Positions 1-64,000 of a stretch of DNA of 64,000 bases are shown here, in pieces. The notes beneath the pieces were generated by a model. That model searched no databases. It worked only from the letters and a program-made list of their open reading frames with translations, and was not told the origin of the DNA. The stretch lies in the IMG/VR virus record IMGVR_UViG_3300049988_000286, positions 352,001 to 416,000 of that record. One strand, given 5' to 3'. The position numbers and the translations under genes are program-made. The first letter of the stretch is position 1; the number at the start of each line of letters is the position of its first letter. Origin of the DNA: a virus (Duplodnaviria > Caudoviricetes).

Positions 1-1
1 G

Positions 2-376
2 GTAAATTCATCAGAAAATAATATTGGCGGCGGTGCTTATATCTTCTACATGACGGTCATGAGCGATCCTATAGCATTGGAAATGTCTGAAGGCTTTGTC
101 CTTGAGGTATTGTACATAGCATTGATAGAGTGGAAGGTTCCACTACCCTCGATTTCGAGGAGCCTTCCTGTGCATTCATCGTCAAAGTTCGACGGCGAGC
201 AGGAAGCACTTTGGCAGCAAATTATAATGGACCCTCGATTTAGCCAGTTGCTTTTCGCGAACGAACCAGTGGTTTCAATCAGCGCACGCAACATTGTAAT
301 GAGCAATGCGCAAATCGGTATAGAGCCGTTTATTAAGGCTTATGCTGATTATCTAGTAGTGGTCGGTTCTTCGTAG
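2..376 (+). CDS. hypothetical protein, 5'-truncated by the window edge
   Basis: Frame is open from nt 2 to TAG at 374-376; the other + frames hit stops early. Confidence 0.4.
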   Translation, partial: VNSSENNIGGGAYIFYMTVMSDPIALEMSEGFVLEVLYIALIEWKVPLPSISRSLPVHSSSKFDGEQEALWQQIIMDPRFSQLLFANEPVVSISARNIVMSNAQIGIEPFIKAYADYLVVVGSS

Positions 377-379
377 AGC

Positions 380-465
380 GCGGGCATGATGAAAAGGTAG
401 CCGTGGGGGACTTAAAATCCTCCGCTCGAAAGAGCGTCCCGGTTCGATTCCGGGTGCCCGCACCA
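380..465 (+). tRNA. tRNA-Leu(UAA)
   Basis: GCGGGCA/TGCCCGC acceptor stem, CTTAAAA anticodon loop, GCTC-GAAA-GAGC variable arm, GGTTCGATTCC T-arm, encoded CCA. Confidence 0.95.
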
Positions 466-1017
466 CTAAATCGCTTTGACGAACGATCCATCTGGCACCA
501 CGGCGGAGACGCTCCCCGCATCCTCGCCTTCATTGTCGTAGTAGCATCCCCGATCAGCCGTTCCCATGGCTTTCTGTTTGATCATCCAGCGATTGGCGTG
601 ATCGTCAGTAAGGGGATTATTGGGTTTGTTCTTCATCGCGCCGACGATGTGGTAACCTTGGATCGACGGTCGAGCAGTCAGGGCGACTTGTTCCCGGTTA
701 CTAAAGACGGCGCGCTCAAGGCCGTTCTCGGGCAGGAAATCTTCTACTGGGAGCCGCGCGTTGAACCCAGTGGCCCATCTTCCCAAGCGTTTGAGGGTCT
801 GGCTACCGGCGAGCATGGTCTTGCCATACTCGGAACCACCGTCCCAATCGTGACCATCGGCCCTTACGCCGATGCGTGCTTCGAGGGCTTCCCGTGCCGC
901 GTCCCGTGATCCGAGATGGAGGCCGTAATGGGAGCCGCGAAGATCACCCGATGGTGAGCCATGCCAGAACACGATCGGGACGGAGGCTTCGCAGATGAGG
1001 TCGATGAGGTAGCGCAT
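466..1017 (-). CDS. late gene with internal-protein-like N-terminus and possible ADP-ribosyltransferase-like core
   Basis: Starts MRYLIDLICEA, 4 nt after TAAATA; VFWHGS and LHLGS motifs. Confidence 0.7.
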   Translation of the reverse strand: MRYLIDLICEASVPIVFWHGSPSGDLRGSHYGLHLGSRDAAREALEARIGVRADGHDWDGGSEYGKTMLAGSQTLKRLGRWATGFNARLPVEDFLPENGLERAVFSNREQVALTARPSIQGYHIVGAMKNKPNNPLTDDHANRWMIKQKAMGTADRGCYYDNEGEDAGSVSAVVPDGSFVKAI

Positions 1018-1021
1018 CGGA

Positions 1022-1027
1022 TATTTA
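1022..1027 (-). promoter_or_regulatory. late promoter TAAATA
   Basis: TAAATA-4 nt-ATG(1017). Confidence 0.75.
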
Positions 1028-1031
1028 GCGC

Positions 1032-1060
1032 TTGACCGAACTCTGCTAATCAATTATAGC
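1032..1060 (+). promoter_or_regulatory. sigma70-type early promoter containing CGAACT
   Basis: TTGACC-17 nt-TATAGC. Confidence 0.7.
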
Positions 1061-1083
1061 GGTGGTCGAAACGGAGACACCCC

Positions 1084-1278
1084 ATGCTCGCAGTCAACGA
1101 TCTCGTCCACGCCACCATTATCGAGAACGGCTACTGGAAGGATTCCTGCAAGGGGAAGATCGTCGGCGAGACCGCCAACTTCTGGATTGTCGAGAGCCAT
1201 CACTGGCGCTTCAACAACAAGACCAAGCGTTTCGCCAAGGAGGGCGGCAACCTCTCCAAGCGCGAGCCGAAGGTTTAA
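1084..1278 (+). CDS. hypothetical protein
   Basis: GGAG SD, lies downstream of a promoter. Confidence 0.7.
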   Translation: MLAVNDLVHATIIENGYWKDSCKGKIVGETANFWIVESHHWRFNNKTKRFAKEGGNLSKREPKV

Positions 1279-1490
1279 CCCCTCCACGCCAGCCAATACA
1301 TCAGTGCGTCGGCTTCATCGCGAAACACTATTCTCCCCTCCGACACATGGACGAGCGACGAAGTATTGTCCGCGCACCATGCTATCGCCGCCCGCGCCTC
1401 TTGCGACCATCTACCGAAGGGGTGATCGACCTCGATCACCCACTCCTTGACGAGGGTCCGATACATCCGGGCAGCGCGAGGCGGGGTCAT
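1275..1490 (-). CDS. paralog family A small protein
   Basis: C-terminal IVFRDEADALMYWLAW. Confidence 0.7.
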   Translation of the reverse strand: MTPPRAARMYRTLVKEWVIEVDHPFGRWSQEARAAIAWCADNTSSLVHVSEGRIVFRDEADALMYWLAWRG

Positions 1491-1530
1491 GCGGGTTCGT
1501 TAGATCACGCGAGGTCGAGAAAGCAAATAG

Positions 1531-2721
1531 CTATTTCTTGATGCGCGTGAGGAACAGTTCCTCCCTCCATCCCTCGCGGGGCTCTCCTTGCTTCAAGGTC
1601 ACCTGATCGACAGGAACAAGAACCCACGAATCCGGTAGGTCCATCTTGCGCGCAGTCGAGACGCCTTCGATGCCCTTGTCCTCGAAGAAACCGGTCCACG
1701 AGAGGATTGACGATCGTGCGTTACCCTCGTTGGCGTATTTCTTCGCGGACTTGAACGTATCGACCATGCGGACATGATCCTTCCGATCCGTGTAGTCATA
1801 GTCGAACCCGGCGAAATACTTCCCGTCCTCGCCGTCGCGAAGGACATAGACGATCGACTCCGGTATCGAGATTGCCTCAACGGCATCCTCGATCTGTCGA
1901 TAAGAAAGAGTGAAGCCGTTCTGCCACCAAGGATTTTCGCCCCAATACTCCCACGAGGGAACACCCCTGCCACCCGATGAACCATCCGGACGCGTGTGCT
2001 TGATGTGATACTCGATCTGGCTCTCATCGAGATCGACGCGGATGGCGCGGCCGGAGTCCTTTTGCCGGTCCGCGCTGGTCTTCTTGTCCGACGATACAGT
2101 GAATTCGAGACCCGCCGGTACCGTGAAGATCGGCATCTCATGCGCGTGCTCATACGGGTTGTCGTAATTGTATGGCTTTCCCGCCGCGCGCCAAGCATCC
2201 GCCTCCGCGACGAGGCGATGATCACGCTCTGGATAGACCCACGCAGTAATGGTCACCGGCCGGGTAAAGCGCCAGCGCGAGCCCTTGACCATCTCCTTCA
2301 GCTTGGAAACCTTGGCCTCCTTTGCTACTGGCGGGTCGATCTTGGTTACGGCCCCGATGTGGGCAACCGATGATCCCCAGACGACGAACCGCAAGTCGCC
2401 GCCGAAGCGATCGATGACCCGCTGTTCAGCCGCCGCCGCTTCTGGGAACCGTTTTTTGATCGCACTCCATTGCCCATCGAACAGGCGGTAGCTCTCACCC
2501 CATGTCTTCCAAAGGTCATGCCCGGCGAGTTCTCGCAGCACCACATGCTCTTCTTCCGGGATGAGGTCTTCAAGCGAATGCGGTCTCGTGATCTGCGTGA
2601 CGCGCCCCTTTGTGGCGCGCTTCGAAGGCTGGCAGAACCGTTCCGAGAGCACAAACCCCGCCGAATAGATGGGGGTGCCCTTGGGTGCGCTCACGTAGTC
2701 GCCAATTTTGATATCGCTCAT
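1531..2721 (-). CDS. hypothetical protein
   Basis: Long ORF starting MSDIKIG, TTGACC promoter upstream. Confidence 0.8.
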   Translation of the reverse strand: MSDIKIGDYVSAPKGTPIYSAGFVLSERFCQPSKRATKGRVTQITRPHSLEDLIPEEEHVVLRELAGHDLWKTWGESYRLFDGQWSAIKKRFPEAAAAEQRVIDRFGGDLRFVVWGSSVAHIGAVTKIDPPVAKEAKVSKLKEMVKGSRWRFTRPVTITAWVYPERDHRLVAEADAWRAAGKPYNYDNPYEHAHEMPIFTVPAGLEFTVSSDKKTSADRQKDSGRAIRVDLDESQIEYHIKHTRPDGSSGGRGVPSWEYWGENPWWQNGFTLSYRQIEDAVEAISIPESIVYVLRDGEDGKYFAGFDYDYTDRKDHVRMVDTFKSAKKYANEGNARSSILSWTGFFEDKGIEGVSTARKMDLPDSWVLVPVDQVTLKQGEPREGWREELFLTRIKK

Positions 2722-2820
2722 GCCTAGATGGTAGCCTTCAACTCGCAAGCGGTCAACGGTTTATAGTTCGTGCTTGACTCACCCGTGATAATCGATTACC
2801 GACGCGGCGAGGAGATCACT

Positions 2821-3534
2821 ATGCCCCTGCCTGAAATCGAGCATTCGCCCCATGGCTACTGGATCGATCTCGACCGATCGATCCACCCGCTCGCAGAGCC
2901 GCAGTCTCACGCCCGGCATCCGATCCTCGATCGTTTCTCCGGCGAGGGCCTTGCCCGAATGCAAGCCGGGCTGGACGAGGGTCTCGTCGCGGTATCGATC
3001 TTCGACAACAGCTTCTCGGTTCGATCGCGCGCAGGGGCGGTTCCCGCACCCGTCATCGCTTCTCTTGCCAGAGTCGTCGCGCTTCACACGCCCGAGGCGA
3101 TCACTACGGATCATCACGGCGCTGGTCCCACCAAGACGATCATGCGCGGTCTTCGGTTGACGACTACTCGCACGGTTCCATCGTTCCCCGACAGTGAGCC
3201 GCAGTTCGCATCGCCGTGGGAGGAGATCGCGCATCTCAAGCTCGCTCTCTCCGTGGTGGAAGGTGAACGTGACGCCTATTCCGCCATGGCGTCACAGAGT
3301 GAGGCCCAGACGGCGCTCAAGCATTTCTTCAAGCGCTTCGACGACATCAGAGCGCAGCTTGACCTTGTTCGCCGTTACTACAAGAAGGGCGAGGATATCT
3401 CAATCGACTCATCGCTCGACGATAAGGCGAAGCTGGACAAGCTTGGCTTCTACATCTTCCATGAGATGAACCGTAGCCTGTGGTACGTGGGTGTGCTCGT
3501 CAAGGAGTTGTTCGCGACCAAGGCCGACGACTGA
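2821..3534 (+). CDS. hypothetical protein
   Basis: GAGGAG SD before ATG 2821. Confidence 0.75.
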   Translation: MPLPEIEHSPHGYWIDLDRSIHPLAEPQSHARHPILDRFSGEGLARMQAGLDEGLVAVSIFDNSFSVRSRAGAVPAPVIASLARVVALHTPEAITTDHHGAGPTKTIMRGLRLTTTRTVPSFPDSEPQFASPWEEIAHLKLALSVVEGERDAYSAMASQSEAQTALKHFFKRFDDIRAQLDLVRRYYKKGEDISIDSSLDDKAKLDKLGFYIFHEMNRSLWYVGVLVKELFATKADD

Positions 3535-4113
3535 TCACTCCCCTCCCGTTTCAACAACCCTCGCCTGTGCCGCCATCGTTTTGGACACGATCACCTCGTC
3601 GTCGTTACCACCGTCGAGGTAGAGGAGGATGTCGCGGAGCGGCAGGGTGAGTTCAACGATCCACCACGCTCCCTTGCGTTTCGGGAGGACATAACCGCGT
3701 GTCGCATGGGTGCCATCGTAGGTGGTGAAGGTCGCGCAACGATCCCGCCGGGCGGTGAACGATACCCAGTCGCGGTTCTGGCGGTCGATGTGCTGGGGGT
3801 CGTACACGCCTCCGCCGCCGCGCCAAAGCTTGATCGGTGTATCGAGGGCAGCTTCGAACATCTCCGGAGTGGCGAAGGGTGTGGCCCAATTCTGGACTTT
3901 CATGATTTCGTTTGCGAAGAAGACGATCCGGGATGAGGTCTGGAACTTGCGGTTCCTCGATGCCCGGTTGATGCACGTCACGGCGTTGCGGTTGATCCAT
4001 GGCAGCACGGCGTCGTGGAAGCGTAAGCGGGCTTCTTCCGCCTTGTAGTGATTGAGCAAATCCCAGATCGAGAGAAGGTCTTGGTCTTCGCAGAGGTTGA
4101 TCCACTCACGCAT
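3535..4113 (-). CDS. late gene with internal-protein-like N-terminus, R-S-E type ADP-ribosyltransferase-like
   Basis: MREWINLCED start; LWRG, WVSFT and DDEVIV motifs in ART order. Confidence 0.65.
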   Translation of the reverse strand: MREWINLCEDQDLLSIWDLLNHYKAEEARLRFHDAVLPWINRNAVTCINRASRNRKFQTSSRIVFFANEIMKVQNWATPFATPEMFEAALDTPIKLWRGGGGVYDPQHIDRQNRDWVSFTARRDRCATFTTYDGTHATRGYVLPKRKGAWWIVELTLPLRDILLYLDGGNDDEVIVSKTMAAQARVVETGGE

Positions 4114-4543
4114 GTTCGTCCCTCACGAAAATCCTCGATCTGTCTGCCTTAATCGCCAACATGCCGATGCGCTTCAATCCCGCGAAACGATCGGCGAGAC
4201 TTTCGAGGTGATCCCCGATCCCCATCACGAAGCATCCGCACCCTGCTGCATAGATGGTAGCGGCGCAAGTCCAGTCGGTTTCTTGTTCGATACCGGAGAT
4301 CGACGTGCCGATGATCATCGGGTAGCCGAGGTTGCCGAGATCACGGTGCGGGGCATCATCGGCGTTCCAGACTAGCAGATCATCAGAGTAGCCGCCCCGG
4401 AGCGTCTGATGCGGTGCTGCCTTGAGGGCGCGCATGATCTCTCTCGCAGAGGGGTTGCGGTAGAGCATGATTTCGCGACCCTTACTGATGGGGAAGACTT
4501 CCCGCTTCTCCATGAGGGCGATGGTATCGATGAGGTCTCGCAT
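4106..4543 (-). CDS. late gene with internal-protein-like N-terminus
   Basis: MRDLIDTIALME start; middle gene of a TAAATA-driven triplet. Confidence 0.75.
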   Translation of the reverse strand: MRDLIDTIALMEKREVFPISKGREIMLYRNPSAREIMRALKAAPHQTLRGGYSDDLLVWNADDAPHRDLGNLGYPMIIGTSISGIEQETDWTCAATIYAAGCGCFVMGIGDHLESLADRFAGLKRIGMLAIKADRSRIFVRDEHA

Positions 4544-4544
4544 A

Positions 4545-4982
4545 TTAGGCAAATTTCACGCGAAATTGTGTTGTATCATCGTCTTCGAAGTCGCCGAATG
4601 TGACTTGCCCATTATATTGTGCCGCGAGCTTCTTTGCTAGTTTCTCGTAGACGGACGCTCTGGCGGTATTGTCATGCCTCGGTGTGGTGAAATATATCTC
4701 CTTCGGAGAGAACTTATCGTGTAAGTCTTTGACGATGGTGATCACCGTAGCGAACACCGCAAACGGAGTTGCTTCATTAGTCGGTTTGAGGGAGAACTTG
4801 GTGCCCCCTACCATATTTCCAAATTGGATATCCCATACTTTGTTATGCGCGCGAGCGACGAAGGCGTATGGTTTATTCTTGATCTCGAATTTGGCCAAAG
4901 CGTATTCGTGATCGATGTCCTCCCAACGCCATACCTGCTGTGAATCAAAGGCTTCTCTGATGATGTTGATTAGGTCTCGCAT
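4545..4982 (-). CDS. late gene with internal-protein-like N-terminus, possibly GNAT-like; paralog of 14203-14748
   Basis: MRDLINIIREA 4 nt after TAAATA; FATVITIV and RASVYEKL motifs. Confidence 0.75.
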   Translation of the reverse strand: MRDLINIIREAFDSQQVWRWEDIDHEYALAKFEIKNKPYAFVARAHNKVWDIQFGNMVGGTKFSLKPTNEATPFAVFATVITIVKDLHDKFSPKEIYFTTPRHDNTARASVYEKLAKKLAAQYNGQVTFGDFEDDDTTQFRVKFA

Positions 4983-4986
4983 TGCG

Positions 4987-4992
4987 TATTTA
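4987..4992 (-). promoter_or_regulatory. late promoter TAAATA
   Basis: TAAATA-4 nt-ATG(4982). Confidence 0.75.
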
Positions 4993-5030
4993 GGCTTGCG
5001 AACCAGACTTGGACGAACTATAGCAGAGCG

Positions 5031-5255
5031 ATGGACCGCCGCAAATCTGCCCGCCTCTACTCCGCCTCCGCCCACGCTATCATGCGCGAGCGCGCCGAAG
5101 TGGCTCGAAAACGTGCAGAAATTTGGGGCGATCATCTCCCGCAGCACCTCGCCGTTGAGCGTCGTGAGACTTTCCTTCGCTGGCTTTGGATCGCTGTGTT
5201 GGTCGGGTGTCTGGTGCTCGGTGTGGGCTTCCTCGTTACCCAGACGGTGCAGTGA
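5031..5255 (+). CDS. small membrane protein, probably leaderless
   Basis: C-terminal hydrophobic helix; TTGCGA-17 nt-TATAGC ends 6 nt before the ATG. Confidence 0.65.
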   Translation: MDRRKSARLYSASAHAIMRERAEVARKRAEIWGDHLPQHLAVERRETFLRWLWIAVLVGCLVLGVGFLVTQTVQ

Positions 5256-5470
5256 TGGGCAAGCTTTCGCGCCATGATCTTCTCCGCCGCGAGTTGGAGA
5301 GTCGGCATTTCACCAAGGCGTCGCACCCCGATCGTGAGACCCTTGATGCAATGTGGAGTCATGCCGTCGATCACAACGGCGAAGCGTGGGACTGGAATAC
5401 GCAGGAGAAGCCGGGGATCACCACCGCATACGCTTTCCTCGTCTCGCTGCTCAAGCATCCGGTGCCATGA
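5255..5470 (+). CDS. hypothetical protein
   Basis: TGATG coupling to the upstream gene. Confidence 0.65.
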   Translation: MGKLSRHDLLRRELESRHFTKASHPDRETLDAMWSHAVDHNGEAWDWNTQEKPGITTAYAFLVSLLKHPVP

Positions 5471-5521
5471 GGTGTTGACAGTTCGGTAAATCAAACCCAT
5501 GGAGCGGAAAGGAGAACAATC

Positions 5522-5848
5522 ATGGACCTTTTTCGTATCGCGGCCCAGCGCGGCATCACGCTCCCGACCGCGAAGGTCGTCCCGCAGAAAAGAGCGACGA
5601 GTCAGCCAATCACCCGCAATCAGCCTGTAGAGGTTCGACTGCTGGTTCGCGGCGATCTACCGGTCCAATACACGCGAGCCGGCAAAGTGGCCAAGCGACA
5701 GCCAGCGCCGATGCTACCCGGTGAAACGGCTTGGGCGAAGCTGCGCTATACCGGTGAGGTGAACCTGTATCCATTCGAGATGGCGGGCGAGGGCTATGAA
5801 CTTGTCTCCGACGCCGAAGAGGGCGTGCATTACGAGTTCGTCGAATGA
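5522..5848 (+). CDS. hypothetical protein
   Basis: AAGGAG SD; TTGACA promoter at 5475. Confidence 0.75.
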   Translation: MDLFRIAAQRGITLPTAKVVPQKRATSQPITRNQPVEVRLLVRGDLPVQYTRAGKVAKRQPAPMLPGETAWAKLRYTGEVNLYPFEMAGEGYELVSDAEEGVHYEFVE

Positions 5849-6063
5849 AGACGCGTATCCTCTGTATCCTCACTATCACGGGCTTCTTCTGCTTCGCTTC
5901 AGCGCTCCTGATGACCCTCGTGCTCGACATGAGGAACTTCTTCGACGCCCTTCCTGCCGCGCGCCTCTATGTCTTAATGGTGGAGGGTGCGCTATTCTCC
6001 GCCACAATGACCAGTGCCTTCGCGGCTCGCTGGTATGTCTTGCGCTGGCGGTGCGATCTGTGA
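5845..6063 (+). CDS. small membrane protein
   Basis: ATGA overlap; two hydrophobic segments. Confidence 0.65.
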   Translation: MKTRILCILTITGFFCFASALLMTLVLDMRNFFDALPAARLYVLMVEGALFSATMTSAFAARWYVLRWRCDL

Positions 6064-6377
6064 AGAAAACCGTTTTGCGCATACAAGCGAAAGGCGGTCG
6101 AGCGCCCGTGGTGGCGATGATGGAGGCGATGATCCGGGCGGGCATCCCCTTCGTCATGGCGAACAGCGTCTCGCATCCCGGATCACGCGCTACCTTGCGC
6201 GATTGGGGCGAGAACTCCGACCTCCTCTTCGCTCTTGTTCGTGACAGTGATGTGGCGATGATCAGATTGATCAACACGGAATGCACGATCAGAGATAATA
6301 ATCACGTGTGGTGGAGCTACGCGTCGCGGCCGAAGACCGAATCGGACCGGCCCGCCATACGCTTGCGGCCTTGGTGA
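6060..6377 (+). CDS. paralog family B protein
   Basis: GTGA overlap; RAGIPF and LVRDSDVAMIRL motifs. Confidence 0.65.
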   Translation: MKKTVLRIQAKGGRAPVVAMMEAMIRAGIPFVMANSVSHPGSRATLRDWGENSDLLFALVRDSDVAMIRLINTECTIRDNNHVWWSYASRPKTESDRPAIRLRPW

Positions 6378-6381
6378 CGAC

Positions 6382-6387
6382 TAAATA
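6382..6387 (+). promoter_or_regulatory. late promoter TAAATA with SD-containing leader
   Basis: 21 nt to ATG 6409, AAGGAG in the leader. Confidence 0.7.
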
Positions 6388-6408
6388 GGGGAAAGGAGAC
6401 CTCCCCTC

Positions 6409-6903
6409 ATGCGCACCTACATCGACATCATCAACGAAGCACAGGAGCAACTCAACGAGTTGTTCGGCCTCTCCTCGAAGGAGAAGGCTGCGAAAAGCTT
6501 GGCTGCGACGGGTGACGAGATCAAGGCAGCTATGCAGATCAGACACACGATCGAGAGCGCGAAAGCCGTTGATGCTCTCGCAGTCAAGGCGCTGGGTCAA
6601 GGCGCTGATGCTGCGTTCTTCCAGAAGCTGGGTTTCGAATCGCGGATCAATCCACAGGAAGCACAGGGCACCTTCTATGTCCCCGATGTGTGGACCGATA
6701 TGAAGTCGGTGCATGAGTTCCAGACCGTCTACGGCGTTGAGCGCCTCGCTGGTCCGGTGAGTCAGCAGAACAAGATCGACGAATTCTCGATCGAGCGTCG
6801 CTACCCGGATCGCACCAACAAATGGGTGCCTCGTCGTGCATTTCAGGCGTGGATCAGCCGAGCGGACGGCAATCACGAGAAGCTGATCTTCCGCCTCAAA
6901 TAA
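6409..6903 (+). CDS. late gene with internal-protein-like N-terminus
   Basis: MRTYIDIINEA start. Confidence 0.8.
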   Translation: MRTYIDIINEAQEQLNELFGLSSKEKAAKSLAATGDEIKAAMQIRHTIESAKAVDALAVKALGQGADAAFFQKLGFESRINPQEAQGTFYVPDVWTDMKSVHEFQTVYGVERLAGPVSQQNKIDEFSIERRYPDRTNKWVPRRAFQAWISRADGNHEKLIFRLK

Positions 6904-6961
6904 AGAGTTCGTGCTTGACCCCTGCCGCTAATCGTTTATACACGCGGTTCAGGAGACGATC

Positions 6962-7492
6962 ATGACCCGCACTTACATCGGCCATTACAAGCGCTTCGGT
7001 CAGCCCAACCACCACATGGCGGTCTATCGTCTCGAAGATGGCCGCACGGTCAATGATCAGAATGTTGAGATCAGCCTCGACAAGCGCGTTCTGGTCAGCG
7101 GTCCCGAAGATGGCGGTGAGGTTTGCGGTTGCGCGTTGTGTCAGCGTAAGGCTCGCCTCGCTCCGCCCAAGGGTTTCGACGGTTGCACGTGCACCGAGTT
7201 CACCCTCCATTTCCATCTCTGCCAGTGCGGCGTGCGCCAGCGTGTCCTCGAAGCCGAGGCGGAAGCCATCGTCCCGATGCTATCGGACGAGCAAGTCTCC
7301 GCGATGGTTGAGGTCACTGGCGCGATCGAGCAGCGCAAGGCAGACAATCTCGGCTACGGCTTGAAGAAACTTCAGTTAAGCACGGGATGGTCGCGTAGCG
7401 GAGACAATGCGGTTATCTTGACCGATCTGGGTAAAATTGTTCAGGACCGGTTGCGCAAACATCTCGAAGTAGTCAAAGTCCTCTCGACGTAA
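6962..7492 (+). CDS. hypothetical Cys-rich protein, possibly zinc-binding
   Basis: AGGAG SD; CGCALC, CTC and CQC motifs. Confidence 0.7.
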   Translation: MTRTYIGHYKRFGQPNHHMAVYRLEDGRTVNDQNVEISLDKRVLVSGPEDGGEVCGCALCQRKARLAPPKGFDGCTCTEFTLHFHLCQCGVRQRVLEAEAEAIVPMLSDEQVSAMVEVTGAIEQRKADNLGYGLKKLQLSTGWSRSGDNAVILTDLGKIVQDRLRKHLEVVKVLST

Positions 7493-7609
7493 TCTTATAA
7501 TCTTTATTGTCCCTTGGTTGGAATGTTGCTATAGTTCGGCAACATTCCTGTCATGATTGACAGCGCGGATGATCGCGCTACCATCGTGGCACTATATAGG
7601 GAGTCAATC

Positions 7610-7738
7610 ATGAGCGACCTTCTCGCAGCCCTCCTCTTCCTCATGGGCCTTGGTCCCAATCCCGATCTTCCGCCCGATCCTGCGGTTCACACGTTGGGTG
7701 GTGGTATCCCGACGACGCCCCCGACGCGCGTGGACTAA
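7610..7738 (+). CDS. 42-aa peptide with hydrophobic N-terminus and Pro/Gly-rich tail
   Basis: GGAG SD; MSDLLAALLFLMGLG...GGGIPTTPPTRVD. Confidence 0.6.
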   Translation: MSDLLAALLFLMGLGPNPDLPPDPAVHTLGGGIPTTPPTRVD

Positions 7739-7740
7739 AG

Positions 7741-8232
7741 ATGCCGGTTGAGATACTCCTCTACGGAGTCTTGTGCTCGATCTCGGCACTGTGTGGCATC
7801 CCGGCTTTGATGAACCGTGATGATGGCGTCTACGCTCTTGTTGGCGGGATGATCATGTCGCTGTTCTGGTGCGCGAATGCCATGTTGTGGATGAGCAATG
7901 GCGTAGAGTTGTTCGCATTCGTCGATGGTGGTTTCTTTGTCGCTACGGTGATCCTGTGGTGGTTCACGCGACTACGTTGGGTGGGTTTACTCGCGCTGCT
8001 CTTCTTGGGCAACCTTGGCCTTGATGCTCTTTTCCTCAAGGCGTTCGGTATCAATGTCGGTATGACCTATCCGTGGTTCTCGCGAGCCTCCAACCTGTTG
8101 TTCATCAGTGAACTCGCCACGGTGGCTTGGGTAGGGTGGTCGCAGATGCAAGCAAGGATGAAGATCGCTACAGCGACGCTCGGTGGCACGATCACGGTCG
8201 CGCTGGGGTTGATCTCTTTCGGTATCTTCTAA
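7741..8232 (+). CDS. multi-pass membrane protein
   Basis: About 5-6 hydrophobic segments; begins 2 nt after the peptide gene. Confidence 0.75.
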   Translation: MPVEILLYGVLCSISALCGIPALMNRDDGVYALVGGMIMSLFWCANAMLWMSNGVELFAFVDGGFFVATVILWWFTRLRWVGLLALLFLGNLGLDALFLKAFGINVGMTYPWFSRASNLLFISELATVAWVGWSQMQARMKIATATLGGTITVALGLISFGIF

Positions 8233-8288
8233 AGAGGTGTTGACAGTTCGCTGATAATCGATTAGAGGTCGGTCCAAGGAGAAAACTG

Positions 8289-9215
8289 ATGCCCAAGGCC
8301 ACCTTCACGATCGACAACCCCCTCAACGCGAACCCGCCCGAGAGCAAGGTATGGTTCCACGTCACCGTGACGGACGGTCGGGTGACGGCGGTCGAGGAGC
8401 ACACCGGCTACGCGGGTGGCCCGATCACTGGAACGCTGGAGACGTTGAGCGAGCGTGTCGCTGCTCGCGGCGGCAGTCAGGATGCCCTTGCCGCGTTCCT
8501 GATGTCGCTCGGTGTCATGGGCACGGTGGATCGTTCGGGCTCGATGAGCAAGGAGATGCTGCGGGCGATCTCCGATGAGGTCAAAGGCATCATGGCCAAC
8601 ACCGACGCGCTCGATATGCTCGACTTCCAGATCGATGGCGTGCTCGTCCGCGAGACGAACCTCGACCAGTTCCTGACCGAAGTCGCGCTGCGGGACTGGC
8701 GTCGGCGAGTGGTTCAGGTTTGGGCCACGATCTCGGGCAAGCAGAACGAGTTCGATGACGATCGCCTCGACATGCTCGATCAACTCGACGATCTCATCGG
8801 CGAACGTATCACGGCTATGCGCCAAGCGGCGGAGGCCCGCATGATGTCGATCGCCCCGCGCCGTCTCGACATGGTGGTGGTGCAGCAGAACGATGACCGC
8901 GACGCGGTGATGAACTGGTCGATGGGCGGCATGAAGGTTTCGGAGATCGAGGGTTGCCTCGATGCATTCGAGCGCGCGGAGCAGATGACCTCGTTCGAAT
9001 TCGACGCCTACGAGACGTTTGGTCAGGCGGCGTGCAACGCGGAGGGCATCGAGACCCTGCACGATCTGTTCGGCACGCGCTTCGCCGAGGCGTTCTTCCT
9101 GCGCAAGAAGTTCCTCATCCTCGACGCAGATCGTCGTGATGCTGTCGTGGAAGTCGCGTTGGCGCAATTGCGCCTCGACCGCATCGAGGCAAAGATCACG
9201 GAGTTGATGGCATGA
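8289..9215 (+). CDS. hypothetical protein
   Basis: AAGGAG SD, strong GC3 bias, TTGACA promoter at 8240. Confidence 0.85.
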   Translation: MPKATFTIDNPLNANPPESKVWFHVTVTDGRVTAVEEHTGYAGGPITGTLETLSERVAARGGSQDALAAFLMSLGVMGTVDRSGSMSKEMLRAISDEVKGIMANTDALDMLDFQIDGVLVRETNLDQFLTEVALRDWRRRVVQVWATISGKQNEFDDDRLDMLDQLDDLIGERITAMRQAAEARMMSIAPRRLDMVVVQQNDDRDAVMNWSMGGMKVSEIEGCLDAFERAEQMTSFEFDAYETFGQAACNAEGIETLHDLFGTRFAEAFFLRKKFLILDADRRDAVVEVALAQLRLDRIEAKITELMA

Positions 9216-9394
9216 TCGCCATCGGGCTCGTCATCCTGTTCATCATCCTGACGGTGGTCTGCTTCTTCGCGTGGGTGGCTGCCATTCCCGGCACCACCGC
9301 CCCCACCCCCGAACTCACCGTCATTCGGATCGCCATCACCGCAGTCTGGATAGCGGGCACGGCGGGCCTGATCTTCGTCGAGACCTTGATCTAG
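9212..9394 (+). CDS. small membrane protein
   Basis: ATGA overlap, two hydrophobic helices. Confidence 0.7.
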   Translation: MIAIGLVILFIILTVVCFFAWVAAIPGTTAPTPELTVIRIAITAVWIAGTAGLIFVETLI

Positions 9395-9697
9395 GTGGCT
9401 CGCGGCATCACGCGCGTGCACATCTGCTTTCCCTGCCGGAAGGTGGGTAAGGGGCAGATGCGGCGGGGGCGACGGATCAAGCCCCGTTGTTCCGCGTGTC
9501 GCGCAGAGATGGTCCGCAATCCACAGAGCAGTAACACGCCGTCGCCGAACGATGACCGGGCATGGAAGGCGTTCGAACAGGATTGCGTGCGCCTCGTTAG
9601 AGACCTCGTAGAGCTATACAACGACTCTACCCTTCATCGTCACTGGCACGATTGGGCGAGAAGCCCTTGCGCTCCGGTGGCGCTACGCGATATCTGA
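9395..9697 (+). CDS. zinc-ribbon hypothetical protein
   Basis: CFPC and CSAC pairs; tight gene packing. Confidence 0.6.
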   Translation: MARGITRVHICFPCRKVGKGQMRRGRRIKPRCSACRAEMVRNPQSSNTPSPNDDRAWKAFEQDCVRLVRDLVELYNDSTLHRHWHDWARSPCAPVALRDI

Positions 9698-10359
9698 TGT
9701 CACGACGACAGGGGGAATTGTTGAAGAGCAGTCCGGTGGCGTGGGTCAATCATCTGTATGATCTTCCCGGCGACGCGCCTGTGCGCCTCTACAGCTATCA
9801 GGGCGAGGATGCATGGGCGCTCGCGGAGGAGCGCGGCTACTGGACCGGCAGTCCCCACATCTGGGACGAGGACGGCGACTACGGCTTTGGTCCCGCCTAT
9901 GATTGGATGCGCGATCAGATGCGCGCGAGGATCACTCATTTCTCCGGTGACTATCCGATGTGGGGCTGGATCAAGCGCCCCTCGACGAAGCCGAAGCCGC
10001 GCCGTTATCGCGGTCTTAGTGAACGGATCAGGCTCACCGTTGAGGTGCCGAGATCGCGCATCCTCTTCTCCGACTATGAGACGTGGCACTCGGTGCTCAA
10101 TCGTTCTCTCCTTGCACGCACAGAGGAAGAATGGGAGCAACACTGCGTGGCCTATCCCGAGCATTGGTCGATGCTCGATGCCGATTATACGGCACGCTAC
10201 CTCGCGTCGATCGAGCCAAGCTGGCACCGCTGTCTCGGATTCATCCATGACCCCGATCCCCTTGTGAGATACTGGCAGGGGCGGACTGACCGGTTCATCG
10301 TTCAAGCATGTGTGGACCGTTTTGAGTGGAGCGAGGTTAAGGCAGTGCGGCGGTTCTAG
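9697..10359 (+). CDS. DUF3841-family protein
   Basis: AYDWMRDQM, YPMWGW and ILFSDYETWHSVLN motifs. Confidence 0.75.
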   Translation: MSRRQGELLKSSPVAWVNHLYDLPGDAPVRLYSYQGEDAWALAEERGYWTGSPHIWDEDGDYGFGPAYDWMRDQMRARITHFSGDYPMWGWIKRPSTKPKPRRYRGLSERIRLTVEVPRSRILFSDYETWHSVLNRSLLARTEEEWEQHCVAYPEHWSMLDADYTARYLASIEPSWHRCLGFIHDPDPLVRYWQGRTDRFIVQACVDRFEWSEVKAVRRF

Positions 10360-10883
10360 TCGAACAGGTCCATGATTGATTTCATCGAAGTGGACTGTGC
10401 CTTCGTCACACTGGCGGAGCGTTCCGGCTTACGCAACGCCTCGATGGTGTGCTGTCTAACTATCTCGATCAATTCACCGCTAAGGTTGAAGTGATCATCA
10501 GTCAGGCGGGTGATCAGTTGATTGGGGATCATGACCTTCCTGTTGAGCAAGACGGCGTTGAAGGCCTCTGTGGCGCTGCTACCGTGCTGGATCAGCACCG
10601 CGATCATCAATGCGGCACTTCTACTCTGCCCCGCAAAACAATGGATAACAAGGCGATCATCATCGGTCATATCGCGGGTGTGATCAAACATACGGTGGAG
10701 ATCATCCATTGTCGCTGCCCCGTCTTGCTCGACATGGACATCAGCGATCGGAAGGATAAGATGATGAGACCCGCGCGCCTTGAGACCGATCTCCGGTGAA
10801 ACTGCGGAAACAATCTTTGTCGGCCAGTTGCGATCAAACTCCAATTCAGCCTCCGAGAGACCAAGAACCTTAAATCCAAACAT
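10356..10883 (-). CDS. dual-specificity/tyrosine phosphatase-family protein
   Basis: HCFAGQSRS CX5R P-loop. Confidence 0.85.
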   Translation of the reverse strand: MFGFKVLGLSEAELEFDRNWPTKIVSAVSPEIGLKARGSHHLILPIADVHVEQDGAATMDDLHRMFDHTRDMTDDDRLVIHCFAGQSRSAALMIAVLIQHGSSATEAFNAVLLNRKVMIPNQLITRLTDDHFNLSGELIEIVRQHTIEALRKPERSASVTKAQSTSMKSIMDLFD

Positions 10884-10927
10884 GCTTCTTTATAGCACAA
10901 TAGCGACCTTGTTGTTATAAACTACAA

Positions 10928-11377
10928 GTGATCTATTATATTGATACGGAGTTCAACTCTTTTGAGGGTGACCTCATCTCCATCGCGCTCATCCCGGAGA
11001 ACCATGACCATCCCTATTTCTATGGGGCGGTTCCGTGCAACGATCCCCATCCTTGGGTAGCCGAGCACGTCATGCCGGTGCTCCACATCACGCCCGAACC
11101 TCTGGCGCAGCTTCGTCAACGCCTAACCGCCTATCTGATCGCTGATTCCGATATCACGATCGTTGCGGATTGGCCCGAAGACATCCAGCATTTTACTCGC
11201 CTCCTCATTGTGGGACCGGGGCGCATGATCCCGATTGCGAGTATGAAGTTCGAGTATCGCAACTATCCGGAATTTAATAGTGCGAGGGTGAGCGCCATTC
11301 CCCATAATGCGGTCGCGGATGCTCGGGCGCTTCGCGATTACGCGATGCTGCACGAATTGCGAAAGGATGCGCGATGA
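10928..11377 (+). CDS. DEDDh 3'-5' exonuclease (RNase AS/Rv2179c-like)
   Basis: IDTEF, WPEDIQHF and PHNAVADA motifs. Confidence 0.8.
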   Translation: MIYYIDTEFNSFEGDLISIALIPENHDHPYFYGAVPCNDPHPWVAEHVMPVLHITPEPLAQLRQRLTAYLIADSDITIVADWPEDIQHFTRLLIVGPGRMIPIASMKFEYRNYPEFNSARVSAIPHNAVADARALRDYAMLHELRKDAR

Positions 11378-11772
11378 CTCTCAATATTGGACTGGCGGCG
11401 GAGATGCGGTGCCTCAACGTCGCGGCAGAGAAGAGACTAGAGCAAGAGGCGGAGGAAAGGCTCGTGCTCGCAAAGCAGAAAGCAGTTGAGGAACGAGAAC
11501 TCGCGACTGTATGGGCACTGTCCCAACTAAAGACGCTGGAAAGGGAGCTTCGTGCCAAAGCAGAGAAGGGTGCGAAGTATATGTTGTTCCCGATCGCGAC
11601 CTTCGAGAGCGAGCGAAGCCATACGACTGATCTGCGCGTCAACGCCTTGACGATCCTCTTGGAAGCAGAGGGCTTCGAGGTATTGGCCGAATATGATCGC
11701 GAGGAGCCTTGTGGTAGCGACTCTATGTTCCACCATACAGTTCACTCGACATCCGTGCGTATCTCGTGGTAG
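11374..11772 (+). CDS. hypothetical protein
   Basis: ATGA overlap. Confidence 0.65.
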   Translation: MTLNIGLAAEMRCLNVAAEKRLEQEAEERLVLAKQKAVEERELATVWALSQLKTLERELRAKAEKGAKYMLFPIATFESERSHTTDLRVNALTILLEAEGFEVLAEYDREEPCGSDSMFHHTVHSTSVRISW

Positions 11773-11781
11773 CGCTCGATC

Positions 11782-12039
11782 ATGCATCGGATTGACCCCC
11801 TGACCCACGCAGACCCTGCGTGCGAGAAAAGCATCCAGCAGTGTCGTCTGCTTGCTTCCATGGATGTGGACGGCGAGGATTTGGAATGGTTTATAGGCAA
11901 AGTCCTTCAATACCAAAACCATGGTGTGCGGCGTAGTCGAGAAGCGTTCCAGCGAGATCACGACTTCGCGGAATGGGACGAGACATGGACGCAGATGTGG
12001 CGCATCCATTCCGGATACCTCGTTGCTGCGGTGGATTGA
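11782..12039 (+). CDS. hypothetical protein
   Basis: ORF fits the operon spacing. Confidence 0.55.
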   Translation: MHRIDPLTHADPACEKSIQQCRLLASMDVDGEDLEWFIGKVLQYQNHGVRRSREAFQRDHDFAEWDETWTQMWRIHSGYLVAAVD

Positions 12040-12070
12040 CATAGTTCGGTCAATGCTCTAATAGAGCAAC

Positions 12071-12217
12071 ATGACCAAAGACGATCGCCGCTTCCTCGCT
12101 GACCAGTCCCGTATCTTGCGGGGTTGGGAGCAGTATGGCGACAAGTTTCCGCTCGATATCACCGTAGAGGATTTGCGACGCTTGATCTCGCTTGCCCAAG
12201 CGCGTGATGCCGCGTAG
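12071..12217 (+). CDS. hypothetical 48-aa protein
   Basis: MTKDDRRFL..., downstream of the TTGACA promoter at 12036. Confidence 0.6.
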   Translation: MTKDDRRFLADQSRILRGWEQYGDKFPLDITVEDLRRLISLAQARDAA

Positions 12218-12226
12218 ACGACGGGG

Positions 12227-12772
12227 ATGCGTAACATATCCGCTATGCGACTGCCCAACAGCGGCACCCGTACCCTCTCCGAATCTGTCATGTCTCCGGA
12301 GGTCAATCTCGCCATTAGGGATTGGGTTCGATCAGCAAATCCGAGCGGCGTTCTGATCGGTGGTCTTGCGTTGAGCTTCTACGCTCGACCTCGTTACACT
12401 CAAGATGTTGATATCCTCTACTTGACTGTAGAGGAAGTTCCCGAAACGGTGGAGGGGTTCAGGCGTCATCGCCAGCACGCCTTCGAGCATCGCCAGACCG
12501 GCGTCGAGATCGAGATCGTTACACCCGAGCATGTCGGCGTCCCCGTAGAGACGATTCAGACGATCATCTCTACGGCTGTCGAACGAGATGGCGTCAGGAT
12601 CGCCTCTCCTGTTGGACTGGTTGTGTCGAAGCTGTTCCGCTTCAATATGCGAGATCGAGCCGACATCATCGATCTGATGAAAAGCAGCGACATCGACGTG
12701 GGTGCTTTCCATCTTCCACCCCCGCAGCTTGAGCGCTACATCGTTGCGCTAGCCGATGCGGAGAACGAATGA
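12227..12772 (+). CDS. nucleotidyltransferase, AbiEii/DUF1814 (MenT-like) superfamily
   Basis: LIGGLAL, RPRYTQDVD, KL and RDRADI motifs; start may be 12245. Confidence 0.75.
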   Translation: MRNISAMRLPNSGTRTLSESVMSPEVNLAIRDWVRSANPSGVLIGGLALSFYARPRYTQDVDILYLTVEEVPETVEGFRRHRQHAFEHRQTGVEIEIVTPEHVGVPVETIQTIISTAVERDGVRIASPVGLVVSKLFRFNMRDRADIIDLMKSSDIDVGAFHLPPPQLERYIVALADAENE

Positions 12773-13089
12773 TGCGTAACTTGTCTCGATATCCGGTAAC
12801 CAAGCAGGAGATGCTCGACGCGATCGACGCTGCTGCACCCTCGCTCGATAGCGATCGGGTTGGCGACATCGCGCCTGTGGCGCTACAGCGGGTTAGGGAG
12901 ATCATCGAGGCCCGGCACGAGGGTACGCGTGAGACAATGACTCGTAATGAGCGCATTATTGAACTCCTTGAGCGACAGTCGGAGAAACTACTGGCGCAGG
13001 GGCCGGAAGCGTGTCGCGACTACCTGATCAGTCTCGGCATTTACGACGACAATGGTGACCTCACCCCTGAATATGGCGGCAAGTCATGA
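12769..13089 (+). CDS. hypothetical protein
   Basis: ATGA overlap. Confidence 0.65.
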   Translation: MMRNLSRYPVTKQEMLDAIDAAAPSLDSDRVGDIAPVALQRVREIIEARHEGTRETMTRNERIIELLERQSEKLLAQGPEACRDYLISLGIYDDNGDLTPEYGGKS

Positions 13090-13268
13090 TCGAAATCCTC
13101 GACCACCGCTTCGTCAATCATAAGTCCGTGGAAATGATTTGCTGGCAGTGCGGCTACGTGATTTGGCGCTGCAAGGACAGTGAAGAAGTCGATGAAGCAA
13201 TTCAGACATTGGCTGGCACAAGGCTGCGCTGCGGCAAGGCGTGGCACGTCACGATCCCTGTGCCTTGA
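13086..13268 (+). CDS. small Cys-containing protein
   Basis: ATGA overlap; CWQC motif. Confidence 0.6.
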   Translation: MIEILDHRFVNHKSVEMICWQCGYVIWRCKDSEEVDEAIQTLAGTRLRCGKAWHVTIPVP

Positions 13269-13534
13269 ACCATGTCATTCCCTTGGGTGAGCGGCCCAAC
13301 TCCTTCTGGCAGGAAGTGATTGAATGGTCGCGCGACAATGGCATTGCGGTGCTTTTCGTGCGCCGCTGTATGAGGATGTCAAGGCGGGCATTTTCCACTG
13401 CGACCCGTGATCTCACCGTGTTGCGGTTTGGTGGAATGACCCTTGGGAAGATCGTCGCCGCGAGTGTCATCATTCGTCAGCGCGACGTTGCGCTATTCCA
13501 TATCCGGTTCGGTATAGCCAACAGTAAGGGTTGA
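13241..13534 (+). CDS. paralog family B protein
   Basis: EWSRDNGIAV and IIRQRDVALF motifs; start may be TTG 13265. Confidence 0.6.
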   Translation: MARHDPCALNHVIPLGERPNSFWQEVIEWSRDNGIAVLFVRRCMRMSRRAFSTATRDLTVLRFGGMTLGKIVAASVIIRQRDVALFHIRFGIANSKG

Positions 13535-14170
13535 GGTCAATTCGCCATTGTCGAAGTGATCGTGGTAAAACTCTAGCTGGTAGTCGTAGCCTTGACGGTT
13601 CTCGGGATCAGGCACACCGAGATGGCAGATCGGAACCGCCTCGCCGATGCGATCGTCCATGCGGGGGCTGCTCGGATGGATGATCGGCACCGCACCGCTG
13701 ATGTCTAGGATGAGCGTCCAGCGACCATTGATGATGTCAACTCGCATCACCTTGTCGTGAATGCTGAACACGCGGCCATATAGATCACCATTGCCGAGAA
13801 TGAGGTGATCTCCCACACTGACTTCACCCACAGCGGTGGCGAAGATGGGTTGCTGGACTTCTACTGCTTTGTGCTTCACGGTAAAGGCGCGCACAGTTTT
13901 GCGCTCGACGATCTCCCGCTCTGTGATCTCTTCGTAGATGCGGATATCGCGGATGCCCTGATACTTGATCATGTCGCGGAGATAGCCGTGGCTGATTGCT
14001 TCTCTCGCCTGTTCGAAAGTCTTGTACGTGTCGGTGATCGTAGGCTTCCATTCGGTCCACGACCAACCCTCGTGTGGATACATTGGGCAATGCTGCTGAT
14101 CGCTATAGCCCTCGACGATCCAGACGGTCTTCGTCGTCGGGTAGCTGCGCTGGAATGATCCGGTCTTCAT
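13493..14170 (-). CDS. hypothetical protein
   Basis: Long ORF with phage-like codon bias. Confidence 0.75.
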   Translation of the reverse strand: MKTGSFQRSYPTTKTVWIVEGYSDQQHCPMYPHEGWSWTEWKPTITDTYKTFEQAREAISHGYLRDMIKYQGIRDIRIYEEITEREIVERKTVRAFTVKHKAVEVQQPIFATAVGEVSVGDHLILGNGDLYGRVFSIHDKVMRVDIINGRWTLILDISGAVPIIHPSSPRMDDRIGEAVPICHLGVPDPENRQGYDYQLEFYHDHFDNGELTSTLTVGYTEPDME

Positions 14171-14202
14171 CCCTCATCGTTAGCGAGCCGTGCTCCCGAG
14201 CG

Positions 14203-14748
14203 TCAATTTCTTTTCAGGTCAGCGAGCATCGCCTCGATGTCGTTCCACTCCTCGTCGGTCATCGGTGTAACGGGTTCGTTCGAGGAAGGGGCAGGGGTGG
14301 GCGCGACATAGGCCTTGGCGGGCCGTTCGAGGTCGTAGGTCGTGTAGGTGCGTGACTTCTTCGGCTCTCCCGCCATGTATTGAGGGAATTCCTGCATGAG
14401 GCGCATCATGAGCTTCGGGTATAGACGATTACGCGATCCCTCGTCGTTCTTGGCCGCGTAGGTGATCCAACGCGGCTCCTGCGCAGCGATGAACTCGCGA
14501 GTGATCTGCATCACAGTGGCGAGCACGGTGGCGGCGGAACCGGTGCCGGTGAGATCAAGCGTGCCGTTGCGATAGAAGGAGAGTTCCCACCGCTGGCGCT
14601 CGTAATACTTCTCCTTGAACAAGACTTTGAACAGACCGTCGCCGATCTGGAACTCTGCCATGATCTCTTGGGCAGTCTCATCCTCCCAATGTGTCCAGTG
14701 GAAGGGTTGAACTTGATTGAAGGCCTCCGTGATCTCGTGATATCTCAT
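14203..14748 (-). CDS. late gene with internal-protein-like N-terminus, possibly GNAT-like; paralog of 4545-4982
   Basis: MRYHEITEA start; LATVMQIT and RNRLYPKL motifs. Confidence 0.75.
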   Translation of the reverse strand: MRYHEITEAFNQVQPFHWTHWEDETAQEIMAEFQIGDGLFKVLFKEKYYERQRWELSFYRNGTLDLTGTGSAATVLATVMQITREFIAAQEPRWITYAAKNDEGSRNRLYPKLMMRLMQEFPQYMAGEPKKSRTYTTYDLERPAKAYVAPTPAPSSNEPVTPMTDEEWNDIEAMLADLKRN

Positions 14749-15551
14749 GTTGTCACCATAGGAGCGGAGGATTTGAAAGGATGTCCGGATGGCAGCGAGG
14801 CAGTAGTCCCCCAACGATGCGCGAGATAGCCCTCCAGCTTTTGCCTATCAGTCGTGCCGAGCAGATAGTCGAACAGTAATAGCTCTTGAAGCCCCTGAAC
14901 GGGCGGGTTCGGGGTGTAGTAGGGCATCTGCCCGATGGTGACTCGCGCTCCCGTTGGCGAGGATCGGAAGTTGTCCCCGCCATTGACACCATTGGCCCAC
15001 ACGCTTGTGACCTGCGCGCCGTCTTGCTGCACGGTGAAGCCAACGATCTGGGGGACTGCGACGGACGCTCCAGTGCCCTGAAAGCGTGATCCTCCAGCGA
15101 AGTCGATAGCGGCAGTACCGTTACGGATGACCAACGTGCGGACATCCTGTGTGGCATCGGTGGCGCGCCCAGTCGCGGCGACGATCGCTTCGCCGCCCGT
15201 GTTGTCGCGAGCGACTGCGAACATCGAACTAGAAAACGCTCCCTGATTGGTGGCGAGATCAATCGTTAGTGGGTTCGAACCCAACAGAATAGCGGGTTTG
15301 TTGTTGTCACTAGCACTGGTGCTTGATCTCGTTGGCTGCCCGGAATCCGTGGTAGTCTGTGCCTGACCGCCTTTGTAACCCTTGTTGGTCCATACGGCGT
15401 ATGAACTACGAAAGCCGCCCACCGTTGTGAATGACGATGCGTCCATTGCATCGAACCATCCTGCCGGGGGTTGAGCGAGGTTGGCTGGAGTCCAGAGGGT
15501 TTGAACCAGCGCCACAAGGGTTTGCGCCGCAACACTACCAAGGAGCATCAT
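14745..15551 (-). CDS. virion structural protein with a LamG-like beta domain
   Basis: WFDAMD and DRQKLEGYLAHRWG...LPSGHPFK motifs; G/S/T-rich; late operon. Confidence 0.7.
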   Translation of the reverse strand: MMLLGSVAAQTLVALVQTLWTPANLAQPPAGWFDAMDASSFTTVGGFRSSYAVWTNKGYKGGQAQTTTDSGQPTRSSTSASDNNKPAILLGSNPLTIDLATNQGAFSSSMFAVARDNTGGEAIVAATGRATDATQDVRTLVIRNGTAAIDFAGGSRFQGTGASVAVPQIVGFTVQQDGAQVTSVWANGVNGGDNFRSSPTGARVTIGQMPYYTPNPPVQGLQELLLFDYLLGTTDRQKLEGYLAHRWGTTASLPSGHPFKSSAPMVTT

Positions 15552-15955
15552 GCGACCAAAGCTCCCACGAGCGCCCACGTGTCAGTCGCGACCTTGACCA
15601 GCGTTGCCGCCGCATATTGCCCCTTCATCTTGACGTAAGCGGTATCGCTTTGAAGCGTCACGCCCGCAGCGGCGACGAAACTGGTTTGCCCCGCCCCAAC
15701 CTGCTGCACATCGATGCGTGTGCCGATCGCCAGCGCAACAGAGGCATTGGTGGGAACGGTGTAGGTGTTGGGAGTGGCGACATCCATGCGCACGAAGGCT
15801 TCCGCATCCCCGGCCGCGATTGTGGTCGATGCCGTGTAGGTGTTGACGACGGTCTTGCGCGGCAGCAGGGTGAGGACATTCGACAGAAGGGCATTGAGGG
15901 TATCGCGAACATCTTTGCCGGTCGAACCGTTGAGAATGCTGGTCAGGATGGTCAT
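15548..15955 (-). CDS. virion/tail-associated structural protein
   Basis: TVPTNASVALAIGTRI...QYAAATLVKVATDTWALVG; TAAATA 4 nt upstream. Confidence 0.75.
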   Translation of the reverse strand: MTILTSILNGSTGKDVRDTLNALLSNVLTLLPRKTVVNTYTASTTIAAGDAEAFVRMDVATPNTYTVPTNASVALAIGTRIDVQQVGAGQTSFVAAAGVTLQSDTAYVKMKGQYAAATLVKVATDTWALVGALVA

Positions 15956-15959
15956 GCCG

Positions 15960-15965
15960 TATTTA
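15960..15965 (-). promoter_or_regulatory. late promoter TAAATA
   Basis: TAAATA-4 nt-ATG(15955). Confidence 0.75.
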
Positions 15966-16003
15966 GCGTTGCGGAAAGGGCAGTTCCCCGCTACCTCACT
16001 GGT

Positions 16004-16291
16004 ATGAACGTGCGACACGAGGTCACTTTGACCTTCCCCCAACTAAAAGCGCTGATGGCGAGTGCTCGACGGAACAACATCCCCATTACGCAGACATTCG
16101 GAATATGTTGTTCGGATGGCGAAGGGGTTTACAGCGAATGGAAGGAGTATCGGGGTTCGCGTGTCTACACCAAGGCTCGCAATTGTGTTGATCCCCATAT
16201 CTATCCCTTCTACGAGGATGCGCGTGATCCTTGTCCCGCCACACTGCTCGTTCGTGACCGCGACTATGAACTCTTTCGATTGATGATCTGA
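16004..16291 (+). CDS. paralog family B protein
   Basis: RRNNIPI and LLVRDRDYELFRLMI motifs. Confidence 0.65.
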   Translation: MNVRHEVTLTFPQLKALMASARRNNIPITQTFGICCSDGEGVYSEWKEYRGSRVYTKARNCVDPHIYPFYEDARDPCPATLLVRDRDYELFRLMI

Positions 16292-16818
16292 TGCCATTGA
16301 CTGTCGATAACGTGATTGAAATGCGGGCGCGTGCCCGCGAAACAAAGCGCCTTGATCTGCGTGGCAATGCTGCGCGATACGGGGTCAGCCATCCCACGAT
16401 CTATCTCGCTATGACGGGGCGGACCTTCAAACTCGTTCCCGGTCCGTTGTCGAAGGATGAGTATGAGGTCACCAACGGGCGTACCCACAAGATGACCGCC
16501 GAGGACATCGCCGCAATCGTGGAGTTGCGCGAGAGCAACCCCGGTCTATGGACCTATGCGACGCTTGCCCAGCGGTGCAATCGGATGCATGGAATGCACT
16601 ACGGGCCGAGTAACGTTCAGCGATTGATCGAGAAGGCTGCGGGCAAGAGGATCAAGCGACCGATGAGCGACACGGCAACACCGCGTAAGAAACGCGAGAA
16701 GAAGCCCACGGTGGCCAAGCCGATCGCCGCCCCGGCGGGAATGAAGACGATTGATACCTCGTCGGCGGAGGCCCGTCGCGCTCTGGCGGCGAGGTTGATT
16801 GCGGGTCGTGGGAAATGA
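16291..16818 (+). CDS. helix-turn-helix DNA-binding protein
   Basis: AARYGVSHPTIYLAM HTH, a second HTH-like unit and a basic tail. Confidence 0.65.
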   Translation: MPLTVDNVIEMRARARETKRLDLRGNAARYGVSHPTIYLAMTGRTFKLVPGPLSKDEYEVTNGRTHKMTAEDIAAIVELRESNPGLWTYATLAQRCNRMHGMHYGPSNVQRLIEKAAGKRIKRPMSDTATPRKKREKKPTVAKPIAAPAGMKTIDTSSAEARRALAARLIAGRGK

Positions 16819-17030
16819 TCGAGGAACTGCTCCTCGATCAGCCCATTGGTGGTGAACCGCTCAACCTTGCCGATGACACCATCACGGAGGAGACGCTTCG
16901 CGCCGCGATGCGTCATGCCTTCAAGGAATCGCTCAACACCTTCATCTCGCCCGCTGCGGCGGGGCTGTTAGCTGATCGAGCCCGTGTCTACCAGAAGATG
17001 CTGCTCGACTTTGCGCAGAGCGGCGGTTGA
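16815..17030 (+). CDS. hypothetical protein
   Basis: ATGA overlap. Confidence 0.65.
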   Translation: MIEELLLDQPIGGEPLNLADDTITEETLRAAMRHAFKESLNTFISPAAAGLLADRARVYQKMLLDFAQSGG

Positions 17031-17287
17031 TGACGCGCTGTCGCATCAAGATGCCCGATGGAGAAACGCTACTCGCGAGCGTCATCTTGCTGCAATCTCA
17101 CCACCGCGTGCTGGCGCTCACCGATGTCGATGAAGAGAATTGGGCATGTGTGGTAATGGGAATACGCGAGGAGGGCGACCCCGCTGATCTATTCAGGGTT
17201 CGGACGAGGAGTGCCCTCTTCCCGATCGAGAGCCTCAAATTCGACGCCGATCACTTCCTCGACATGTGGGCGCTCGGAAAGAAATGA
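17027..17287 (+). CDS. hypothetical protein
   Basis: Stop/start overlap with neighbours. Confidence 0.6.
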   Translation: MMTRCRIKMPDGETLLASVILLQSHHRVLALTDVDEENWACVVMGIREEGDPADLFRVRTRSALFPIESLKFDADHFLDMWALGKK

Positions 17288-17730
17288 CTGACACCAGTGA
17301 TATCGTTTATCGTCTCCGCAAACGCGCGGAGATCAGGCGCAGCATTGTGACGCGGAAATCAGTTCAAGAAGGGCAGCCCGATCGGATAGCCCTTCTCCTC
17401 GACGAAGCCGCCGACGAGATCACCCGCCTTCGTGCCACGGTGGTGGAGAGTTGGCACATCCTCATCGATGACTGGGACGATGATCTCGTCTATGCGCGTG
17501 CTAAGTCGTTGAAGAACGAGGATAAAGCCGAATATGAGGCAGAGATTGCCCGCGATAAGTTTGACGGCATAGAGTTACTACGCGGCCTCATCCTGTGCAT
17601 GACACTTTGGAGTGATGAGCGCGTGACCTTCGAGACTATCCCACGTCGCGCCGAGGACATCCAGCGTAGTGAGTCACAGGCCGAGCAACTCTGCGCTCTG
17701 CTGGATCAGATACGCGATGACGAGGAATAG
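17284..17730 (+). CDS. hypothetical phage protein
   Basis: DIVYRLRKRAEIRR...DRIALLLDEAADEI motif recalled from phage proteins. Confidence 0.7.
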   Translation: MTDTSDIVYRLRKRAEIRRSIVTRKSVQEGQPDRIALLLDEAADEITRLRATVVESWHILIDDWDDDLVYARAKSLKNEDKAEYEAEIARDKFDGIELLRGLILCMTLWSDERVTFETIPRRAEDIQRSESQAEQLCALLDQIRDDEE

Positions 17731-18470
17731 AGGGCAACGATCTCGGGTTTGCTGATGCTCGGATTACCCGCCGTGTCGTGCTTGACGCCCTCGTAGTCGA
17801 GCGTCTCGAAGCGCTTCCTTACATCCTCGCCACCTCGAATGAAGTAGTGGCTCGCGTCCGCGATCTTGTCGCTGATTGTTTTTACCGCCCCGGCCCGAGC
17901 GCCCACGCGTTGCACAGCGAAGTCCCCTTCTCCGCGCTTCACGAACGCAAAATCGTCATGCTGGCTTGGTGCTGTGATCCGCAGTCGCTGGTAGTCGCGG
18001 CGTTCCCAAATCTGAAAGCAGCACGGCACATCGTAGGGCTGTCCCTCGAACACGAAGGAGAATGGCGCGAGCGTCTCGTCGCTGACAAGATGGTAGGCGG
18101 GGTCGAGACGATTGATCACGCTGGGCTTGCGAAAGGTTCGAGGCACGATCATGGCGATGATGCGCGCGCCCGCGCAGTGGTTGAAGAAACGGACTGCGAG
18201 ACTGGCATTCTTTCCGAAGGGAGGGTTTCCGACGACGACAAGATCACCCGCTGGGATAGATTGTTCAAGAAAGTTACCTTCAATGACCCCATGATGACGG
18301 GGGTCGAGATCAAAGCCTAGACGGCGGTCAGCGGGCATGAGGGAGAAGAACGCCCCCGTGCCAGCACTAGGTTCCAACCATGTCGTCATCTTGGTGTCGT
18401 AGCGAAGACAATACTGGAATAAGCGGGTAGCTACAGCATCGTGGGTGTAAAACTGATCTAGACTCTTCAC
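17706..18470 (-). CDS. SAM-dependent amino (N6-A/N4-C) DNA methyltransferase
   Basis: DQFYT, LEPSAGTGAF and GNPPF motifs. Confidence 0.85.
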   Translation of the reverse strand: MKSLDQFYTHDAVATRLFQYCLRYDTKMTTWLEPSAGTGAFFSLMPADRRLGFDLDPRHHGVIEGNFLEQSIPAGDLVVVGNPPFGKNASLAVRFFNHCAGARIIAMIVPRTFRKPSVINRLDPAYHLVSDETLAPFSFVFEGQPYDVPCCFQIWERRDYQRLRITAPSQHDDFAFVKRGEGDFAVQRVGARAGAVKTISDKIADASHYFIRGGEDVRKRFETLDYEGVKHDTAGNPSISKPEIVALYSSSSRI

Positions 18471-18554
18471 TCCCCGAGTATATCTTTACGATCAGCTTCG
18501 TGCCTTATTGATCGTTTTTGTTCTTGCGTGACCGACGAACTATGCTAGAACGGT

Positions 18555-18761
18555 GTGATGAAATTCTTTCTCGCCACCTTCCAGCTTGAGACGGTTCGTC
18601 GCGATGACGGTACCACGCACGAGCGGGTAACACGGCTCATCATCGTCGATGACGATCAGGATCAGGGCGACGCGAGGGACAAGCTCTATGCCACCTATCC
18701 GGAAGACTATTACTCCTACCACGACATCACCGAACTGGTGATCACGGAGGCGATCCAGTGA
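18555..18761 (+). CDS. hypothetical protein
   Basis: Directly downstream of a promoter. Confidence 0.7.
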   Translation: MMKFFLATFQLETVRRDDGTTHERVTRLIIVDDDQDQGDARDKLYATYPEDYYSYHDITELVITEAIQ

Positions 18762-19429
18762 AGATCATTCGTGGCCACGACTATTACGACTCGGCTGCCC
18801 AATACGGCATCGACGAGACGGTCAAGTTCGTGCGGGAAGCGCGAGACATGAAGGAGCGGTTCTTCCCGCCGCAGATTCGCGTTCCCAGCGAAGGTCGTAA
18901 CTGGCGTGCCCCCGAATATTCAATCATCTGGGTGGCGGTGGGACCGAGGCTCTATCGCGGCGTCAAATACCAGCCGGATGCGTGGACGGAAACGGAAAGC
19001 TATTGCTGGTCGGAAACCGCCTATCGTGCACTGCGCGCCAAGAACGGTAACCCGGTAGGCGAAGAAACGCGACGACGCTATTACGCTAAACGCGACGTGG
19101 CGGTCGAAACCGTGGAGGGATATTTCAAGGTCATCGACACCCCGAAGGACATGCTCGACTGCATGGTTCGGGAGGGCATGGCGATCCTCCGCTGGGAGCG
19201 CATCGGCGAGCGTGATTTCCTGACCGGTAATCCTGAAAATCTGCGCCGAAACGAGTTCTTCAAGGCACTCGATGCCTTCACGATCCATCAGGAGATCGAG
19301 ATGTTCGTCTCTGGAGTGTTGGCGGGTCAGAGTCCCGCCACGGTGGAAATCACAGACAACCGTGTCAAGATCGAGAAGCATGGCTTCGACTTCAAGACTT
19401 CTTTTAGAAAATCAAAGCAAGGGGAATAA
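18758..19429 (+). CDS. conserved phage hypothetical protein
   Basis: MKII..HDYYDS start; KIEKHGFD.KTSFR end. Confidence 0.8.
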   Translation: MKIIRGHDYYDSAAQYGIDETVKFVREARDMKERFFPPQIRVPSEGRNWRAPEYSIIWVAVGPRLYRGVKYQPDAWTETESYCWSETAYRALRAKNGNPVGEETRRRYYAKRDVAVETVEGYFKVIDTPKDMLDCMVREGMAILRWERIGERDFLTGNPENLRRNEFFKALDAFTIHQEIEMFVSGVLAGQSPATVEITDNRVKIEKHGFDFKTSFRKSKQGE

Positions 19430-20007
19430 TGATGGGCTACGCAATTGGAATTCTCATCGGTTTCGGCGTCCTCGCCGCCGCCGTGGTGTGGCTGATCTTG
19501 TCGGCAACGACGGCATCGCGAACGGTGCGCGCGACGGTCTCGCTCGCCGCGTTCCTGATCGTCGGTGCGCTGTCCTTCTGGATCGCGCGCCCGTGGGCGT
19601 TCATCGACAACTACGAACTCGGCTACGTGTATAATCGGGTCGATGGTAGGATCACTGTCGCGCCGCACACCGGCTACATCGCGCGCGTACCGTTCTTCGA
19701 GAACGTCCACATGATCGATCTGCGTCCGCGACAGGTCTGCATCAACGTCGGTGGCAACTCCAACGGCTCGTTCTCGATCAATCAGCGCGTCCTCAACTGC
19801 AAGCTGGTGTCCTTCAACCCGGCGGGTCTCAACACCTTCGTCGCGTGGCATGGTCGCAACGACTACGAAGGCGAGACGCTCAATGATCTGCTCAAGATTT
19901 ACGCCTATGATCCCGGCGGTCGCACCTTCCCGTTCCTCACCGTGAGCGACGAGACGCGAGCGGTAGCGACGGGTTCGACGCCGATCGGCGCGCCGGTGAC
20001 CCAGTGA
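19429..20007 (+). CDS. membrane protein with an SPFH/band-7-like N-terminal module
   Basis: Two TM helices followed by IDNYELG, TGY and IDLRP motifs. Confidence 0.65.
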   Translation: MMGYAIGILIGFGVLAAAVVWLILSATTASRTVRATVSLAAFLIVGALSFWIARPWAFIDNYELGYVYNRVDGRITVAPHTGYIARVPFFENVHMIDLRPRQVCINVGGNSNGSFSINQRVLNCKLVSFNPAGLNTFVAWHGRNDYEGETLNDLLKIYAYDPGGRTFPFLTVSDETRAVATGSTPIGAPVTQ

Positions 20008-20432
20008 GGGCGTGGATCGCAGGACTGGTCGTGGGAGGGTTGGCAATTCTCGCCCTCCTGCTGACCGTCAATCATGTCGAGCCCGGTGAGGCCGGGCTGG
20101 CGTGGAACCCGTTTCGTGGAACGGTCGTGGTGCAGACGCCGGGATATTACGTCACCCCGCCATGGGAGCGGGTGGCTTCGATCGACATCCGCCCACAGCG
20201 ACTGTGCCTCACCTCCTCCGCGCACGCGGCACCCAATTGCCGACTCGCGCAGTTCAGGATCGAGCGCGTCAACGACTTCATCGCGGTAGAGGGCTGGCGT
20301 TACTACTGGCTCGCCAATCGGCTATCGTTCAACTCCGGACACGCAGAAACGTATCGGGGCTGGCGTGATGTGATGCGCGGTTACGCGTTCGCGCACAAGC
20401 CGGTGTCATTCATCGACGTTCAGGAACAGTAA
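20004..20432 (+). CDS. membrane protein, tandem paralog of 19429-20007
   Basis: TM helix followed by VEPGEAG, PGYYVTPPW and IDIRP motifs. Confidence 0.65.
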   Translation: MRAWIAGLVVGGLAILALLLTVNHVEPGEAGLAWNPFRGTVVVQTPGYYVTPPWERVASIDIRPQRLCLTSSAHAAPNCRLAQFRIERVNDFIAVEGWRYYWLANRLSFNSGHAETYRGWRDVMRGYAFAHKPVSFIDVQEQ

Positions 20433-20966
20433 TTACTCTCCCGCCTCGCGAGCGACGATCATGACGTTCTCGGGGCGGAAGACCACGATCTGACCTCTGA
20501 TCTGGCTCGACGCGTCATAACCCCCTACGAAGTCCGTGTAGGCAAGGAAGCGATTGAAGTCGGTCATACGCTTCGCCATGTCGAGGAAGTCGTCATAGTC
20601 ATAGCGGCTGTTTGTGTCAGGACCGAAGGTGTCATCCATGAACAGGCAATGGCCCTCATAGGCGGCGCGCATCTTTGCTTCGCGGTCACCGAGATCGAGT
20701 AGCGGACCCTTCTTGATGTAGCAGGAAAGGACGAAGCCTTTGGACCTCGCCCATGTGTTGGCGAGCCATTTCACATCGGTGACATAGACGCCCTGACCGA
20801 GTTCATCATAGCCTCGTGTCTTCGGCAGCCGAAAACCAGTGAAGCGGCGGTTGGTGCCGTGGTAGAGGATACGGGTGGTATCGAAGCCTTGTGCCTCTGC
20901 TTCGGCTTGCATTTTGGGAGAGATCGTCTTCATGATCCGCTCGCAGAGAATTTCATCGAAACGCAT
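20433..20966 (-). CDS. late gene with internal-protein-like N-terminus, H-clade ADP-ribosyltransferase-like (ART-PolyVal-like)
   Basis: MRFDEILCE start; LYHGT, GQGVYVT and QIVVF motifs. Confidence 0.75.
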   Translation of the reverse strand: MRFDEILCERIMKTISPKMQAEAEAQGFDTTRILYHGTNRRFTGFRLPKTRGYDELGQGVYVTDVKWLANTWARSKGFVLSCYIKKGPLLDLGDREAKMRAAYEGHCLFMDDTFGPDTNSRYDYDDFLDMAKRMTDFNRFLAYTDFVGGYDASSQIRGQIVVFRPENVMIVAREAGE

Positions 20967-20970
20967 CCGC

Positions 20971-20976
20971 TATTTA
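20971..20976 (-). promoter_or_regulatory. late promoter TAAATA
   Basis: TAAATA-4 nt-ATG(20966). Confidence 0.75.
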
Positions 20977-21037
20977 ATCAAATAGTCCTTGACCGTTTGG
21001 CGAACTATGGTGTAGATGGTCGCCAAGGAGCAATGCT

Positions 21038-21259
21038 ATGCAGATCAAGACCCCCGTCGCCTACGCGGATCGTCGCGATGTCGTCCTCTCGAACGTCAAG
21101 GCGGGCTCCGTCGCGCGCGGACGCGAGAACATCCTCTACGCGCAGGTGCATGACCTCGATGGTGAACTCATCATGTCGGCGACGCTGGGGGATATCCTCG
21201 CCGCCGCTGCGGAGCGGGGCTACAACTTCGTCTCCCCGCGCTCGGATAACGCACGGTGA
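21038..21259 (+). CDS. hypothetical protein
   Basis: AAGGAG SD; TTGACC promoter at 20989. Confidence 0.75.
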   Translation: MQIKTPVAYADRRDVVLSNVKAGSVARGRENILYAQVHDLDGELIMSATLGDILAAAAERGYNFVSPRSDNAR

Positions 21260-21900
21260 CCCTCGTTGCCAAAGCGGAAAACCGCGTGGAGACTCTGACT
21301 GCCGAGGTCGCCGATCTCAAGGACGATATCTCTTGGGGGATGTACTCCAAGGACAATGAGGGCCAGCGCAAGCTGCGCGACAAACAGGAGGAGTTGCGTT
21401 CTGCCGAGCGTGCCCTCACCGCCGCGAAGTATGATAGCGCCGTCGCGCCCGGTATCTCGGTTGATCGTCTCGATCGTCTCGCCGCCGAGCGTCGGCACAT
21501 CTATGGCACGATCGAGGCGATGGCTCGCCGTATCGCCGTAATGCGGAACAAGTGCGTGCGGGGGTTCAACTTCAAGTCGGTCGAACGCCACGAGATCAAC
21601 GACTTCGATCGCGACGAGTGGGAATATCGGACCGACAAGGACTCGACCGAGGAATTCCTCCACGTCACCTTCATGCGCTACTACATGTGCGACGGCGAGT
21701 CGGCGGAGATCAGCTTCCCGCTCACCTACCTCGACGATCCCGACTGGGAGAAGACGGAGGCGGATGTGCTGCGCGCCAAGGAAGAGGCACGCCTCGAAGC
21801 CTTGACGGCTAGCTGTCGGTTGGGCGAGGAACAGCGCATCCTCGATGAGCGCGCCCAATACGAGCGCTTGTCCAAGATTTACGGACCGAAGCCGGACTGA
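21256..21900 (+). CDS. hypothetical coiled-coil protein
   Basis: GTGA overlap; charged heptad pattern. Confidence 0.75.
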   Translation: MTLVAKAENRVETLTAEVADLKDDISWGMYSKDNEGQRKLRDKQEELRSAERALTAAKYDSAVAPGISVDRLDRLAAERRHIYGTIEAMARRIAVMRNKCVRGFNFKSVERHEINDFDRDEWEYRTDKDSTEEFLHVTFMRYYMCDGESAEISFPLTYLDDPDWEKTEADVLRAKEEARLEALTASCRLGEEQRILDERAQYERLSKIYGPKPD

Positions 21901-22157
21901 TGCTAGTCGAGATTGAGTTTTACGGCACGGAAGCGCAGATCGCCGCCGATCTGAACGCACTGCGCCGCAATGGCGTCCCGTTCATCGGTGTTTCGCGGGA
22001 TCGTTCCGATCGGCTATATCATAGCTCTCGCACCATAATTGTGAATTTCAAGAACGACGGGTCTTTGCCGTACCATTGGGCCACGCATGTGCGTTCTCGT
22101 GACATCGATCTCGTGAAATTGATTACTCAACACGTCGTAGGTGTCTTGACAAGATAG
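21900..22157 (+). CDS. paralog family B protein
   Basis: RRNGVPF and VRSRDIDLVKL motifs. Confidence 0.65.
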   Translation: MLVEIEFYGTEAQIAADLNALRRNGVPFIGVSRDRSDRLYHSSRTIIVNFKNDGSLPYHWATHVRSRDIDLVKLITQHVVGVLTR

Positions 22158-22178
22158 TTCGGTGTGCTATTAGGGCGG
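22154..22178 (+). repeat. 25-bp promoter repeat, copy 1
   Basis: ATAGTTCGGTGTGCTATTAGGGCGG, identical to 22682-22706; downstream of TTGACA. Confidence 0.9.
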
Positions 22179-22197
22179 CTCGAAAGGACACCTGAAG

Positions 22198-22638
22198 ATG
22201 AAGATCGAAACCATCCGTTCGCAGATCGAAAACAGCGTGATTGAGACCATCGTGGTCGATGAGGCGATTGTTCGAGATTTTAACGGCATGATGCCGCTTC
22301 AATACAGTCGCTTGGATTTTCTCAAACTGATGCGCGGCAATGGCGAATCTGGAGTTTATCTCGAAAGGTGGGACACCTATCCCACGGGAGCAGCTATCCG
22401 ACCAACCATCGTCGGCGTCGGCGTTTACGGTTACAAGATTACGTTGAACAAGCACACCTTCGGTCTGACGCTGAACGAATTCACGGCTGGGGTTGGTCAC
22501 ACGGTTCAGCCCACAGCGTTGCTTGATGAGCTTGCACCGGGTGGTTGGACGACGTGGGGTGGCATCTTGTTCTTTACGGAATCCGTTGATGCCCAGCGTG
22601 TTCGAAATCACTTCAACACCGCTTCAAACGCGTTCTGA
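22198..22638 (+). CDS. hypothetical protein with family A-like C-terminus
   Basis: AAGGA SD; ILFFTESVDA motif. Confidence 0.7.
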   Translation: MKIETIRSQIENSVIETIVVDEAIVRDFNGMMPLQYSRLDFLKLMRGNGESGVYLERWDTYPTGAAIRPTIVGVGVYGYKITLNKHTFGLTLNEFTAGVGHTVQPTALLDELAPGGWTTWGGILFFTESVDAQRVRNHFNTASNAF

Positions 22639-22681
22639 TACTTCAGATTCCGTTCGCTTCATGTAAAAAGCACTTGACGAC

Positions 22682-22706
22682 ATAGTTCGGTGTGCTATTA
22701 GGGCGG
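22682..22706 (+). repeat. 25-bp promoter repeat, copy 2
   Basis: Identical to 22154-22178; downstream of TTGACG. Confidence 0.9.
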
Positions 22707-22719
22707 GGAGGAGAACACA

Positions 22720-23172
22720 ATGACTTACCCCGCTCTTACCGCTCACACGGACAATTTCACCTCGGTGCAGGTTTCGGTCCTGAACGTGAATGCGTCGGGG
22801 GTCGTCCTCATGGTCCACCAGTTGAGCGACGATACCGTCGTGGGCACCGCGATGCTGCCCGAGGAAGTGCTGGCGCGGACCGACTGGATCGTTCAGTCGT
22901 GCGTCCACCCGCTCGGTAGCGAAATTCCCGCAACGTCGTTCAACGATTCGCGCAAGCCCTTCAATGACTTGAAGGCCATCTCGGATGAGTTGGCGAGGCT
23001 TCGCGACGAGTATTGGATGAGCAACGGCGAGCGCTTCCGGGAACTCGACGGCCCGCATGGCTTGGTGCAACTCACCTCGCACCGCGTCACCTTGCTGCGA
23101 TTCATCGCGCTGGTGTCGTTCGTGGCAATGACGGGCATGTGGCCCAAAGATTTCGACCGTCTCGGACTTTGA
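22720..23172 (+). CDS. hypothetical protein
   Basis: GAGGAG SD. Confidence 0.75.
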   Translation: MTYPALTAHTDNFTSVQVSVLNVNASGVVLMVHQLSDDTVVGTAMLPEEVLARTDWIVQSCVHPLGSEIPATSFNDSRKPFNDLKAISDELARLRDEYWMSNGERFRELDGPHGLVQLTSHRVTLLRFIALVSFVAMTGMWPKDFDRLGL

Positions 23173-23180
23173 GGATAGAC

Positions 23181-23438
23181 ATGGCACAGCGTGATCGCAA
23201 GGACTACCAGATCATGGTAGAGGGCAAGGCCGTGAAACTCGTTGATGCAACGCGCGAGCAGATCGAACTTGCCCTCATGACGGCGCTCGATGTCGTGCAT
23301 GCCGTTGAGACCGATCTGCGTCGGCGACCATCGCTCTCCCTCTTGGACGCGTTCATCACGGGACGTGATACGGAAACGGAGAAGCTTTTGGAGAAGATCG
23401 ATGGTGAAGATGGTGAAGGGTGTGACGTTCGACTTTAA
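23181..23438 (+). CDS. hypothetical protein
   Basis: GAGGA SD before ATG 23181. Confidence 0.7.
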   Translation: MAQRDRKDYQIMVEGKAVKLVDATREQIELALMTALDVVHAVETDLRRRPSLSLLDAFITGRDTETEKLLEKIDGEDGEGCDVRL

Positions 23439-23919
23439 GTGTCGGGAGTGCGACCGCGAATTTGGTAGCAGAGAGGCCCTTGGTCAGCACGTGCGCGACA
23501 AGCACACGGAAGCAGCCGTGGAGGATGGGTTCGTCTCTGCCGAGCAGCGCGAGGTCTTTGAGGTAGATCGTAGCTACCTCCGCACCTCTCATGGCGTTCA
23601 GCGCCTTTCCGTGCTGATGACCTTCGACGCTGATACGGAAAAACTCTACCACCGCGATCTTCGCGTTGCCGCCGCCTATCTCCTCGACATTGCGACGCGG
23701 TATGAGGGTGCGTTTTTGGAGGAGCACTGGACCGGCTACGAGACGATGGAGATGCGCTTCGGTCTCTACCGTGAGGAAACCGACGAGGAATATCGTGATC
23801 GGCTCGAAACGGAAGCAGCACGCGAGGCAGAGCAGCGGTCCAAGATCGCGCGGGAGAGGGAGCGTGCGAACATCGACAAGGCTATCGCGGGTCTTCAGCA
23901 GAAGCGCGCTCGCCTCTAA
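23410..23919 (+). CDS. protein with an N-terminal C2H2 zinc finger
   Basis: CRECDREFGSREALGQHVRDKH. Confidence 0.7.
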   Translation: MVKGVTFDFKCRECDREFGSREALGQHVRDKHTEAAVEDGFVSAEQREVFEVDRSYLRTSHGVQRLSVLMTFDADTEKLYHRDLRVAAAYLLDIATRYEGAFLEEHWTGYETMEMRFGLYREETDEEYRDRLETEAAREAEQRSKIARERERANIDKAIAGLQQKRARL

Positions 23920-23922
23920 ATA
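23917..23922 (+). promoter_or_regulatory. late promoter TAAATA
   Basis: Overlaps the upstream stop; 4 nt to ATG 23927. Confidence 0.7.
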
Positions 23923-23926
23923 GATG

Positions 23927-24361
23927 ATGGATATCAAGCGGCTAATAGATGAGGCGGGGTTCGACGAATACGATCACGACACGGGGACTTCCGGCTTATG
24001 CGCGATGTTCGCACTTGCCCTATACCGCGTCGCGATCAAGGACCGTCCCCGCCTCATTCTATTAGGCTCAATCCGAGACGGTAAGCCCGCAATGGATCGC
24101 CGGGGCGGTATCTACTGGTCCCACGCTGCCGTAGAGATTGCGGGGCGCTTCTACGACATCGAAGGTGAGCAGCAGCGCGAGTGGATGATCGGCAATTACC
24201 TGTGGGGACTGCCACGAAATGCTACACCCGCCTTGCACGAATTGGCCCCGCCGGAATTCATTTCACAGATCAGGGGGACGCCCGCTGCGGTCGATTGGCC
24301 CTTCTACATTTCTTGCCGTGATCGTTTGATTAAAGCTGCGGGGACGATCTCCCAGCATTAA
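23927..24361 (+). CDS. late gene with internal-protein-like N-terminus and papain/transglutaminase-like Cys-His-Asp triad
   Basis: MDIKRLIDEA start; GLCAMFA, WSHAAV and FYDIEG motifs. Confidence 0.7.
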   Translation: MDIKRLIDEAGFDEYDHDTGTSGLCAMFALALYRVAIKDRPRLILLGSIRDGKPAMDRRGGIYWSHAAVEIAGRFYDIEGEQQREWMIGNYLWGLPRNATPALHELAPPEFISQIRGTPAAVDWPFYISCRDRLIKAAGTISQH

Positions 24362-24364
24362 ATA
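24359..24364 (+). promoter_or_regulatory. late promoter TAAATA
   Basis: 5 nt to ATG 24370. Confidence 0.7.
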
Positions 24365-24369
24365 CAGGT

Positions 24370-24609
24370 ATGACACAGCCTGTATCCATGGAAGAAATCA
24401 CCGCCCTCTACCGTGAACTCGAAGCGTGGTCCTACCTCCGCGACGGCATCTACGCCTTCGTCGATTTCGGTCTGATATCACAGCGTGCCGGGTTCGACTG
24501 TCTCGCCGATATGCAAACGATGATCACTCAAGGTTGGTCGGAACTGATCGATGAGCATCGTACCGCCGTTGAGGCGCTGCTAGCCCAGCATGGTCACCGA
24601 TTCTCCTGA
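24370..24609 (+). CDS. late hypothetical protein
   Basis: Follows TAAATA. Confidence 0.7.
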   Translation: MTQPVSMEEITALYRELEAWSYLRDGIYAFVDFGLISQRAGFDCLADMQTMITQGWSELIDEHRTAVEALLAQHGHRFS

Positions 24610-24797
24610 CGATCGTCGATCTCTGGTCTCTCGACGTTGAGTTTGATCAGGAAGAACAGCAGGATGGGCCAAAGCAGGATGCCGAACGCGAAGATGATCC
24701 CGAGATCAGCCTTTGCCTTGGTATCAACGGGGAGCCACCGGATCGTGTAAAGGGCTGCCATCACGGTGACGAGCGCACCAATGTCGTAATAGGTCAT
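24594..24797 (-). CDS. small membrane protein
   Basis: Two hydrophobic helices, LLWPILL motif. Confidence 0.65.
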   Translation of the reverse strand: MTYYDIGALVTVMAALYTIRWLPVDTKAKADLGIIFAFGILLWPILLFFLIKLNVERPEIDDRQENR

Positions 24798-24835
24798 TCA
24801 ACGATGATGCGCCCGGCGTTGCCCTCGGTGCAATA

Positions 24836-25363
24836 TTACAGATACATCGCTGACCGGTCGAAGCCCTTCTCTGCGGCGAGTTCGACCATCTCCTCCGCTG
24901 TCATCTTCTGACGCCCGACGACATATTCATTGGCGAGGCTTTTGTGCTCAATGACGCGACTGTAGACCGGTCGATAGCCGCGTTCACGCAGAAAGCGAGC
25001 AGCGGCGGGAGCAACGCCGGGAGCGGCCGAAACGGTGATGGTCCGGTTGTAGGGCACGTTGCCACCCAAGCGTCCGCGCGCCGTTTGTGGCCGCACGCCC
25101 GTCAGGCGAGCCCAGCGCAGGATCGTGGTCTCCCCCATGCCGTATTTCTTCGCCAGTTCGGTAGTGGTGGAGGTGCGCGCGGACTGAACAAAATCCTCCG
25201 GAGGGGGGAGGCTCTCGCGCTTCGGTTTGATCACCAGCCCGGCATTTTTCCGCATACGCTGCACCACTTTGCGCGAAAGCCCATAGCGATTTGCCAGTTG
25301 GTTATCGCTCTCGATCGGCGCGTATTGGGCAAAATCCTCTGGGATATCATCCGACTTCGACAT
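24836..25363 (-). CDS. tandem HTH DNA-binding protein
   Basis: Two PEDF...LAxxYG...RW/RM repeats; AAGGA SD. Confidence 0.7.
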   Translation of the reverse strand: MSKSDDIPEDFAQYAPIESDNQLANRYGLSRKVVQRMRKNAGLVIKPKRESLPPPEDFVQSARTSTTTELAKKYGMGETTILRWARLTGVRPQTARGRLGGNVPYNRTITVSAAPGVAPAAARFLRERGYRPVYSRVIEHKSLANEYVVGRQKMTAEEMVELAAEKGFDRSAMYL

Positions 25364-25520
25364 GCTGTTTCCTTCCTGCCCGCCGTGTGGCGGATTCCTT
25401 CCTTGATTGCAAGTTCGTGCTTGCGAATTCTTCGCCATTGAGGTAAACCATCATCTCTTCGTGACGAAGATGACTGCTCGGGGGCGGGGTCGAATTCACC
25501 CACAAGCAGGAGTTAGAGTT

Positions 25521-26051
25521 ATGAAGAAGATCAAGACTGTGTTCGCCATTGATCGTGCCACGCATCGCGCTACCGACGAGGTGATCGCGCAGTGGGTCAT
25601 GGATGGCGAGGGGGTGGCGACTATCAAGGTCGATGGCACATCCTGCGCAATCCGGGGTGGAAAGCTGTTTCGTCGCTACGATGCGAAGAACGGCAAGACG
25701 CCGCCGGAGGGCTGGGAGCCCTGTGAAGCCGCTCCCGATCCCCATACCGGCCATTGGCCGGGATGGCTGCCTGTCGAGGGTGACCCGGCGGGCAAGTACC
25801 ACCGGGAGGCGTTTGACGCCCTACTCCCCGATGGCACTTACGAGCTTGTCGGCCCCAAGGTTCAAGGAAACCGATACGGGCTCGACCGTCACGAACTTCG
25901 CCCGCATGGCGCGCAGATCGTAGAGGTTGCGAGGACTCGTGAGGCTCTCCTTGATTGGCTCACGAGCCATGAAGAGGAGGGACTGGTCTTTCACCGCGCA
26001 AATGGTGACATGGCCAAGCTTCGGCGCAAGGACTTCGGTCTGCGCTGGTGA
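25521..26051 (+). CDS. DUF5565 / RNA-ligase-like nucleotidyltransferase
   Basis: TIKVDGT (KxDG), GTYELVGPKVQGN, EGLVF and AKLRRKDF motifs. Confidence 0.75.
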   Translation: MKKIKTVFAIDRATHRATDEVIAQWVMDGEGVATIKVDGTSCAIRGGKLFRRYDAKNGKTPPEGWEPCEAAPDPHTGHWPGWLPVEGDPAGKYHREAFDALLPDGTYELVGPKVQGNRYGLDRHELRPHGAQIVEVARTREALLDWLTSHEEEGLVFHRANGDMAKLRRKDFGLRW

Positions 26052-26055
26052 CAGA

Positions 26056-26080
26056 GGAGAGGGGCGACCCTCTCCTTTTT
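26056..26080 (+). terminator. rho-independent terminator
   Basis: GGAGAGGG-GCGA-CCCTCTCC followed by TTTTT. Confidence 0.8.
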
Positions 26081-26129
26081 CATTTCCTCCTTCGAACTAT
26101 CGTGCTACGCCACGCAGGAGGAGACTGGG

Positions 26130-26525
26130 ATGACAATTTTCTATATCGACGAAGCCGCCGAGCAGGAACTCCGCGCCTTGGCGGAACGCGCTGCGGCAAA
26201 GGTCATCCCGCTGACCTCGCTCATACATGCCGTTGAGATGATGAAGGCGGGAACGCCGATCCGTCTCGTTCCCGCCGATCAAACCATCATGCTCCCCACC
26301 GGCTTCCTCGTCACCTATTCGGTTGAGGAGCAACCGGGCGGCAAGATGCGCCACCTCTCGATGTCCTCGCCCGCTAGCGGCAGGGCACCGATCGAGGCCG
26401 CGTGCGAGATGGTGATGGAGCATCTTGGGTTCCGGACGCGAATGCGATCCTGTCAGGTTTGGCTCGAAGACCTCCCTGACGGCGAGAAGGCCATCAACAT
26501 CCTTGGGCCGTGGCTGGTTCATTGA
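26130..26525 (+). CDS. hypothetical protein
   Basis: GGAG SD; MRHLSMS motif. Confidence 0.75.
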   Translation: MTIFYIDEAAEQELRALAERAAAKVIPLTSLIHAVEMMKAGTPIRLVPADQTIMLPTGFLVTYSVEEQPGGKMRHLSMSSPASGRAPIEAACEMVMEHLGFRTRMRSCQVWLEDLPDGEKAINILGPWLVH

Positions 26526-26872
26526 GCCGCCGTTACGCACTGTCGATACGCTTCTACGACATGGATGAATACGTGGATTGGATGAGGGATCAAGGGATGC
26601 CCTTCCTCTTGAAGCTCTCGCAACAGAATGCTTGGACGGTCTCCCGGCGCGTGAGCGTATTCAAGAAACCCTCACGCGTAGTCATAACAGCAGCGATTAA
26701 TCCAGAGGTGGTTGTTGATATCCGGATGCGCGAGAGCGATCACACGCTCTTGCGCCTTCGCCTTCAGCACGGCAGGTTCGTCTCGTCGCGTGTCAAGAAA
26801 CGCCCCTATCCGATCGGCAAGAGCCATGCTGCTGTTCACAAGTGGCTGTCCAAGAAAATAGTGCAGCCATGA
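26522..26872 (+). CDS. paralog family B protein
   Basis: WMRDQGMPF and IRMRESDHTLLRL motifs. Confidence 0.65.
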   Translation: MSRRYALSIRFYDMDEYVDWMRDQGMPFLLKLSQQNAWTVSRRVSVFKKPSRVVITAAINPEVVVDIRMRESDHTLLRLRLQHGRFVSSRVKKRPYPIGKSHAAVHKWLSKKIVQP

Positions 26873-26894
26873 TCCCGACGAGGTAAACACCCCC

Positions 26895-27191
26895 ATGCTC
26901 ACTCTTCCTCTCCTCTTTTATTGGTGGACCATCGCCCTCATTGGCGCGGGCCTCGGTATCTGGAACGCAATCCGCATCCCGAAGCGCCGCTGGGCTTGGT
27001 TGCTGTTCGGCTATCTCATCGTTGGCCTGTTCTCGCTCGCTTTGCCGATGAAAGCCGCACTACCTGCGACTAGCCTTGTCGGTGTCGTATTCCTGACACT
27101 CATCTGGCCATTCTGGTTCCTGCAATCACTCGGCTATAGCATTCCCGAACTATTGCCGCTATGGTTTCAGGCAATGCTCTTCAACGTATAA
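26895..27191 (+). CDS. membrane protein
   Basis: Three hydrophobic segments. Confidence 0.7.
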   Translation: MLTLPLLFYWWTIALIGAGLGIWNAIRIPKRRWAWLLFGYLIVGLFSLALPMKAALPATSLVGVVFLTLIWPFWFLQSLGYSIPELLPLWFQAMLFNV

Positions 27192-27199
27192 GAGGTCAC

Positions 27200-27511
27200 A
27201 TGTCCGCTTTCGATCAAGCCAAGCGTGTTGTCATTGTCGCGGCAATCCTTGTTCTCGCGCTCACCTTCGCGGCGTGCCTCTTCATGGCGGGGATCAACCT
27301 CATCGCCATGGTGTTCTCCGCCGTCTGGCTGTTCGTCAAGGCCACCCTTTGGTTGATCGCGGGCGCGGCGGCGATCGGGCTTGCGGCATGGCTGAACAAT
27401 TTGCTCCCACGCAAGCGGTATGAAGCACCGCCAAGCGTCGAGGTATTCGCCCCAGATGCCCCGCTACCGGTCCGCCGCCCTGCCTTCACGGTGGTGAGCA
27501 ACGATGAGTGA
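27200..27511 (+). CDS. membrane protein
   Basis: GAGG SD; long hydrophobic hairpin. Confidence 0.7.
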   Translation: MSAFDQAKRVVIVAAILVLALTFAACLFMAGINLIAMVFSAVWLFVKATLWLIAGAAAIGLAAWLNNLLPRKRYEAPPSVEVFAPDAPLPVRRPAFTVVSNDE

Positions 27512-27710
27512 ACCGAAGAAGGGCGAGCGCGACGGTCTGTGTAATCGTCGCGCCTGTCAGGCACCGCTTGCGGGCCAAGAGCAGTGGGTCATGGGACCGC
27601 CGTTCACCTCTGGGGAGAAACTCCATTATTGCGCGAAATGCGCCCAACAGTTTATCGAGGACGATCGCAAATTCGGTGACCCCATTCGGGTAACTTTGGT
27701 CGAAGACTGA
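27504..27710 (+). CDS. small zinc-binding protein
   Basis: GLCNRRAC and YCAKCA motifs. Confidence 0.7.
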   Translation: MSEPKKGERDGLCNRRACQAPLAGQEQWVMGPPFTSGEKLHYCAKCAQQFIEDDRKFGDPIRVTLVED

Positions 27711-27964
27711 TGTCGGTCCTAGTTCACGTTAACCGATCCCACATAGCGATGAACGCCAAGGATGGCGGCAATCGACCCGTCTATACTGTGAAGATGAAGG
27801 GGCGCACGCGTTACGCGCGTGAGGTGATCATCCATGGTCCTTCTCGGATGGTCTACGATGGCACGCAATTGAGTTGCGGGGCACGGGCTTGGTTGATCAG
27901 TGATGCAGAGGTCACGCTCGTGGATGAAATGTCTTTCCAAGAGGCCAGACTTGCCGTAGAGTAG
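27710..27964 (+). CDS. conserved phage hypothetical protein
   Basis: VHVNRSHI...GPSRMVY...LSCGARAW. Confidence 0.75.
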   Translation: MSVLVHVNRSHIAMNAKDGGNRPVYTVKMKGRTRYAREVIIHGPSRMVYDGTQLSCGARAWLISDAEVTLVDEMSFQEARLAVE

Positions 27965-27981
27965 TGGGGAAAGGTTCTCTG

Positions 27982-30717
27982 ATGGTTGATTATCGCCCCA
28001 CCGTGACTGTTCCGAAGACGCCGCTGCCCACGAAGGCGCGGATCGCCGATGAGCCTCGTCAGGTCGAGGCGTGGGCGGGTCTCCATGATCGCCTCGCTGC
28101 GAAGAACGAGGGTCGCCCAACTTACCTCCTCCACGACGGCCCCCCGTACGCGAACGGCAACATCCACATGGGGCACGCGCTCAACAAGGTGCTCAAGGAC
28201 GTGATCTGCCGGGGGCAGCGCGCTCTCGGCTTCGATGCTCGTCTGCACGCGGGGTGGGACTGTCGTGGTCTTCCAATCGAGTGGAAGGTCGAAGAGGATT
28301 GGCGCAAGCAGAAGCGTGACAAGAATGCCGAGCCGGAAGCATTTCGGCAGGATTGCCGCGACTATGCGGCACGGTGGGTGGATGTCCAGAAGGAGCAGTT
28401 CAAGCGGCTGGGGATCGTCGCCGACTGGGAGTCCGCGCCCTACGGTCATGGTTACCGCACGATGTCGCCCGAGATGTCGAGCCTGATCGTTTACCGCTTT
28501 CACCGCATGGTGGAGCGCGGCGATGTGTATTCGGCCAAGAAGCCGGTGTTGTGGAGTCATGTCGAGCGCACCGCTATGGCGGAGGCGGAGACCGTGGATC
28601 GCGAGCATCAGGTCGAACAGGCGTGGGTGACCTTCCGGATGTTCGCAGGGCCGCTCAAGGGCGACGATCTCCTTGTCTGGACCACCACGCCTTGGAGCCT
28701 TCCGAGCAATGTCGCGGTCGCGTACAACCCTGACATCGCCTACGGGCTTTACGAACAGCGCGGACGCCGGTTCGTGGTTGCCGACAGTTGTGTGGAACGC
28801 GCGCTGCAAAATGATTATCAGCGCCTCCGCGACATCGATCCGAAGACGGACTTCCCGCGCCATGCAGAGCATCCCCTGAACGATCTCGGCTACCCGGTTG
28901 GTGAGGACTGCGTGTCGCGGATCATGCCGGCATCCTTCGTCCGCGACAGTGCGGGAACGGGTCTTGTCCATGTCGCCCCCAGTCATTCCCGTGATGACTG
29001 GGAGGCTTGGAAGGCGCTCGATCACACGTTGACCTTCCCGACGACGATCAACGAGGATGGGCGCTACCACGACAGCCTTCCGCTGTTCGGCGGCACGGCG
29101 GTGGTCAAGGGCAAACGCCTCGGTCCCGCGAACGAGATGGTGCTCGATGCCATGGCGGAGCGTGGTACGCTCTACCGGCGCGAGACTGCTCCCCTGACCT
29201 TGCAGCACTCTTGGCGCAGCGACGCGGTTCTCCTCACGCTCGCCACTGATCAGTGGTTCATCCGCGTCACCGGGGAGGGCGGCGTGGTTGAACGTGTGCT
29301 TGCGGGATTGGCGGAGGTTGAGTTCTCCCCATCCAGCGGCGGCACGCGCATGGCCTCGATGCTGCGCGATCGTCCCGATTGGCTGGTGTCTCGTCAGCGC
29401 CTGTGGGGCACCCCCATGGCCATCTTGGCGCATCGTCGCACCGGCGAGCCCTGCCGTGATCCGGCCGTCTTGGGAGCGATCCATCAAGAGTTGATGGATC
29501 GTGGGGCGGATGCGTGGTGGAGCGAGTTCTCGGTTGAGGACATGTTCGCAGCGATCGGTCGCCCCGACGAGGCCAAGGACTGGCGGCGCGTCGATGACGT
29601 GCTCGATGTCTGGTTCGATTCTGCGTGTGTGCACGCCATCACTGGTGAGCGTGCCGATCTTGTCGTCGAGGGGAGTGATCAGAGCCGTGGCTGGTTCCAG
29701 AGCAGCGCTCTCGAAGGCATGGCCAACGATGGCGTGCTCCCGTACCGGGAAGTGCTCACCCACGGTTTCGTCCTTGACGGATCGGGGCGCAAGATGTCGA
29801 AGTCGGAGGGGAACGTCATTGATCCCATGACGGTGGTAGATCGTCTTGGCGCGGATGCGGTTCGTGTCTGGGTAGCTGCCACCGACGTTCGCGAAGACCT
29901 TCGTGTCAGTGATGCGGTGTTAGCCACCCATGCCGAGACGGTTCGCAAGGTCCGTATCACGCTTCGCTACCTCGTCGCGGCGCTGGCGGGTGTTACCGTT
30001 ACGCACGATCGGGTGATCGTCGATCCCCTCAACCGCTATGTGCTCAATCGTGTCGCGCATACCAGTGACGCGTTGTTCGCCATGCTGGCGGAGAAGGACT
30101 TCACCCGCTACGTGGCGACGATCGCGAATTTCTGCGCCAATGATCTCTCCGCCCTGCTGTTCGATGCCCGCAAGGACATCCTCTACTGCGACGGGCCGAG
30201 TGCGCGACGGGATGATTATCTCGCAACGCTCTCGGAGGTGTTTGAGCATCTGGTTCGCTGGGCGGCTCCCGTGATGGTTTTCGCGGCGGAGGAGATGTGG
30301 CAAGCCCTCCATCCAGAATCGAGCGTGCACGAGCAAGACTGGCTCCATCCCCACTGGTTGTGGAACGACGAGCGGTTGATGGAACGGTGGGCGAAGGTGC
30401 TCGATTATCGCTCGGAGATGTTGGGCAAGATTGAGGAAGTGCGTGCGGCGGGTGCGGTGAAGTCTAGCCTTGAATGCCATCTCACTGTCTTCGCCGATCC
30501 AGCGGCACGCCAGCACATGCTTGGGATCGATATGGCGGAACTCACCCTCACGGCTGGGGTGGATATCCGCTCCTTGGAGGGGCGCTTTACCGCACCGACC
30601 AACACTGTGGTGGAGCGTGTCACCACGCCGCGCTGTGACCGGTGCTGGCGGCACGTCGAGGTCGAGGCTGTCGAGGACTCGCATCTCTGTGATCGGTGCG
30701 CGGAGGTTGTGGCGTGA
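27982..30717 (+). CDS. ileS: isoleucyl-tRNA synthetase, type 1
   Basis: PYANGNIHMGH, WTTTPW and GTGLVH editing motifs, SRQR, KMSKS, C-terminal CDRC..CDRC zinc finger. Confidence 0.95.
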   Translation: MVDYRPTVTVPKTPLPTKARIADEPRQVEAWAGLHDRLAAKNEGRPTYLLHDGPPYANGNIHMGHALNKVLKDVICRGQRALGFDARLHAGWDCRGLPIEWKVEEDWRKQKRDKNAEPEAFRQDCRDYAARWVDVQKEQFKRLGIVADWESAPYGHGYRTMSPEMSSLIVYRFHRMVERGDVYSAKKPVLWSHVERTAMAEAETVDREHQVEQAWVTFRMFAGPLKGDDLLVWTTTPWSLPSNVAVAYNPDIAYGLYEQRGRRFVVADSCVERALQNDYQRLRDIDPKTDFPRHAEHPLNDLGYPVGEDCVSRIMPASFVRDSAGTGLVHVAPSHSRDDWEAWKALDHTLTFPTTINEDGRYHDSLPLFGGTAVVKGKRLGPANEMVLDAMAERGTLYRRETAPLTLQHSWRSDAVLLTLATDQWFIRVTGEGGVVERVLAGLAEVEFSPSSGGTRMASMLRDRPDWLVSRQRLWGTPMAILAHRRTGEPCRDPAVLGAIHQELMDRGADAWWSEFSVEDMFAAIGRPDEAKDWRRVDDVLDVWFDSACVHAITGERADLVVEGSDQSRGWFQSSALEGMANDGVLPYREVLTHGFVLDGSGRKMSKSEGNVIDPMTVVDRLGADAVRVWVAATDVREDLRVSDAVLATHAETVRKVRITLRYLVAALAGVTVTHDRVIVDPLNRYVLNRVAHTSDALFAMLAEKDFTRYVATIANFCANDLSALLFDARKDILYCDGPSARRDDYLATLSEVFEHLVRWAAPVMVFAAEEMWQALHPESSVHEQDWLHPHWLWNDERLMERWAKVLDYRSEMLGKIEEVRAAGAVKSSLECHLTVFADPAARQHMLGIDMAELTLTAGVDIRSLEGRFTAPTNTVVERVTTPRCDRCWRHVEVEAVEDSHLCDRCAEVVA

Positions 30718-30905
30718 GCCGCATCCTCCCCGAACCCACAGCGGAAGAGGTCCGCGCAATGCGAGATCAGAATGGGTGGGGGCTTGCCGAGTGTAAATCG
30801 ATTTTACTCAAGCTGCGAGCCAAGTCTCATGTCGCCATCCTGCGTGAGCACGACGATCGCGAGGTGCTCGCTGATGTGCTCGACTATCTAATCTCTCGCC
30901 GATAA
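30714..30905 (+). CDS. small protein resembling the EF-Ts N-terminal UBA-like domain
   Basis: TAEEVRAMRDQNGWGLAECKSIL versus EF-Ts TAxxVKELRExTGAGMMDCKKAL; GTGA overlap with ileS. Confidence 0.55.
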   Translation: MSRILPEPTAEEVRAMRDQNGWGLAECKSILLKLRAKSHVAILREHDDREVLADVLDYLISRR

Positions 30906-31159
30906 GGATACGCCATGCTCGGTGAAGCGCGGGGCGAGGACGCCCGCCGGGTGTTGGTCGGGCTCTATCCCCCGCATCGGTGATGTGGTAAAATCGGGTG
31001 TGCGACGGATCGTCGATCAGGACGCTGATCACGGATTATCCGAAGTGCGACGGGGCCTTGTCGATGGGCCTTCTCGCTTGCGAGGAAACGATCGAACGGC
31101 GGCAGGGCGTCGGAGTTGGGTCGGTCGAGAGGCCGAAACAGCCCGGTCCCAGCACAGGA

Positions 31160-31195
31160 AGAGCCGGTGACTCGTGTCACCGGCTCTCTTTGTTT
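31160..31195 (+). terminator. hairpin terminator between convergent units
   Basis: AGAGCCGGTGAC-TCGT-GTCACCGGCTCT followed by a T-rich tail. Confidence 0.75.
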
Positions 31196-31425
31196 CACGC
31201 GTAGGTGAACGACGTGTTCGCGAGTGCGTCAAGGATGGCCTGACGCTTTTTGTTGGGACGAGAGTGACCCCGACGATATGTCTGGATCATGTCAGGGGAG
31301 ACCCCGAGCGACCGCGCGATACGGCTGGTGGTCATCGCGGACCGATCGCAGAAGAGATCGAACTCCCGGCCGAAAGCGGGATAGCGGGGCGGTCGTGCAC
31401 CACCGGGGACGAAATGAATGCTCAT
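31195..31425 (-). CDS. XRE-like HTH protein
   Basis: SRIARSLGVSPDMIQTYRRGHSRP. Confidence 0.75.
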   Translation of the reverse strand: MSIHFVPGGARPPRYPAFGREFDLFCDRSAMTTSRIARSLGVSPDMIQTYRRGHSRPNKKRQAILDALANTSFTYA

Positions 31426-31754
31426 CGAGCGTTCCTCCGAAGGATGGTGACATAGCCCAGCTTGCGCAACGCGGCGACGTGCTCGCGAGCGGCAGCGGAG
31501 ACTTCCTTGTCGTTCTTCGGCTCGTCGAGCGTGAACTGCACCTTGAGCAAACGCTCCAGCGCGATAGCATTCGTGGTGGTGGGACGCGCAAAGCCGCGTC
31601 GGTAACCGCGAACAACTTCGTGGCTGACCTTCATCTCGCGCGCGATGTCGGAGATGGTGAGCGGGCTTGCGTCGAACGCTTCCGCGCACTCGCGACCAAA
31701 GGTCGGCCAAACGCAGCGGTGATGGAGAGGGTCGAATGGTTCCAACGGTCTCAT
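31422..31754 (-). CDS. XRE-like HTH protein, tandem paralog
   Basis: SDIAREMKVSHEVVRGYRRGFARP. Confidence 0.75.
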   Translation of the reverse strand: MRPLEPFDPLHHRCVWPTFGRECAEAFDASPLTISDIAREMKVSHEVVRGYRRGFARPTTTNAIALERLLKVQFTLDEPKNDKEVSAAAREHVAALRKLGYVTILRRNAR

Positions 31755-31811
31755 CGAGTTTCCTTTCAGGAAAGCGCCTTGGGATGATCCCCGTGGCGTG
31801 GCTCCTATCTA

Positions 31812-31853
31812 GAAACTCATGAAACTCTTGTCAAACAGGAAACTCATGAAACT
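31812..31853. promoter_or_regulatory. two identical 15-bp operator-like repeats flanking a -35 box
   Basis: GAAACTCATGAAACT at 31812-31826 and 31839-31853; minus-strand TTGACA(31834-31829)-17 nt-TAGATA. Confidence 0.7.
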
Positions 31854-32028
31854 AGCAGATTGCGAACTGCGGGACGTGCAGAGCGATCATCGCCTCGATC
31901 GCGCAAGGGCGGCAATATGGGGACCGCTTGGCCCCCACGTCCTCTTTGCGGCAATTCCTACACTGGAACAGATACCAGCCGGGTGCCCACCCGAACGGAG
32001 ACAAGAAACCGCTTGCCCTGTCGGGCAT
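31852..32028 (-). CDS. small zinc-finger protein
   Basis: GWAPGWYLFQCRNC...KRSPYCRPCA. Confidence 0.65.
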   Translation of the reverse strand: MPDRASGFLSPFGWAPGWYLFQCRNCRKEDVGAKRSPYCRPCAIEAMIALHVPQFAIC

Positions 32029-32032
32029 GGGT

Positions 32033-32218
32033 TTATTCGTCGGAATCTTCACTGCTCGCTCCGAGAAGAAGCGCGATGAGGAGGATGCCGCCAACGAGCG
32101 TCATGTACGATCCTCCCTCGCGCAAACCGAAATCTTGCAGGAAGCCACCACCGATCAGCAGCGCGGCTCCCGCGACAAAGATTTTCCCCATGGCGCGGTG
32201 ACGGGCCGAATCAGGCAT
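32033..32218 (-). CDS. small membrane protein
   Basis: Two hydrophobic helices; the true start may be internal. Confidence 0.55.
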   Translation of the reverse strand: MPDSARHRAMGKIFVAGAALLIGGGFLQDFGLREGGSYMTLVGGILLIALLLGASSEDSDE

Positions 32219-32444
32219 CGGGCGTGACCTTGACGCTGCTCGCGGGCACCCAACGACCGTTGACCTGTAGCTGGCACGAGTAAGTCACCCATGTATCGGT
32301 TCCATTGGCGACTACCCGCCACTGAAAGCCGCTCTCGCCCCAATCAGTCCGACAGGCGGCAGCCGCCCGCTTCCTTGAGTATTCGATCTCCTCCTTTGTC
32401 AGAGAACACCCCGAGAGGAGGAGGAGCGTGAGGAGATACCTCAC
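32211..32444 (-). CDS. putative lipoprotein
   Basis: MRYLLTLLLLSGC lipobox. Confidence 0.7.
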   Translation of the reverse strand: MRYLLTLLLLSGCSLTKEEIEYSRKRAAAACRTDWGESGFQWRVVANGTDTWVTYSCQLQVNGRWVPASSVKVTPDA

Positions 32445-34582
32445 GCCACCCCTTCCTCGATCAGGACTGCGGCATCGGCGAGATCGAATACACGATCCGC
32501 CTCTTCCCGCGTCCCCACCACCTCACCGCGCGCCCGCGCATGGAGCATCGCGACATCATAGGCGGTGGGCTTTCGCTCATTGAGCGTCATCACCGCCTCC
32601 GTGATGGCTTTCTGCTTCTCGTTCTGACCCACCACCGCACCGTAGCGCGAGGTGCCGCCCGAGATGTCGGCGAAGATCACCTTTCGCTCCACGAGGTCGA
32701 AGAACAGCGGCATGTGAGCCGTCACCGGGGCGTTGACCTCAAACTTGAGAGCAACGCTCTCCGGCTCATAGGTCTTGCCCGACGCCACCGCGTCACGCTC
32801 CATGAATCCTGCGTGGCAGGGGAAAGTGCTGAACTTCTGTCCCGTGAAGGAATTGATGTTCATCGCCACATAGCGGGCCGTCGATTTCAGCTTGCCGAGA
32901 TCGATATCGATGAACTCCGACGCCCCGTTGGGGGCATCCTGAATATCACCCGAGTGGACAACGGCACGATCACCCGAATACAGGTTAGTGTAGGCGACAT
33001 GGCCGCGCGGCGCGAACTCCTCATCCAAGTACACAGCCGAGAGATCGACATCGACGCGACCCGCCCCGCCATTCTCCCAGTAGATGAACAGGCGCACGAC
33101 ATCACCCGAGAAGGCGAAACGCGATCCCTTGTTGACCATCACGGATGCCGAAGAGTCGCCGCGACGGTTGAAGGGCAGGATGATGTCCTTGAGCGCGGGA
33201 TCGACGAATACGCGACCCAATGCCTCGCGATCACGGACACGGGACTGCAACTCCTCGTCGATGGTGACGAGAAGACGAACCTTCGCATCGGTGGGCAGCG
33301 GCGGACGCGTCTCCGCAACGATCTGCGCTTTGTTGACCTGACCCTTGGGGAAGAACACGCGCTGCTTGAGGGCGTCGCGCGATTCGAGATACTTGCGAAG
33401 CTCGAACAACATCTTCTCGGTAAGGCGCGGGGCCACCTGCTTGAACCCCGTGGTGACGATGCGGGAATCGTCCGCGCTGCGGAGCATGAAGTCCAGCTTG
33501 CGCGCAAATTCACCGGGGCGCTCCGCCATCAGGCGAACGAAATCGAAATCGATCGCGCGGGCACGAATCCCCTCCTCCATCTGACGCGTGAACGTCACGA
33601 TGTTCTTGGGATCGTTGCGCAGACGATCGAAGGCACGCGCCACATTGGGGAACGCCTTGCGGTTCTTCGCCGTGCCGGGATTGAGACGCTCACCAAGGCG
33701 CAGCCAGCGCTCGCGGCTGCGCATCATGTCTTCGGCGAGATTGGCGAGCGGCTCCAAGAGCGTGAGCATTCCACGACGCTGCGAGGTCGAAAGCTTGAAC
33801 TTGACGTTCGCCTTCAACGACAGATCGGCCTTGTCATCGCTCAAGAAGGTAGCGATGCGCATGACATCGGTGGCTCCGGAGAGACCATCCCGCACCGCGT
33901 CTGCGCCGAACAACTGGTAGGCGAACGGCAGCGTCTCCTTGAAAAGCGGACCCTCGAAGCGCAGCGCGACCTTGCGCGATACAAGATCACGCAGAACTGC
34001 CTTCTCGTCCTCGGACAACGATGACTGGCGTGCCAGCATCGCGTTGCCCTCCGTAGCGAAACCATCGCGCGACAGGCCAAGCGGCTTGAGCGGCGTCACC
34101 GCCGAGAAAGCCACACGCTCGGTCTCCGGCGAACCCAGTTCGGGCACCGCGCGCTGACAGATCGGGCACGCACCGAAATCCGACACATCGAAGAGCGCGG
34201 AGTCGATCACGTGGCCGCACGACAATGCCGTGAGTGTGTTGCCGCCAAGACGGATGTCGAGCGCCGATGCCATCCAGCCGATCACGCGCTTCTCCATGTA
34301 GTCGCGCTGATCCGGGGTATCGTAGGGGAAGCCGTTGAACAGCTTGGTGCGCTTCTTATCCGCGCCAGAGATGACCGAGAGATCGGAGACGATCTGGTCG
34401 CGCAGCGCGCGAAAACCGTTATTCCCCAGTCCACGCATGGCGTCGAGTAGCGGCGCGTCGGGGGCATAGCCCAACATGGCGACTTCGAGTGTGAAAGCGC
34501 TAACCAGACGCTCATCGGTCTTGGCTTCGATCGCGGGCTGCGTGACTGCAACCTTACCGTAAAGCTTGAGCGTCTCGATCAT
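32441..34582 (-). CDS. large TerD-domain stress-response protein
   Basis: C-terminal VDVDLSAV...HSGDIQDAPNGASEFIDIDL TerD motifs after a helical region. Confidence 0.8.
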   Translation of the reverse strand: MIETLKLYGKVAVTQPAIEAKTDERLVSAFTLEVAMLGYAPDAPLLDAMRGLGNNGFRALRDQIVSDLSVISGADKKRTKLFNGFPYDTPDQRDYMEKRVIGWMASALDIRLGGNTLTALSCGHVIDSALFDVSDFGACPICQRAVPELGSPETERVAFSAVTPLKPLGLSRDGFATEGNAMLARQSSLSEDEKAVLRDLVSRKVALRFEGPLFKETLPFAYQLFGADAVRDGLSGATDVMRIATFLSDDKADLSLKANVKFKLSTSQRRGMLTLLEPLANLAEDMMRSRERWLRLGERLNPGTAKNRKAFPNVARAFDRLRNDPKNIVTFTRQMEEGIRARAIDFDFVRLMAERPGEFARKLDFMLRSADDSRIVTTGFKQVAPRLTEKMLFELRKYLESRDALKQRVFFPKGQVNKAQIVAETRPPLPTDAKVRLLVTIDEELQSRVRDREALGRVFVDPALKDIILPFNRRGDSSASVMVNKGSRFAFSGDVVRLFIYWENGGAGRVDVDLSAVYLDEEFAPRGHVAYTNLYSGDRAVVHSGDIQDAPNGASEFIDIDLGKLKSTARYVAMNINSFTGQKFSTFPCHAGFMERDAVASGKTYEPESVALKFEVNAPVTAHMPLFFDLVERKVIFADISGGTSRYGAVVGQNEKQKAITEAVMTLNERKPTAYDVAMLHARARGEVVGTREEADRVFDLADAAVLIEEGVA

Positions 34583-34603
34583 TGCTGTTCCCCAAATAAA
34601 GGC

Positions 34604-34666
34604 GTCGGGCAAATCCGGCAGCTATTCAGTGCAGAGAAGAGAAGGAAGCGCACCGATGCGCCCGAC
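34604..34666 (-). promoter_or_regulatory. structured 5' leader of the TerD-domain gene
   Basis: Outer stem GTCGGGC/GCCCGAC; inner stem TCGGTGCG/TGCACTGA closing a 15-nt all-pyrimidine loop; TTGACG-17 nt-TAGAGA just upstream. Confidence 0.55.
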
Positions 34667-34698
34667 AGTTGTGTCTCTAGCCCGAGTTCGCTCTGGCG

Positions 34699-34953
34699 TC
34701 AATTGAATTCCGCAAGTCGCTCGCGCAGGAATGCCACGGATTCCCGCGTAGGCACGGTGGCTCGAATCACACCGGGGTGGTGGATGGCGAAATGCACCAC
34801 ATCACCGAAGATGCGGATGATACCATGGCCGGGAAATCTCCCCCGCCCTGCGATCCTGTTATTCCAACGGTTTCGCCGCCCCCATGGGAAGGGCTGTCCC
34901 TCATGCTGGGTGCCCAGCAACGCGGCAAATTCCGCGTAAAGATCATTTTCCAT
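34699..34953 (-). CDS. hypothetical protein
   Basis: RWNNRIAGRGRFPGHGIIR motif. Confidence 0.65.
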   Translation of the reverse strand: MENDLYAEFAALLGTQHEGQPFPWGRRNRWNNRIAGRGRFPGHGIIRIFGDVVHFAIHHPGVIRATVPTRESVAFLRERLAEFN

Positions 34954-35042
34954 ATCGGGAGATTGTAGCGTAGTTCACTTTCACTTGTCCACCCCTGTGA
35001 GGATTATTGTCCCGAGCAGTTAGTTGCAAGTATTCTTGAGTA

Positions 35043-35777
35043 ATGTTCAACCAATCCATTCAAGAATTCGTCGAAGCAGTCAGTCCCCAGATGAATATCT
35101 GGCACAACACTACACGGAAGGGTGATACCGGCGCGGGACATACCTGTGAGACAATTATCTTCGGGAAGGAAGAAGACAACAAATCTCTCGCGGACTTCAT
35201 GGGTTTCGAGTGCAAGTCGGTCCTCGCCACATCGAAGAACGCGCGAGTCCGATTGCTCAATTTCGCAGGAGGGGCGGAGGCAGAATTGTGTAAGCGTTTT
35301 GGGAAGGTGAGCCCCACGCGAGGTTACAATTCCTTTACCCGCCAACTACGATGCAACAAGCCGATCCGGGCGAACGGCTCCTCGATTGCCCTCGTCATCG
35401 AAGATAATGAACTCTCCCTACTCGTCGATGGACAAGAGCGCGTCGGAGAATGGCTTGTTGATGCGCCGGGGCGCAGTATTGCAACCAAGGTCGCTGACAA
35501 GATCGCCGATATGGCGCTGATCCGCTACGAGAAGCGCATCCAAGATGGTTTGCAGCAATATCGCTATACGGGGGTGGACTTCCACACCGGTTTGTCTCTT
35601 CCGCGCCTCATCACCGCTTTCGGCGCACAACACATTGCGGTAGAATTCCGCTACACGGACAAGAAGGACTATGGCACGAGTTTCAACATGTCCATGCGCC
35701 ACATGGAGGGATACTGGCCCCATCATACGACGGTAACGTGGGGCGATGGTCCGCCGAGACTCACTGCTAGGCGATAA
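35043..35777 (+). CDS. MvaI/BcnI-family endonuclease-like protein
   Basis: GAGHTCE...EDN...ADFMGFECKS (PD-D/ExK type). Confidence 0.7.
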   Translation: MFNQSIQEFVEAVSPQMNIWHNTTRKGDTGAGHTCETIIFGKEEDNKSLADFMGFECKSVLATSKNARVRLLNFAGGAEAELCKRFGKVSPTRGYNSFTRQLRCNKPIRANGSSIALVIEDNELSLLVDGQERVGEWLVDAPGRSIATKVADKIADMALIRYEKRIQDGLQQYRYTGVDFHTGLSLPRLITAFGAQHIAVEFRYTDKKDYGTSFNMSMRHMEGYWPHHTTVTWGDGPPRLTARR

Positions 35778-35780
35778 ATA
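35775..35780 (+). promoter_or_regulatory. late promoter TAAATA
   Basis: 5 nt to ATG 35786. Confidence 0.7.
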
Positions 35781-35785
35781 GCAGT

Positions 35786-36421
35786 ATGAGCACCGTCGAG
35801 TTTCGCAAGATCATCTTTCGCCAAGGGCCTACCCTCGACCTTCCCGGCGAGCCGTTGCGCCTCCTCCCGGCGATCTACCATTCACCGCTCGACATCGCCG
35901 AGATCGCTTTTGGAAATGATCAGGGCCGCATCTTTATCGGCCCTGATCTCTCCGCCAAGTTACCGCAAAGCGTTCGTGTTGCCTTTCCCTACCAGAACAT
36001 CGAGATCGTGGGTGAAAACAGCCGCGACGCCTTCGCCAACATGCACGGCGATCGTTTGCGCGAGGACGATGCGCGCGACCATTACGCCGCCGTCCTCGAT
36101 CCGAGCGCCAGCCTTGCGCCGGTGCTGGTCAACATGAACCCGTACGTGATCCCGGTTGCTCACACATGGAGTCAAATCGATTATCTGATCACTGATGAGA
36201 AACGCGTTGCACTTCGACAAGGACGTCTCACCGTGGTGCGAACCCCTGTCGCCACCACTGTCACGGACAATGCCCGGTTACCACGCGGAGCCGGAACGCT
36301 ACCCACGACGGCGTTCGCCGAGTATCGACTGACCGTCAACAACTCCGGCATGTTGGTCTATCGGAGCCTTGGCCTCAAGCCCGTCCTGCTGTGGTTCCGG
36401 CGATCGTCAGGCAAGCGCTAG
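35786..36421 (+). CDS. late protein, probably structural
   Basis: RKIIFRQG...LPGE...D...IFIG N-terminus; TAAATA promoter. Confidence 0.7.
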   Translation: MSTVEFRKIIFRQGPTLDLPGEPLRLLPAIYHSPLDIAEIAFGNDQGRIFIGPDLSAKLPQSVRVAFPYQNIEIVGENSRDAFANMHGDRLREDDARDHYAAVLDPSASLAPVLVNMNPYVIPVAHTWSQIDYLITDEKRVALRQGRLTVVRTPVATTVTDNARLPRGAGTLPTTAFAEYRLTVNNSGMLVYRSLGLKPVLLWFRRSSGKR

Positions 36422-37071
36422 ATCGCGTAGTAGCGGATACGGTCGCTGTCATGGGCGAGGCGAATCATCATGGCCTCAACCTCATCCTCGAAGAACGTCC
36501 AGCCCGGCGCGCCCATAACGGACATAATAGGCTCCTCGTTGTGGAAGCCAAGTTTTAGCGGATAGAAAGAGCCGCGCTGGAGCTTCGGTAACCCGCACAT
36601 CACCGCCCGGTATTTGTCATCGAAGAACTCGCGCGAATAATAGGCGAGACGCTCCTCGATCGGTGCGACGCAGAGCGCGGGTAAACCGGCACGCTTGAGC
36701 GCCTCTCCGGTAAGATGCATGGCACCACCGGGTTCAGGACGCAGCATCGTGGTCTGGAAACCATGGATATCGTGAAGACCGAGATGGATGCGGATGGTGT
36801 TAAAATCGGCTTCCCCGATCTCCCTCGATCCTGCCTTCTTCAACATCCCTGCTACCTGACTACGGGGCGGCAGCGGACGATGAATGATTTCGCCCCCATA
36901 GTTGAGCGCGATCTCGATGTTCAATGACCTCGGGAGAGGTGTAGCTTCGCTCAAGAAACACGCCGCTCCGCGACGATAGGTTGAGAGCAGTGGGGAGCGG
37001 CGAGGATCACTCCGTCGCTGTGCCATCTGTCCAGAGACAAACACAGACATGATCTTCTCGGCTTTTTCCAT
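36418..37071 (-). CDS. hypothetical protein with family A C-terminus
   Basis: WTFFEDEVEAMMIRLAHD. Confidence 0.7.
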   Translation of the reverse strand: MEKAEKIMSVFVSGQMAQRRSDPRRSPLLSTYRRGAACFLSEATPLPRSLNIEIALNYGGEIIHRPLPPRSQVAGMLKKAGSREIGEADFNTIRIHLGLHDIHGFQTTMLRPEPGGAMHLTGEALKRAGLPALCVAPIEERLAYYSREFFDDKYRAVMCGLPKLQRGSFYPLKLGFHNEEPIMSVMGAPGWTFFEDEVEAMMIRLAHDSDRIRYYAI

Positions 37072-37124
37072 TCCCTCCCCCTATTCGATTAAGCCACAGG
37101 AGTCAATCAAAACCCCAGAGTGAC

Positions 37125-37130
37125 TAAATA
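37125..37130 (+). promoter_or_regulatory. late promoter TAAATA with SD-containing leader
   Basis: 30 nt to ATG 37161; GAGG SD. Confidence 0.65.
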
Positions 37131-37160
37131 GCAGGTAATCTTTTATCGAGGTCGTTCAAC

Positions 37161-37538
37161 ATGCATCCCATTAACAAGAAGAATTTCGGCGCTGGCAAGA
37201 TCAAGGTCTGGTTCCACAACGGTACCGCTCTGGTCACGGGCTACATCGTGAAGCAGCTTGGCGTGTCGAAGTATGTTGTCACGGATGGCGCTGTCACCAA
37301 GACGCTCACCCTCGCTCCGACTGCGGCGCTGGCCGACATCCTCACCGGTGTTCAGGCGATCGACGCCACCCACACTGTTGCGATGATCGCCGATTATTGC
37401 ACCACCACCGTTACGGTTGGTGCGACCGCCCACTACGCGAAGCGCATCTTGAGCAAGACCGTGATCACCGTTGGTGGCACCACCTTCTCTTGGACGCTCG
37501 GTACGCCCGCTGGTACCGTGTACGCCATCGCGAAGTAA
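37161..37538 (+). CDS. late virion structural protein
   Basis: T/A/G/V-rich, highly biased codons, own promoter and terminator. Confidence 0.8.
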   Translation: MHPINKKNFGAGKIKVWFHNGTALVTGYIVKQLGVSKYVVTDGAVTKTLTLAPTAALADILTGVQAIDATHTVAMIADYCTTTVTVGATAHYAKRILSKTVITVGGTTFSWTLGTPAGTVYAIAK

Positions 37539-37561
37539 GACGACCCGAACGACTTATTGGA

Positions 37562-37591
37562 GGGGTCTGGCCGCAGGGTCAGGCCCCTTTT
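37562..37591 (+). terminator. rho-independent terminator
   Basis: GGGGTCTGGCC-GCAG-GGTCAGGCCCC followed by TTTT. Confidence 0.8.
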
Positions 37592-38089
37592 CTACATGGC
37601 GAGCGTGAAGAGCGTCCGGTCATGTTCGGTCTCGAACATGAGATCGATATCATCTTCTACCATCCAAGATTTATCAGTGGGCCGTTGGTTGATACCCAGT
37701 ATGTCCTCGACACCGGCGGCTTCCATAATATCGATGGTGACCAGAGATGGTACGATCGGGGTGAACGTCGCATCAAACTGGAACGGCGCAGAGTGGAAGT
37801 TGCCGTAACCCAAGGCACGATCCACCTTGAGGGCGTATCCCCGCGTGATCGGGAAGTGCACTGAACCTGTCGCGCAGAACAGCACACGCTCGCAGCTACG
37901 TGTCCCGGTCGTTCGAGCGATCATCAATGCCTCCCAGCAGCGCTCCATTTCTCGCAGCACGTTAGTGGTCACCCAAGGATCAACCTCGACATAGTAGAAG
38001 CGGTTCTCCGCTTTGACGCGCTTGAGCGGCAGCCCCTTCATCGGACCGTCGTGGTGAAGACGCCGCAAGTCATTGATGGAAAACTTCAT
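37592..38089 (-). CDS. paralog family A protein (extended)
   Basis: LMFETEHDRTLFTLAM. Confidence 0.7.
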   Translation of the reverse strand: MKFSINDLRRLHHDGPMKGLPLKRVKAENRFYYVEVDPWVTTNVLREMERCWEALMIARTTGTRSCERVLFCATGSVHFPITRGYALKVDRALGYGNFHSAPFQFDATFTPIVPSLVTIDIMEAAGVEDILGINQRPTDKSWMVEDDIDLMFETEHDRTLFTLAM

Positions 38090-38352
38090 GCGTGAGCCAG
38101 TAGGAACATGGTGAGATCATGTCGAGTAAGGAAATAGACCTCGAATCCGTAGGCCCCCAAGGGATTGCAGAAGTAATTTCTCGTGCAGTTGGTTGCCAAC
38201 CATTCTTCGACGCGAGCGGGATCGGGTCGCACCGAGTCCGACAGGTACGGTAGTTCGGCTACGTTGAGCAACATCGTGGCAAAAATGTTAGTACCACGAA
38301 TCGATTGCCAATCATCATTGGAGAGGCCGAGCCGATGAACGAACCCACTCAT
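38086..38352 (-). CDS. paralog family A protein
   Basis: EWLATNC and VYFLTRHDLTMFLLA motifs. Confidence 0.7.
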   Translation of the reverse strand: MSGFVHRLGLSNDDWQSIRGTNIFATMLLNVAELPYLSDSVRPDPARVEEWLATNCTRNYFCNPLGAYGFEVYFLTRHDLTMFLLAHA

Positions 38353-38693
38353 AGCCGCAGGAACTTGATATCACGGGGATGGATGGCGCGAATCGCCGAC
38401 ATCTCTTGGTTGAAGTCCTTCACTGACGTGAACGCTCCATTATCGAGGCTGGGATCGGCCTCGAAGATGATGTACCGAAGAACACCTTGCTGGTCGCAGT
38501 GCTCGAAATACACGCTACCCGTCTTGGCATCGATCACGACGGGGCTGTAGACTTCGTTGTCGATGTCGAAAAGGAGGTAACCCTCCTGCTGCATGGCGAT
38601 CATCCGATGCGCGACGCGGTGTGCGTTGCGGAGCCGCGCCTGATAGAGGCGCTCGCCTACATGGGGCATTTTCTCACCTTTGGGCATTATCAT
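38349..38693 (-). CDS. hypothetical protein
   Basis: ATGA overlaps on both sides. Confidence 0.7.
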   Translation of the reverse strand: MIMPKGEKMPHVGERLYQARLRNAHRVAHRMIAMQQEGYLLFDIDNEVYSPVVIDAKTGSVYFEHCDQQGVLRYIIFEADPSLDNGAFTSVKDFNQEMSAIRAIHPRDIKFLRL

Positions 38694-38899
38694 CGTCCCG
38701 CAAAAATAAGGAAGAATTCGAGCGAGGATTGCTCATCCGGAAAGCCGTAGCGCCCGCCTTTGAACGCACAATTCAGCATGGTGGGATCACCGAAATACAG
38801 CCCAAGTTCAGCGACGTTGCGCGCCATCTCCGAGAAGGAGAGGCAGACGATCCACTCGCCGGGTGGATCATCCACCTCACCACCGGGGCGGCGTGTCAC
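38690..38899 (-). CDS. paralog family A protein
   Basis: YGFPDEQSSLEFFLIF. Confidence 0.6.
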   Translation of the reverse strand: MTRRPGGEVDDPPGEWIVCLSFSEMARNVAELGLYFGDPTMLNCAFKGGRYGFPDEQSSLEFFLIFAGR

Positions 38900-39384
38900 G
38901 CGTAATAGCGCCGCGTCTCGAAACCTTCGGCTTCCATCATCCAGTGCCGCGCGGCGGTATCGAGCAACTGATGTGCGCGTTTGCCACCCTCGATATCGCC
39001 CTTGAGGAAGAGAACGGCGATCTTATGATGATCCACCGCATCCTCCTTATAGGTTCGGCTCAACTCCCCCTCCCCCTCATCGGCGCATTGGCTGCTCTCT
39101 TCGAGGAGGGTGTCGCGCGCCTTCTCGGCAAATCGCGCAAGTTCTTCGGCCGTATAGGGGATGGGCGGCGCACGCTGCACGTCGAACGCCCACGTGAAGA
39201 AGCGCTCGAACTTGTCGAGATCGGTGCCGCCGGTGGAGACGGTCCTGTCCTCGTTGATCTTGCGCGCCAGTACCGTCGTGAACACCGACATGAAGGCGGC
39301 GGGATGCGGGGCGTTGTCGCCTTGGAGCACCGCGAGCATTTCGAGCGCATTGTCACGCTCCAAGATTTCCTTCTCGTCTCGCAT
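38896..39384 (-). CDS. hypothetical protein
   Basis: GGAG SD; promoter at about 39405-39432. Confidence 0.75.
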   Translation of the reverse strand: MRDEKEILERDNALEMLAVLQGDNAPHPAAFMSVFTTVLARKINEDRTVSTGGTDLDKFERFFTWAFDVQRAPPIPYTAEELARFAEKARDTLLEESSQCADEGEGELSRTYKEDAVDHHKIAVLFLKGDIEGGKRAHQLLDTAARHWMMEAEGFETRRYYA

Positions 39385-39432
39385 CGCTAATCTCCTCCGC
39401 GCCTCAATAGCACAGTTCGATCACCGATCAAG

Positions 39433-39438
39433 TAAATA
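39433..39438 (+). promoter_or_regulatory. late promoter TAAATA
   Basis: 4 nt to ATG 39443. Confidence 0.75.
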
Positions 39439-39442
39439 TCGA

Positions 39443-39691
39443 ATGCGAGACTTCATCGACATCATCGAGAACATGGCGCAGAGCGAGCGTGGTCCCTACT
39501 TCGACCGCGTATGGTCCGCGTATGAGAAAGTGCGCGACCGCTCGCAACCTGATGCGGTGGCGCTCCTAGACCCCAAGACGATCGAGCACGTTCGCCGTCG
39601 CCATCACATCAGCTCGAACCAGCGTCAGCGCGCCCGTTTGAAGACCGATACCGATACGGATAATTCGGTCTTCGATGGCGGACAGGATTAG
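39443..39691 (+). CDS. late gene with internal-protein-like N-terminus
   Basis: MRDFIDIIEN start. Confidence 0.75.
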   Translation: MRDFIDIIENMAQSERGPYFDRVWSAYEKVRDRSQPDAVALLDPKTIEHVRRRHHISSNQRQRARLKTDTDTDNSVFDGGQD

Positions 39692-39957
39692 AGCCAGACC
39701 TTCCGCCCCCGGCAATCCGCGCTATGCTCCACCGCTGCGATCTTGAACAAGGCGGCGTTGCCGTCGTCGCGGAAGTATAACAAGGCGGCGTTATTACGAT
39801 CAACGACGTGCCTCATATACTGGTCTTCGGGCACGTTCTCTTCACACCATGCCAATACAGCCTCGATCTTCTCCGCGATATTGTCTGGATAGCGGAGCCG
39901 GTGGAAGACGAATTTGGTCCACTCCTCGCCGGTGAGGAGTTCCCGTCGATACCTCAC
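39688..39957 (-). CDS. paralog family A protein
   Basis: AWCEENV and LYFRDDGNAALFKI motifs. Confidence 0.7.
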   Translation of the reverse strand: MRYRRELLTGEEWTKFVFHRLRYPDNIAEKIEAVLAWCEENVPEDQYMRHVVDRNNAALLYFRDDGNAALFKIAAVEHSADCRGRKVWL

Positions 39958-40532
39958 GTCAGGGTCCGCAAACCCGTGACATCCTCGTCGAGATCGATCT
40001 CGTGAACGGGACCAAGACCAAGACAGGTGATCGTCGGCTTCGGGCTGCCGTCATCGTTCTTGAAGACCGTCAGACCCGCGTCCTTGACCAACGAGACGCC
40101 GCAACGCTCGCGATACTTGGCTTCCAAGGCGATCAACTCCGCCTCCGTGGGGACCACCAGCGTGATCTTGAAGGCGCGCTGACTACCCCGATACGAGGCT
40201 GCCACGAGGGGGAAACGCAGAAGGCTGTCCCAATACGCATGGACGTACCCGTGCCCCCCTTGCGTGATCATCTTGCCCCGCACCCCCTTCATCTGGTCCA
40301 AGGCTTCTTTGGAAAAGATGCAATATTGCTTCAGTTTGACGCCCCGATAGCGAGCCATCCACGCCCGTTGCAGCCGCCAGCGATCCATTCCATAGTAGAG
40401 GACGCCCCCTACGGCGAGCAGAATACCACCGAGATGGGAGAAATTGTCCCCGACGAGCGCGCCGGTGATGACGAGGCCAAGTAGCCACACCTGACCGCGC
40501 TTGCGCTGTTCCTGAAATTCACCTGCCATCAT
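39954..40532 (-). CDS. peptidyl-tRNA hydrolase type 2 with an N-terminal membrane segment
   Basis: GKMITQGGHG, FKITL, DAGLT and TCLGLGP Pth2 motifs. Confidence 0.8.
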   Translation of the reverse strand: MMAGEFQEQRKRGQVWLLGLVITGALVGDNFSHLGGILLAVGGVLYYGMDRWRLQRAWMARYRGVKLKQYCIFSKEALDQMKGVRGKMITQGGHGYVHAYWDSLLRFPLVAASYRGSQRAFKITLVVPTEAELIALEAKYRERCGVSLVKDAGLTVFKNDDGSPKPTITCLGLGPVHEIDLDEDVTGLRTLT

Positions 40533-40536
40533 CGCC

Positions 40537-41019
40537 CTACCTTGTGAAATTTAGATCAAAGAGCACCCGGTCGCCATCATCGGCGAAGGAGAACATCTCC
40601 GCGACGATCCACCTACCCGATATCTGCTCGCAGCACCACCAATAAGCGTCGATGCAACGCTGATCGAAATAGTGGATAAAGTCGCTCGTGAACCAAGTGC
40701 CGGTCTTGAGATGCGAGTCGAAGTGCTCGGGATCGTAGAGGCCCATGCGGTCCAGCAGTGCACGGCTTGAACGATCTTGCTGCGCCTCGCTGAACCCGCG
40801 CCGCCATTCTTCATTATTGAGTCGCGTCGCCGCGCAGTAGCGGACCCAATCAGGGTCGGTGATACGTCCCGGCTGTTGCACATAGGGTCCGCCGGGATTG
40901 TAGTCCTTGGTCCATTTCTCGCCAGTCTTGTAGCCCTGCTCCCAGCTTTGCCGAGCCGTCACCTTGTAGCGACGGAACGGCGCATCCCGCGAGATCATGT
41001 TGGGCGACTTCAATGGCAT
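40537..41019 (-). CDS. paralog family A protein (extended)
   Basis: WCCEQISGRW and FSFADDGDRVLFDLNF motifs. Confidence 0.7.
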   Translation of the reverse strand: MPLKSPNMISRDAPFRRYKVTARQSWEQGYKTGEKWTKDYNPGGPYVQQPGRITDPDWVRYCAATRLNNEEWRRGFSEAQQDRSSRALLDRMGLYDPEHFDSHLKTGTWFTSDFIHYFDQRCIDAYWWCCEQISGRWIVAEMFSFADDGDRVLFDLNFTR

Positions 41020-41054
41020 TCGGGGGAGGTATCATCGATAGTTCGATGAGTCAA

Positions 41055-41149
41055 TGGTACGCCCGGAGGGATTCGAACCCCCAACCGTTCCGCGATCTGC
41101 GGATCATGAGGTATAAGCTCACCGCTCTAACCAATTGAGCTACGGGCGC
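41055..41149 (-). tRNA. tRNA-Ile(UAU) with a long variable region (95 nt)
   Basis: GCGCCCG/CGGGCGT acceptor, canonical D-arm, GTGAG-CTTATAC-CTCAT anticodon arm, 23-nt variable region, TTCGAAT T-loop, CCA. Confidence 0.85.
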
Positions 41150-41206
41150 ACGAGAGCCTTGTGGCTCGATCGTCGTCGTAGCTTCATATCAACTGGTGCA
41201 TGTCTC

Positions 41207-41212
41207 TATTTA
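41207..41212 (-). promoter_or_regulatory. late promoter TAAATA upstream of tRNA-Ile(UAU)
   Basis: Overlaps the upstream stop codon; 57 nt before the tRNA 5' end. Confidence 0.6.
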
Positions 41213-41572
41213 GCGCAACGCCGCGTGGCGCGCAATAAGGATCGAGGGTAACCCCCGGCCGCGCTGCTGGCATGACCAATCCCCATACCCATCATAAGTG
41301 AGCGCGGGTTCGAGAAGTTGCAGCAAGGGTACATCGCTCTCGTCAGCGACGAACGCGAGGAAATGATTGTGCTCGACGCCGTAGCGGAACATCGCCTCTT
41401 CGCTATTCAGCCGAAGCCAAGTATCTACCTTCTCGGCCATCAGGTAGAAGGGCGGCATATCGGCGACGCTCACCGTCTTCTTTTCGTTCCAGCCCCGAAT
41501 GTAGTAGGACAAACGATGCCAACTCCGGTTGATCAACCGAGTATAGGAAAAGCGTGTCGTATCTCGGTTCAT
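41210..41572 (-). CDS. paralog family A-like protein
   Basis: DTWLRLN and AFVADESDVPLL motifs; ATGA overlap. Confidence 0.65.
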   Translation of the reverse strand: MNRDTTRFSYTRLINRSWHRLSYYIRGWNEKKTVSVADMPPFYLMAEKVDTWLRLNSEEAMFRYGVEHNHFLAFVADESDVPLLQLLEPALTYDGYGDWSCQQRGRGLPSILIARHAALR

Positions 41573-41781
41573 GCAAAACGCATGTAGCACAGACGAGCGT
41601 CATCTTCACGCAGGAATTTGGCATCATGAGCACCGACCATGAAGTCCGTGCCATAACTCCCCTCTACGTTGTCGCGCATCCAATATTCGATCGTGCGAGC
41701 AAATGCTGGATCATCGATTAACATCTCGGTGAAGATCACTCGCCATTCAGTCCAAAACTGCCCGACAGCGATTGCCCTCAT
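41569..41781 (-). CDS. paralog family A protein
   Basis: WMRDNVEG and FLREDDARLCYMRFA motifs. Confidence 0.7.
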   Translation of the reverse strand: MRAIAVGQFWTEWRVIFTEMLIDDPAFARTIEYWMRDNVEGSYGTDFMVGAHDAKFLREDDARLCYMRFA

Positions 41782-41963
41782 GAAGCCAAGATGCACAGTT
41801 GAGCATCCCCCTCCTGTGAGAAGTGAACAAACCTCGCACCGTTGGATGTTGACCGCAAGTCGATATCGGCACCGTTAGCCTCTGACCAACAACGCACCCA
41901 ATCCTCCTCATACCCTGATCGTAATCGCAGATAAGTGCGGCCTTTTCTCTTCTCTATCTTCAT
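41778..41963 (-). CDS. paralog family A protein
   Basis: VHFSQEGDAQLCILA. Confidence 0.7.
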   Translation of the reverse strand: MKIEKRKGRTYLRLRSGYEEDWVRCWSEANGADIDLRSTSNGARFVHFSQEGDAQLCILAS

Positions 41964-42166
41964 CTGTGAGCCATATAGCAGAGGTCGGCGTCGATACGGT
42001 CTTGAAAGACGATCATATCCTGTGTGCGGATGATCCGCCAGCCTGATTGACAATTTTCCGCCAGCCACTGGGTAAGGACGCGACGATCTCGCGAATAGAG
42101 GATGAAGGAAGCATCGAAAGTCAATTGCCATCCATCCACCCCCGCTTCCATTGCGGAGACCTTCAT
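41960..42166 (-). CDS. paralog family A protein
   Basis: WLAENCQSGW and IVFQDRIDADLCYMAHR motifs. Confidence 0.7.
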   Translation of the reverse strand: MKVSAMEAGVDGWQLTFDASFILYSRDRRVLTQWLAENCQSGWRIIRTQDMIVFQDRIDADLCYMAHR

Positions 42167-42393
42167 CGATGCGCCATGTAGGCGAGCAGCGCATCGCCTT
42201 CTTGCTCGAACATCACAACAGTGAAACGGAGCAATCGCTCTTCCACGAACCCTCCTGCCATGTTGGCGTGCAGCCACTCCGAGAATGCTCGACTAGCCCT
42301 CGTGGGCCATCCACCTTCTATCGGTGTCACGAAGCTGACACGCCAGCGGTATCGATCGAGGAATTGACCTTCGTCAATCCGCCGTGCCTTCAA
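42163..42393 (-). CDS. paralog family A protein
   Basis: EWLHANMAG and MFEQEGDALLAYMAHR motifs. Confidence 0.7.
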   Translation of the reverse strand: MKARRIDEGQFLDRYRWRVSFVTPIEGGWPTRASRAFSEWLHANMAGGFVEERLLRFTVVMFEQEGDALLAYMAHR

Positions 42394-42541
42394 CCGCGAT
42401 CGGTATCAAGTCCGCCTCCGAGCGCGAGCACGAACAGGGCGGGGACGATGAGCGCCATCGAGAGCGCCAATTTAATTCTCTCCATACGATCCTCCACGAA
42501 TATGAGGTATCGTAGCCGTGCCGATCGTCTTTGTGCAATAT

Positions 42542-42829
42542 CTATGAGAAGGCTAGATAGCAGAGTTCCGCATCGACGGGATCGGCGAAGCAAAGTAGAT
42601 TATGCGATCTGCCGTGTTGCCGCCAAAGCCCCGAATTGCTCGCACACCACTCGTGCACGCGCGTCGGCATACCGTCAAAGAGCACCTGTGTCCAAACCGT
42701 ATGCCCGGCGTGGACGCGTTGCGGTATGACTGCCAAGGCCTTGTATGTTCTTGGCTGGAGGAGGTCGATAGGACGCCACCCCCTCATTGCCGCTTTCGAT
42801 AGCCACGGCAACGGCATCAACTTCGTCAC
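42542..42829 (-). CDS. paralog family A protein
   Basis: EWCASNSGLW and CFADPVDAELCYLAF motifs. Confidence 0.7.
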   Translation of the reverse strand: MTKLMPLPWLSKAAMRGWRPIDLLQPRTYKALAVIPQRVHAGHTVWTQVLFDGMPTRVHEWCASNSGLWRQHGRSHNLLCFADPVDAELCYLAFS

Positions 42830-43032
42830 GAAACCGAAACCGTCTCCATGAAGACACGGAGCGCCGCATCGTAACTGTCCGCGTCCATCACGGCGAGACG
42901 CATCTCGGTGATGTCCTGCTGGCTCACCCCACCGCGCCTCATCGCTTCCGCGACCCTCCCCATCAGCGCGCCGGTGTTGCCGCTCGTGCCGGAGAGTTGC
43001 ACCTCAATGTCAGGGAAGCGGGGTTCCTTCAT
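42826..43032 (-). CDS. conserved small phage protein
   Basis: VQLSGTSGNTGALMGRV...SYDAALRVFMETVSV. Confidence 0.7.
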   Translation of the reverse strand: MKEPRFPDIEVQLSGTSGNTGALMGRVAEAMRRGGVSQQDITEMRLAVMDADSYDAALRVFMETVSVS

Positions 43033-43385
43033 AGTCTCCACTCTCGCTCAAAAGCCTTGTTCTTGATCTGGTTGCGCCGATTCCCGGATCGCGTCAATGC
43101 TATTCCAAGCAACCCGGCGAGCAATCCCACAACGCCGATAATGTAGATGCGATCATGATGCACCCCGTAGCGATAGGCCGCGTATGCCATCATCGCGGCT
43201 GCCCCGAAGCCATAGAGCATCAGGACAAAGCCTAGCATCGTCAGGGGATGAGCGCCCGTGTTGCGCCGACGAGCAACATCATAGACGCTCTTCGCCTCCC
43301 AACCGCGCTGGAAGCTCTGCTGATCAACGGTAGCGTCGTTGAGACGCTCGTAGGCGCGCTGCAAGGCTTGCTGTTCGATGCTCAT
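43029..43385 (-). CDS. membrane protein
   Basis: Two C-terminal TM helices; start MSIEQQ. Confidence 0.65.
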   Translation of the reverse strand: MSIEQQALQRAYERLNDATVDQQSFQRGWEAKSVYDVARRRNTGAHPLTMLGFVLMLYGFGAAAMMAYAAYRYGVHHDRIYIIGVVGLLAGLLGIALTRSGNRRNQIKNKAFEREWRL

Positions 43386-43389
43386 GTGA

Positions 43390-43917
43390 TCACCCCACCG
43401 CGAATTGAAGTTCATCGTGAAGGCCGTCCTGTAGCTGCCGTGTCGATATCGTTCCTTCAGCCCACGGCTGAATCGATCCCGTCCATAGCGGCTGTTGCTG
43501 TACGTAGACACGATGATCGTACGTCAATTGTGTGAGCAATATTTTAAGCGTATCCCGATTTGTAATGCTGACAAACTCAACACGGTTCGACTCACCGTTA
43601 GAGACTAGGGACCATATCGAAAATGCTTTGATTGCGTCCTTGTGCCAGAATGGGAACCGCAGGGTCGCTACCAGCTTGAACGGTGGCTTCTTTGGTTTCT
43701 CTGGCTTCCGCCGCGATTGCGCGTCTCGTTGCAGCCGATCGTTCTTCAACTTATAGCGGCGCGCGATCTGGAGCAGCACCTCGCGCTCGTACTTTACCGT
43801 GGGATCAGGGAAGAGACGGTTGAGCACCCAGTCTGCGATACGGTCCCAGCGCGTCAACTGCACTGCGATCTCCTCGCCCGCCTCTGGTGCTGAACCGAAT
43901 TTTCCAAACGACATCAT
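43390..43917 (-). CDS. hypothetical protein
   Basis: AGGAG SD before MMSFGKFG. Confidence 0.65.
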   Translation of the reverse strand: MMSFGKFGSAPEAGEEIAVQLTRWDRIADWVLNRLFPDPTVKYEREVLLQIARRYKLKNDRLQRDAQSRRKPEKPKKPPFKLVATLRFPFWHKDAIKAFSIWSLVSNGESNRVEFVSITNRDTLKILLTQLTYDHRVYVQQQPLWTGSIQPWAEGTISTRQLQDGLHDELQFAVG

Positions 43918-43966
43918 GCCTGATCTCCTATCACGCCAGTGCCATAGTTCGCTATAAGCTGCAAGG

Positions 43967-44293
43967 CTATAACCAACCCACGCTCTGTTTCCAGAAGTAC
44001 CCCCACCCCTTCGTGAGACCGCCATGCTGGATGGCTGCGAGAACGAAGTCGCTTTCGCGCATCAACAACGCGTGCCTGATCTCGCGACCACGTAGTTGCG
44101 ATGCTGCCAAGGATTCGCAGATCGCGAGCATCGATCTGGAACCTCGACGCTCCACCACGGCGAGTTCACACGAGGCTGTCATATCGAGTTCACAACGCAC
44201 GACAGGTATGCGTTGATCTCTAGTCCAAAGGAGGAATTCACGACAATGGCGAAAATCGCGATGCAGGGCAGTGACCCCAATGGAGCCCCTCAT
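43967..44293 (-). CDS. paralog family B protein
   Basis: WTRDQRIPV and LLMRESDFVL motifs. Confidence 0.65.
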   Translation of the reverse strand: MRGSIGVTALHRDFRHCREFLLWTRDQRIPVVRCELDMTASCELAVVERRGSRSMLAICESLAASQLRGREIRHALLMRESDFVLAAIQHGGLTKGWGYFWKQSVGWL

Positions 44294-44463
44294 CGATCCG
44301 CTGTTGCTGATAGCTCAATTTGGCGGCGACCTTCCTTAATCTCCCGCGCCACCATTTCGGCGAATAGTTGTTTCAGGTGAATGCCACGGAAACGGGCGAT
44401 CTCCCGCAAGGCACGATTGTCGTCGCCGGAGACATAGAACTGCTTGGAGACGATCTCGCTCAT
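44290..44463 (-). CDS. 57-aa ribbon-helix-helix-like protein (not in the supplied ORF track)
   Basis: MSEIVSKQFYVSGDDNRALREIARFRGIHLKQLFAEMVAREI; ATGA overlaps at both ends. Confidence 0.6.
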   Translation of the reverse strand: MSEIVSKQFYVSGDDNRALREIARFRGIHLKQLFAEMVAREIKEGRRQIELSATADR

Positions 44464-44957
44464 CGGGGCATCTCCGCAAATACCCGGTCACATGCCCGCA
44501 ACAGCGCGTTGACGCGGCGGAACGGCACATCGGGGTTGATGATGTCGGCACAGGGACTTGGACGATACGCCGCCATCGAGGCGCGGCTGATCTCCTCGTT
44601 ACAGAGGCGTCGAAGACCATCAACGGCGTCGCGCAGCCCGGTTTGCTCCGACCGGTTGATCTCCTCGATCTTCTTCGCAATTCCCCGCATGAGGATCATG
44701 CAATCCATTGCGGGATCAAGGGCTCCGATCTCTACGTTGTGCTCACCCTCTTTGGTGATGCTCGTCATCACTCGCGCGAGGATCGCTGTGACCTCATGCG
44801 CGGGCGTCCCCACTGGTGTTATGCAGAGCGATCGGTCTTCGCTGCTCCGCGTCAGCGCCTCTGCGCTTTCGGCCTCTACCTCCTGATCGGCGATAACGCC
44901 ATAGTGGTTCGCAGTGATGTGCCGCAGCCGCATGATCTTCTCCTCGCGCCCGTCCAT
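44460..44957 (-). CDS. hypothetical protein
   Basis: Start uncertain within a longer ORF. Confidence 0.5.
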   Translation of the reverse strand: MDGREEKIMRLRHITANHYGVIADQEVEAESAEALTRSSEDRSLCITPVGTPAHEVTAILARVMTSITKEGEHNVEIGALDPAMDCMILMRGIAKKIEEINRSEQTGLRDAVDGLRRLCNEEISRASMAAYRPSPCADIINPDVPFRRVNALLRACDRVFAEMPR

Positions 44958-45282
44958 GAAGGCAAAGCGGATTTTGGTCAACCCGCGCTTGACTCCATAG
45001 TCAATCGGCGGTAGCTCTACTGTATTCCGCCACCGAGCCGTTCCCGCGATGGGGAGTCTCCGGCAACGAAGCGGATACAAGATAGATGAGACAGGGGGAG
45101 AGACACCCTGACGCCAAGAAGACTTGGAGTGTTTCATCAGGGCTTTGCGGGGTATGCAGAACCCCGGCGGCATTCTAAAGCCGTGCGCAAGCCATTGGGG
45201 TTGGATTCCCCGGCCTGTGTTCTTGGGTACCACAGTGGGGTGGCGAATAGAGGCATGACCTCAACCTCGCCGCCCCACAGTA

Positions 45283-45495
45283 TTAACCCGCGTGAGCAAG
45301 ATAGCAGAGTTGCGCATCCTCGACGCTGGTAAAATAGATATAGCGGGTGAAGCTATAAATCGGCGCGAGCGAGTGATCGTGCGCCCACGCGAGCACTGCC
45401 TCGAAGTTATCCGCAACCGTTACATGAGCTTTGACGGCTACCCGGCCATGACCGATCGTGTTTAACTCACGTTCTTCGATGTAGAGGCGTGTCAT
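45283..45495 (-). CDS. paralog family A protein
   Basis: IYFTSVEDAQLCYLAH. Confidence 0.7.
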   Translation of the reverse strand: MTRLYIEERELNTIGHGRVAVKAHVTVADNFEAVLAWAHDHSLAPIYSFTRYIYFTSVEDAQLCYLAHAG

Positions 45496-45515
45496 AGAAT
45501 AAGGACGAGGCCTAT

Positions 45516-45544
45516 AAAAGAGGCCCGGAATTGCTTCCGGGCCT
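45516..45544 (-). terminator. rho-independent terminator
   Basis: AGGCCCGGAA-GCAA-TTCCGGGCCT followed by CTTTT. Confidence 0.8.
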
Positions 45545-45550
45545 AGCTGG

Positions 45551-45670
45551 TTATTCGGCGGGCCGGGGCTGCGGGGCGATCCTCGACGCCTCGGTGACGG
45601 GCAGACCCGCCTCCGTGGGGACGTAGATCAGCGTCGCCTTGCTGTTCTCGATCGCCTGAATCTCGCTCCA
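45551..45670 (-). pseudogene. C-terminal remnant of an SPFH/membrane-protease-subunit-like gene
   Basis: Start-less 39-codon frame ...AIENSKATLIYVPTEAGLPVTEASR behind an in-frame TAG. Confidence 0.45.
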
Positions 45671-45741
45671 CTAGCCCTCGTCTCTTTGGATATCGACCAT
45701 GAACCAGTTGATCTCCAAACAATCACCGCACAGACGATCGC

Positions 45742-46107
45742 TTAATCGTCCATCAGCGACATGCCAAGTCCGAGTAGCCCCACCGTCGTCGCGGTCCCGA
45801 GGACCGTTCCCGCCGCACCGGCGAAGAGATCATCGGTGGTGCCCCGTGATGGCTGCTGCATGATCTGGATGGCAGCCAACACCGCGTAGGGATTGTGGGG
45901 CGCGGGTTCACCACGCTGGGCTCGCTTCTCCTCCTCGATGAGCCGCCGCCCCCATGCGATGAGCTTCTCGTTCTGGATGCGGCGTTCCTCGTCGGTCATC
46001 GGCACCGGTTCGGGTCGGGGTTCGACTTTCGGCGAACGCAGACCGAAGTAGAGCATGACGCCAACGCAACCGAGAAACGCGAGTGTGAACCAGTGTAGAA
46101 GGGACAT
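45742..46107 (-). CDS. membrane-anchored hypothetical protein
   Basis: AGGAG SD; N-terminal TM helix. Confidence 0.7.
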   Translation of the reverse strand: MSLLHWFTLAFLGCVGVMLYFGLRSPKVEPRPEPVPMTDEERRIQNEKLIAWGRRLIEEEKRAQRGEPAPHNPYAVLAAIQIMQQPSRGTTDDLFAGAAGTVLGTATTVGLLGLGMSLMDD

Positions 46108-46150
46108 AATCTTCTCCTTTACGTCCCTTTACACCATCGTTATAGTTCGG

Positions 46151-46408
46151 TCAACGCCAATCGCCCATGTCGAACACGCGACCGAGATAGATACGGACAA
46201 TCTCGTAATCACGCTCACGGATGATCACGCAATAAAGACCGGGCGCGTTTCCGAGATCATCATCCCGAAGCTTTCCTAGAATCGCACGACTGCCCTTGAG
46301 CCAAGATGGTAGACCGCCTTTCCACAACATCCCAACATCGTTGGCGCGGCACCATCGGGCGAACGGGACGATCCCCGCCTTGATCATGATTCTTCGGTTC
46401 ACACGCAC
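46151..46408 (-). CDS. paralog family B protein
   Basis: RWCRANDV and IIRERDYEIVRIYLG motifs. Confidence 0.7.
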   Translation of the reverse strand: MRVNRRIMIKAGIVPFARWCRANDVGMLWKGGLPSWLKGSRAILGKLRDDDLGNAPGLYCVIIRERDYEIVRIYLGRVFDMGDWR

Positions 46409-46638
46409 ACCAGATTGCCACCAAGGTATTCCCGCACGGCTTTGAGGTCACGATCCCGGATGATATAAGCACGGATGAGCAACACGTGACCCGCAAATTC
46501 GTAACCGTGCCAGCGACGCGATCCTACGCGGGTCACCACGAACGGATCAAGGGTTTTATATTCCCAGAGGATTGGTATGCGCATCGCCCGGCACCAAACC
46601 ATCAAGGACGGTGGCCGCGCTTGCGTGATGACCCTCAT
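46399..46638 (-). CDS. paralog family B protein
   Basis: VWCRAMRIPI and IIRDRDLKAVREYLG motifs. Confidence 0.7.
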   Translation of the reverse strand: MRVITQARPPSLMVWCRAMRIPILWEYKTLDPFVVTRVGSRRWHGYEFAGHVLLIRAYIIRDRDLKAVREYLGGNLVCV

Positions 46639-46665
46639 CGAAGCACCCTCAAATTACACAGATAG

Positions 46666-46758
46666 AGGGTAAGGAGGTCGATCCGTGATTGCCTTGAATT
46701 ATATTGCACCGAAGAGGAGGATGCGGCACTGATCAAGCTGGCTTTCGAGGGTATGTAA
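46666..46758 (+). pseudogene. start-less family A C-terminal remnant
   Basis: ...ELYCTEEEDAALIKLAFEGM* after an in-frame TAG. Confidence 0.4.
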
Positions 46759-46858
46759 TGTTCTGGGTTCTTTGCGAGAACGACGACGATCAGGACGACC
46801 CGAACGTCGTGTTCGACACAGATGGCAGTTTGGCTGTCTTTACAGATGCGGAGGCCTG

Positions 46859-46996
46859 ATGAAGCTATGTTGGATGGGGATTCATCGCTACATGACATGG
46901 TGGCCCCCATATCTAGATCATAAGGTTGTTCAGCAGCCACAATGGACTTCATGTCGTTATTGCGGCAAATGGAAAAGACGCTACACGGTAAAGTGA
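46859..46996 (+). CDS. 45-aa Cys/His zinc-binding peptide
   Basis: MKLCWMGIH...CRYCGK; GGAGG SD. Confidence 0.55.
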   Translation: MKLCWMGIHRYMTWWPPYLDHKVVQQPQWTSCRYCGKWKRRYTVK

Positions 46997-47178
46997 ACGG
47001 CATGGCGTCAAAGCCGTCCCCACCACCGCCCTCCTTTGTCATGCGATTGTTCTGTGAATACGCGAAAAATCTCCATTGATGTGCTGTCCCGCTCGCACAA
47101 TCATGCAGATGGGAACTGCATTACGCCGCCCCCATTCGAGCACATCTATGAGCGAACAATCGACTTCGATGATCCGGT

Positions 47179-47430
47179 TCATCGCACCACCTCCACTGAT
47201 CCCACATACAGGGTAAGTAGGTCGAAGTCACGATCGCGGACGATGATCCGGTAGGAACGTGATATCCGCGAGAACTTACTATAGCGAGCGAGGATGCGCC
47301 GCGACCCAATCGTCTTCAATTCCGGATTATAATTTAGACGCGGCACATAGAGCAATGCCGGAACGCCAGCGCTGCGGCACCATTCCATCAGGGTGACGAG
47401 GGGAGCGTGGACCTTGATGAGACGGTTCAT
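47179..47430 (-). CDS. paralog family B protein
   Basis: EWCRSAGVPA and IIVRDRDFDLLTLYVG motifs. Confidence 0.7.
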   Translation of the reverse strand: MNRLIKVHAPLVTLMEWCRSAGVPALLYVPRLNYNPELKTIGSRRILARYSKFSRISRSYRIIVRDRDFDLLTLYVGSVEVVR

Positions 47431-47666
47431 CCATCCATCCCGTTCAACCGTAGAGCGACCTCCTCCGGGGTTCCCAACACGTTGTAGTCCTCCCCCACCT
47501 CCATGACGATCTGGGTAACGCCCGCATCGTATTCCAAGATGGATACGACATGCCGGGGATTGACCCAAACGTTGCCCACGCCCTGCCACGCACCCCACTG
47601 CGCACCGGCCTGCGGCAGTGTAGTGGGGAGACGCTGACGAGCGGCTCGTATGAACGGTATGAACAT
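47427..47666 (-). CDS. small FlbD-like protein
   Basis: WVNPRHVVSI...TQIVM..GEDYNV..TPEEV. Confidence 0.55.
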   Translation of the reverse strand: MFIPFIRAARQRLPTTLPQAGAQWGAWQGVGNVWVNPRHVVSILEYDAGVTQIVMEVGEDYNVLGTPEEVALRLNGMDG

Positions 47667-47735
47667 CCCCCGTGTATGCGCGCGCGGAGACGGGGGTGCA
47701 ATAAAGGCTTCCGGGGATCGATAGTTTGGGGAGGG

Positions 47736-47811
47736 TGGTGCCCACTGACCGACTTGCACGGTCCATCTCCGGGTTACAAATCCGGCACAGCGCTATCTCT
47801 GTTTAGCGGGC
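47736..47811 (-). tRNA. tRNA-Thr(UGU), atypical elbow
   Basis: GCCCGCT/AGTGGGC acceptor, TTTGTAA loop, T-loop TGCAAGT, D-loop lacks GG, CCA. Confidence 0.8.
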
Positions 47812-47819
47812 AGAAGCAA

Positions 47820-47907
47820 TGGCGGGCGAGGTGGGATTCGAACCCACGGAACCTTGCGGTTCGTCACGTTAGCAGTGTGGTGGTTTCGGCCTCTCACCCA
47901 CTCGCCC
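47820..47907 (-). tRNA. tRNA-Ser(GCU)
   Basis: CTGCTAA loop, long variable arm, TTCGAAT T-loop, CCA; weak anticodon stem. Confidence 0.85.
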
Positions 47908-47922
47908 GTATTCTATAGCTGA

Positions 47923-48010
47923 TGGTGGAATCGGTGGGATTCGAACCCACGGAACCTTGCGGTTCACTCGCTTTCCAAGCGAGCCCGATCGGCCACTCTG
48001 GCACGATTCC
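47923..48010 (-). tRNA. tRNA-Ser(GGA)
   Basis: CTCGC-TTGGAAA-GCGAG anticodon arm, long variable arm, CCA. Confidence 0.95.
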
Positions 48011-48023
48011 ATATCAGAAACTC

Positions 48024-48113
48024 TGGAGGAGCCGACCCGATTCGAACGGGTGAGACCTTGCGGTCTGCTCGTTTTCAAGACGAGTGCGTTAAACCGGGCT
48101 CCGCCACGGCTCC
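48024..48113 (-). tRNA. tRNA-Ser(UGA)
   Basis: CTCGT-CTTGAAA-ACGAG anticodon arm, long variable arm, CCA. Confidence 0.95.
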
Positions 48114-48114
48114 T

Positions 48115-48483
48115 TTATGTCAGACCAAGTTCCTGCATGTCAACCGAAGGAACGGTCCAATTCTTTATCCTTTTACCCCAGATGGCCTTCATCCTCGGTA
48201 AAGTGAGGGGCTCGATCCGAAGAGCGCCGCAATCAGCACCCAAGTAGTCCGCAAGAAACTCATCTCGCGACTGGCGTAATCCTCGTGCATCACCGAAAAC
48301 ATCCTCGCCGAACATGACACCAACATGTCGCGGAACAGTGTCCCAAACATCGTCGAAGATTCCTACTAGGGTTCCGCCATGAAGATCGTGCAGCGTCGCC
48401 GCCATCACCATGCATTCACCGCGTTGATAACGCTCTAGCGCCGACCTGTCATCATCGAAAGCGTCGATCTCAAAAATTCGCAT
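48115..48483 (-). CDS. late gene with papain/transglutaminase-like triad; paralog of 23927-24361
   Basis: MRIFEI start; GECMVMA, PRHVGV and FGDARG motifs. Confidence 0.7.
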   Translation of the reverse strand: MRIFEIDAFDDDRSALERYQRGECMVMAATLHDLHGGTLVGIFDDVWDTVPRHVGVMFGEDVFGDARGLRQSRDEFLADYLGADCGALRIEPLTLPRMKAIWGKRIKNWTVPSVDMQELGLT

Positions 48484-48487
48484 CTGG

Positions 48488-48493
48488 TATTTA
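48488..48493 (-). promoter_or_regulatory. late promoter TAAATA
   Basis: 4 nt to ATG 48483. Confidence 0.75.
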
Positions 48494-48582
48494 GTGGTGC
48501 CCTCGGAAGGAATCAAACCTTACGTTTCCGACGTACCAAGTCGGCGTTCTATCATTGAACTACGAGGGCGTAGTTGTTAAAC

Positions 48583-48741
48583 CTATAAATCGATTGAAGG
48601 GTCGATCGTCCCCGCACGGGCGAGCAGATCATCTACCCACCGTCGCTCCTCAATCTCACGCTTGATCTCTTCGATCGCTACGCGTGCGGTCTCGGCATCC
48701 ATGTCGCCGACATCGATGTAATGGATTGTGCGCTCGGTCAC
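48583..48741 (-). CDS. 52-aa protein (not in the supplied ORF track)
   Basis: GTG start overlaps the upstream stop; MTERTIHYIDVGDMDAETA... Confidence 0.55.
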   Translation of the reverse strand: MTERTIHYIDVGDMDAETARVAIEEIKREIEERRWVDDLLARAGTIDPSIDL

Positions 48742-48941
48742 GGGTTCTTCTTCAACTGGCGCTGCAACTGTTCGCCGATGCCGCGAATGGTATCCGCGCC
48801 GGAATAGAGGATCGTCGTCTGCTCACCATTGCTGTGCAGCCAAGTCACCAGTGTAGAGTCCTCGGTGACGAAGTTGGCGTTCTCGATGTAGGCGTCTTCC
48901 AGCGCCTCGAAGACGGTCTTGGTAGGGGCGATATTTGTCAT
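48738..48941 (-). CDS. hypothetical protein
   Basis: AAGGGGG SD. Confidence 0.65.
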   Translation of the reverse strand: MTNIAPTKTVFEALEDAYIENANFVTEDSTLVTWLHSNGEQTTILYSGADTIRGIGEQLQRQLKKNP

Positions 48942-48978
48942 CCCCCCTTATACCTCGACGGGTCGCCGCGCGGCAATA

Positions 48979-49281
48979 TTAAGCCGTGGTGCGACCAGCG
49001 AACATCGTTGAGCAGAGGACGAAACCGGTCTCGTCATCCAGCATAACGGCGATGCGATCATGCTCAACCACAACGACCGAGTGGAAGATCGCATTCTCGT
49101 GGCACCACCGCTCCATCTCTACGGAGAGGGGCGTGGCACCATCGCCAGTAAGGCCGATCATCAGGCGCTCCGCGTTGAACGTGATCTCGACCGACAGAGG
49201 AGTGTAGAAAGCCCTTGCCGACAACATCTTGTTGATCACCGCATCGACGCTTTGATTCCAGAGATGCGCTTTCGATTTCAT
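48979..49281 (-). CDS. paralog family A-like protein
   Basis: RWCHEN and VMLDDETGFVLCSTMF motifs; TTGACA promoter. Confidence 0.65.
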   Translation of the reverse strand: MKSKAHLWNQSVDAVINKMLSARAFYTPLSVEITFNAERLMIGLTGDGATPLSVEMERWCHENAIFHSVVVVEHDRIAVMLDDETGFVLCSTMFAGRTTA

Positions 49282-49305
49282 CCCCGGTTGGTAATCATGC
49301 GCGAA

Positions 49306-49803
49306 CTATTTGTCAAGGTTTTTCCGGCGGTGCCAATGCTCCTCCATGTGGCAAGTTGGACAAAGGAATTCGAGGTTTGCCATTTCATCAGAACCACCCT
49401 TCGATCGCTCTACAATGTGGTGAACCTGAACAATCTCCGGAATCTTCTCATAGGAACAACGTTCGCATCGTTCCGCACCTTTGAACTCAATCAGCCTAGA
49501 CCTTATTGAGGCGTGTTTTACAACGGCGCTCTTCAGGGGTTTACCTGTCTGTTTATAGTTTATACCGGCACGATGTTTGTTTGAACAGCGTTTGGAGCAG
49601 GTGACACGACTAGCCGCCCCCATGAAGGTCTCTTGGCACACAGGGCAGAGTTTTGGCTTTGAACAGTGTTGTCCAAAGCACGCTCGACTACAGAATACAC
49701 CCACTTTGTCGGTGCCCATACGAGATGGTCGGCGATAAATCGCTTTGCTGCAAACAGAACATTCCGTGTTTGGTGGCGATATGTAACCGGGCTTACTAGG
49801 CAT
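49306..49803 (-). CDS. HNH homing endonuclease
   Basis: CERC...VHHI...GG...NL..LCPTCH plus N-terminal CxxC/CSxxC repeats. Confidence 0.85.
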   Translation of the reverse strand: MPSKPGYISPPNTECSVCSKAIYRRPSRMGTDKVGVFCSRACFGQHCSKPKLCPVCQETFMGAASRVTCSKRCSNKHRAGINYKQTGKPLKSAVVKHASIRSRLIEFKGAERCERCSYEKIPEIVQVHHIVERSKGGSDEMANLEFLCPTCHMEEHWHRRKNLDK

Positions 49804-49851
49804 ACTCTGCAAGGTATGCTAATTTCGCCCGGCAGAGCGATATTAAAATGA

Positions 49852-49941
49852 TGGCGGAGGGCCGAGGACATGCTCCCCACACGATTGCCCGTGCGTTCGG
49901 TTTTCGAGGCCGACCCAGCGCGCTTGTCTGGTTGACCCTCC
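49852..49941 (-). tRNA. tRNA-Ser(CGA), atypical elbow
   Basis: GGAGGGT/GCCCTCC acceptor, CTCGAAA loop, long variable arm, T-loop AGCATGT, CCA. Confidence 0.75.
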
Positions 49942-49954
49942 GTAACTGTAATCT

Positions 49955-50305
49955 CTATGCCATATTCGGCAAGTTAGGCGCAATCGGGCACCGCGATATC
50001 CTTACCAGAAAGTATCGCGCAGCCACCAAAGCTTTGAGCCGAACCTTGATCGGGACATCCGTCTTCTTGGCGACGCGGAGGCATCGAGCCACGAAATGAA
50101 TATCGGCGATATGTTGGCGACGACGCTTGTCCGCTGCATCGCCGCGATAACTCTTGTCATACTCGCAGTCATGCTTGAAGCACGCTTTGTCGAGTTCATC
50201 GATGGGAGCGCCGCCGCAATTACCCGGCCCGCAATAGTTGCCATGGAAGCGGATGAAGCGCTTCGTTGGTGCTAATGGGGCTTCGAACAGATGGCGGCTG
50301 CGCAT
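49955..50305 (-). CDS. phospholipase A2-like late protein with internal-protein-like N-terminus
   Basis: MRSRHLFEA start; YCGPGN Ca-loop, DKACFKHDCEY (HD) and ADIHF motifs. Confidence 0.8.
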   Translation of the reverse strand: MRSRHLFEAPLAPTKRFIRFHGNYCGPGNCGGAPIDELDKACFKHDCEYDKSYRGDAADKRRRQHIADIHFVARCLRVAKKTDVPIKVRLKALVAARYFLVRISRCPIAPNLPNMA

Positions 50306-50309
50306 CTGT

Positions 50310-50315
50310 TATTTA
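50310..50315 (-). promoter_or_regulatory. late promoter TAAATA
   Basis: 4 nt to ATG 50305. Confidence 0.75.
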
Positions 50316-50413
50316 CACTGGCTTGACGGAGTTTGCACCGCAAGGTGTTGGCGTACCGTGGCACCCAGATCGTCGTGAAGAGACCTCCTCTTACCGGAGC
50401 CGACGATCAACCA

Positions 50414-50590
50414 TTACATTTCGTATAGGACTACCGTCCAATCTCGATCATCGAAGTGGTAGCGGCGGTAGTGGACTTGTCCGAAGAGTCCATCGATCCC
50501 GTCGATGTAATCACCGCTATTGGGAACGGTGGGCATGTCGCGCTCACCAAGTATGCGATTGTCGGCATCGCGGAAGATGACGCGGTTCAA
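50414..50590 (-). CDS. 58-aa protein coupled to rpsU (not in the supplied ORF track)
   Basis: TTG start overlaps the rpsU TGA; MNRVIFRDADNRILG... Confidence 0.55.
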   Translation of the reverse strand: MNRVIFRDADNRILGERDMPTVPNSGDYIDGIDGLFGQVHYRRYHFDDRDWTVVLYEM

Positions 50591-50787
50591 CGATCGCGTT
50601 CCGCTCGCTGACGATCGGCTTTCCTCGATCGCTTGACCGCAGCGGCGCGAGCCTTGGCCTTAACTTCGCTGGGCTTCATGTAGTGGGCGCGCTGTTTCAT
50701 TTCACGCAGGATGCCCTCGCGCTGCATCTTGCGCTTCAAGACCTTCAAGGCCTTGTCCATATTCCCGTCCTGAACCGCTACCCGCAT
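50587..50787 (-). CDS. rpsU: ribosomal protein bS21
   Basis: DKALKVLKRKMQREGILREMKQRAHYMKPSE matches alphaproteobacterial bS21; AAGGA SD. Confidence 0.9.
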   Translation of the reverse strand: MRVAVQDGNMDKALKVLKRKMQREGILREMKQRAHYMKPSEVKAKARAAAVKRSRKADRQRAERDR

Positions 50788-50844
50788 TGTGTGATCCTTT
50801 CGGAGACGGGCTAGCTGGGAGTTCGGACGAGGGCAAGAGGGAAG

Positions 50845-50920
50845 TGGAGCCCGAGGTCGGGATTGAACCGACGACCTGTCCCTTACGAGGGGACTGCAAC
50901 TACCACTGTGCTACTCGGGC
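50845..50920 (-). tRNA. tRNA-Thr(CGU)
   Basis: GTCCC-CTCGTAA-GGGAC anticodon arm, TTCAAT T-loop, CCA. Confidence 0.9.
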
Positions 50921-50969
50921 GTGTGAAGGGTTGACAGGGGCTATGCCCCTAGAAGAAAAAATCGGTGAC

Positions 50970-51045
50970 TGGCAGGAGCGCCGAGACTCGAACTCGGAAC
51001 CTACGGGATTGGAAGCCGGTGCTCTACCAATTGAGCTACACTCCT
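50970..51045 (-). tRNA. tRNA-Trp(CCA)
   Basis: A1-U72 and G73 identity elements, TTCCAAT loop; anticodon stem has only 3 pairs. Confidence 0.75.
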
Positions 51046-51052
51046 ACAGTCA

Positions 51053-51126
51053 TGGTTGGCACGGGTGGTAATGCTCCACCGTCTCGGCTTTATCAGAACC
51101 TTGCTCTACTTTTGAGCTACGCGCCA
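51053..51126 (-). tRNA. tRNA-Ile(GAU), atypical elbow
   Basis: CTGATAA loop, T-loop AGCATTA, D-loop AAAAGTA, CCA. Confidence 0.8.
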
Positions 51127-51156
51127 TCAGTGACAGACAACCGGTCTGTCAGCGGG

Positions 51157-51232
51157 TGGTGGTGACGGCTGGGCTCGAACCAGCGACATACGCGTCATCA
51201 ACACGTCGTTCTTCCAACTGAACTACGCCACC
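51157..51232 (-). tRNA. tRNA-Ile(GAU) with G37
   Basis: ACGTG-TTGATGA-CGCGT anticodon arm, canonical D and T arms, CCA. Confidence 0.85.
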
Positions 51233-51237
51233 ACATT

Positions 51238-51525
51238 GAGCGTCGCCCGAGACTCATCGACGATGTGCGCACCGCTCCCGTGGGATGTGCGATCTCGTCG
51301 GGTCGTACGTCGGGCGACGACTCCAAACTATCAATCCGGGGAAGCTGCTTCCAAGCGCGTGCTTCATGTCAAAGAGCCCCTGTGGAGGGCGCTTCGGCAG
51401 ATGTTGCTTGGAGAAGGGGACTTCAGGTGTCCCGAACCTCAACCAATACCCGCCTAGAACGGGTATGGCAAACCACCCCGCTCACCCGAAGGTGATCGAC
51501 CAACTAATCGTGGTTGAGGAGGTTG
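51238..51525 (-). ncRNA. candidate multi-domain structured RNA at the head of the tRNA operon
   Basis: Three nested inverted-repeat domains and a cUUCGg tetraloop on the minus strand; no credible ORF. Confidence 0.55.
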
Positions 51526-51540
51526 TCGTGTTCATGCTTT

Positions 51541-51572
51541 TATTTATACCGAAGGGGTCGCCGGGCTGTCAA
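51541..51572 (-). promoter_or_regulatory. overlapping sigma70 (TTGACA...TATAAA) and T4-type late (TATAAATA) promoter
   Basis: TTGACA at 51572-51567; TATAAATA at 51548-51541. Confidence 0.75.
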
Positions 51573-51576
51573 CACC

Positions 51577-51582
51577 TAAATA
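51577..51582 (+). promoter_or_regulatory. late promoter TAAATA
   Basis: 4 nt to ATG 51587. Confidence 0.75.
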
Positions 51583-51586
51583 CAGC

Positions 51587-52909
51587 ATGGCTAGAAAAAT
51601 CACCGACCTTCCGCAGTCTACCCTTTCGGCGACCGATCTCGGTGCTGCCTCCATCCCCGTTTCCAATGTGGGCAGCAACGCCTCGGTGCTGGAACGCGTG
51701 TTGGCGCGCGACTTCATGTCGTTGCTCGGTGGGAGCTATCGCGGCACGTGGAGCGCGTCGCCTTCGCGGCCGTATAACTTCGGCGACATCGTGACTGTCC
51801 TCTCAATCATCACTCCAATCTACTATGTCTGCCTTATCGCGGGCACTACCTCCAATCCCTCTGCGAACACGGGCTGGCAACTGATCAATTCCGTGGTGCG
51901 TGGTACCGATGCTGGACCACCTACAGTCGGGGTAGATGGCCAATTGATCATTCAGGATGGCTTGCTGTATTTCAATAGCAACGGCGCGCGTATTCCGCTG
52001 CTTCGTGGCGACGCCCCGCTATTGTCGAACCAGATCGCGCGTGAGCCGGGGACGATCAACATTCTGGATGATCCAACCTTCGCCAGTGGAAGCACATGGA
52101 CGGTGGTGGGTTTCAATCGGGTGGCGTCAACTAATGACTTCGGTAACGGTTTTGCCTATCAGACTAGCGGCACGGGCAGTTTCAGCCTCAAGTCGAAAAT
52201 GACCATCCCTTACACAAGCGGAGAGCAACAGTACGTACGTTATTTTATAACGAAGACCGCTGATTTCGCGGGTACGATCTCGCTCACGTACATAAAGGCT
52301 AATAAAGACGGCAGCAATGCATCAGCGCAGACGGCTGCCACGATCAACCCGACAACGCTTAATACTTTTAGCTTCGGGCTAGATACTAACTTTTCCAACT
52401 TTGGAAGTGGTAACATTACTGCTTTCGGTGTAGAGGCGACGGTTACGGCAGGATCGATCACCGTATTGAGGCTAGAATATTACAAACCTCTAAATCTCCG
52501 GTATCTACCTACGACGACATCCACGTCGGTGTTCTACTACGGTAACAGCACTTTGCTTACGCCACCGGACACGCTGATCAACGCCAGTAAACCCACTGAT
52601 ATGGGTAGTCTTTCTGGCAACATCACGCTCAACTTCTATGCCTATCGAAGTGCAAATTTCACGCTCACTGGCAACAGCACATTGGTCAATCCATCTGGCG
52701 TCGCGTTCTCCGGTTTCGGTGGACGCATCCGCATTACTCAAGACCCTGCTAACTCTGGCGCGCCTTACACTCTAGCCTATGGGTCGGCGTGGAAGTTTCC
52801 CGGCGGCGCGCCGACGCTCTCTACGACACCGGGGGCGGTTGATCTCTTGGTCTATTTCGTCAACACCGACCTGACCTTTGAGTGCACGCTCGTCAAGGAT
52901 GTGAAGTAA
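51587..52909 (+). CDS. tail fibre / receptor-binding-type structural protein
   Basis: ARKITDLP N-terminus; C-terminal FTLTGNSTLVNP...ITQD...WKFPGG.PTLSTTPGAVDLL module. Confidence 0.75.
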   Translation: MARKITDLPQSTLSATDLGAASIPVSNVGSNASVLERVLARDFMSLLGGSYRGTWSASPSRPYNFGDIVTVLSIITPIYYVCLIAGTTSNPSANTGWQLINSVVRGTDAGPPTVGVDGQLIIQDGLLYFNSNGARIPLLRGDAPLLSNQIAREPGTINILDDPTFASGSTWTVVGFNRVASTNDFGNGFAYQTSGTGSFSLKSKMTIPYTSGEQQYVRYFITKTADFAGTISLTYIKANKDGSNASAQTAATINPTTLNTFSFGLDTNFSNFGSGNITAFGVEATVTAGSITVLRLEYYKPLNLRYLPTTTSTSVFYYGNSTLLTPPDTLINASKPTDMGSLSGNITLNFYAYRSANFTLTGNSTLVNPSGVAFSGFGGRIRITQDPANSGAPYTLAYGSAWKFPGGAPTLSTTPGAVDLLVYFVNTDLTFECTLVKDVK

Positions 52910-53427
52910 TGTTCTTCGTCCATCCTTTGTTTGGGAAAGGCGGGGTGTCGCTCAATCCAATTGTGAGCCCCACCGTTGTCGAATCCTCCAATAGTTGGAT
53001 AAACCCCGGCAACGGTCTTTCGCCCAACGGAACCTACACCACCTATAATAGCAATGGCGGGACTACCAATTATTCGGCGGGTAGCTTCCCTGCGACGATT
53101 GTTCCCACTGGAAGTGCCATTAAGGGTATTGAGTTGTACGTTACTGGATACTCAAGCACAGCGAATGTCTGGACGACCGGTCAAATCTATCTTGGTAAAA
53201 CACCGGGAACACGCACAGGGAACAACAAGGGTGATAATGGTTCGGGAGGCAACTTCTGGTCCACGACACCCGAGACGAAAATATTCGGTGGCCCGACCGA
53301 TCTTTGGGGAGAGACGTGGACCGTGGCGGAAGTTCGGGCGCTTTCCATATTTACCGCACCCTCGAACTACCCGTTCGTCAGCGCAACTTTCTACCTCGAT
53401 GGTTACGCGGTTCGCGTTTATACATGA
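52909..53427 (+). CDS. tail-fibre-associated protein
   Basis: TAATG coupling; FGGPTDLWG.TWT motif. Confidence 0.7.
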   Translation: MFFVHPLFGKGGVSLNPIVSPTVVESSNSWINPGNGLSPNGTYTTYNSNGGTTNYSAGSFPATIVPTGSAIKGIELYVTGYSSTANVWTTGQIYLGKTPGTRTGNNKGDNGSGGNFWSTTPETKIFGGPTDLWGETWTVAEVRALSIFTAPSNYPFVSATFYLDGYAVRVYT

Positions 53428-53457
53428 TTGTGCTCGATTGCTGTCGATCAACTAATC

Positions 53458-53463
53458 TAAATA
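53458..53463 (+). promoter_or_regulatory. late promoter TAAATA
   Basis: 4 nt to ATG 53468. Confidence 0.75.
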
Positions 53464-53467
53464 CCGT

Positions 53468-54163
53468 ATGATCTACGCGCGCAAAATTGACGACCAATGG
53501 GTCGAACTCTACGGTGGCTTCGAAGCTGATCGCGACTACGAGGTTGAGGTCGAGTACGAGAACGAAGACGGTCGTCCAATGACGCGCACGGAGACGCGCC
53601 GCGACACCTTCCAATATCCCGCCAACTGGTGCGAGGCTGCGACAGAGGAAGAGCGTACCGCACTCGGCATCTTCCCCGTCGTGGACGCCCCCTATCCCAC
53701 GGGGCGCTACGCCTCGATCGTGCCCGCACTCGACGATACGGCCGATCGTCCCCTCCGCATCTACACGACGATGCCCTATAGCGCAGAAGAAGCAGCGGAG
53801 ATGGTGTGGCGCGAGATCAAGCAGCATCGCCTCGTAGTTCTTGCGATCGGTGCCCCTACCCCGAGCGGGCTCGCGGATTGCGACGATGCTGCGCGTATCA
53901 ACGTCGCGGGTGGTGTCCAGATGGCCACGATTGCCAAGATGAACCAGCAACCCTTCGAAGTGCCGTGGACGATGCGCGACAATTCAGTAGTGATGCTGAC
54001 CGCCGACGCCATGATCGCCATGGGGTTGGCGGTAGGGCAGCACACCTCACGGGTGTTCGGCTATTCGCAGTATCTCCGCAACGCCGTGGCCGATCTGGTA
54101 GCAGATGGTGCGAGCAGCGAAGCCATCTTCGCTCTCGACATCAAGCAGGGCTGGCCCTCATAA
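53468..54163 (+). CDS. DUF4376-like tail-fibre assembly protein
   Basis: WTMRDNSVVMLTADAMIAMG...GWP C-terminus. Confidence 0.7.
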   Translation: MIYARKIDDQWVELYGGFEADRDYEVEVEYENEDGRPMTRTETRRDTFQYPANWCEAATEEERTALGIFPVVDAPYPTGRYASIVPALDDTADRPLRIYTTMPYSAEEAAEMVWREIKQHRLVVLAIGAPTPSGLADCDDAARINVAGGVQMATIAKMNQQPFEVPWTMRDNSVVMLTADAMIAMGLAVGQHTSRVFGYSQYLRNAVADLVADGASSEAIFALDIKQGWPS

Positions 54164-54898
54164 CAGATAGGGGATGCGCTGCTTGAAGCCGTTAACCCTC
54201 CGGGTATCGGCGATGTAATCGTACAGGGTGTCGAGCAGCACCGGATCATGGGCGCTTGGCCGGATTGTCGAGCGGAGGATTTGGTCGATGACCTCGATGT
54301 TCGCGGACGCGATCTCGTCCCGGCCGCAGAGACAGTCGGGGAGACGCGCGTTCTCGACCGCGATTTCCGGGACACCCAGATGCTCGCATAGCGCGATGAT
54401 CTCTGATTTCCAGAAGGTCTGGACGAGTTGAACGCTCACCGCATTGGCGAGCATCGAGTAGGTGCCGAGTGCCTTCTCGGTCGCATTGACGGTGCCACAC
54501 AGCCAGTAGTTCTCACCCTCTGCGTAGAGGGGGCCGGGCTTGCCATCGATGATCGGGTGCAGGGCTCGCGTATGGAGATCGCCCCAGCGCTGCTGATCGT
54601 TGTTGCCACCAAGGGCAGACTCGACAAGGATCGTCGCGGAGGGGGCGGCAGCGCGCAGCCACGGGATCATATGCTCTTCGAACCAACCTTTGCGGCGGCG
54701 CTCTGGATGGACATAGTGAATGCCCAGCAGACGATCGGCCATGCCCATCTTGGCCAACGCCGCCTTGGTGAGCAAGAAGGCCACGGTGGAATCGGTGCCG
54801 CTCAACCCCATGATGAAGCCCGGCACCCTCGCCTGTGACAATCCCATCTTGGCGACGAGGCGGTCCACGGTCGAATTGAATTTGCTCTCGATAGCCAC
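54158..54898 (-). CDS. NadE-like ATP pyrophosphatase
   Basis: IMGLSGTDS PP-loop; GTVNATEKALGTYS and WKSEI motifs. Confidence 0.7.
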   Translation of the reverse strand: MAIESKFNSTVDRLVAKMGLSQARVPGFIMGLSGTDSTVAFLLTKAALAKMGMADRLLGIHYVHPERRRKGWFEEHMIPWLRAAAPSATILVESALGGNNDQQRWGDLHTRALHPIIDGKPGPLYAEGENYWLCGTVNATEKALGTYSMLANAVSVQLVQTFWKSEIIALCEHLGVPEIAVENARLPDCLCGRDEIASANIEVIDQILRSTIRPSAHDPVLLDTLYDYIADTRRVNGFKQRIPYLL

Positions 54899-54986
54899 AC
54901 TGCTTTCCCTTCACCCATCCCTCTAGCGACATCGGGATAGAAAGACAACGATTGACTTGCCGAACTACTCTCCATATAGGCCGGGC

Positions 54987-55412
54987 ATGAAAGACACCCT
55001 CGTAGATTATGTCCGTGATGCCATCGCTGACGGCAAGCTGGATTCCTCGATCGATTTTTTGATCAGCGAGCGCGACAGTATGCGCGACATCGAGCCCCGC
55101 TATGGCGAGGAAGCCGATCAATCGCGAGAGTTGATCCGCGTCTGGCGAGAAGAACGTGCGCGTCGCGTGGCGGAAGGACCGTCCTTTGAGGTGGGCCAGC
55201 GCGTTAAGGTGATCGAGGTGGTGCCGATGGGCTACCGGGGTATCGCCGAACCTGAACTCGGGACCACCGGCGTCGTAGTCGGTGACGGACACGAGGACGG
55301 CCTTCTCATGGTGCAAATCCACATGCATGATCTGGGCTACGATGCCGATCCCGCTGATGAGGATGATGTTCGTGCCCTACCGCTGTTCAACTACGCCTTG
55401 GAAGCCTTGTGA
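54987..55412 (+). CDS. hypothetical protein, probably leaderless
   Basis: TTGACT-17 nt-TATAGG ends 6 nt before the ATG; FEVGQRVKV motif. Confidence 0.7.
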   Translation: MKDTLVDYVRDAIADGKLDSSIDFLISERDSMRDIEPRYGEEADQSRELIRVWREERARRVAEGPSFEVGQRVKVIEVVPMGYRGIAEPELGTTGVVVGDGHEDGLLMVQIHMHDLGYDADPADEDDVRALPLFNYALEAL

Positions 55413-55672
55413 TCTTCTACACCATCATCGTAGCCCTGATCATCGATGCGGCCCTCCTGCTTGGTGATCGATCCGTGCTCCTCACCATCATGGGTGTGGT
55501 CGCCGGATCGGCAGTCGTCGTAGGAACCATCGTCGCGATGTGGTTGTCGCGCGCTCTCGGGGGCAAGTTGCAGTGGACGGAATGGTTTACCGTCACGGTC
55601 CTATCCCTCCTCGGAGGCTCTACCATCTATCTGGCGCTTACCCACTCGCCGGTGGAACTAATTATCAGATAA
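55409..55672 (+). CDS. membrane protein
   Basis: Three hydrophobic helices; GTGA overlap. Confidence 0.7.
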   Translation: MIFYTIIVALIIDAALLLGDRSVLLTIMGVVAGSAVVVGTIVAMWLSRALGGKLQWTEWFTVTVLSLLGGSTIYLALTHSPVELIIR

Positions 55673-55740
55673 CGCCGTCGAATTAAGATTGACACGTCTG
55701 ACCGAACTCGCTCTACAGAGTTCGATTGAAGGAAGAGCTT

Positions 55741-55920
55741 ATGACGACTTGGCTTTGCATCATCTTTACGCTCATGGTGGGCGATGGCGGCTATGCGTTG
55801 GATGGGGTATCTTCGTCCACCGTCGTCACCGTGAAGACCCGCGCGGATTGCATCCGTGTCATGCGTCAGGTGACGGCTGTCAAGTATGTGAAGGCCCGTT
55901 GCGTCGAGGTTAGCCGGTGA
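55741..55920 (+). CDS. small secreted or membrane peptide
   Basis: AAGGA SD; hydrophobic N-terminus, C..C pair. Confidence 0.6.
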   Translation: MTTWLCIIFTLMVGDGGYALDGVSSSTVVTVKTRADCIRVMRQVTAVKYVKARCVEVSR

Positions 55921-56417
55921 GCGTTTACGAACGGACGCGCTCGGAAGACGGGCGGCTGTTCGCGACGCTCTGCTACATGTTCGCTCCGCAGATATTCGCA
56001 GAGTGGGAGAGCAATGGCGAGTACGTCTATGACGCTTCATTCCAGCATGATGATGCCCCGCACGTCACTGCGGTGTTGCAAGTCGAAGGAGCGAGAGCGC
56101 AAATCGCTTTCGAGATCAACCACCCCGATGGTAAATGGGAGTTGGGCGGTCGTGTCCTGATGAATAAGGATCGCGATGCAGACGAGGGTATTCGCTTCCT
56201 CATTCGCGAGCAGGGGTTCGGCCTCCTCGCCGAATACTGCACCTACATGGAGGAGCAGGACTTCGATCGTTACGGCGAGGCCGCTCTTGAGGACGATGCC
56301 GCGTTCGATCGCGCCTATGATGAATGGGAACGCGACGATGCAGCTAGGCAGGTTCGCCTTGCTGCATGGATGAAACAAATCGACGAGGCGGGTGTCCTTG
56401 CTCGCCTCGCCATATAG
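55917..56417 (+). CDS. hypothetical protein
   Basis: GTGA overlap. Confidence 0.7.
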   Translation: MSVYERTRSEDGRLFATLCYMFAPQIFAEWESNGEYVYDASFQHDDAPHVTAVLQVEGARAQIAFEINHPDGKWELGGRVLMNKDRDADEGIRFLIREQGFGLLAEYCTYMEEQDFDRYGEAALEDDAAFDRAYDEWERDDAARQVRLAAWMKQIDEAGVLARLAI

Positions 56418-56426
56418 GAGAATAGC

Positions 56427-57098
56427 ATGAAGCACTTTTCGTTCGACTTCTGGAACACGATCGGCAAGCCCAACAAGGATTACGCGCGCGGTCGCGCCGC
56501 TTTGCTTGCCGATGTTTTCGGCACCGATACCGCCACCGCGAAGGCACGCTACACTTCGGTCAAGAACGCGCTCGATCATGCCGCCGAAACGGAGGGTTGC
56601 GACCATGGTCGCGACTACAATCTGGCTCGTCTCTGCGAAGCGTTCGAACGCGAGGACGATCGCGACTTCCGGGATACGCTGGGGCGGCATCTCGACGATC
56701 TGTTCGCCGAGCATCCGCCGATGATCGACCCTGCGCTCCGGGAGCAGCTTCACCGCGCGCATGATCAGGGCATCACGCTCTCGATCGGCTCCAACACCAA
56801 TTTCATCACCGGTCGTGTCATCATGGAGCACGCGATTGGTCGGCTTCCCTTTGCCTTCACGGTGTTCTCTGATGAAGTCGCGTCCTCGAAGCCCAATCCG
56901 GCGTTCTTCGCGATCATCGCGGAGAAGGCACGCGCGGCAAACCCACTCGTCATGGAGAATACCGATATCGTCCATATCGGCGATAGCCGCGCGTGCGACA
57001 TCGCGGGCGGGGCGCGCGCGGGGATGCAGGTCCACTACACCACGAACGCGGACGCTACTGCGGCAGAAGTCGCGGTGTTGCTCGGAGGGCAAGTCTGA
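56427..57098 (+). CDS. HAD-superfamily hydrolase
   Basis: FDFWNTI, GSNTN, KPNP and HIGDS..CD motifs. Confidence 0.85.
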   Translation: MKHFSFDFWNTIGKPNKDYARGRAALLADVFGTDTATAKARYTSVKNALDHAAETEGCDHGRDYNLARLCEAFEREDDRDFRDTLGRHLDDLFAEHPPMIDPALREQLHRAHDQGITLSIGSNTNFITGRVIMEHAIGRLPFAFTVFSDEVASSKPNPAFFAIIAEKARAANPLVMENTDIVHIGDSRACDIAGGARAGMQVHYTTNADATAAEVAVLLGGQV

Positions 57099-57298
57099 TG
57101 GCTGACGAAACACCCCTCGCCGACTCCCTCGATCTGTTTCTCGGCAAGACGATCAAGAAGATGGACGCTAGTGCGTGCAACAACATCGTCTTCCTGTTCA
57201 CCGATGGCAGCAAGGTGGCACTCCACATCGAGATGGATGCCATCGGGCTGCCGGATGTCCTCGCTTGCACACATTGTGCGGAGATCACCAATGATTGA
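57098..57298 (+). CDS. hypothetical protein
   Basis: TGATG coupling. Confidence 0.7.
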   Translation: MADETPLADSLDLFLGKTIKKMDASACNNIVFLFTDGSKVALHIEMDAIGLPDVLACTHCAEITND

Positions 57299-58127
57299 CC
57301 ACGCCATCATCACCGCCAAGCACTGCTTCACCGCGCAGGACTTCGACGATCGTCGTCTGCCCTTCGAGCCTAACGAATACGCCCGGCTCAAATACGGTGA
57401 CGACAGCATCGCGCGCAAGTTCGGCTTCGAACTCGCGGATCACTTCTTCGCGCAGCACCACGGTGCGCTGCTCGTGGAATCGGTGGTGGTCATTCCCTCG
57501 CCGTACAACTACGTCGAGAACGCCGCGACGATCATGAGCCGTCATTTCGTGCGGCGGCTCAACCATCTGCTCGTCGGCGCATCGGGGCTTCACGTCGATT
57601 TCGCTACCATCCAGCGCAAGGTCAACTACACCGGTGACTTCGGCCTCCTCGACGCAAAGGCGCGTCGCGAGTTGATCGGCGGCGATGTCTTCTACGTCCA
57701 CGAGGGATATTTCGAGGGCAGGACGATGCTGTTCCTCGACGACATTCGCATCACCGGCGCGCACGAGCATCGCCTCATGGGGCTGATGGCGGAGCGGCCC
57801 AAGCTCGCAGGGGCGAACATCCATTTCCTCTACTATGGGCAGCTTTGCGGGGACGAGACGCGAAGCGACGTGGAGGCCTACCTCAACTCGGCAGAGATGA
57901 CGCTCGATCAATATCTCGGCATGTTGCGCGATTCCGATAACCATGTCATTGTCCGCCCGATCAAGTGGCTGATGCGGATGGCTCCGGAGGAGTTCGAACG
58001 CTTCCTCCGGGAAGCGGACTATCGCTCCATCTGGCGTCTCTACGATGGCTGCCTCGGCGAGGGCTATTACAAGGTTCCCGATTATCTCGTGAACTTCCTC
58101 GCCTTGAAGAAGAAAATCGACGGCTGA
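57291..58127 (+). CDS. phosphoribosyltransferase, ComF-related Ter-associated type (PRTase_3-like)
   Basis: YARLKYGD, SPY and LFLDDIRITGAHE PRPP-loop motifs. Confidence 0.75.
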   Translation: MIDHAIITAKHCFTAQDFDDRRLPFEPNEYARLKYGDDSIARKFGFELADHFFAQHHGALLVESVVVIPSPYNYVENAATIMSRHFVRRLNHLLVGASGLHVDFATIQRKVNYTGDFGLLDAKARRELIGGDVFYVHEGYFEGRTMLFLDDIRITGAHEHRLMGLMAERPKLAGANIHFLYYGQLCGDETRSDVEAYLNSAEMTLDQYLGMLRDSDNHVIVRPIKWLMRMAPEEFERFLREADYRSIWRLYDGCLGEGYYKVPDYLVNFLALKKKIDG

Positions 58128-58153
58128 ACAGCGGGAGTGCTAGCACAGTGGAT

Positions 58154-58951
58154 ATGAAAGTAGTCTTTGCTAGCGACCTCCACGCTGATTTCAACCAACC
58201 CAAGATTGAGTGGCCCGCCGGTGATGTATGTGTCATCGGCGGCGACACAGGTAATTCCATCGGCACCGAGTTGAAGGTCTTGGGTAAGCTGGCGAAGAAG
58301 TATCGCCACGTCGTCACCACGGATGGCAACCACACCCATTACTCCAATGCGCCACAGAAGCGGACCGTCGAGGAGACGATTCGTCGCATCCGTGCGCAGC
58401 TTCCGGCAAACGTCCATTTCCTCGGTCACGGCAATCCCTCTGTGGAGATCGAGGGTGTGTGGTTCGTCGGTTGCATGGGCTGGTATAGCTTCGATGTTGT
58501 TGGCGATGTGGAGACCAACAAACAGCGCTGGCGGCGCGTCATGAACGATTGTCGCTGGATCGGTTTCGACGAGATCGAGCAGCGCCAGCCGTGGGATCGT
58601 GCCCGTGATGATGCCGATTTGGTGCGTGACACGCTCCGAGACATCAAGGCGAAGGCTGGTGCAACCTTGCCGCCCATCGTCGTTATGACCCACACCGCCC
58701 CGCATCGCGACATGATCACGTGGAAGGACCACGATCCCGAGTGGAACGCCAGCAACCCCTTCTACGTCAACTCCCATATGCAAGCCGTGCTGGAAAGCCC
58801 GGATGCTCAAGGCGTGACGATCTGGGTCAACGGCCACACCCACCACCGGCGCGAGAAGATGATCAATGGCATCTACTGTATCTGCAATCCTCGCGGCTAT
58901 CCGAGCGAGAATCCCGGTTGGGAGCCGGTCGTTCTTCCAGTCATTCTTTGA
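58154..58951 (+). CDS. calcineurin-like metallophosphoesterase
   Basis: SDLH, GGD, GNH, TH.AP, GHTH and NPRGY motifs. Confidence 0.9.
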   Translation: MKVVFASDLHADFNQPKIEWPAGDVCVIGGDTGNSIGTELKVLGKLAKKYRHVVTTDGNHTHYSNAPQKRTVEETIRRIRAQLPANVHFLGHGNPSVEIEGVWFVGCMGWYSFDVVGDVETNKQRWRRVMNDCRWIGFDEIEQRQPWDRARDDADLVRDTLRDIKAKAGATLPPIVVMTHTAPHRDMITWKDHDPEWNASNPFYVNSHMQAVLESPDAQGVTIWVNGHTHHRREKMINGIYCICNPRGYPSENPGWEPVVLPVIL

Positions 58952-58961
58952 AGGATCAGAC

Positions 58962-59285
58962 ATGAACCGCATCACCATCAATGGCGTGACAATCGAGGGC
59001 GGACGCGATATCCGCGTCGTTGGACGAAGCGTGCTCATCGACGGGCAGAAAATCGATATCGGCTCGATCGAGGGCTCAACACTCCGCGTCGTCGTAGAGG
59101 GCGATCTCGCCTCACTGACCTGTGATGGATCGGCAGAAGTCACGGGCGGGGTTCAGGGGAGCGTCTCGGCTGGTGGGAGTGTCAAGTGCGGTGACATCAC
59201 GGGCGCGGTTAATGCGGGAGGCTCGGTCAAAGGCGCGGCGATCTCCGGACCCGTTAATGCCGGGGGATCAGTCAAGTTGCGTTGA
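58962..59285 (+). CDS. beta-helix repeat protein
   Basis: Repeated GxVxAGGSV units. Confidence 0.75.
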   Translation: MNRITINGVTIEGGRDIRVVGRSVLIDGQKIDIGSIEGSTLRVVVEGDLASLTCDGSAEVTGGVQGSVSAGGSVKCGDITGAVNAGGSVKGAAISGPVNAGGSVKLR

Positions 59286-59316
59286 CGCCTTGGTAGAGTT
59301 CGGATAGATGTAGGGG

Positions 59317-59895
59317 ATGATCGATACTTCGTTCTCCACCATAGCCGGGCTGGCGCTTCGCGTCATGGCCGATTACGCGGAGCAACCGGGTATGAGCGGC
59401 GCGACCGGATACACGTTGCACCAAGCGTTATTCAAGGTGTGCGAGACCCGCGAGAGCATCACTTCGGCGAGTGACAACTACCCCTCCTATATCTGGTGGT
59501 ACCTTGGCACCGACGAACACGGTGAGGTCATTCCCATTCTCGATCTTGGCAAGCTGGCGTGCGTGCCCTTGCGCGATCAACCCCGCCGCCATCGCTATGT
59601 ATGGCCGCGTGAGATCAATGATGATGATGGTCCATGGGCGGTTGCTGTTTCAGAACCACCGTGGTCTATCCTCTATCCCAGTGCCACCTATGCGATGATG
59701 ACCATGGGGATCAGCATTGGCACGCGCGTCTGCACGAGGCTTGTAGCGGAGCATTACCGGTGCAGTTACGAGTATGACGACTGGGACACCCGCATCGAGC
59801 ACGAGATAGTCTTCATCGATCGCAGCCCGGTGATCGATGTTCCGCTCACGTTCGAGAACCGAGGTCCAGAATTCCGAGGATTGCGTTTTGAATAA
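59317..59895 (+). CDS. hypothetical protein
   Basis: TTGACG-17 nt-TAGATG promoter upstream. Confidence 0.65.
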   Translation: MIDTSFSTIAGLALRVMADYAEQPGMSGATGYTLHQALFKVCETRESITSASDNYPSYIWWYLGTDEHGEVIPILDLGKLACVPLRDQPRRHRYVWPREINDDDGPWAVAVSEPPWSILYPSATYAMMTMGISIGTRVCTRLVAEHYRCSYEYDDWDTRIEHEIVFIDRSPVIDVPLTFENRGPEFRGLRFE

Positions 59896-60385
59896 GATCG
59901 TGTCGCACCTTGATGGTGATACCTTCCGGATCGAGGTTCCGGAGGATTTCCTCGTGCTCAAAGGCATCGATTGCGAGGTGGGCAAATATACGGGGTCACC
60001 GAGAACAACTACGCCGACTTATCAGTTGTCGGCGTTCATGGAGGACTATCTCCGGACTCTACTCAATCACATACCTCCGATGAGCTTCGACAAGGGTGCG
60101 ATCTCTAGCGACGCCACGACGGTGGAGGCATTGTTGGAGATCATGGGCTACAACCATACGGTGCGAGTCAAGGCGCGCCCGAGCGACGACGATCTCGGGG
60201 AGATCGGTGATGACGTAGAGATGCTCTGGCCGCACATGAACCAATTCGTGCTTAAATGTCGATCAGAGGAGACCGCCATGTTGCTCGCGGTGCGCTTCGA
60301 TATGATTGATGGCGGGGCGGCTCGTCGCAGCGTCAACGATATGATCGAACTCGCCGCAGAGATACACCGGGCACGGAGCCGTTAG
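59888..60385 (+). CDS. hypothetical protein with family A-like motif
   Basis: LKCRSEETAMLLAVRF. Confidence 0.6.
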   Translation: MNKIVSHLDGDTFRIEVPEDFLVLKGIDCEVGKYTGSPRTTTPTYQLSAFMEDYLRTLLNHIPPMSFDKGAISSDATTVEALLEIMGYNHTVRVKARPSDDDLGEIGDDVEMLWPHMNQFVLKCRSEETAMLLAVRFDMIDGGAARRSVNDMIELAAEIHRARSR

Positions 60386-61143
60386 CCGGAGCGATCGAGA
60401 CTATTGAGGTAATCGCAGTAGAGAGCGTCGAGTGACTTATCGCTGCGAAGATGCTTTGAACCGTTTGCCTTACGATCGATGATCCGAAGGTTCGTCCAAT
60501 GTCCTACAAGGCTGGCTGGAAGAGAGAGACGCCATCCGTCGTAAACACTGAAAATGTGGTCGATCGGTGTTTCAGCAGAACGTGTCTGATTCGGTGCAAA
60601 TATATGGCCGTGCTCGCGATAGTTTCGTAGTGTATATCTCATAACATCGGCTCGATAGCGCCGCATCGCCGACCGATCTCTTCCGTCAACGTTCAGTTTG
60701 GCATCCCAAGTAGCTTTGATCTTGGCGTGCCACTCCAAGCTTCGTTTATAACCTCGTTGTGGCGCGGCATTTCGCTTTTCGGCAATTTGTGCACGAACCT
60801 CTGGGTTGCTTGACCAGTGACCAAGGTGTCCAGTCCTATCCTCGTACGTCTTTTGCATCCTCATTTGTACCTCGGGGCATCGACGCTGCGCAGATAAGGA
60901 CGAGTAAGTAAGGTAACGATTCTCAAACCATCGGACCGGAACATGGTCAACTGGGCATTGAGGAACAGACCACACATCGTTCAAAATATGCCAGCATCGT
61001 TGCTTCGGAACGGCATCGGAGGGGAGAAAAGAAGTAGCCGACACAATGTCAGCCCACAGTGATGGCTCACGGTTACATAGCCACCGGCAGTTGTTCCTTG
61101 GATCGGGATATCGCTGAAGGTATTCTTGAAGGAGAGTTTTCAT
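60382..61143 (-). CDS. HNH-type homing endonuclease-like protein
   Basis: IDHIFS...NLRII...NGSK; AT-richer than its flanks; TAAATA 4 nt upstream. Confidence 0.7.
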   Translation of the reverse strand: MKTLLQEYLQRYPDPRNNCRWLCNREPSLWADIVSATSFLPSDAVPKQRCWHILNDVWSVPQCPVDHVPVRWFENRYLTYSSLSAQRRCPEVQMRMQKTYEDRTGHLGHWSSNPEVRAQIAEKRNAAPQRGYKRSLEWHAKIKATWDAKLNVDGRDRSAMRRYRADVMRYTLRNYREHGHIFAPNQTRSAETPIDHIFSVYDGWRLSLPASLVGHWTNLRIIDRKANGSKHLRSDKSLDALYCDYLNSLDRSG

Positions 61144-61147
61144 CTCC

Positions 61148-61153
61148 TATTTA
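61148..61153 (-). promoter_or_regulatory. late promoter TAAATA
   Basis: 4 nt to ATG 61143. Confidence 0.7.
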
Positions 61154-61175
61154 GCTAGCCAATACTAAAGCCGAA

Positions 61176-61952
61176 TCAACCGATACAGAATCCTAGTCCC
61201 ATCGAGGCTTCAACACCGTCCTTCAATTCCTGCAACAGCTTCTCGATCTCGGTAGCGGCTTCCTGCTTCAACTCTGCGCCGTTAAGGGTGACACCACCCT
61301 GCGGACCAGCCAATGCGGAGAACTTGCCGCGACCCTGACCGAGCATCTGCTTGCACTGCGCGGTGGCCATCTCCTCGATCCACGGGCGAGCGTAGGGATC
61401 GATGCAGAGGCTTTCCTCGGAGCGCGCAACATAGACGTGGAGGCCGATCTCCTCACCGCCTATGAACCGACGATGGAAGGTGATGCGCTTGGTCGCGGGA
61501 TCGAAGGTGAACTGGATATCGCGACCGAACATGCGCCCAGTCAGCTTCTGAAAGCCCATGGCGAGATCGTAGGTGGCAAGGGTGCCCACACCGCTACCAG
61601 AGAGACCGCTACCGCCGGTGTTCTGGAGCATGAAGATGTTGTTGGTGAACGACATCGAGAAGGGGTCGATGCCGCCGCCGCCCAACCCCGTGCTTGACAT
61701 GCTCTGCCGATATACGGCGCGCACTTCCTGAACCTCTTGCGGGAGCGAGTAGGTGGGAACATCGGCCTGAACCTCCAAGAAGGCGAAGCCTTCGAGTTGC
61801 GCGTTGGTGGAACGCTGACGATAGTAGCGCACAGCGATATTGACGGCAGCCGAATAATGCTCGGGATCGAGTTCGACATCGACCATTCCGTAGCCGAGAC
61901 GAAGCTTGATCTCGTCGATCATCTCGGCGCGATGGGTGGTCACGTCGCTCAT
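61176..61952 (-). CDS. neck / head-completion protein, T4 gp13-like
   Basis: IKLRLG..MVDVEL...AV.YY...YSLP.EV; GGVTLNG..L..EA..EI..L. Confidence 0.8.
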   Translation of the reverse strand: MSDVTTHRAEMIDEIKLRLGYGMVDVELDPEHYSAAVNIAVRYYRQRSTNAQLEGFAFLEVQADVPTYSLPQEVQEVRAVYRQSMSSTGLGGGGIDPFSMSFTNNIFMLQNTGGSGLSGSGVGTLATYDLAMGFQKLTGRMFGRDIQFTFDPATKRITFHRRFIGGEEIGLHVYVARSEESLCIDPYARPWIEEMATAQCKQMLGQGRGKFSALAGPQGGVTLNGAELKQEAATEIEKLLQELKDGVEASMGLGFCIG

Positions 61953-62302
61953 TTCATGTTCACCGCTTTCTTAGCTTGCGCCGTTGCCTTGTCGCTGATC
62001 TTCTTCTCTTGCTTCTCCTTGGTCTCGGGGTTTGATTTACTCGTCATCGCAGCAGCAACGTTGAGGTAAATCTTGTCCCCCTCGACTTTCTTGATCAGCT
62101 TCATTTTCGTGGGATCGAGGATTTGCATGATGAGTCCACGGTCAACCGACAGGCCGGTGCGATAGCTGCGCACCGCCTGTTCGATATCCTGAATCGGCAC
62201 GGAGTCCTGATCCCGAGAAACCATCGGGGTCAAATAATCCATGATCTGCTGACGCAGATCATCGATCATGTCTCCGGAACCGAACAACTCACACAGCAAC
62301 AT
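61949..62302 (-). CDS. conserved late hypothetical protein
   Basis: In the head-morphogenesis operon; ATGA overlap. Confidence 0.75.
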   Translation of the reverse strand: MLLCELFGSGDMIDDLRQQIMDYLTPMVSRDQDSVPIQDIEQAVRSYRTGLSVDRGLIMQILDPTKMKLIKKVEGDKIYLNVAAAMTSKSNPETKEKQEKKISDKATAQAKKAVNMK

Positions 62303-62306
62303 CGTC

Positions 62307-62984
62307 TTACTTCTTCTGCGAGGTAACGATATCGATGAGGGTGTCGAGCGAGAGGCCGTAGGTCTCCGTCAAGGCCGTGGCGGCAACCAGCGGCAGTGCG
62401 CCTTCGCGGATCATGCGGACATACTCACCAGCGATGATACGGTCAGGATCGAAGCCTTCCAGCATCGGTTTGCGAATCTCGACACTTTCCTTGCGAGCGC
62501 GGCCAGCCGCCTTCGTGTCAGCGTCGCCCATCTGATCGGCATCAAAGCGCGGGGCGGGAGCAGCAGGGGCCTCGGTGGGCTCCTCGTCAGCCGCAGGAGC
62601 ATCAAGGTTGAGGTCGGGCATATTCTCGCCATCGCTGCCCTCACTGGCGTCGAGAGCATCGTCGTCCATGGTAGCGAGATCGTTGGTGGGCGTTCCGTCC
62701 AACTCACCCTGCATACGGGCGATCTCATCGCTGATCGCGTTCTTCGTCGCGCTCAAAGTGGCGGTGAGTTCGCGCAGCTTGCCCGCGACCGCTTCCGCAA
62801 AGGCAGCGGCGGCATCAGGACCGAAGTGCTCACGGATCGGATCGTTGAGCGGCATCACGTCCTCTGCTTCCATCTTAGCGGCAGTCTCTGCCATCTTCTG
62901 AATAGCGTCGGTGATCGACTTGGCGGCAAGAACGACTTCTGCCTTCTCCAACTCACCCTCGATCAAGTATGAAAGACCCTTCAT
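62307..62984 (-). CDS. conserved late protein, scaffold/core-like
   Basis: LIEGELEKAEVVLAAK; acidic A/P/D-rich linker ending in KES. Confidence 0.75.
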   Translation of the reverse strand: MKGLSYLIEGELEKAEVVLAAKSITDAIQKMAETAAKMEAEDVMPLNDPIREHFGPDAAAAFAEAVAGKLRELTATLSATKNAISDEIARMQGELDGTPTNDLATMDDDALDASEGSDGENMPDLNLDAPAADEEPTEAPAAPAPRFDADQMGDADTKAAGRARKESVEIRKPMLEGFDPDRIIAGEYVRMIREGALPLVAATALTETYGLSLDTLIDIVTSQKK

Positions 62985-63244
62985 TGTACTCCCTTCTTCT
63001 TTTTGGTTCGCTTCGGAGCAATCTCACGAAGGATCATCAACGCAGCTTCTGAAATCAGATAAGCTTTGTTGTATTGCAGAGATGACGACATGACGCTCTC
63101 ACCGAGATGCTGACGCAGGTTCTTCTGCTGCGCGCGATAGTGCTCAACGACGGCGCGCAGATGCTCATGATCCAACGACCCTTCGAGCAAGTCGATGTCG
63201 TAACGATCAATCAGTATCTGGTTCAGTTGTTGGTATGATTTCAT
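62981..63244 (-). CDS. conserved late hypothetical protein
   Basis: AAGGA SD; follows TAAATA. Confidence 0.75.
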   Translation of the reverse strand: MKSYQQLNQILIDRYDIDLLEGSLDHEHLRAVVEHYRAQQKNLRQHLGESVMSSSLQYNKAYLISEAALMILREIAPKRTKKKKGVQ

Positions 63245-63271
63245 GTCTTGCCGTATCCTTACACGCAAGAC

Positions 63272-63277
63272 TATTTA
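63272..63277 (-). promoter_or_regulatory. late promoter TAAATA with SD-containing leader
   Basis: 27 nt to ATG 63244. Confidence 0.65.
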
Positions 63278-63283
63278 GTCAAC

Positions 63284-63862
63284 CTAGAAGAGATCATTCA
63301 CAGCGTTGAGGGCCTTCTTCGCCTGAATGGCTTTACGCTTGGCTTCGGAGTAGCGCGCCTCGGCGATATCGCGCTGTGCACCCTCCGTCATCTTGACGCG
63401 AGCCGCGAACCCCACCGCGTCGGTGAGCGCACGGGCATAGTCGCCCTCGATGTTGAGGATCGTCTTCACCTTCATCGACGTGATCCCCTGACCTTCGTTC
63501 AAGGCATTGACCAAGGTCAGTGCCGCCTCATAGAGGCGGAGGTCGGAAGCGATCGGTTCGTTGGTCAACGCGTGCACGACATCGTAGAACTTGCCCGCGC
63601 CATCGACATCTCGTAGGTCGATCTTCCACGAACCAACGCGCGTCCCCGTCGAAGTCACCTCGGTGACCAGCGCTTTCTTCAATTCCGGGTAGGCATCTGT
63701 GTGAGAGACCAAATCCTCCGACATCGAGGAGAAGGCCTCCATGATCTTCGACATCGATCCAGTGTCGGCGGTCTTCGGTGCCACGGGCACCGCACCAGCA
63801 ACACCCTCGTTGAACAGCGACATGATGTCGCCCATTGCTTGTCCCTGCTCCGGCGTGATCAT
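63284..63862 (-). CDS. conserved late hypothetical protein
   Basis: FYDVV...IASDLRLYEAA..LV..LN motif. Confidence 0.8.
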   Translation of the reverse strand: MITPEQGQAMGDIMSLFNEGVAGAVPVAPKTADTGSMSKIMEAFSSMSEDLVSHTDAYPELKKALVTEVTSTGTRVGSWKIDLRDVDGAGKFYDVVHALTNEPIASDLRLYEAALTLVNALNEGQGITSMKVKTILNIEGDYARALTDAVGFAARVKMTEGAQRDIAEARYSEAKRKAIQAKKALNAVNDLF

Positions 63863-63864
63863 GA

Positions 63865-64000
63865 TCAATCTCTCTCAAGTTTCTGTTTGTTAAGCCGGAA
63901 GAAGACCTTCTTCTCGGCATCAGTGCGTCTGACGAGCAAACCTCGCGTTACCATCTGGCGAGCCACTTCCTGATCCCGTTCGTCCAGCGTAGACCGATAC
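63865..64000 (-). CDS. hypothetical protein, 5'-truncated by the window edge
   Basis: ...LDERDQEVARQMVTRGLL...LERD*. Confidence 0.65.
   Translation of the reverse strand, partial: YRSTLDERDQEVARQMVTRGLLVRRTDAEKKVFFRLNKQKLERD

Follow-up and report, generated by a model that had tools for sequence, protein, structure and literature searches.

Isoleucine genes as a probable part of the translation gene set of a huge phage

The locus described here raises the question of whether a phage isoleucyl-tRNA synthetase (IleRS) and three unusual tRNA-Ile genes form a closed isoleucine pair or belong to a broader set of translation genes. A first-pass annotation of the window, that is, the whole 64,000-nucleotide stretch analysed, had proposed a self-contained isoleucine module. 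The window is part of a virus record of 499,572 bp, a leaf-associated huge phage, in which we found 42 tRNAs called by ARAGORN together with a tmRNA, and about 45 tRNAs in all. IleRS is the sole aminoacyl-tRNA synthetase (aaRS) of the window among the aaRS classes searched, in agreement with the first reading; elsewhere in the genome, five further aaRS-like genes (SerRS, a truncated LeuRS-like gene, class I LysRS, CysRS and a Tyr/Trp-type enzyme) bring the total to six. In huge phages, as many as 15 aaRS and 67 tRNAs have been found (PMC7162821), and the present phage resembles their repertoires in its size above 200 kb, its many tRNAs and its several aaRS, which in both cases are related to, yet distinct from, cellular enzymes (Al-Shayeb et al. 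2020, PMC7162821). That a huge-phage genome encodes both a synthetase and its cognate tRNAs does not by itself count as evidence for an orthogonal pair. We consider it probable, at roughly 0.6, that the region is part of the general translation toolkit of this ~500-kb phage and not a closed isoleucine pair. Of the isoleucine codons, 75% are ATC, and ATA is rare yet occurs about once per gene; the IleRS and the tRNAs would raise isoleucine-decoding capacity late in infection.

The features of the region are listed in Table 1. The 23-nt variable region and the C38 recorded earlier for tRNA-Ile(UAU) were both borne out, yet neither is specific to isoleucine: compared genome-wide, C38 is frequent and long variable arms are common, being found also on Met, Arg, Asn, Cys, Gln and Glu tRNAs. 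The loops capping these other long arms are GNRA or UUCG.

Table 1. Features of the isoleucine region (positions in the window)
Feature	Position	Strand	Basis and remarks
ileS, type-1 (bacterial, Zn-finger) isoleucyl-tRNA synthetase, 911 aa	27982..30717	+	Pfam, TIGR00392, motifs
PTH2-type peptidyl-tRNA hydrolase-like gene	39954..40532	-	Pfam PF01981, E 1.3e-9; two genes downstream of the UAU tRNA
tRNA-Ile(UAU), two-arm family, 95 nt	41055..41149	-	ARAGORN; Rfam 60.5 bits; R1 family model 75.7 bits
Extra (variable) arm of the UAU tRNA	41089..41103	-	Stem UCCG/CGGA, loop CAGAUCG, GAU at 41097-41095
tRNA-Thr(CGU), last of the same array as the GAU tRNAs	50845..50920	-	ARAGORN, Rfam
tRNA-Trp(CCA)-like gene	50970..51045	-	ARAGORN, Rfam; weakened anticodon stem (C31.C39, C27.U43)
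Second tRNA-Ile(GAU)	51053..51126	-	Rfam 45.5 bits; not called by ARAGORN
tRNA-Ile(GAU) with G37, first of the tRNA array	51157..51232	-	ARAGORN, Rfam; G37 at 51196

A divergent IleRS with canonical recognition residues

The first-pass description of a full-length IleRS holds, as ileS encodes an intact type-1 enzyme with the Pfam domains tRNA-synt_1, Anticodon_1 and zf-FPG_IleRS. The open frame extends from a GTG at 27964 to 30717, and the starts of homologues align with the ATG at 27982. Judged by its sequence, the protein is a divergent type-1 member, and its whole-protein TIGR00392 score of 624.1 bits lies barely above the curated cut-off of 621.4. The class I motifs HMGH (residues 68-71) and KMSKS (610-614) and the CP1 editing motifs WTTTPWS and GTGLVH are present and invariant across both IleRS alignments, and the C-terminal zinc finger has the form C891-x-R893-C894-W895 ... 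C909-x-R911-C912 (CxRCW...CxRC). Viral relatives were recovered only by an alignment-based scan; with ileS as query, megablast gave no match among GenBank phages, and neither did a single-sequence scan in IMG/VR. In the IleRS tree, the protein belongs to a clade of 23 sequences on phage-like contigs of 62-563 kb, supported at 100/100. These comparisons show an old, phage-specific and long-diverged lineage whose predicted catalytic, editing and anticodon-reading residues are canonical.

Such long divergence would suit the proposal that host IleRS charges the odd tRNAs poorly and that the phage enzyme has adapted to them, so that isoleucine decoding is insulated from t6A and TilS status and from nucleases. 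Al-Shayeb et al. 2020 likewise proposed, in general terms, that huge-phage aaRS may charge the phage's own tRNA variants (PMC7162821). However, the recognition residues speak against this proposal, which we regard as unlikely. For E. coli IleRS, UAU is a 360-fold poorer substrate than LAU, with W905 as the key residue (PMC3575796), and the phage W895 aligns with this wobble-reading Trp within a canonical R-C-W motif. Among the contacts compared, no altered tRNA-recognition residue was found at this Trp or in the zinc finger; Arg at the wobble-Trp site occurs among viral IleRS only in two sequences (L011 and L016). The arrangement of the genes also argues against a pair, as ileS lies on the strand opposite to the tRNA genes at a separation of 10-20 kb.

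A second, anticodon-like arm on tRNA-Ile(UAU)

The UAU tRNA folds as a canonical 7/5 cloverleaf (7-bp acceptor, 5-bp T stem) with a class I-like D arm of 4 bp, and its 7-nt anticodon loop, CUUAUAC, contains U33, the UAU anticodon (41115-41113), A37 and C38. The 7-nt loop of its extra arm displays GAU, the ordinary isoleucine anticodon, and the tRNA matches the family model over its full length. Over 100 phage contigs carry this two-arm design, as do cultured phages and bacterial chromosomes. At least 120 IMG/VR loci fit the motif pattern, against about 14 expected by chance by our own estimate, and 109 of them were called as tRNA-Ile(tat) of 88-99 nt. The extra arm has a stem of 3-5 bp and a 7-nt loop of the form Y-N-G-A-U-N-R; its 28 distinct stems show compensatory changes at every counted pair and are 99.4% paired. 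When the scan was run with no requirement on the loop, 114 of 117 long-arm UAU tRNAs still had GAU at loop positions 3-5. Among the carriers are phages that infect cyanobacteria (the cultured Synechococcus phages S-SRM01 and S-SKS1), lactobacilli (the cultured Lactobacillus phages ENFP1 and LpeD) and numerous uncultured hosts, and the GAU loop is conserved across hosts of several phyla. No description of a GAU-bearing extra arm was found in the literature searched; it seems that this widespread family with a second, anticodon-like arm is unpublished.

A tRNA with a UAU anticodon needs no lysidine and is thus independent of TilS, as had been proposed for this phage, in which a search for a phage tilS found none. 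The family reads AUA without lysidine, mostly where host IleRS alone is available. Among Actinomycetaceae, the two-arm tRNA is present in 4 of 101 genomes, and all four are among the six genomes lacking TilS. These carriers would therefore need it as their isoleucine AUA reader, and the family is probably a TilS-independent isoleucine tRNA charged by ordinary enzymes. In reading AUA through a UAU anticodon, by a route free of unmodified C, and in its bacterial carriers without tilS, the family resembles TilS-independent systems such as Mycoplasma mobile tRNAIle2(UAU) (PMC3575796). M. mobile adapts the enzyme (Trp to Arg865, PMC3575796), whereas in the present phage the Trp is kept and it is the tRNA that gains a GAU-displaying arm.

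Long variable arms combined with a UAU anticodon are also known from allo-tRNA(UAU) and nematode nev-tRNAIle(UAU), but those have either an 8/4 or 9/3 architecture or a Leu-type body of class II, and their arm loop is not conserved (PMC5389517, PMC3333845), in contrast to the 7/5 fold, class I D arm and conserved GAU heptaloop seen here. Allo-tRNA membership of the phage tRNA was rejected on its 7/5 acceptor/T division, as the 12-bp branch has no 8/4 or 9/3 split. Pairing between the variable loop and the T-loop (GAUU/AAUC) was also rejected on inspection of the sequences, because the loop variants do not covary with the T-loop. Leucylation of nev-tRNAIle(UAU) in vitro (PMC3333845, PMC4300185) nevertheless gives a precedent for charging of the UAU tRNA, taken as class II-like, by LeuRS or SerRS, with AUA partly recoded in phage proteins, and the long variable arm, A73 and the SerRS and LeuRS-like genes of this genome would agree with it. 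We judge such charging highly improbable. The body of the tRNA, as read from the sequence, has A73, C4-G69 and U12-A23 as isoleucine determinants next to the class I-like D arm; the conserved GAU loop would serve no purpose for LeuRS or SerRS, this genome's other long arms end in different loops, and the Actinomycetaceae carriers would depend on the tRNA for reading AUA as isoleucine.

From these features we infer isoleucine identity for the two-arm tRNA and a role for its extra arm. Within the toolkit reading, the extra arm may replicate the anticodon loop of tRNA-Ile(GAU), which would let an ordinary IleRS accept the UAU tRNA, given that IleRS reads G34 and L34 well and U34 poorly. It might act directly or by exchanging places with the UAU arm. 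Class I IleRS approaches the tRNA on the side away from a class II variable arm, which makes direct reading of the extra arm sterically doubtful. Should the extra arm indeed let IleRS accept the UAU tRNA, tRNA identity would be encoded here in a new manner. Such an arm would also provide a natural and portable means of decoding AUA in the absence of TilS, with uses in codon reassignment and in explaining the presence of tRNAs in phages. Members of the family occur in phage-host pairs available in culture for Synechococcus and Lactobacillus, and also in Actinomyces (for instance A. timonensis), which makes the idea directly testable.

Loose association of ileS with the two-arm tRNA

Had the phage enzyme and the UAU tRNA been dedicated to each other, they would be expected to travel together. 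A survey of relatives spoke against the proposed pairing: among two-arm carriers in phage records of at least 40 kb (n=40), 39 lack ileS and one has it, and the gene is present in none of the 6 near-complete IMG/VR genomes and none of the 4 GenBank phages among the carriers. Conversely, 23 of 27 ileS-bearing viral records lack the two-arm tRNA and 4 have it, and in the closest IleRS relatives, L194 (on a 509-kb contig) and L195, no tRNA was found within 10 kb of ileS. In Streptomyces, ProRSx and tRNAProX form a dedicated pair in which an extra synthetase copy stands alongside tRNAs of unusual identity features; here, no obligatory co-occurrence, adjacency or altered recognition residues were detected. 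On the other hand, in every case of coexistence (5/5) ileS is no more than 10.3 kb from the two-arm tRNA, a closeness that exceeds the expectation for a loose toolkit and gives some evidence for a looser link. Of the self-contained module, therefore, TilS independence and close linkage stand, whereas the six aaRS-like genes, the approximately 45 tRNAs and the canonical Trp tell against it. Beyond the general proposal for huge phages (PMC7162821), the specific tRNA variants are defined here, and their pairing, checked by co-occurrence, is obligatory in neither direction.

The GAU tRNAs and their array

The G37 reported for the first GAU tRNA is present in its anticodon loop, UUGAUGA, and is very rare: it was seen in one of the 572 distinct phage tRNAs with NNU anticodons, the other 571 having A37. 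RNAfold can close this anticodon loop to a GAU triloop. G37 excludes t6A37, a modification that matters greatly to E. coli IleRS (PMC3575796), and this favours the idea of poor charging by host IleRS. In a diverged strain whose flanks differ by ~8-12%, no difference was listed inside the G37 tRNA. The only other clear G37 GAU tRNA was found in the huge phage G041, which also bears ileS, and 46 records that lack ileS contained none. However, the counts are small and the enrichment in ileS-bearing phages is not significant (2/~26 versus 0/~18), and in G041 more than 100 kb separate the tRNA from ileS. The G37 tRNA may have a special need for the phage enzyme; it would be a maintained functional variant, and its charging may rely on that enzyme.

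The toolkit account leaves the G37 tRNA unexplained. A joint reading would have the extra arm serve as a surrogate anticodon read by IleRS and the phage-lineage IleRS freed of the need for t6A37, so that it alone charges the G37 tRNA-Ile(GAU). We hold this to be unlikely; if true, identity would have moved out of the decoding loop, and the phage would have an isoleucine supply needing neither TilS nor the t6A machinery.

The second GAU tRNA has the AGCAUUA T-loop noted before, a D-loop of AAAAGUA without G18G19, U1-A72 and an ordinary anticodon loop, CUGAUAA (A37/A38). Its minimum free energy structure is a clean cloverleaf (z -3.2). In sequencing run X2 it had no coverage, and contigs join across its place. 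It seems that this T-loop variant is dispensable, which counts against an enzyme adapted to it, and it may be an accessory cassette.

Phage tRNAs have been reported to escape host nucleases through loop changes, and in this genome unusual anticodon loops or arms are seen in many tRNAs. Hence G37, the T-loop, the extra arm and the weak Trp stem could mainly serve to evade host defences that target tRNAs, anticodon nucleases among them, or could work as decoys, with IleRS unrelated; the extra GAU loop, for example, could divert a nuclease that is directed at tRNA-Ile(GAU). However, no nuclease or defence context was identified, the chromosomal carriers in Actinomyces have no obvious need for evasion, and the conservation of the GAU loop over hosts of several phyla also argues against this explanation, making it quite improbable.

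At the altered sites of the Trp-like tRNA, look-alike contigs from other organisms have U31-A39 and A38, and ARAGORN reads the gene with an 8-nt loop containing 'ucca'. For the ORF next to the tRNA array, only a relative of 1.1 kb was recovered by homology.

The extra arm of tRNA-Ile(UAU) displays GAU
At three of the 36 IMG/VR loci where an alignment-based scan found IleRS genes, a tRNA(UAU) of 90 to 93 nt lies within 10 kb of the IleRS gene, and alignment of the phage tRNA-Ile(UAU) with these three left the extra-arm loop CAGAU as the sole shared element there, the stems being different. A motif pattern matched at least 120 IMG/VR loci, compared with a chance estimate of about 14; among the listed matches, 109 were called tRNA-Ile(tat) by ARAGORN (88 to 99 nt, 87 distinct sequences). 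The extra arm of this two-arm family consists of a 3- to 5-bp stem (28 distinct stems) and a 7-nt loop. Its helix is 99.4% paired in a 58-sequence alignment, with two-sided changes at all three counted pairs. A second scan, which did not use the arm loop as a search criterion and covered only viral contigs with the GGTTCGAATCC T-loop, found GAU at arm-loop positions 3 to 5 in 114 of 117 long-arm tRNA(UAU) genes, the exceptions being at loci L198, L218, and L226. The loop forms with GAU are CAGAU, UAGAU, CCGAU, and CUGAU, and the Actinomyces loop is exactly CUGAUAA; judged by sequence, the family arm loop is probably a copy of the tRNA-Ile(GAU) anticodon loop. Within this phage genome, an arm loop with GAU is peculiar to the UAU tRNA, since GNRA or UUCG tetraloops close the other long arms. 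Carriers among cultured phages are Levilactobacillus phage ENFP1, whose gene is annotated as tRNA-Ile, and three in which the gene has no annotation: Lactobacillus phage LpeD and Synechococcus phages S-SRM01 and S-SKS1. A literature search found no description of a GAU-bearing extra arm.

The family extends to cellular assemblies, which account for 49 of 120 listed pattern matches; examples are Actinomyces, tRNA arrays of Pyrinomonadaceae, and Ruegeria. The two-arm tRNA is present in four, and TilS absent from six, of 101 Actinomycetaceae genomes, and all four chromosomal carriers (G063, G093, G134, and G259; arm loop CUGAUAA) are among those six, although they may be one clade and hence one evolutionary event. 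The other two, G199 and G275, have neither TilS nor the two-arm tRNA and may be incomplete or use another route. This anticorrelation shows that in Actinomycetaceae the two-arm tRNA serves in genomes that have lost the lysidine route, and thereby speaks for isoleucine identity, with an ordinary cellular IleRS doing the charging. Neither TilS nor TsaC/Sua5 was found in the phage genome, and independence of Ile decoding from TilS, as proposed in the first-pass annotation, is supported by the four carriers and the phage alike.

We infer that the GAU loop of the arm would provide the identity signal that U34 lacks. Because a class I synthetase approaches the tRNA face opposite the class II variable arm, direct reading of the side arm seems less plausible than our proposed charging conformer, with the GAU hairpin stacked in place of the anticodon arm.

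Coordinates of features (plain numbers, window positions; G000:C1, whole-genome coordinates of the same phage; L, viral loci from the scans)
Feature	Position	Strand	Remarks
ileS ORF	27964-30717	+	IleRS
MvaI/BcnI-family restriction endonuclease homologue	35043-35777	+	Between ileS and the Ile tRNAs
PTH2 homologue	39954-40532	-	Archaeal/eukaryotic-type peptidyl-tRNA hydrolase; two genes downstream of tRNA-Ile(UAU)
tRNA-Ile(UAU)	41055-41149	-	ARAGORN and Rfam; 95 nt, loop CUUAUAC, variable region 23 nt
tRNA-Trp(CCA)-like gene	50970-51045	-
Second tRNA-Ile(GAU)	51053-51126	-	Rfam alone; loop CUGAUAA, T-loop AGCAUUA, D-loop without GG
tRNA-Ile(GAU) with G37	51157-51232	-	ARAGORN and Rfam; loop UUGAUGA
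Long-arm tRNA examples	G000:C1:25686-25776, 26983-27073, 52274-52364, 68172-68259, 453376-453545		GNRA/UUCG tetraloop caps
LeuRS-like protein, 426 aa	G000:C1:29319-30599	+	Outside window; adjoins tRNA array
CUA-anticodon tRNAs (amber suppressors)	G000:C1:102238-102314, 106351-106425	+, -	Outside window; ARAGORN label 'Pyl'
IleRS with Arg as in Mycoplasma mobile	L011:10001-12694		Locus also with two-arm tRNA, arm loop CUGAUUA
IleRS with Arg as in Mycoplasma mobile	L016:10001-12412		Locus without two-arm tRNA

ileS rarely travels with the two-arm tRNA
The IleRS and the three Ile tRNAs with their oddities were borne out by ARAGORN, Rfam, Pfam, and TIGR00392; for the UAU tRNA, the family-level evidence refutes the claim that they form a self-contained, semi-orthogonal isoleucine module, which may still hold for the G37 tRNA. 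IleRS is encoded in 1 of 40 carrier records of at least 40 kb, the remaining 39 bearing the tRNA without ileS, and in none of the six carrier IMG/VR genomes at least 90% complete or the four carrier GenBank genomes. The covariance model of the family (R1, threshold of at least 65 bits), run over 27 ileS-bearing viral records, found the two-arm tRNA in four, and in two of the nine near-complete ones. General co-occurrence among phages therefore failed, but proximity held: wherever both occur (this phage, L013, L025, L031, and L011; genomes of 208 to 533 kb) they lie 4.5 to 10.3 kb apart, and a whole-record search found no further family member elsewhere in those five records. By our own arithmetic, such spacing in five cases is very unlikely by chance, although translation genes cluster anyway and the five cases may share ancestry. 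Here ileS lies on the strand opposite to all three Ile tRNAs, with a separation of 10 to 20 kb.

The phage IleRS is divergent but canonical looking
ATG 27982, the start chosen in the first pass, coincides with the first residue of the homologues in the alignment. The enzyme contains the Pfam domains tRNA-synt_1, Anticodon_1, and FPG/IleRS zinc finger, scores 624.1 bits with TIGR00392 (barely over the 621.4 cutoff), and has HMGH, KMSKS, editing, and C-terminal CxRCW...CxRC motifs, which do not vary among its relatives. It falls in a clade of 23 sequences (support, 100/100; contigs of 62 to 563 kb) that a long stem sets apart from alphaproteobacterial enzymes, and is an old phage lineage, which is compatible with the module and toolkit readings alike. 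For E. coli IleRS, UAU is 360-fold poorer than LAU, and the solution in M. mobile IleRS is a Trp-to-Arg change at the wobble-stacking residue (PMC3575796). In contrast, the phage IleRS and its close relatives retain Trp895; among viral IleRS, Arg replaces Trp after the first CxxC only in L011 and L016.

The two tRNA-Ile(GAU) genes differ in standing
A37 is present in 571 of 572 distinct phage tRNAs with NNU anticodons. Contigs of a diverged strain from sequencing run X2 (flanks about 8 to 12% different) cover the G37 tRNA with no listed difference within it, position 51196 included, while two unlisted substitutions in the same 116-nt piece have positions that are not assignable. One other clear GAU/G37 tRNA occurs in G041, a 543-kb phage also bearing ileS, and none in 46 records without ileS; the association is not significant, the counts being too small (A37-type matches, 23 and 18). 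In RNAfold, U32-A38 and U33-G37 can pair and leave only a GAU triloop, which makes decoding competence uncertain. The G37 tRNA is thus a conserved, unexplained real rarity.

The second GAU tRNA has no coverage in X2, whose contigs run from 51157 directly to 51048 or 50941; these joints, which rest on a 29-nt side and were flagged weak by the tool, suggest a cassette present or absent between strains. This tRNA is probably accessory.

The region is best read as a translation toolkit of a huge phage
The source record, an IMG/VR virus of 499,572 bp and complete by CheckV, encodes 42 tRNAs (ARAGORN) and one tmRNA; the window corresponds to G000:C1:352001-416000 and has a GC of about 57%. Long variable arms occur in its Met(CAU), Arg(ACG), two Asn, Cys, Gln(CUG), and both Glu tRNAs, and C38 is frequent. 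Thus, of the abnormalities ascribed to the Ile tRNAs, G37 stands as a rarity, but the long arm and C38 are genome-wide habits. The tetraloop-capped long-arm tRNAs, of types normally short armed, frequently adjoin an isoacceptor of normal length. Among Ile codons, ATC accounts for 75% and ATA for 7% (3.9 per 1,000; third rarest sense codon).

Further synthetase genes encode SerRS, CysRS, class I LysRS, a class Ib Tyr/Trp-type enzyme, and a LeuRS-like protein, which matches the bacterial LeuRS model only partially (353 bits versus a cutoff of 548) and is a truncated or split synthetase; PF00152 and PF00749 had zero matches in the genome. Alphaproteobacteria commonly have class I LysRS, the closest cellular IleRS is alphaproteobacterial (about 40 to 42% identity), and a leaf metagenome is the sole run containing the whole stretch; taken jointly, these are weak pointers to a phyllosphere alphaproteobacterium as host.

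TAG is the rarest stop codon (87 of 506 long ORFs), which with the two CUA tRNAs may indicate TAG read-through or partial recoding. TGA is the most frequent stop. In the tRNA-Trp(CCA)-like gene, no more than 3 to 4 pairs make up the anticodon stem (C31.C39, U38), where look-alike contigs of other organisms have U31-A39 and A38; a recent paper (PMC13092985) connects tRNA-Trp anticodon stems of 4 bp with the reading of UGA.

Follow-up and report, generated by a model that had tools for sequence, protein, structure and literature searches.

The ileS gene of a 499,572-bp IMG/VR megaphage probably encodes a working, isoleucine-specific type-1 isoleucyl-tRNA synthetase (IleRS1) that belongs to a phage-only lineage, long carried and diversified by huge phages. 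The gene occupies positions 27982..30717 on the + strand of the window, i.e. the whole 64,000-nucleotide stretch that was analyzed, and encodes 911 amino acids from an ATG. This start, already chosen in a first-pass annotation made from the letters of the sequence, is taken as the true one because homologs align from M7 of the 917-residue form that begins at an upstream GTG (27964), and because the database copy also has 911 residues. Residue numbers are counted here from the GTG; numbering from the ATG is lower by 6.

The assignment of the protein to the type-1 IleRS family is secure. All three IleRS1 domains in Pfam (tRNA-synt_1, Anticodon_1 and zf-FPG_IleRS) are matched, with the class I Rossmann core, in which the HIGH and KMSKS motifs are present, aligning to PF00133 at E = 3e-107 and the C-terminus to PF06827 with 24.8 bits. 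Against TIGR00392 the protein scores 624.1 bits and barely clears the curated equivalog cut-off of 621.4; the bacterial IleRS examined score 859–990 bits. The best solved-structure match in a PDB sequence search is the IleRS1 8c9e (518 bits), and the AlphaFold model (pLDDT 89.4) has a TM-score of 0.90 to 8c9e/8c9f and of 0.84 to 1qu2, the Staphylococcus aureus IleRS–tRNA–mupirocin complex. Identity amounts to 30–33% to solved enzymes and to about 40–42% to the nearest bacteria. The mupirocin-resistant IleRS2 type (MupA/MupB) was considered and rejected, as the protein scores 237 and 221 bits with NF000257 and NF000258, whose cut-offs are 1900, and its C-terminus is a type-1 zinc domain. No near-identical DNA was found among phage GenBank records, and tblastn of these records with the protein returned only matches of ~33% identity, many of them in mislabelled bacterial contigs. 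Domain order and fold are those of bacterial IleRS1 (8C9E from Priestia megaterium; 1FFY/1QU2 from S. aureus, with tRNA-Ile and mupirocin), with which the phage enzyme shares HIGH, KMSKS, an editing site in CP1, a helical domain for anticodon binding and a C-terminal zinc domain of the Cys4 type with Arg-Cys-Trp at the wobble contact. Unlike those enzymes, however, it is altered at the near-invariant residues His101, His574, Tyr660 and Asn665.

The motifs quoted in the first-pass annotation, including NIHMGH and LSALLFDARKDILY, all occur verbatim in the translation of 27964-30717, and those it described as retained (HMGH, KMSKS, the Thr-rich editing peptide and the editing Asp) are clade-invariant. 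Along the + strand, the HIGH motif HMGH (residues 68–71, 28165..28176) is kept with H68, G70 and H71 invariant in the clade, and GWDCRGLPIE (residues 97–106, 28252..28281) keeps D99 but has R101 (codon CGT, 28264-28266) in place of His. The CP1 editing domain is complete, with the Thr-rich peptide WTTTPW (residues 239–244, 28678..28695), directly followed by a clade-wide T245S, N249, and the motif HVAPSHSRDD (residues 336–345, 28969..28998), in which H341 and D345 are kept and G342S is clade-wide. DWLVSRQR (residues 472–479, 29377..29400) differs by C474L, and EGSDQSRGWF (residues 569–578, 29668..29697) keeps E569, D572, Q573 and W577, with S574 (codon AGC, 29683-29685) replacing H/Y. The KMSKS loop (residues 610–614, 29791..29805; S. 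aureus 595–599) is kept. VRKVRITLRY (residues 660–669, 29941..29970) is part of the anticodon-binding domain's first long helix, which spans residues 650–674 in the AlphaFold model, and holds V660 in place of Tyr and I665 (codon ATC, 29956-29958) in place of Asn; LSALLFDARKDILY (residues 728–741, 30145..30186) keeps S729, D734, K737, D738, L740 and Y741. In the C-terminal zinc-binding domain (C891-x2-C894...C909-x2-C912, 30634..30699), R893-C894-W895 is kept and corresponds to S. aureus R888-C889-W890 and to E. coli W905, a wobble-base contact (PMC3575796). An alignment of 21 clade sequences at 42–55% identity has as invariant residues P60, P61, D99, T240–242, N249, H341, D345, W481, E569, D572, Q573, W577, K610, K613, S614, C891, C894, W895, C909 and C912, besides those of the HIGH motif. 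With the reading frame intact, these key residues invariant and a TM-score of 0.90, the enzyme is likely active, as had been proposed.

Closest to the phage enzyme are some 22 proteins of 41–54% identity; half are encoded on contigs of 124–563 kb and the remainder on contigs of 4–62 kb. Five of these relatives were looked up and lie in phage-type neighborhoods with many small unannotated genes; three or four of the five have the same genes flanking ileS as the window, namely an RNA-ligase gene upstream, an 83–84-residue ORF directly upstream and a gene of roughly 700 codons downstream on the opposite strand. In a FastTree phylogeny the clade is monophyletic (support 100) and sister to other huge-phage IleRS from IMG/VR (support 93), with a terminal branch for the phage protein of 0.67 against a median of 0.69. 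The exact protein is found on one contig only. A related-locus search with the single protein as query found no loci, and the same search with the clade alignment gave 37 IMG/VR loci, none from the close clade.

Consensus sets of ~150 diverse representatives, the 97 nearest bacteria and 22 clade members were used to sort the substitutions. The 97 nearest bacterial IleRS1 share 241 columns with a conservation of at least 97%, and the phage protein departs at 49 of them, compared to a mean of 1.1 for the bacterial sequences; judging from these alignments, the departures exceed chance. Clade members depart at 33–66 of the 241, spread over all domains, and the phage enzyme with its 49 is thus a typical member. 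At 21 positions the clade is fixed for a residue other than the bacterial consensus, and its lineage has replaced roughly 15–27% of the positions near-invariant in bacterial IleRS1, while keeping all residues known for chemistry, editing, zinc binding and wobble-base contact.

By their distribution in the alignments, the substitutions quoted in the first-pass annotation fall into three classes. C474L (DWC to DWL), F731L, A735 and R739I are ordinary variation. The changes of DQH to DQS/A/T at 574, of Y660 to A/H/S/V and of GHG to SHS, including G342S, as well as T245S, are a signature of the clade, and H101R and N665I are private to this phage. Rare changes are H101R, H574S, N665I and Y732L (Leu at 732 in 2 of the 150 diverse representatives). 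The consensus used in that annotation was too strict at 474 (Leu in 25 and Val in 12 of 150), at 660 (a residue other than Tyr in 30 of 150) and at 731 (Leu in 22 of 150). In ordinary alphaproteobacterial IleRS the substitution is common at C474, but not at H101, H574, Y660 or N665. Position 574 reads S15/A5/T2/F1 in the clade and His in 97/97 nearest bacteria, and is H/Y/F everywhere but in phage-context sequences; the remaining S/A/T/C residues sit in phage contigs or phage-like gene surroundings. A further clade-wide change turns HxYPHCWRxK at 411–420 into LTLQHSWRSD. The private departures at conserved sites number six within a clade range of 0–12, and P96A, E172S and P687D are among those beside H101R and N665I. 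Taken together, this pattern points to ordinary function in a fast-evolving lineage.

The substitution at 101 lies next-but-one to D99, which we take to be the Asp that binds the α-amino group of the substrate. His is found here in all 149 of the diverse representatives, in each of the 97 nearest bacteria and in the 22 clade members, with Arg in none of these 268, and also in all 34 aligned IMG/VR phage IleRS. However, eight GTDB species representatives, all bacterial, also have GWDCRGLPIE. Of the five genomes examined, four have it in the sole gene that passes TIGR00392 (859–990 bits), the other strong class-Ia match being ValRS (none in G002); in the fifth genome, G004, ileS is split over two contigs. 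As these four carriers, Elusimicrobiota or uncultured bacteria, have no other IleRS, the change is tolerated by housekeeping enzymes. The Elusimicrobiota-type proteins are otherwise canonical IleRS1, with DQH, YRKxRN and GHG kept, and are only 35–37% identical to the phage enzyme, so that the His to Arg change arose independently. A search of the accessible literature on the roles of the His101 and His574 equivalents found nothing.

These observations bear on whether the enzyme activates an amino acid other than isoleucine, a reading that we consider scarcely credible. It would be prompted by the altered residues 101 and 574, which adjoin the substrate-binding Asp99 and Gln573 in sequence and which we infer to be second-shell positions. 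However, P60/P61, D99, W481, Q573 and W577, presumably the residues that contact the isoleucyl moiety as in the T. thermophilus IleRS structures, are all present and clade-invariant, the valine-clearing editing site is kept, S574 is common to a clade that is otherwise IleRS-like, and R101 occurs in housekeeping IleRS. The earlier proposal that the amino-acid pocket has shifted is consequently not supported. Because none of the 22 relatives departs from H101 or N665, replacement of these two residues in this phage could be mildly deleterious or could mark a phage-specific functional change. An impaired or decaying copy, in which private changes reflect relaxed selection, weak activity or coming loss, would fit this invariance, the six private departures, the TIGR00392 score scarcely over the cut-off and the 20-fold lower kcat/KM of PmIleRS2 N647A (PMC13752280), yet it seems quite improbable: the 911-codon frame is intact, the catalytic, editing and zinc residues are all there, six private changes are unexceptional for the clade, the terminal branch is of ordinary length, and four bacterial species have the His to Arg change fixed in their only IleRS. 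We give very little credence to consensus or assembly errors in this metagenome-assembled genome as the source of H101R and N665I. Both are single-base changes from the conserved codon (CAY to CGT; AAC to ATC) in a protein seen on a single contig, but the six private changes are scattered along the gene without a frameshift, consensus errors are rare where coverage is high, and the change at 101 is found naturally elsewhere.

A shift in anticodon recognition, also proposed in the first-pass annotation, may exist, N665I being the change in its favor. Against it, the G34-reading Arg-Cys-Trp is kept together with S729 and K737, which presumably match A35-side ABD residues of PmIleRS2. Asn is present at 665 in 142/150 diverse representatives, and two other phage IleRS (L017 and L034) have Leu there. 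By alignment N665 corresponds to S. aureus N650, and from motif spacing and numbering offsets it probably corresponds to PmIleRS2 N647 and yeast N660. A 25-residue query around 665 found no match among PDB sequences, and with a 105-residue query the IleRS2 and yeast alignments end about 20 residues before the site. In yeast, N660 contacts the anticodon loop at its backbone (PMC11685878). N665I would probably weaken or retune the grip on the anticodon loop, with the choice of anticodon probably unchanged. An adaptation to the UAU anticodon through replacement of the wobble-stacking Trp by Arg was rejected, as W895 is kept in the phage enzyme and in all 22 relatives; Arg is found at this position in other phage IleRS (L012, L017 and L034).

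Three tRNA genes with isoleucine anticodons lie 10–20 kb downstream of ileS on the − strand, all of them atypical. The tRNA at 41055..41149 (RF00005, 60.5 bits) has a UAU anticodon in the loop CUUAUAC; its variable arm is long, and the hairpin loop of this arm, AGAUC, displays GAU. A tRNA-Ile(GAU) at 51157..51232 (62.4 bits) has G37 in the loop UUGAUGA, and a second tRNA-Ile(GAU) at 51056..51126 (45.5 bits), which ARAGORN misses, combines a canonical anticodon loop with atypical D- and T-loops. These genes suggest a rather unlikely alternative, in which an IleRS retuned in helix 660/665 and in the acceptor/CCA-side strand 411–426 favors the phage's own atypical tRNA-Ile, so that isoleucine decoding continues when host tRNAs or the host IleRS are attacked or limiting. 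In line with it are the clade-wide changes at conserved tRNA-side residues (Y660; 411–420), the probable equivalence of N665 to an Asn important in anticodon-loop binding (PMC13752280; PMC11685878), the RNA-ligase gene 2 kb upstream of ileS and the proposal by Al-Shayeb et al. that tRNA variants of phages are the substrates of huge-phage synthetases (PMC7162821). However, the G37-containing tRNA-Ile(GAU) recurs in at least 12 IMG/VR phage tRNA arrays and does not depend on a phage enzyme, since four such records have no IleRS, among them ones of 340 kb (99% completeness) and 185 kb (88%). Furthermore, a 578-kb phage with an IleRS that has Asn to Leu at the 665 site carries a canonical A37 tRNA-Ile(GAU), and the wobble-stacking Trp, which in E. 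coli IleRS disfavors UAU (PMC3575796), is kept. In five clade relatives no tRNA-Ile was found in the 10 kb to either side of ileS, no homologs of the anchor protein beside the tRNA array were found on the relatives' large contigs, and no covariation of the changes in the phage IleRS with tRNA features was found. A more specific version, which we regard as unlikely, is that N665I, atop the clade changes in the anticodon helix and the strand at the tRNA 3′-end, may make this IleRS part of a private pair for charging isoleucine, in which the three non-canonical tRNA-Ile genes would be its counterpart.

Like other huge-phage synthetases (Al-Shayeb et al. 2020, PMC7162821), the phage IleRS is encoded in a genome of >200 kb with dozens of tRNAs and is related to bacterial versions yet distinct; that study gives no residue analysis of IleRS, whereas the enzyme described here falls into a defined clade of phage proteins only. 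The IleRS of Mycoplasma mobile, which is adapted to tRNA-Ile(UAU), likewise occurs alongside a UAU-anticodon tRNA, but there Arg replaces the wobble-stacking Trp that the phage enzyme keeps as W895 (Taniguchi et al. 2013, PMC3575796).

Synthetase genes of huge phages are known already, but almost none have been characterized. The phage IleRS provides testable natural variants at His101, His574, Tyr660 and Asn665, with natural controls in the clade relatives that have His101 and Asn665 and in the Elusimicrobiota IleRS with the same His to Arg change. If the enzyme acts normally, these "invariant" residues would be less essential than their conservation implies. If, on the other hand, it prefers the odd tRNA-Ile of the phage, it would be part of a natural orthogonal synthetase–tRNA pair, and such a pair would insulate isoleucine decoding from host control or tRNA-directed defenses.

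The ileS open reading frame (27964-30717, plus strand) translates to 917 residues, and every motif string quoted in the first-pass annotation occurs verbatim in this translation. The start codon is the ATG at 27982, which follows a GGGGAAAGG stretch; since the homologues and a 911-residue database copy start there, the coordinates originally assigned to the gene (27982-30717) are correct. Residues are numbered here from the upstream GTG at 27964, six higher than from the ATG. The product matches the Pfam families tRNA-synt_1, Anticodon_1 and IleRS zinc finger and scores 624.1 bits against the NCBIfam ileS model (TIGR00392, cut-off 621.4), while its top relatives among solved structures are the type-1 enzymes (IleRS1) 8c9e (518 bits) and Staphylococcus aureus 1ffy (500 bits). 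An AlphaFold model, for which the alignment of the clade described below served as input, has a mean pLDDT of 89.4 and superposes on 8c9e/8c9f with a TM of 0.90 and on 1qu2, the S. aureus IleRS-tRNA-mupirocin complex, with a TM of 0.84. Assignment to the mupirocin-resistance type was rejected, as the protein scores far under the cut-offs of the MupA and MupB models. The protein is a genuine IleRS1 and belongs to a diverged lineage carried by huge phages.

Huge-phage synthetases that differ from those of their hosts while being related to them are known already (PMC7162821). The proteins closest to the query share 41-54% identity with it, half of them being encoded on contigs of 124-563 kb and the rest on contigs of 4-62 kb. 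In a FastTree phylogeny of 85 IleRS1 sequences, the query and these relatives form a single branch (support 100), apart from the named alphaproteobacterial sequences; this branch has as its sister another set of huge-phage IleRS from IMG/VR (support 93). The terminal branch of the query (0.67) is close to the median. The neighbourhoods of five relatives are phage-type, with many small unannotated genes. An RNA-ligase gene upstream, an open reading frame of 83-84 residues directly before ileS and an opposite-strand gene of about 700 residues downstream are common to the window and three or four of these five relatives, and ileS has therefore been inherited within a megaphage lineage. The RNA-ligase gene of the window (25407-26051, plus strand; phrog_14301, E = 1.7e-51; Pfam RLIG1) precedes ileS by 2 kb and has counterparts upstream of the gene in four of the five (RLIG1 in L048 and L109, PF09414 RNA_ligase in L107). 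In three relatives the ileS stop codon is overlapped by a gene of 137-178 residues (L048 12775-13188, L049 12720-13256, L109 12751-13164), the matching position in the window being 30714-30905 (plus strand).

The bacterial set has 241 columns with conservation of 97% or more; the query departs at 49 of these, clade members at 33-66 and bacteria at 1.1 on average. Every domain is affected, at rates of 11-45%, and six of the departures are private to the query (clade range 0-12). Clade-wide departures occupy 21 positions, including those in the strand 411-420 (HxYPHCWRxK changed to LTLQHSWRSD), Y567V, H574S, G587L and Y660A/H/V. Residues P60, P61, H68, G70, H71, D99, T240-242, N249, H341, D345, W481, E569, D572, Q573, W577, K610, K613, S614, the four zinc cysteines and W895 are invariant in the clade.

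The individual substitutions were compared with the 22 closest relatives, the 97 nearest bacterial IleRS1 and 150 diverse representatives, each standing for a 50%-identity cluster of sequences that an exhaustive HMMER search had yielded. H101R is private and very rare, with His in all relatives (22/22), nearest bacteria (97/97) and representatives (149/149). N665I is private and rare: Asn is found in 22/22 relatives, 97/97 nearest bacteria and 142 representatives (T3, L2, G2). H574S is a clade signature (clade S15, A5, T2, F1; nearest bacteria H 97/97; representatives H130, Y10, F4, S5, A1), and the representatives with Ser or Ala are clade members themselves or sequences with phage-like neighbours. 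Y660V marks the clade at a moderately variable site (relatives A15, H6, S1; nearest bacteria Y 97/97; representatives Y 120/150), and the editing-domain changes G342S and T245S are also clade-wide. C474L is ordinary, since relatives carry Leu or Val, the nearest bacteria are not invariant and the representatives show C112, L25 and V12. Equally ordinary are F731L, A735 and I739, which vary in the relatives (731 is Leu in 22/150 representatives), while Y732L, also at a site variable in the relatives, is rare (2/150).

DNA of one genome for each GTDB species was scanned for GWDCRGLPIE with CGN arginine. Eight genomes matched: four from Elusimicrobiota, three that are uncultured or Ratteibacteria-like, and a single Beijerinckiaceae MAG; the same scan of IMG/VR gave no matches. 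Several Elusimicrobiota and uncultured bacteria related to them (L003-L010) have a sole IleRS in which Arg replaces the otherwise invariant His of GWDCHGLP. In four of the five genomes examined, the Arg101-type gene alone passes the ileS model (859-990 bits), although in MAGs a second copy could be missed; a second strong class-Ia gene encodes ValRS, which genome G002 lacks, and in the fifth genome (G004) ileS is divided between two contigs. These bacterial enzymes keep all other canonical motifs and are only 35-37% identical to the phage protein; the exchange has therefore arisen at least three or four times. Judged from these sequences, His to Arg at 101 is tolerated by housekeeping IleRS, and the shifted amino-acid pocket proposed in the first-pass annotation is not supported, as R101 also occurs in the sole IleRS of four bacterial genomes.

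On the anticodon side, the wobble base is read in S. aureus IleRS by Arg888-Cys889-Trp890 of the zinc domain, and the Mycoplasma mobile enzyme has adapted to a UAU anticodon via Trp to Arg at that site (PMC3575796). Unlike M. mobile, the phage enzyme and all its clade relatives retain Arg-Cys-Trp. In sister-group huge-phage IleRS (L011, L012, L013, L017, L033, L034, L045) the second Cys of the first zinc knuckle is Ser (CxRS), and L012, L017 and L034 have the M. mobile-like Trp to Arg at the wobble-stacking position; together these changes suggest that the zinc site may be lost and wobble reading relaxed. N665 aligns without gaps from KMSKS with S. aureus N650. In Priestia megaterium IleRS2 (PmIleRS2), N647 and F651 lie close to A35/U36 with i, i+4 spacing, and N647A lowers kcat/KM 20-fold (PMC13752280); the same spacing is seen in RNTxRF. 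Yeast N660, equivalent to PmIleRS2 N647 by numbering offsets, contacts the anticodon-loop backbone (PMC11685878), and N665 would correspond to both provided that the IleRS2 loop is three residues longer. Two further phage IleRS, L017 and L034, have Leu instead of Asn at the 665 site.

The source record (499,572 bp, CheckV completeness 100, with bases 352001-416000 as the window) carries 41 tRNA genes (ARAGORN) plus a tmRNA. Three tRNAs in the window have Ile anticodons, all on the minus strand: a GAU tRNA with G37 (51157-51232), a GAU tRNA with a canonical loop and atypical D- and T-loops that ARAGORN missed (51056-51126), and a UAU tRNA with a class-II-like long variable arm (41055-41149), whose arm hairpin loop, AGAUC, shows GAU, the ordinary tRNA-Ile anticodon. 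ATA accounts for 6% of Ile codons in the long ORFs of the phage and for none in ileS. These tRNAs raise the alternative that the synthetase forms a private pair with the phage's own tRNA-Ile genes, which has gained no positive comparative support so far. G37, where A is usual, recurs in tRNA-Ile(GAU) of at least 12 IMG/VR phage tRNA arrays (L080, L085, L087, L089, L091, L092, L096, L098, L099, L101, L102, L104), but four of these records, including one of 340 kb with 99% completeness, yielded no IleRS gene when searched, and a 578-kb phage with the Asn to Leu IleRS keeps the canonical A37 in its tRNA-Ile(GAU); both speak against a required co-adaptation.

Elsewhere in the genome, long variable arms (84-95 nt) occur on many tRNAs that normally have short arms (Met-CAU, Arg-ACG, both Asn, one Cys, Gln-CUG, both Glu, in addition to Ile-UAU), at genome positions 25686-68342 and 453376-453545, outside the window, and at window 41055-41149; several (Arg, Cys, Gln) adjoin an isoacceptor of normal length. 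Two tRNAs with CUA anticodons (amber suppressor type) also lie outside the window, at genome positions 102238-102314 (plus strand) and 106351-106425 (minus strand), and TAG is the stop codon of 65 of 402 long ORFs. ARAGORN assigns a four-base anticodon (tcca) to the tRNA at window 50970-51045 (minus strand), for which the tRNA model alignment has two mismatched anticodon-stem pairs.

As far as its sequence allows a prediction, the phage IleRS1 is probably active and Ile-specific. Its recognition of the anticodon may have shifted, a possibility raised chiefly by N665I and by the change that the whole clade shows at Y660.

Follow-up and report, generated by a model that had tools for sequence, protein, structure and literature searches.

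A phage tRNA(UAU) with an extra hairpin displaying GAU, a probable isoleucine tRNA for AUA codons

In the window analysed here, a stretch of 64,000 nt (bases 352001-416000) of an IMG/VR virus record of 499,572 bp that is rated complete, we detected a tRNA(UAU) gene whose variable region contains an extra hairpin with the triplet GAU at the centre of its loop (Table 1). Very probably, this gene encodes an isoleucine-accepting decoder of AUA that belongs to a class of tRNA(UAU) with the same arm (the GAU arm), and that would be expressed and charged with isoleucine during infection of the host by the phage. No sense codon is harder to decode than AUA: the tRNA that does so must be charged with isoleucine and yet be kept off AUG, for which cells depend on lysidine, agmatidine or an isoleucyl-tRNA synthetase (IleRS) that is specially adapted. 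A GAU hairpin beside a UAU anticodon suggests a third solution, one that is encoded in the tRNA and portable between hosts. If true, natural lysidine-free decoding of AUA would be open to phages in any host; it would also explain why phages often carry tRNA(UAU) and would provide synthetic biology with a natural means to separate the identity of a tRNA from its anticodon. The GAU-arm design is common to hundreds of phages and some bacteria and is apparently undescribed in print. The literature that we covered on phage tRNA-Ile(UAU) and long variable arms, which is an incomplete part of the whole, describes no arm showing GAU, and a description elsewhere is possible.

The tRNA(UAU) gene and the phage genome

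The record has a GC content of about 57%, encodes a T4-type major capsid protein (Pfam Gp23, 243 bits) and contains 41 tRNA genes and one tmRNA, as called by ARAGORN. Genetic code 11 fits the phage genome; alternative codes with TAG or TAA as sense codons were tried, long ORFs were no longer under either of them, and code 11 was kept. Among cultured phages, megablast found no match to the 6 kb around tRNA(UAU), and blastn with the tRNA itself returned just generic similarity in the T arm and acceptor together with two weak full-length matches. Five large T4-like related records, reached via the capsid protein, were used for codon comparison, and tRNA(UAU) is absent from all five of these record fragments.

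The preliminary description of this DNA had reported a tRNA-Ile(UAU) of 95 nt with a TCCGC/GCGGA hairpin in its variable region and a nearby TAAATA motif, and had referred to an IleRS of the phage. All of these were found: the tRNA by ARAGORN and by the Rfam tRNA model (RF00005; 60.5 bits, E 1.3e-10, gathering score 29), at a score that qualifies it as an elongator tRNA, the hairpin by direct reading, the motif as described, and a gene for IleRS in the window by TIGR00392 and Pfam. In the tRNA, the acceptor stem has 7 bp, the D stem 4 (with an Ile-type D loop of 9 nt) and the anticodon and T stems 5 each, the latter with UUCGAAU. The loop that holds the UAU anticodon is 7 nt long and has U33 and A37, as in UAU-type tRNA-Ile that is free of lysidine, and Infernal places the surplus of the molecule as one insertion within the variable region.

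The extra hairpin reads UCCG-CAGAUCG-CGGA. The first and last bases of its loop can pair, which leaves a 5-nt loop (AGAUC), and a few relatives can likewise close their extra loop to 5 nt. The layout is tandem, with a first anticodon-like stem-loop that shows UAU and a second that shows GAU. In most phage members of the family the extra loop has A for U33 and U for A37, unlike a true anticodon loop. An intron or another removable insert was considered and is unlikely, judging from the hairpin, which lacks a bulge-helix-bulge shape, and from the conservation, which lies in the loop and not at the ends. In a related contig of about 94% identity, we counted 27 differences and 8 indels over 447 nt, none of them within the 95 nt of tRNA(UAU); the minigene and TAAATA upstream of the tRNA (Table 1) are unchanged there as well, and the spacer has one change.

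Outside the anticodon, tRNA(UAU) has A73, C4-G69 and U12-A23, which belong to the isoleucine identity set of E. coli (PMC9976931). The C29-G41 and A38 of the same set are replaced by G29-C41 and C38, a difference of low weight as these elements are specific to E. coli. The pair C2-G71, an anti-SerRS element in E. coli tRNA-Leu (PMC9976931), is also present.

Table 1. Features of the tRNA(UAU) locus and the IleRS gene (positions within the window)
Feature	Position	Strand	Evidence
Isoleucyl-tRNA synthetase, 917 aa, bacterial type 1, C-terminal zinc finger with CDRCW	27964..30717	+	TIGR00392, Pfam
PTH2-type peptidyl-tRNA hydrolase homologue, second gene downstream of tRNA(UAU)	39954..40532	-	Pfam PF01981, 38.7 bits, E 1.3e-9
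Gene for a protein of 160 aa without Pfam family, downstream of tRNA(UAU) at a distance of 35 nt	40537..41019	-	ORF
tRNA(UAU) gene, 95 nt, 7/5 cloverleaf, G1.U72, A73, encoded CCA	41055..41149	-	ARAGORN tRNA-Ile(tat), Rfam tRNA, direct reading
Variable region, 23 nt: 2-nt linker, extra hairpin, 6-nt tail ACGGUU	41083..41105	-	Infernal insertion, family alignment
Extra hairpin, UCCG/CGGA stem plus C-G pair, loop (C)AGAUC(G)	41089..41103	-	Present in both RNAfold runs
GAU triplet, centre of extra loop, invariant in aligned family	41095..41097	-	Family alignment
Anticodon UAU in loop CUUAUAC (U33, A37)	41113..41115	-	ARAGORN, Rfam, direct reading
Small hairpin GAGCC-ACAA-GGCUC in the 34-nt spacer	41154..41167	-	Sequence, RNAfold
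Putative minigene ATG CAC CAG TTG ATA TGA (MHQLI-stop)	41184..41201	-	Starts 5 nt after TAAATA; promoter/start cassette as in about 68 genes
TAAATA late-promoter-like motif; its TAA doubles as the stop of the upstream gene	41207..41212	-	Genome-wide enrichment, fixed TAAATA-N4/5-ATG spacing
Gene for a protein of 126 aa without Pfam family, upstream; its stop is the TAA of TAAATA	41210..41590	-	ORF

Distribution and conservation of the GAU arm

We scanned IMG/VR with a pattern that leaves the arm itself unconstrained (CTTATA, a gap of 24-40 nt, and GGTTCGAATCC of the T arm). In the loci that matched, ARAGORN called 89 tRNA(UAU) genes with a long arm; 77 are distinct, and the predicted arm loop of 72 of these contains GAU. 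Arm loops of 7 nt are present in 53, the commonest being CAGAUUA (39 times) and UAGAUUU (8 times). As controls, the same loci provided 161 distinct long-armed tRNAs whose anticodon is not UAU; GAU was detected in the loop of one, and 103 have tetraloops.

When the tRNAs were anchored on GAU, the triplet was centred in a 7-nt window Y-A-G-A-U-N-R in 74 of 78 (the present tRNA included). The four positions of the stem that closes this window are paired in 100, 100, 100 and 95%, with up to five pair types per position; a fifth position beyond the stem is paired in only 22%, and controls in which the partner was slid by one or two places gave 11-86%. In a formal alignment of 26 members with a canonical body, again including the present tRNA, AGAU is invariant and the extra helix is 96% paired, with three of its four pairs changing on both sides. 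All five helices covary, the covariation of the extra helix equals that of the four classical ones, and none of 500 shuffles attained any of five whole-structure measures. The 1-72 pair of these members is G.U (17), G-C (5) or A-U (4), and A73 is invariant. The present tRNA has the features of this class, namely UAU together with a GAU-centred loop on a 4-bp covarying stem, as well as the placement of the arm, with a 2-nt 5' linker after the anticodon stem, a 6-nt tail and a U72-A73 end. Family members have either canonical 7/5 bodies or bodies with a long D stem and tetraloop, and the same arm was found in many unrelated viral contigs, some of them 4-6 kb long.

The reverse scan, for CAGATTA and the T arm with the anticodon left free, gave 122 matches, of which 101 were called as tRNA(UAU). 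At least seven further copies with odd bodies that were not called contain CTTATA. The remainder comprises five tRNA-Arg(ACG), in which the motif is the anticodon arm, one long-armed tRNA-Leu(UAG) with CAGATTA in its variable region, and other matches where the motif lies in or beside the anticodon loop of a short tRNA or where no tRNA was called. As far as these two scans reach, the coupling of UAU and the GAU arm holds both ways, with tRNA-Leu(UAG) as the one exception.

The same arm-blind pattern was applied to bacteria (one genome per species), where most matches were due to chance. It detected 26 long-armed tRNA(UAU) genes, about 16 of them with a GAU loop. Five Actinomyces genomes encode a copy that is very like the phage tRNA and has an identical anticodon arm sequence; its extra arm is GUGC-CUGAUAA-GCAC, the loop of which is the canonical anticodon loop of tRNA-Ile(GAU). 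A TilS match (PF01171) over the cut-off was found in none of these five genomes and in all 14 control genomes. The IleRS of the Actinomyces genomes is the long type 2 form, with DUF5915 in place of the zinc finger. In at least one lineage lacking TilS, the GAU-arm tRNA(UAU) looks like the chromosomal decoder of AUA, which argues that the class is a working isoleucine tRNA. Absence of TilS was also considered as a general correlate of the GAU arm and fails as such, because TilS is present in 9 of the 10 bacterial carriers outside Actinomyces; tRNA(UAU) is thus not always the sole decoder of AUA.

Meaning of AUA and charging of the tRNA

A simple gene call (621 genes, 131,422 codons) identified 269 ATA codons in the phage genome, corresponding to 4% of the Ile codons and 0.2% of all codons. 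Phage proteins were aligned by tblastn to the five T4-like related records, and opposite the 41 aligned ATA sites the relatives have I (.32), L (.21) and V (.15), with Ser outside the eight commonest residues. For comparison, ATC sites show I (.355), V (.21) and L (.15), and ATT sites are similar; Leu codons show L (about.50) and I (about.09), Ser codons S (about.33) and ATG codons M (.29). By log-likelihood, the Ile profile describes the ATA sites best, with a lead of 10 units over Val, 11.8 over Leu, 17.5 over Met and 73 over Ser, and in 98.6% of bootstraps it is ahead of the Leu profile. By this comparison AUA is an isoleucine codon in this phage, and the reassignment of AUA that had been raised in the preliminary description is rejected. 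The test bears on the meaning of the codon in genes and not on which tRNA delivers the amino acid, and a competitor charged with Ser or Leu would harm 269 ATA sites.

Reassignment had been linked to recruitment of SerRS or LeuRS by the long arm, which would result in AUA being recoded or deliberately mistranslated. Precedents for mis-charging are available, in that allo-tRNAs in E. coli deliver Ser to Leu codons (PMC5389517) and leucylation of the nematode nev-tRNA-Ile(UAU) in vitro is reported (PMC4300185); in addition, the A73 of tRNA(UAU) is compatible with LeuRS. We nevertheless consider mis-charging most improbable, given the Ile-like ATA sites, the reliance of the TilS-less Actinomyces genomes on the same design, and the body of the tRNA, with A73 and not G73, C2-G71, C4-G69, U12-A23, a 4-bp D stem and an Ile-type D loop. 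In construction, the arm also differs from those of Ser, Leu and Tyr tRNAs. As in class II tRNAs (Leu, Ser and Tyr of bacteria and phages, 85-95 nt overall), the variable region is long and contains a hairpin, but class II arms have tetraloops and abut the T stem, whereas the GAU arm has a 4-bp stem, a 7-nt loop (5-7 nt here) and a 3' tail of 5-6 nt that resembles an ordinary short variable loop. This tail is 6 nt long in the present tRNA, with a family median of 5 (5-6 typical), compared with 1 nt in Ser, 2 in Leu and 3 in Tyr tRNAs of the same loci. With UAU, A73 and C2-G71, the tRNA has neither the anticodon of a Leu, Ser or Tyr tRNA nor the discriminator that goes with it (G73 for Ser). 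In annotation, long-armed tRNA(UAU) should not be taken as Ser- or Leu-type suppressors or as signs of AUA reassignment.

Two known groups of tRNA share UAU and a long extra arm with the phage tRNA. The allo-tRNA(UAU) described by Mukai et al. 2017 (PMC5389517) are abundant in metagenomes, and many members of the GAU-arm family share their body with a long D stem and tetraloop. Allo-tRNAs have 8/4 or 9/3 acceptor/T stems, a long D stem and a tetraloop, whereas the phage tRNA has 7/5 stems, a 4-bp D stem and a 9-nt loop. In the main text of that study, the arm is treated as a possible SerRS element and GAU in the arm goes unmentioned. The second is nev-tRNA-Ile(UAU), which is eukaryotic and reported to be leucylated in vitro via a Leu-type arm (PMC4300185), whereas the codon evidence in the phage is for Ile and the arm is not Leu-like.

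The phage IleRS, encoded 10 kb from tRNA(UAU), scores 624.1 bits with TIGR00392 (cut-off 621.4) and contains the Pfam domains tRNA-synt_1, Anticodon_1 and zf-FPG_IleRS. No related locus was found in IMG/VR with this protein as query. Its CDRCW aligns to the CERCW of 1FFY_A, and the Trp is kept at the position of S. aureus W890. This Trp stacks on the wobble base and is replaced by Arg in the IleRS of M. mobile (PMC3575796). The IleRS of E. coli, which is of the Trp type, charges UAU poorly (Taniguchi et al. 2013, PMC3575796), and its Trp-to-Arg mutation increases the relative kcat/Km for UAU about 10-fold and specificity about 20-fold (PMC3575796). As the phage enzyme keeps Trp and has neither Arg nor Lys in its place, the known enzyme-side adaptation of the M. 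mobile type is absent, leaving room for a tRNA-side one. The phage genome has no match to the TilS family, in a search in which 14 of 14 control genomes were positive.

The closest functional counterparts are the TilS-independent tRNA-Ile2(UAU) of M. mobile and of Lactobacillus plantarum and casei, which are likewise bacterial-type elongators with an unmodified-type UAU that read AUA without the lysidine system (PMC3575796; Tomikawa 2018 and Uesugi 2022 via PMC9976931). As far as they are described there, they are ordinary tRNAs with an extra arm unmentioned, whereas the phage tRNA has the GAU hairpin. The solution of M. mobile lies in the enzyme (Arg for Trp), whereas the phage IleRS retains Trp.

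Taken as a whole, our best explanation is a lysidine-free elongator that reads AUA as Ile and offers its GAU hairpin to IleRS, a proposal that we regard as evenly poised. Transcription of the tRNA would start at a T4-type late promoter of its own, with a five-codon minigene ending in AUA placed in front of the tRNA. An ordinary IleRS would read G34-A35-U36 and accept U34 poorly; the extra hairpin would present GAU to IleRS, either that of the phage or that of the host, leading to charging with Ile, and the UAU arm would then decode AUA as Ile without lysidine and independently of TilS. A GAU that is conserved in an anticodon-like loop and confined to UAU tRNAs is explained by a reading in which IleRS uses GAU. 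That the extra arm is a handle for IleRS, which would contact the GAU loop, is a tentative proposal that we place somewhat below even. Rather doubtful is its stronger version, in which two anticodon arms would split the work, IleRS reading the GAU hairpin and the ribosome reading UAU, with identity uncoupled from decoding by a decoy anticodon. On structural reasoning, the hairpin begins at the anticodon-stem junction and is one pair shorter, and its loop could come to lie close to the true anticodon, or take its place through a different stacking.

The arm had been suggested to be an identity element for the IleRS of the phage. An identity role is retained here as a candidate, and the notion of a mark private to this enzyme is not, since the arm recurs in unrelated viral contigs and in bacteria with the other type of IleRS; if it is an identity element, it should work for IleRS generally. 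The arm co-occurs with IleRS of type 1 in the phage and of type 2 in Actinomyces, and is therefore not tied to one type. As the anticodon-binding C-termini of the two types differ, a single docking mode is not obvious.

Length alone is not peculiar to tRNA(UAU) in this genome; its loop content is. Eight other tRNAs with class I anticodons are long too (Met(CAU) 91 nt, Arg(ACG) 91, Asn(GUU) 87 and 89, Cys(GCA) 91, Gln(CUG) 88, Glu(CUC) 85 and Glu(UUC) 84), and most of them exceed the Rfam cut-off. Extra arms in eight other nominally short-armed tRNAs could represent one common phage trait, and this speaks for an Ile-accepting AUA decoder whose hairpin serves something other than IleRS, such as a shield against defence nucleases of the host that cut tRNA, a site for a U34 or other modification enzyme, or a device against misreading of AUG. 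The evidence that AUA means Ile fits such a role equally well, and unmodified UAU misreads AUG on E. coli ribosomes, so that a fidelity device would be useful (PMC3575796). However, the arm loops of the eight other tRNAs are of the GAAA, UUCG or GUAA type, none of them GAU; they show no anticodon and represent a different kind of arm. A role apart from IleRS also leaves unexplained both the near-constant GAU loop, found only with UAU, and the full isoleucine loop CUGAUAA in Actinomyces. We regard it as a substantial possibility, although a minority one.

Promoter, minigene and neighbouring genes

TAAATA occurs 171 times in the genome, compared with 31-49 times for three of four hexamers of the same composition and 113 times for the fourth, AATAAT. 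At 131 of these sites the motif is at least partly outside called genes, and at 68 a called start is no more than 10 nt away; the consensus is CTAAATA-N4-ATG. The Gp23 capsid gene has a copy 27 nt ahead of it, and several more copies stand in front of other tRNA clusters. The T4 late promoter (TATAAATA) is likewise an AT-rich -10-type element before structural and many other genes, and here an element resembling it is enriched before genes, late structural ones included, in a phage with a T4-type capsid. It differs from the T4 promoter in its core, (C)TAAATA, and in the ATG that follows only 4-5 nt after it in about 68 cases, which implies leaderless or nearly leaderless messages. The late promoter that the preliminary description had assigned to tRNA(UAU) itself is supported at the level of the motif, which is a genuine promoter-like element throughout the genome. 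A promoter scan found no sigma-70-like promoter near tRNA(UAU), and a terminator scan found one terminator-like hairpin (41243-41257), inside the upstream gene.

We infer a function for the minigene behind TAAATA, the last sense codon of which (ATA) is the codon read by tRNA(UAU) and which is separated from the 5' end of the tRNA by a 34-nt spacer. The small hairpin in this spacer has no U tract and is thus not a terminator by the scan. In the RNAfold prediction for leader and tRNA, the minigene region pairs with the 5' acceptor strand and D arm of the tRNA (-57 kcal/mol, z -2.56); the energy of this duplex was not significant against 1000 shuffled leaders, 472 of which were equally good. Genes headed by TAAATA are not enriched in ATA (3.1% versus 3.7% of Ile codons, p 0.29). 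With the tRNA, promoter, minigene and an ordinary Trp-type IleRS in one window, the locus lends itself well to testing, since the enzyme and its candidate substrate are available together.

Rare codons in minigenes lead to sequestration of tRNA in the form of peptidyl-tRNA (PMC2490762), and a tRNA-shaped RNA might act outside translation, as a regulator, as a decoy for a host factor or as the partner of the minigene in tRNA sequestration. The minigene ending in AUA and a PTH2 homologue adjoin tRNA(UAU), and Mukai et al. suggest that allo-type tRNA(UAU) may not act in translation, six of them having given no Ser-dependent suppression after conversion to CUA (Mukai et al. 2017, PMC5389517). Their reporter needed Ser, however, and insertion of Ile would have been invisible. 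The 7/5 cloverleaf, which is perfect and has every universal feature of a tRNA, the encoded CCA, the canonical T loop, the covariation of the five helices, the 269 ATA codons of the genome and the retention of the design on the chromosomes of the TilS-less Actinomyces all argue against a role outside translation, which we consider very unlikely.

Of the protein genes around tRNA(UAU), the upstream one is real: where the related contig differs by substitution between 41219 and 41378, it does so at third codon positions of this frame in all 9 cases. The gene immediately downstream has no TAAATA of its own and is thus possibly co-transcribed with tRNA(UAU). Beyond it lies the PTH2-type peptidyl-tRNA hydrolase homologue, a notable gene to have beside a minigene given the sequestration of tRNA by rare-codon minigenes.

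Long variable arms outside the window

In the phage genome, long variable arms are carried by eight tRNAs with class-I anticodons, all encoded outside the window, and their loops are of the GAAA, UUCG or GUAA type (table). Several of these genes adjoin a normal-length twin with the same anticodon.

Positions of tRNA, tmRNA and other features in the phage genome (499,572-bp record) or the window
Feature	Coordinates	Strand
tRNA-Met(CAU), long arm	genome 25686-25776
tRNA-Arg(ACG), long arm	genome 26983-27073
tRNA-Asn(GUU), long arm, first	genome 27717-27803
tRNA-Asn(GUU), long arm, second	genome 28227-28315
tRNA-Cys(GCA), long arm	genome 52274-52364
tRNA-Gln(CUG), long arm	genome 68172-68259	minus
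tRNA-Glu(CUC), long arm	genome 453376-453460	minus
tRNA-Glu(UUC), long arm	genome 453462-453545	minus
tRNA(CUA), amber-reading	genome 102238-102314	plus
tRNA(CUA), amber-reading	genome 106351-106425	minus
tmRNA (ARAGORN, asterisk-flagged)	genome 15556-15913
tRNA(CCA), Trp	window 50970-51045	minus
tRNA(GAU), additional (Infernal only, 45.5 bits)	window 51056-51126	minus
tRNA-Ile(GAU), normal	window 51157-51232
TAAATA, example	window 51577 (genome 403577)
TAAATA, example	window 41207-41212
Terminator-like hairpin, T-rich tail	window 41243-41257	minus
PTH2-type peptidyl-tRNA hydrolase homologue (PF01981, E 1.3e-9)	window 39954-40532	minus

The tRNA(UAU) of Actinomyces

In five Actinomyces genomes (L334, L357, L366, L401 and L430), the chromosome carries a tRNA(UAU) gene whose extra arm is GUGC-CUGAUAA-GCAC. 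No match above cut-off to the lysidine-making enzyme TilS (PF01171) was detected in these five genomes, and their isoleucyl-tRNA synthetases are of type 2 with DUF5915. The genus may rely on this armed tRNA(UAU) to decode AUA.

Amber-reading and aberrant tRNAs

Despite the two tRNAs with anticodon CUA, treating TAG as a sense codon did not lengthen the long open reading frames of the phage genome. One CUA tRNA is also present in a relative (G002), and one in G003. The predicted tmRNA has the tag VNDNDIRMAIAA.

In the tRNA(CCA), the mismatches C27.U43 and C31.C39 leave three good pairs in the anticodon stem, and ARAGORN reads its anticodon as four bases. A 2026 paper (PMC13092985) links UGA reading to shortened anticodon stems in tRNA-Trp. 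The additional tRNA(GAU), whose T loop is abnormal (AGCAUUA), adjoins the normal tRNA-Ile(GAU), which has G at position 37.

TAAATA and the minigene-tRNA unit

In about 68 of the called genes across the genome, TAAATA precedes the start by 4-5 nt, and the consensus is CTAAATA-N4-ATG. Should TAAATA be the late -10 element, many of the late messages would have little or no leader. The protein gene upstream of the minigene and its long-armed tRNA(UAU) contains the terminator-like hairpin within its 3' end, about 30 nt before their TAAATA. The PTH2 homologue is encoded two genes downstream of this unit.
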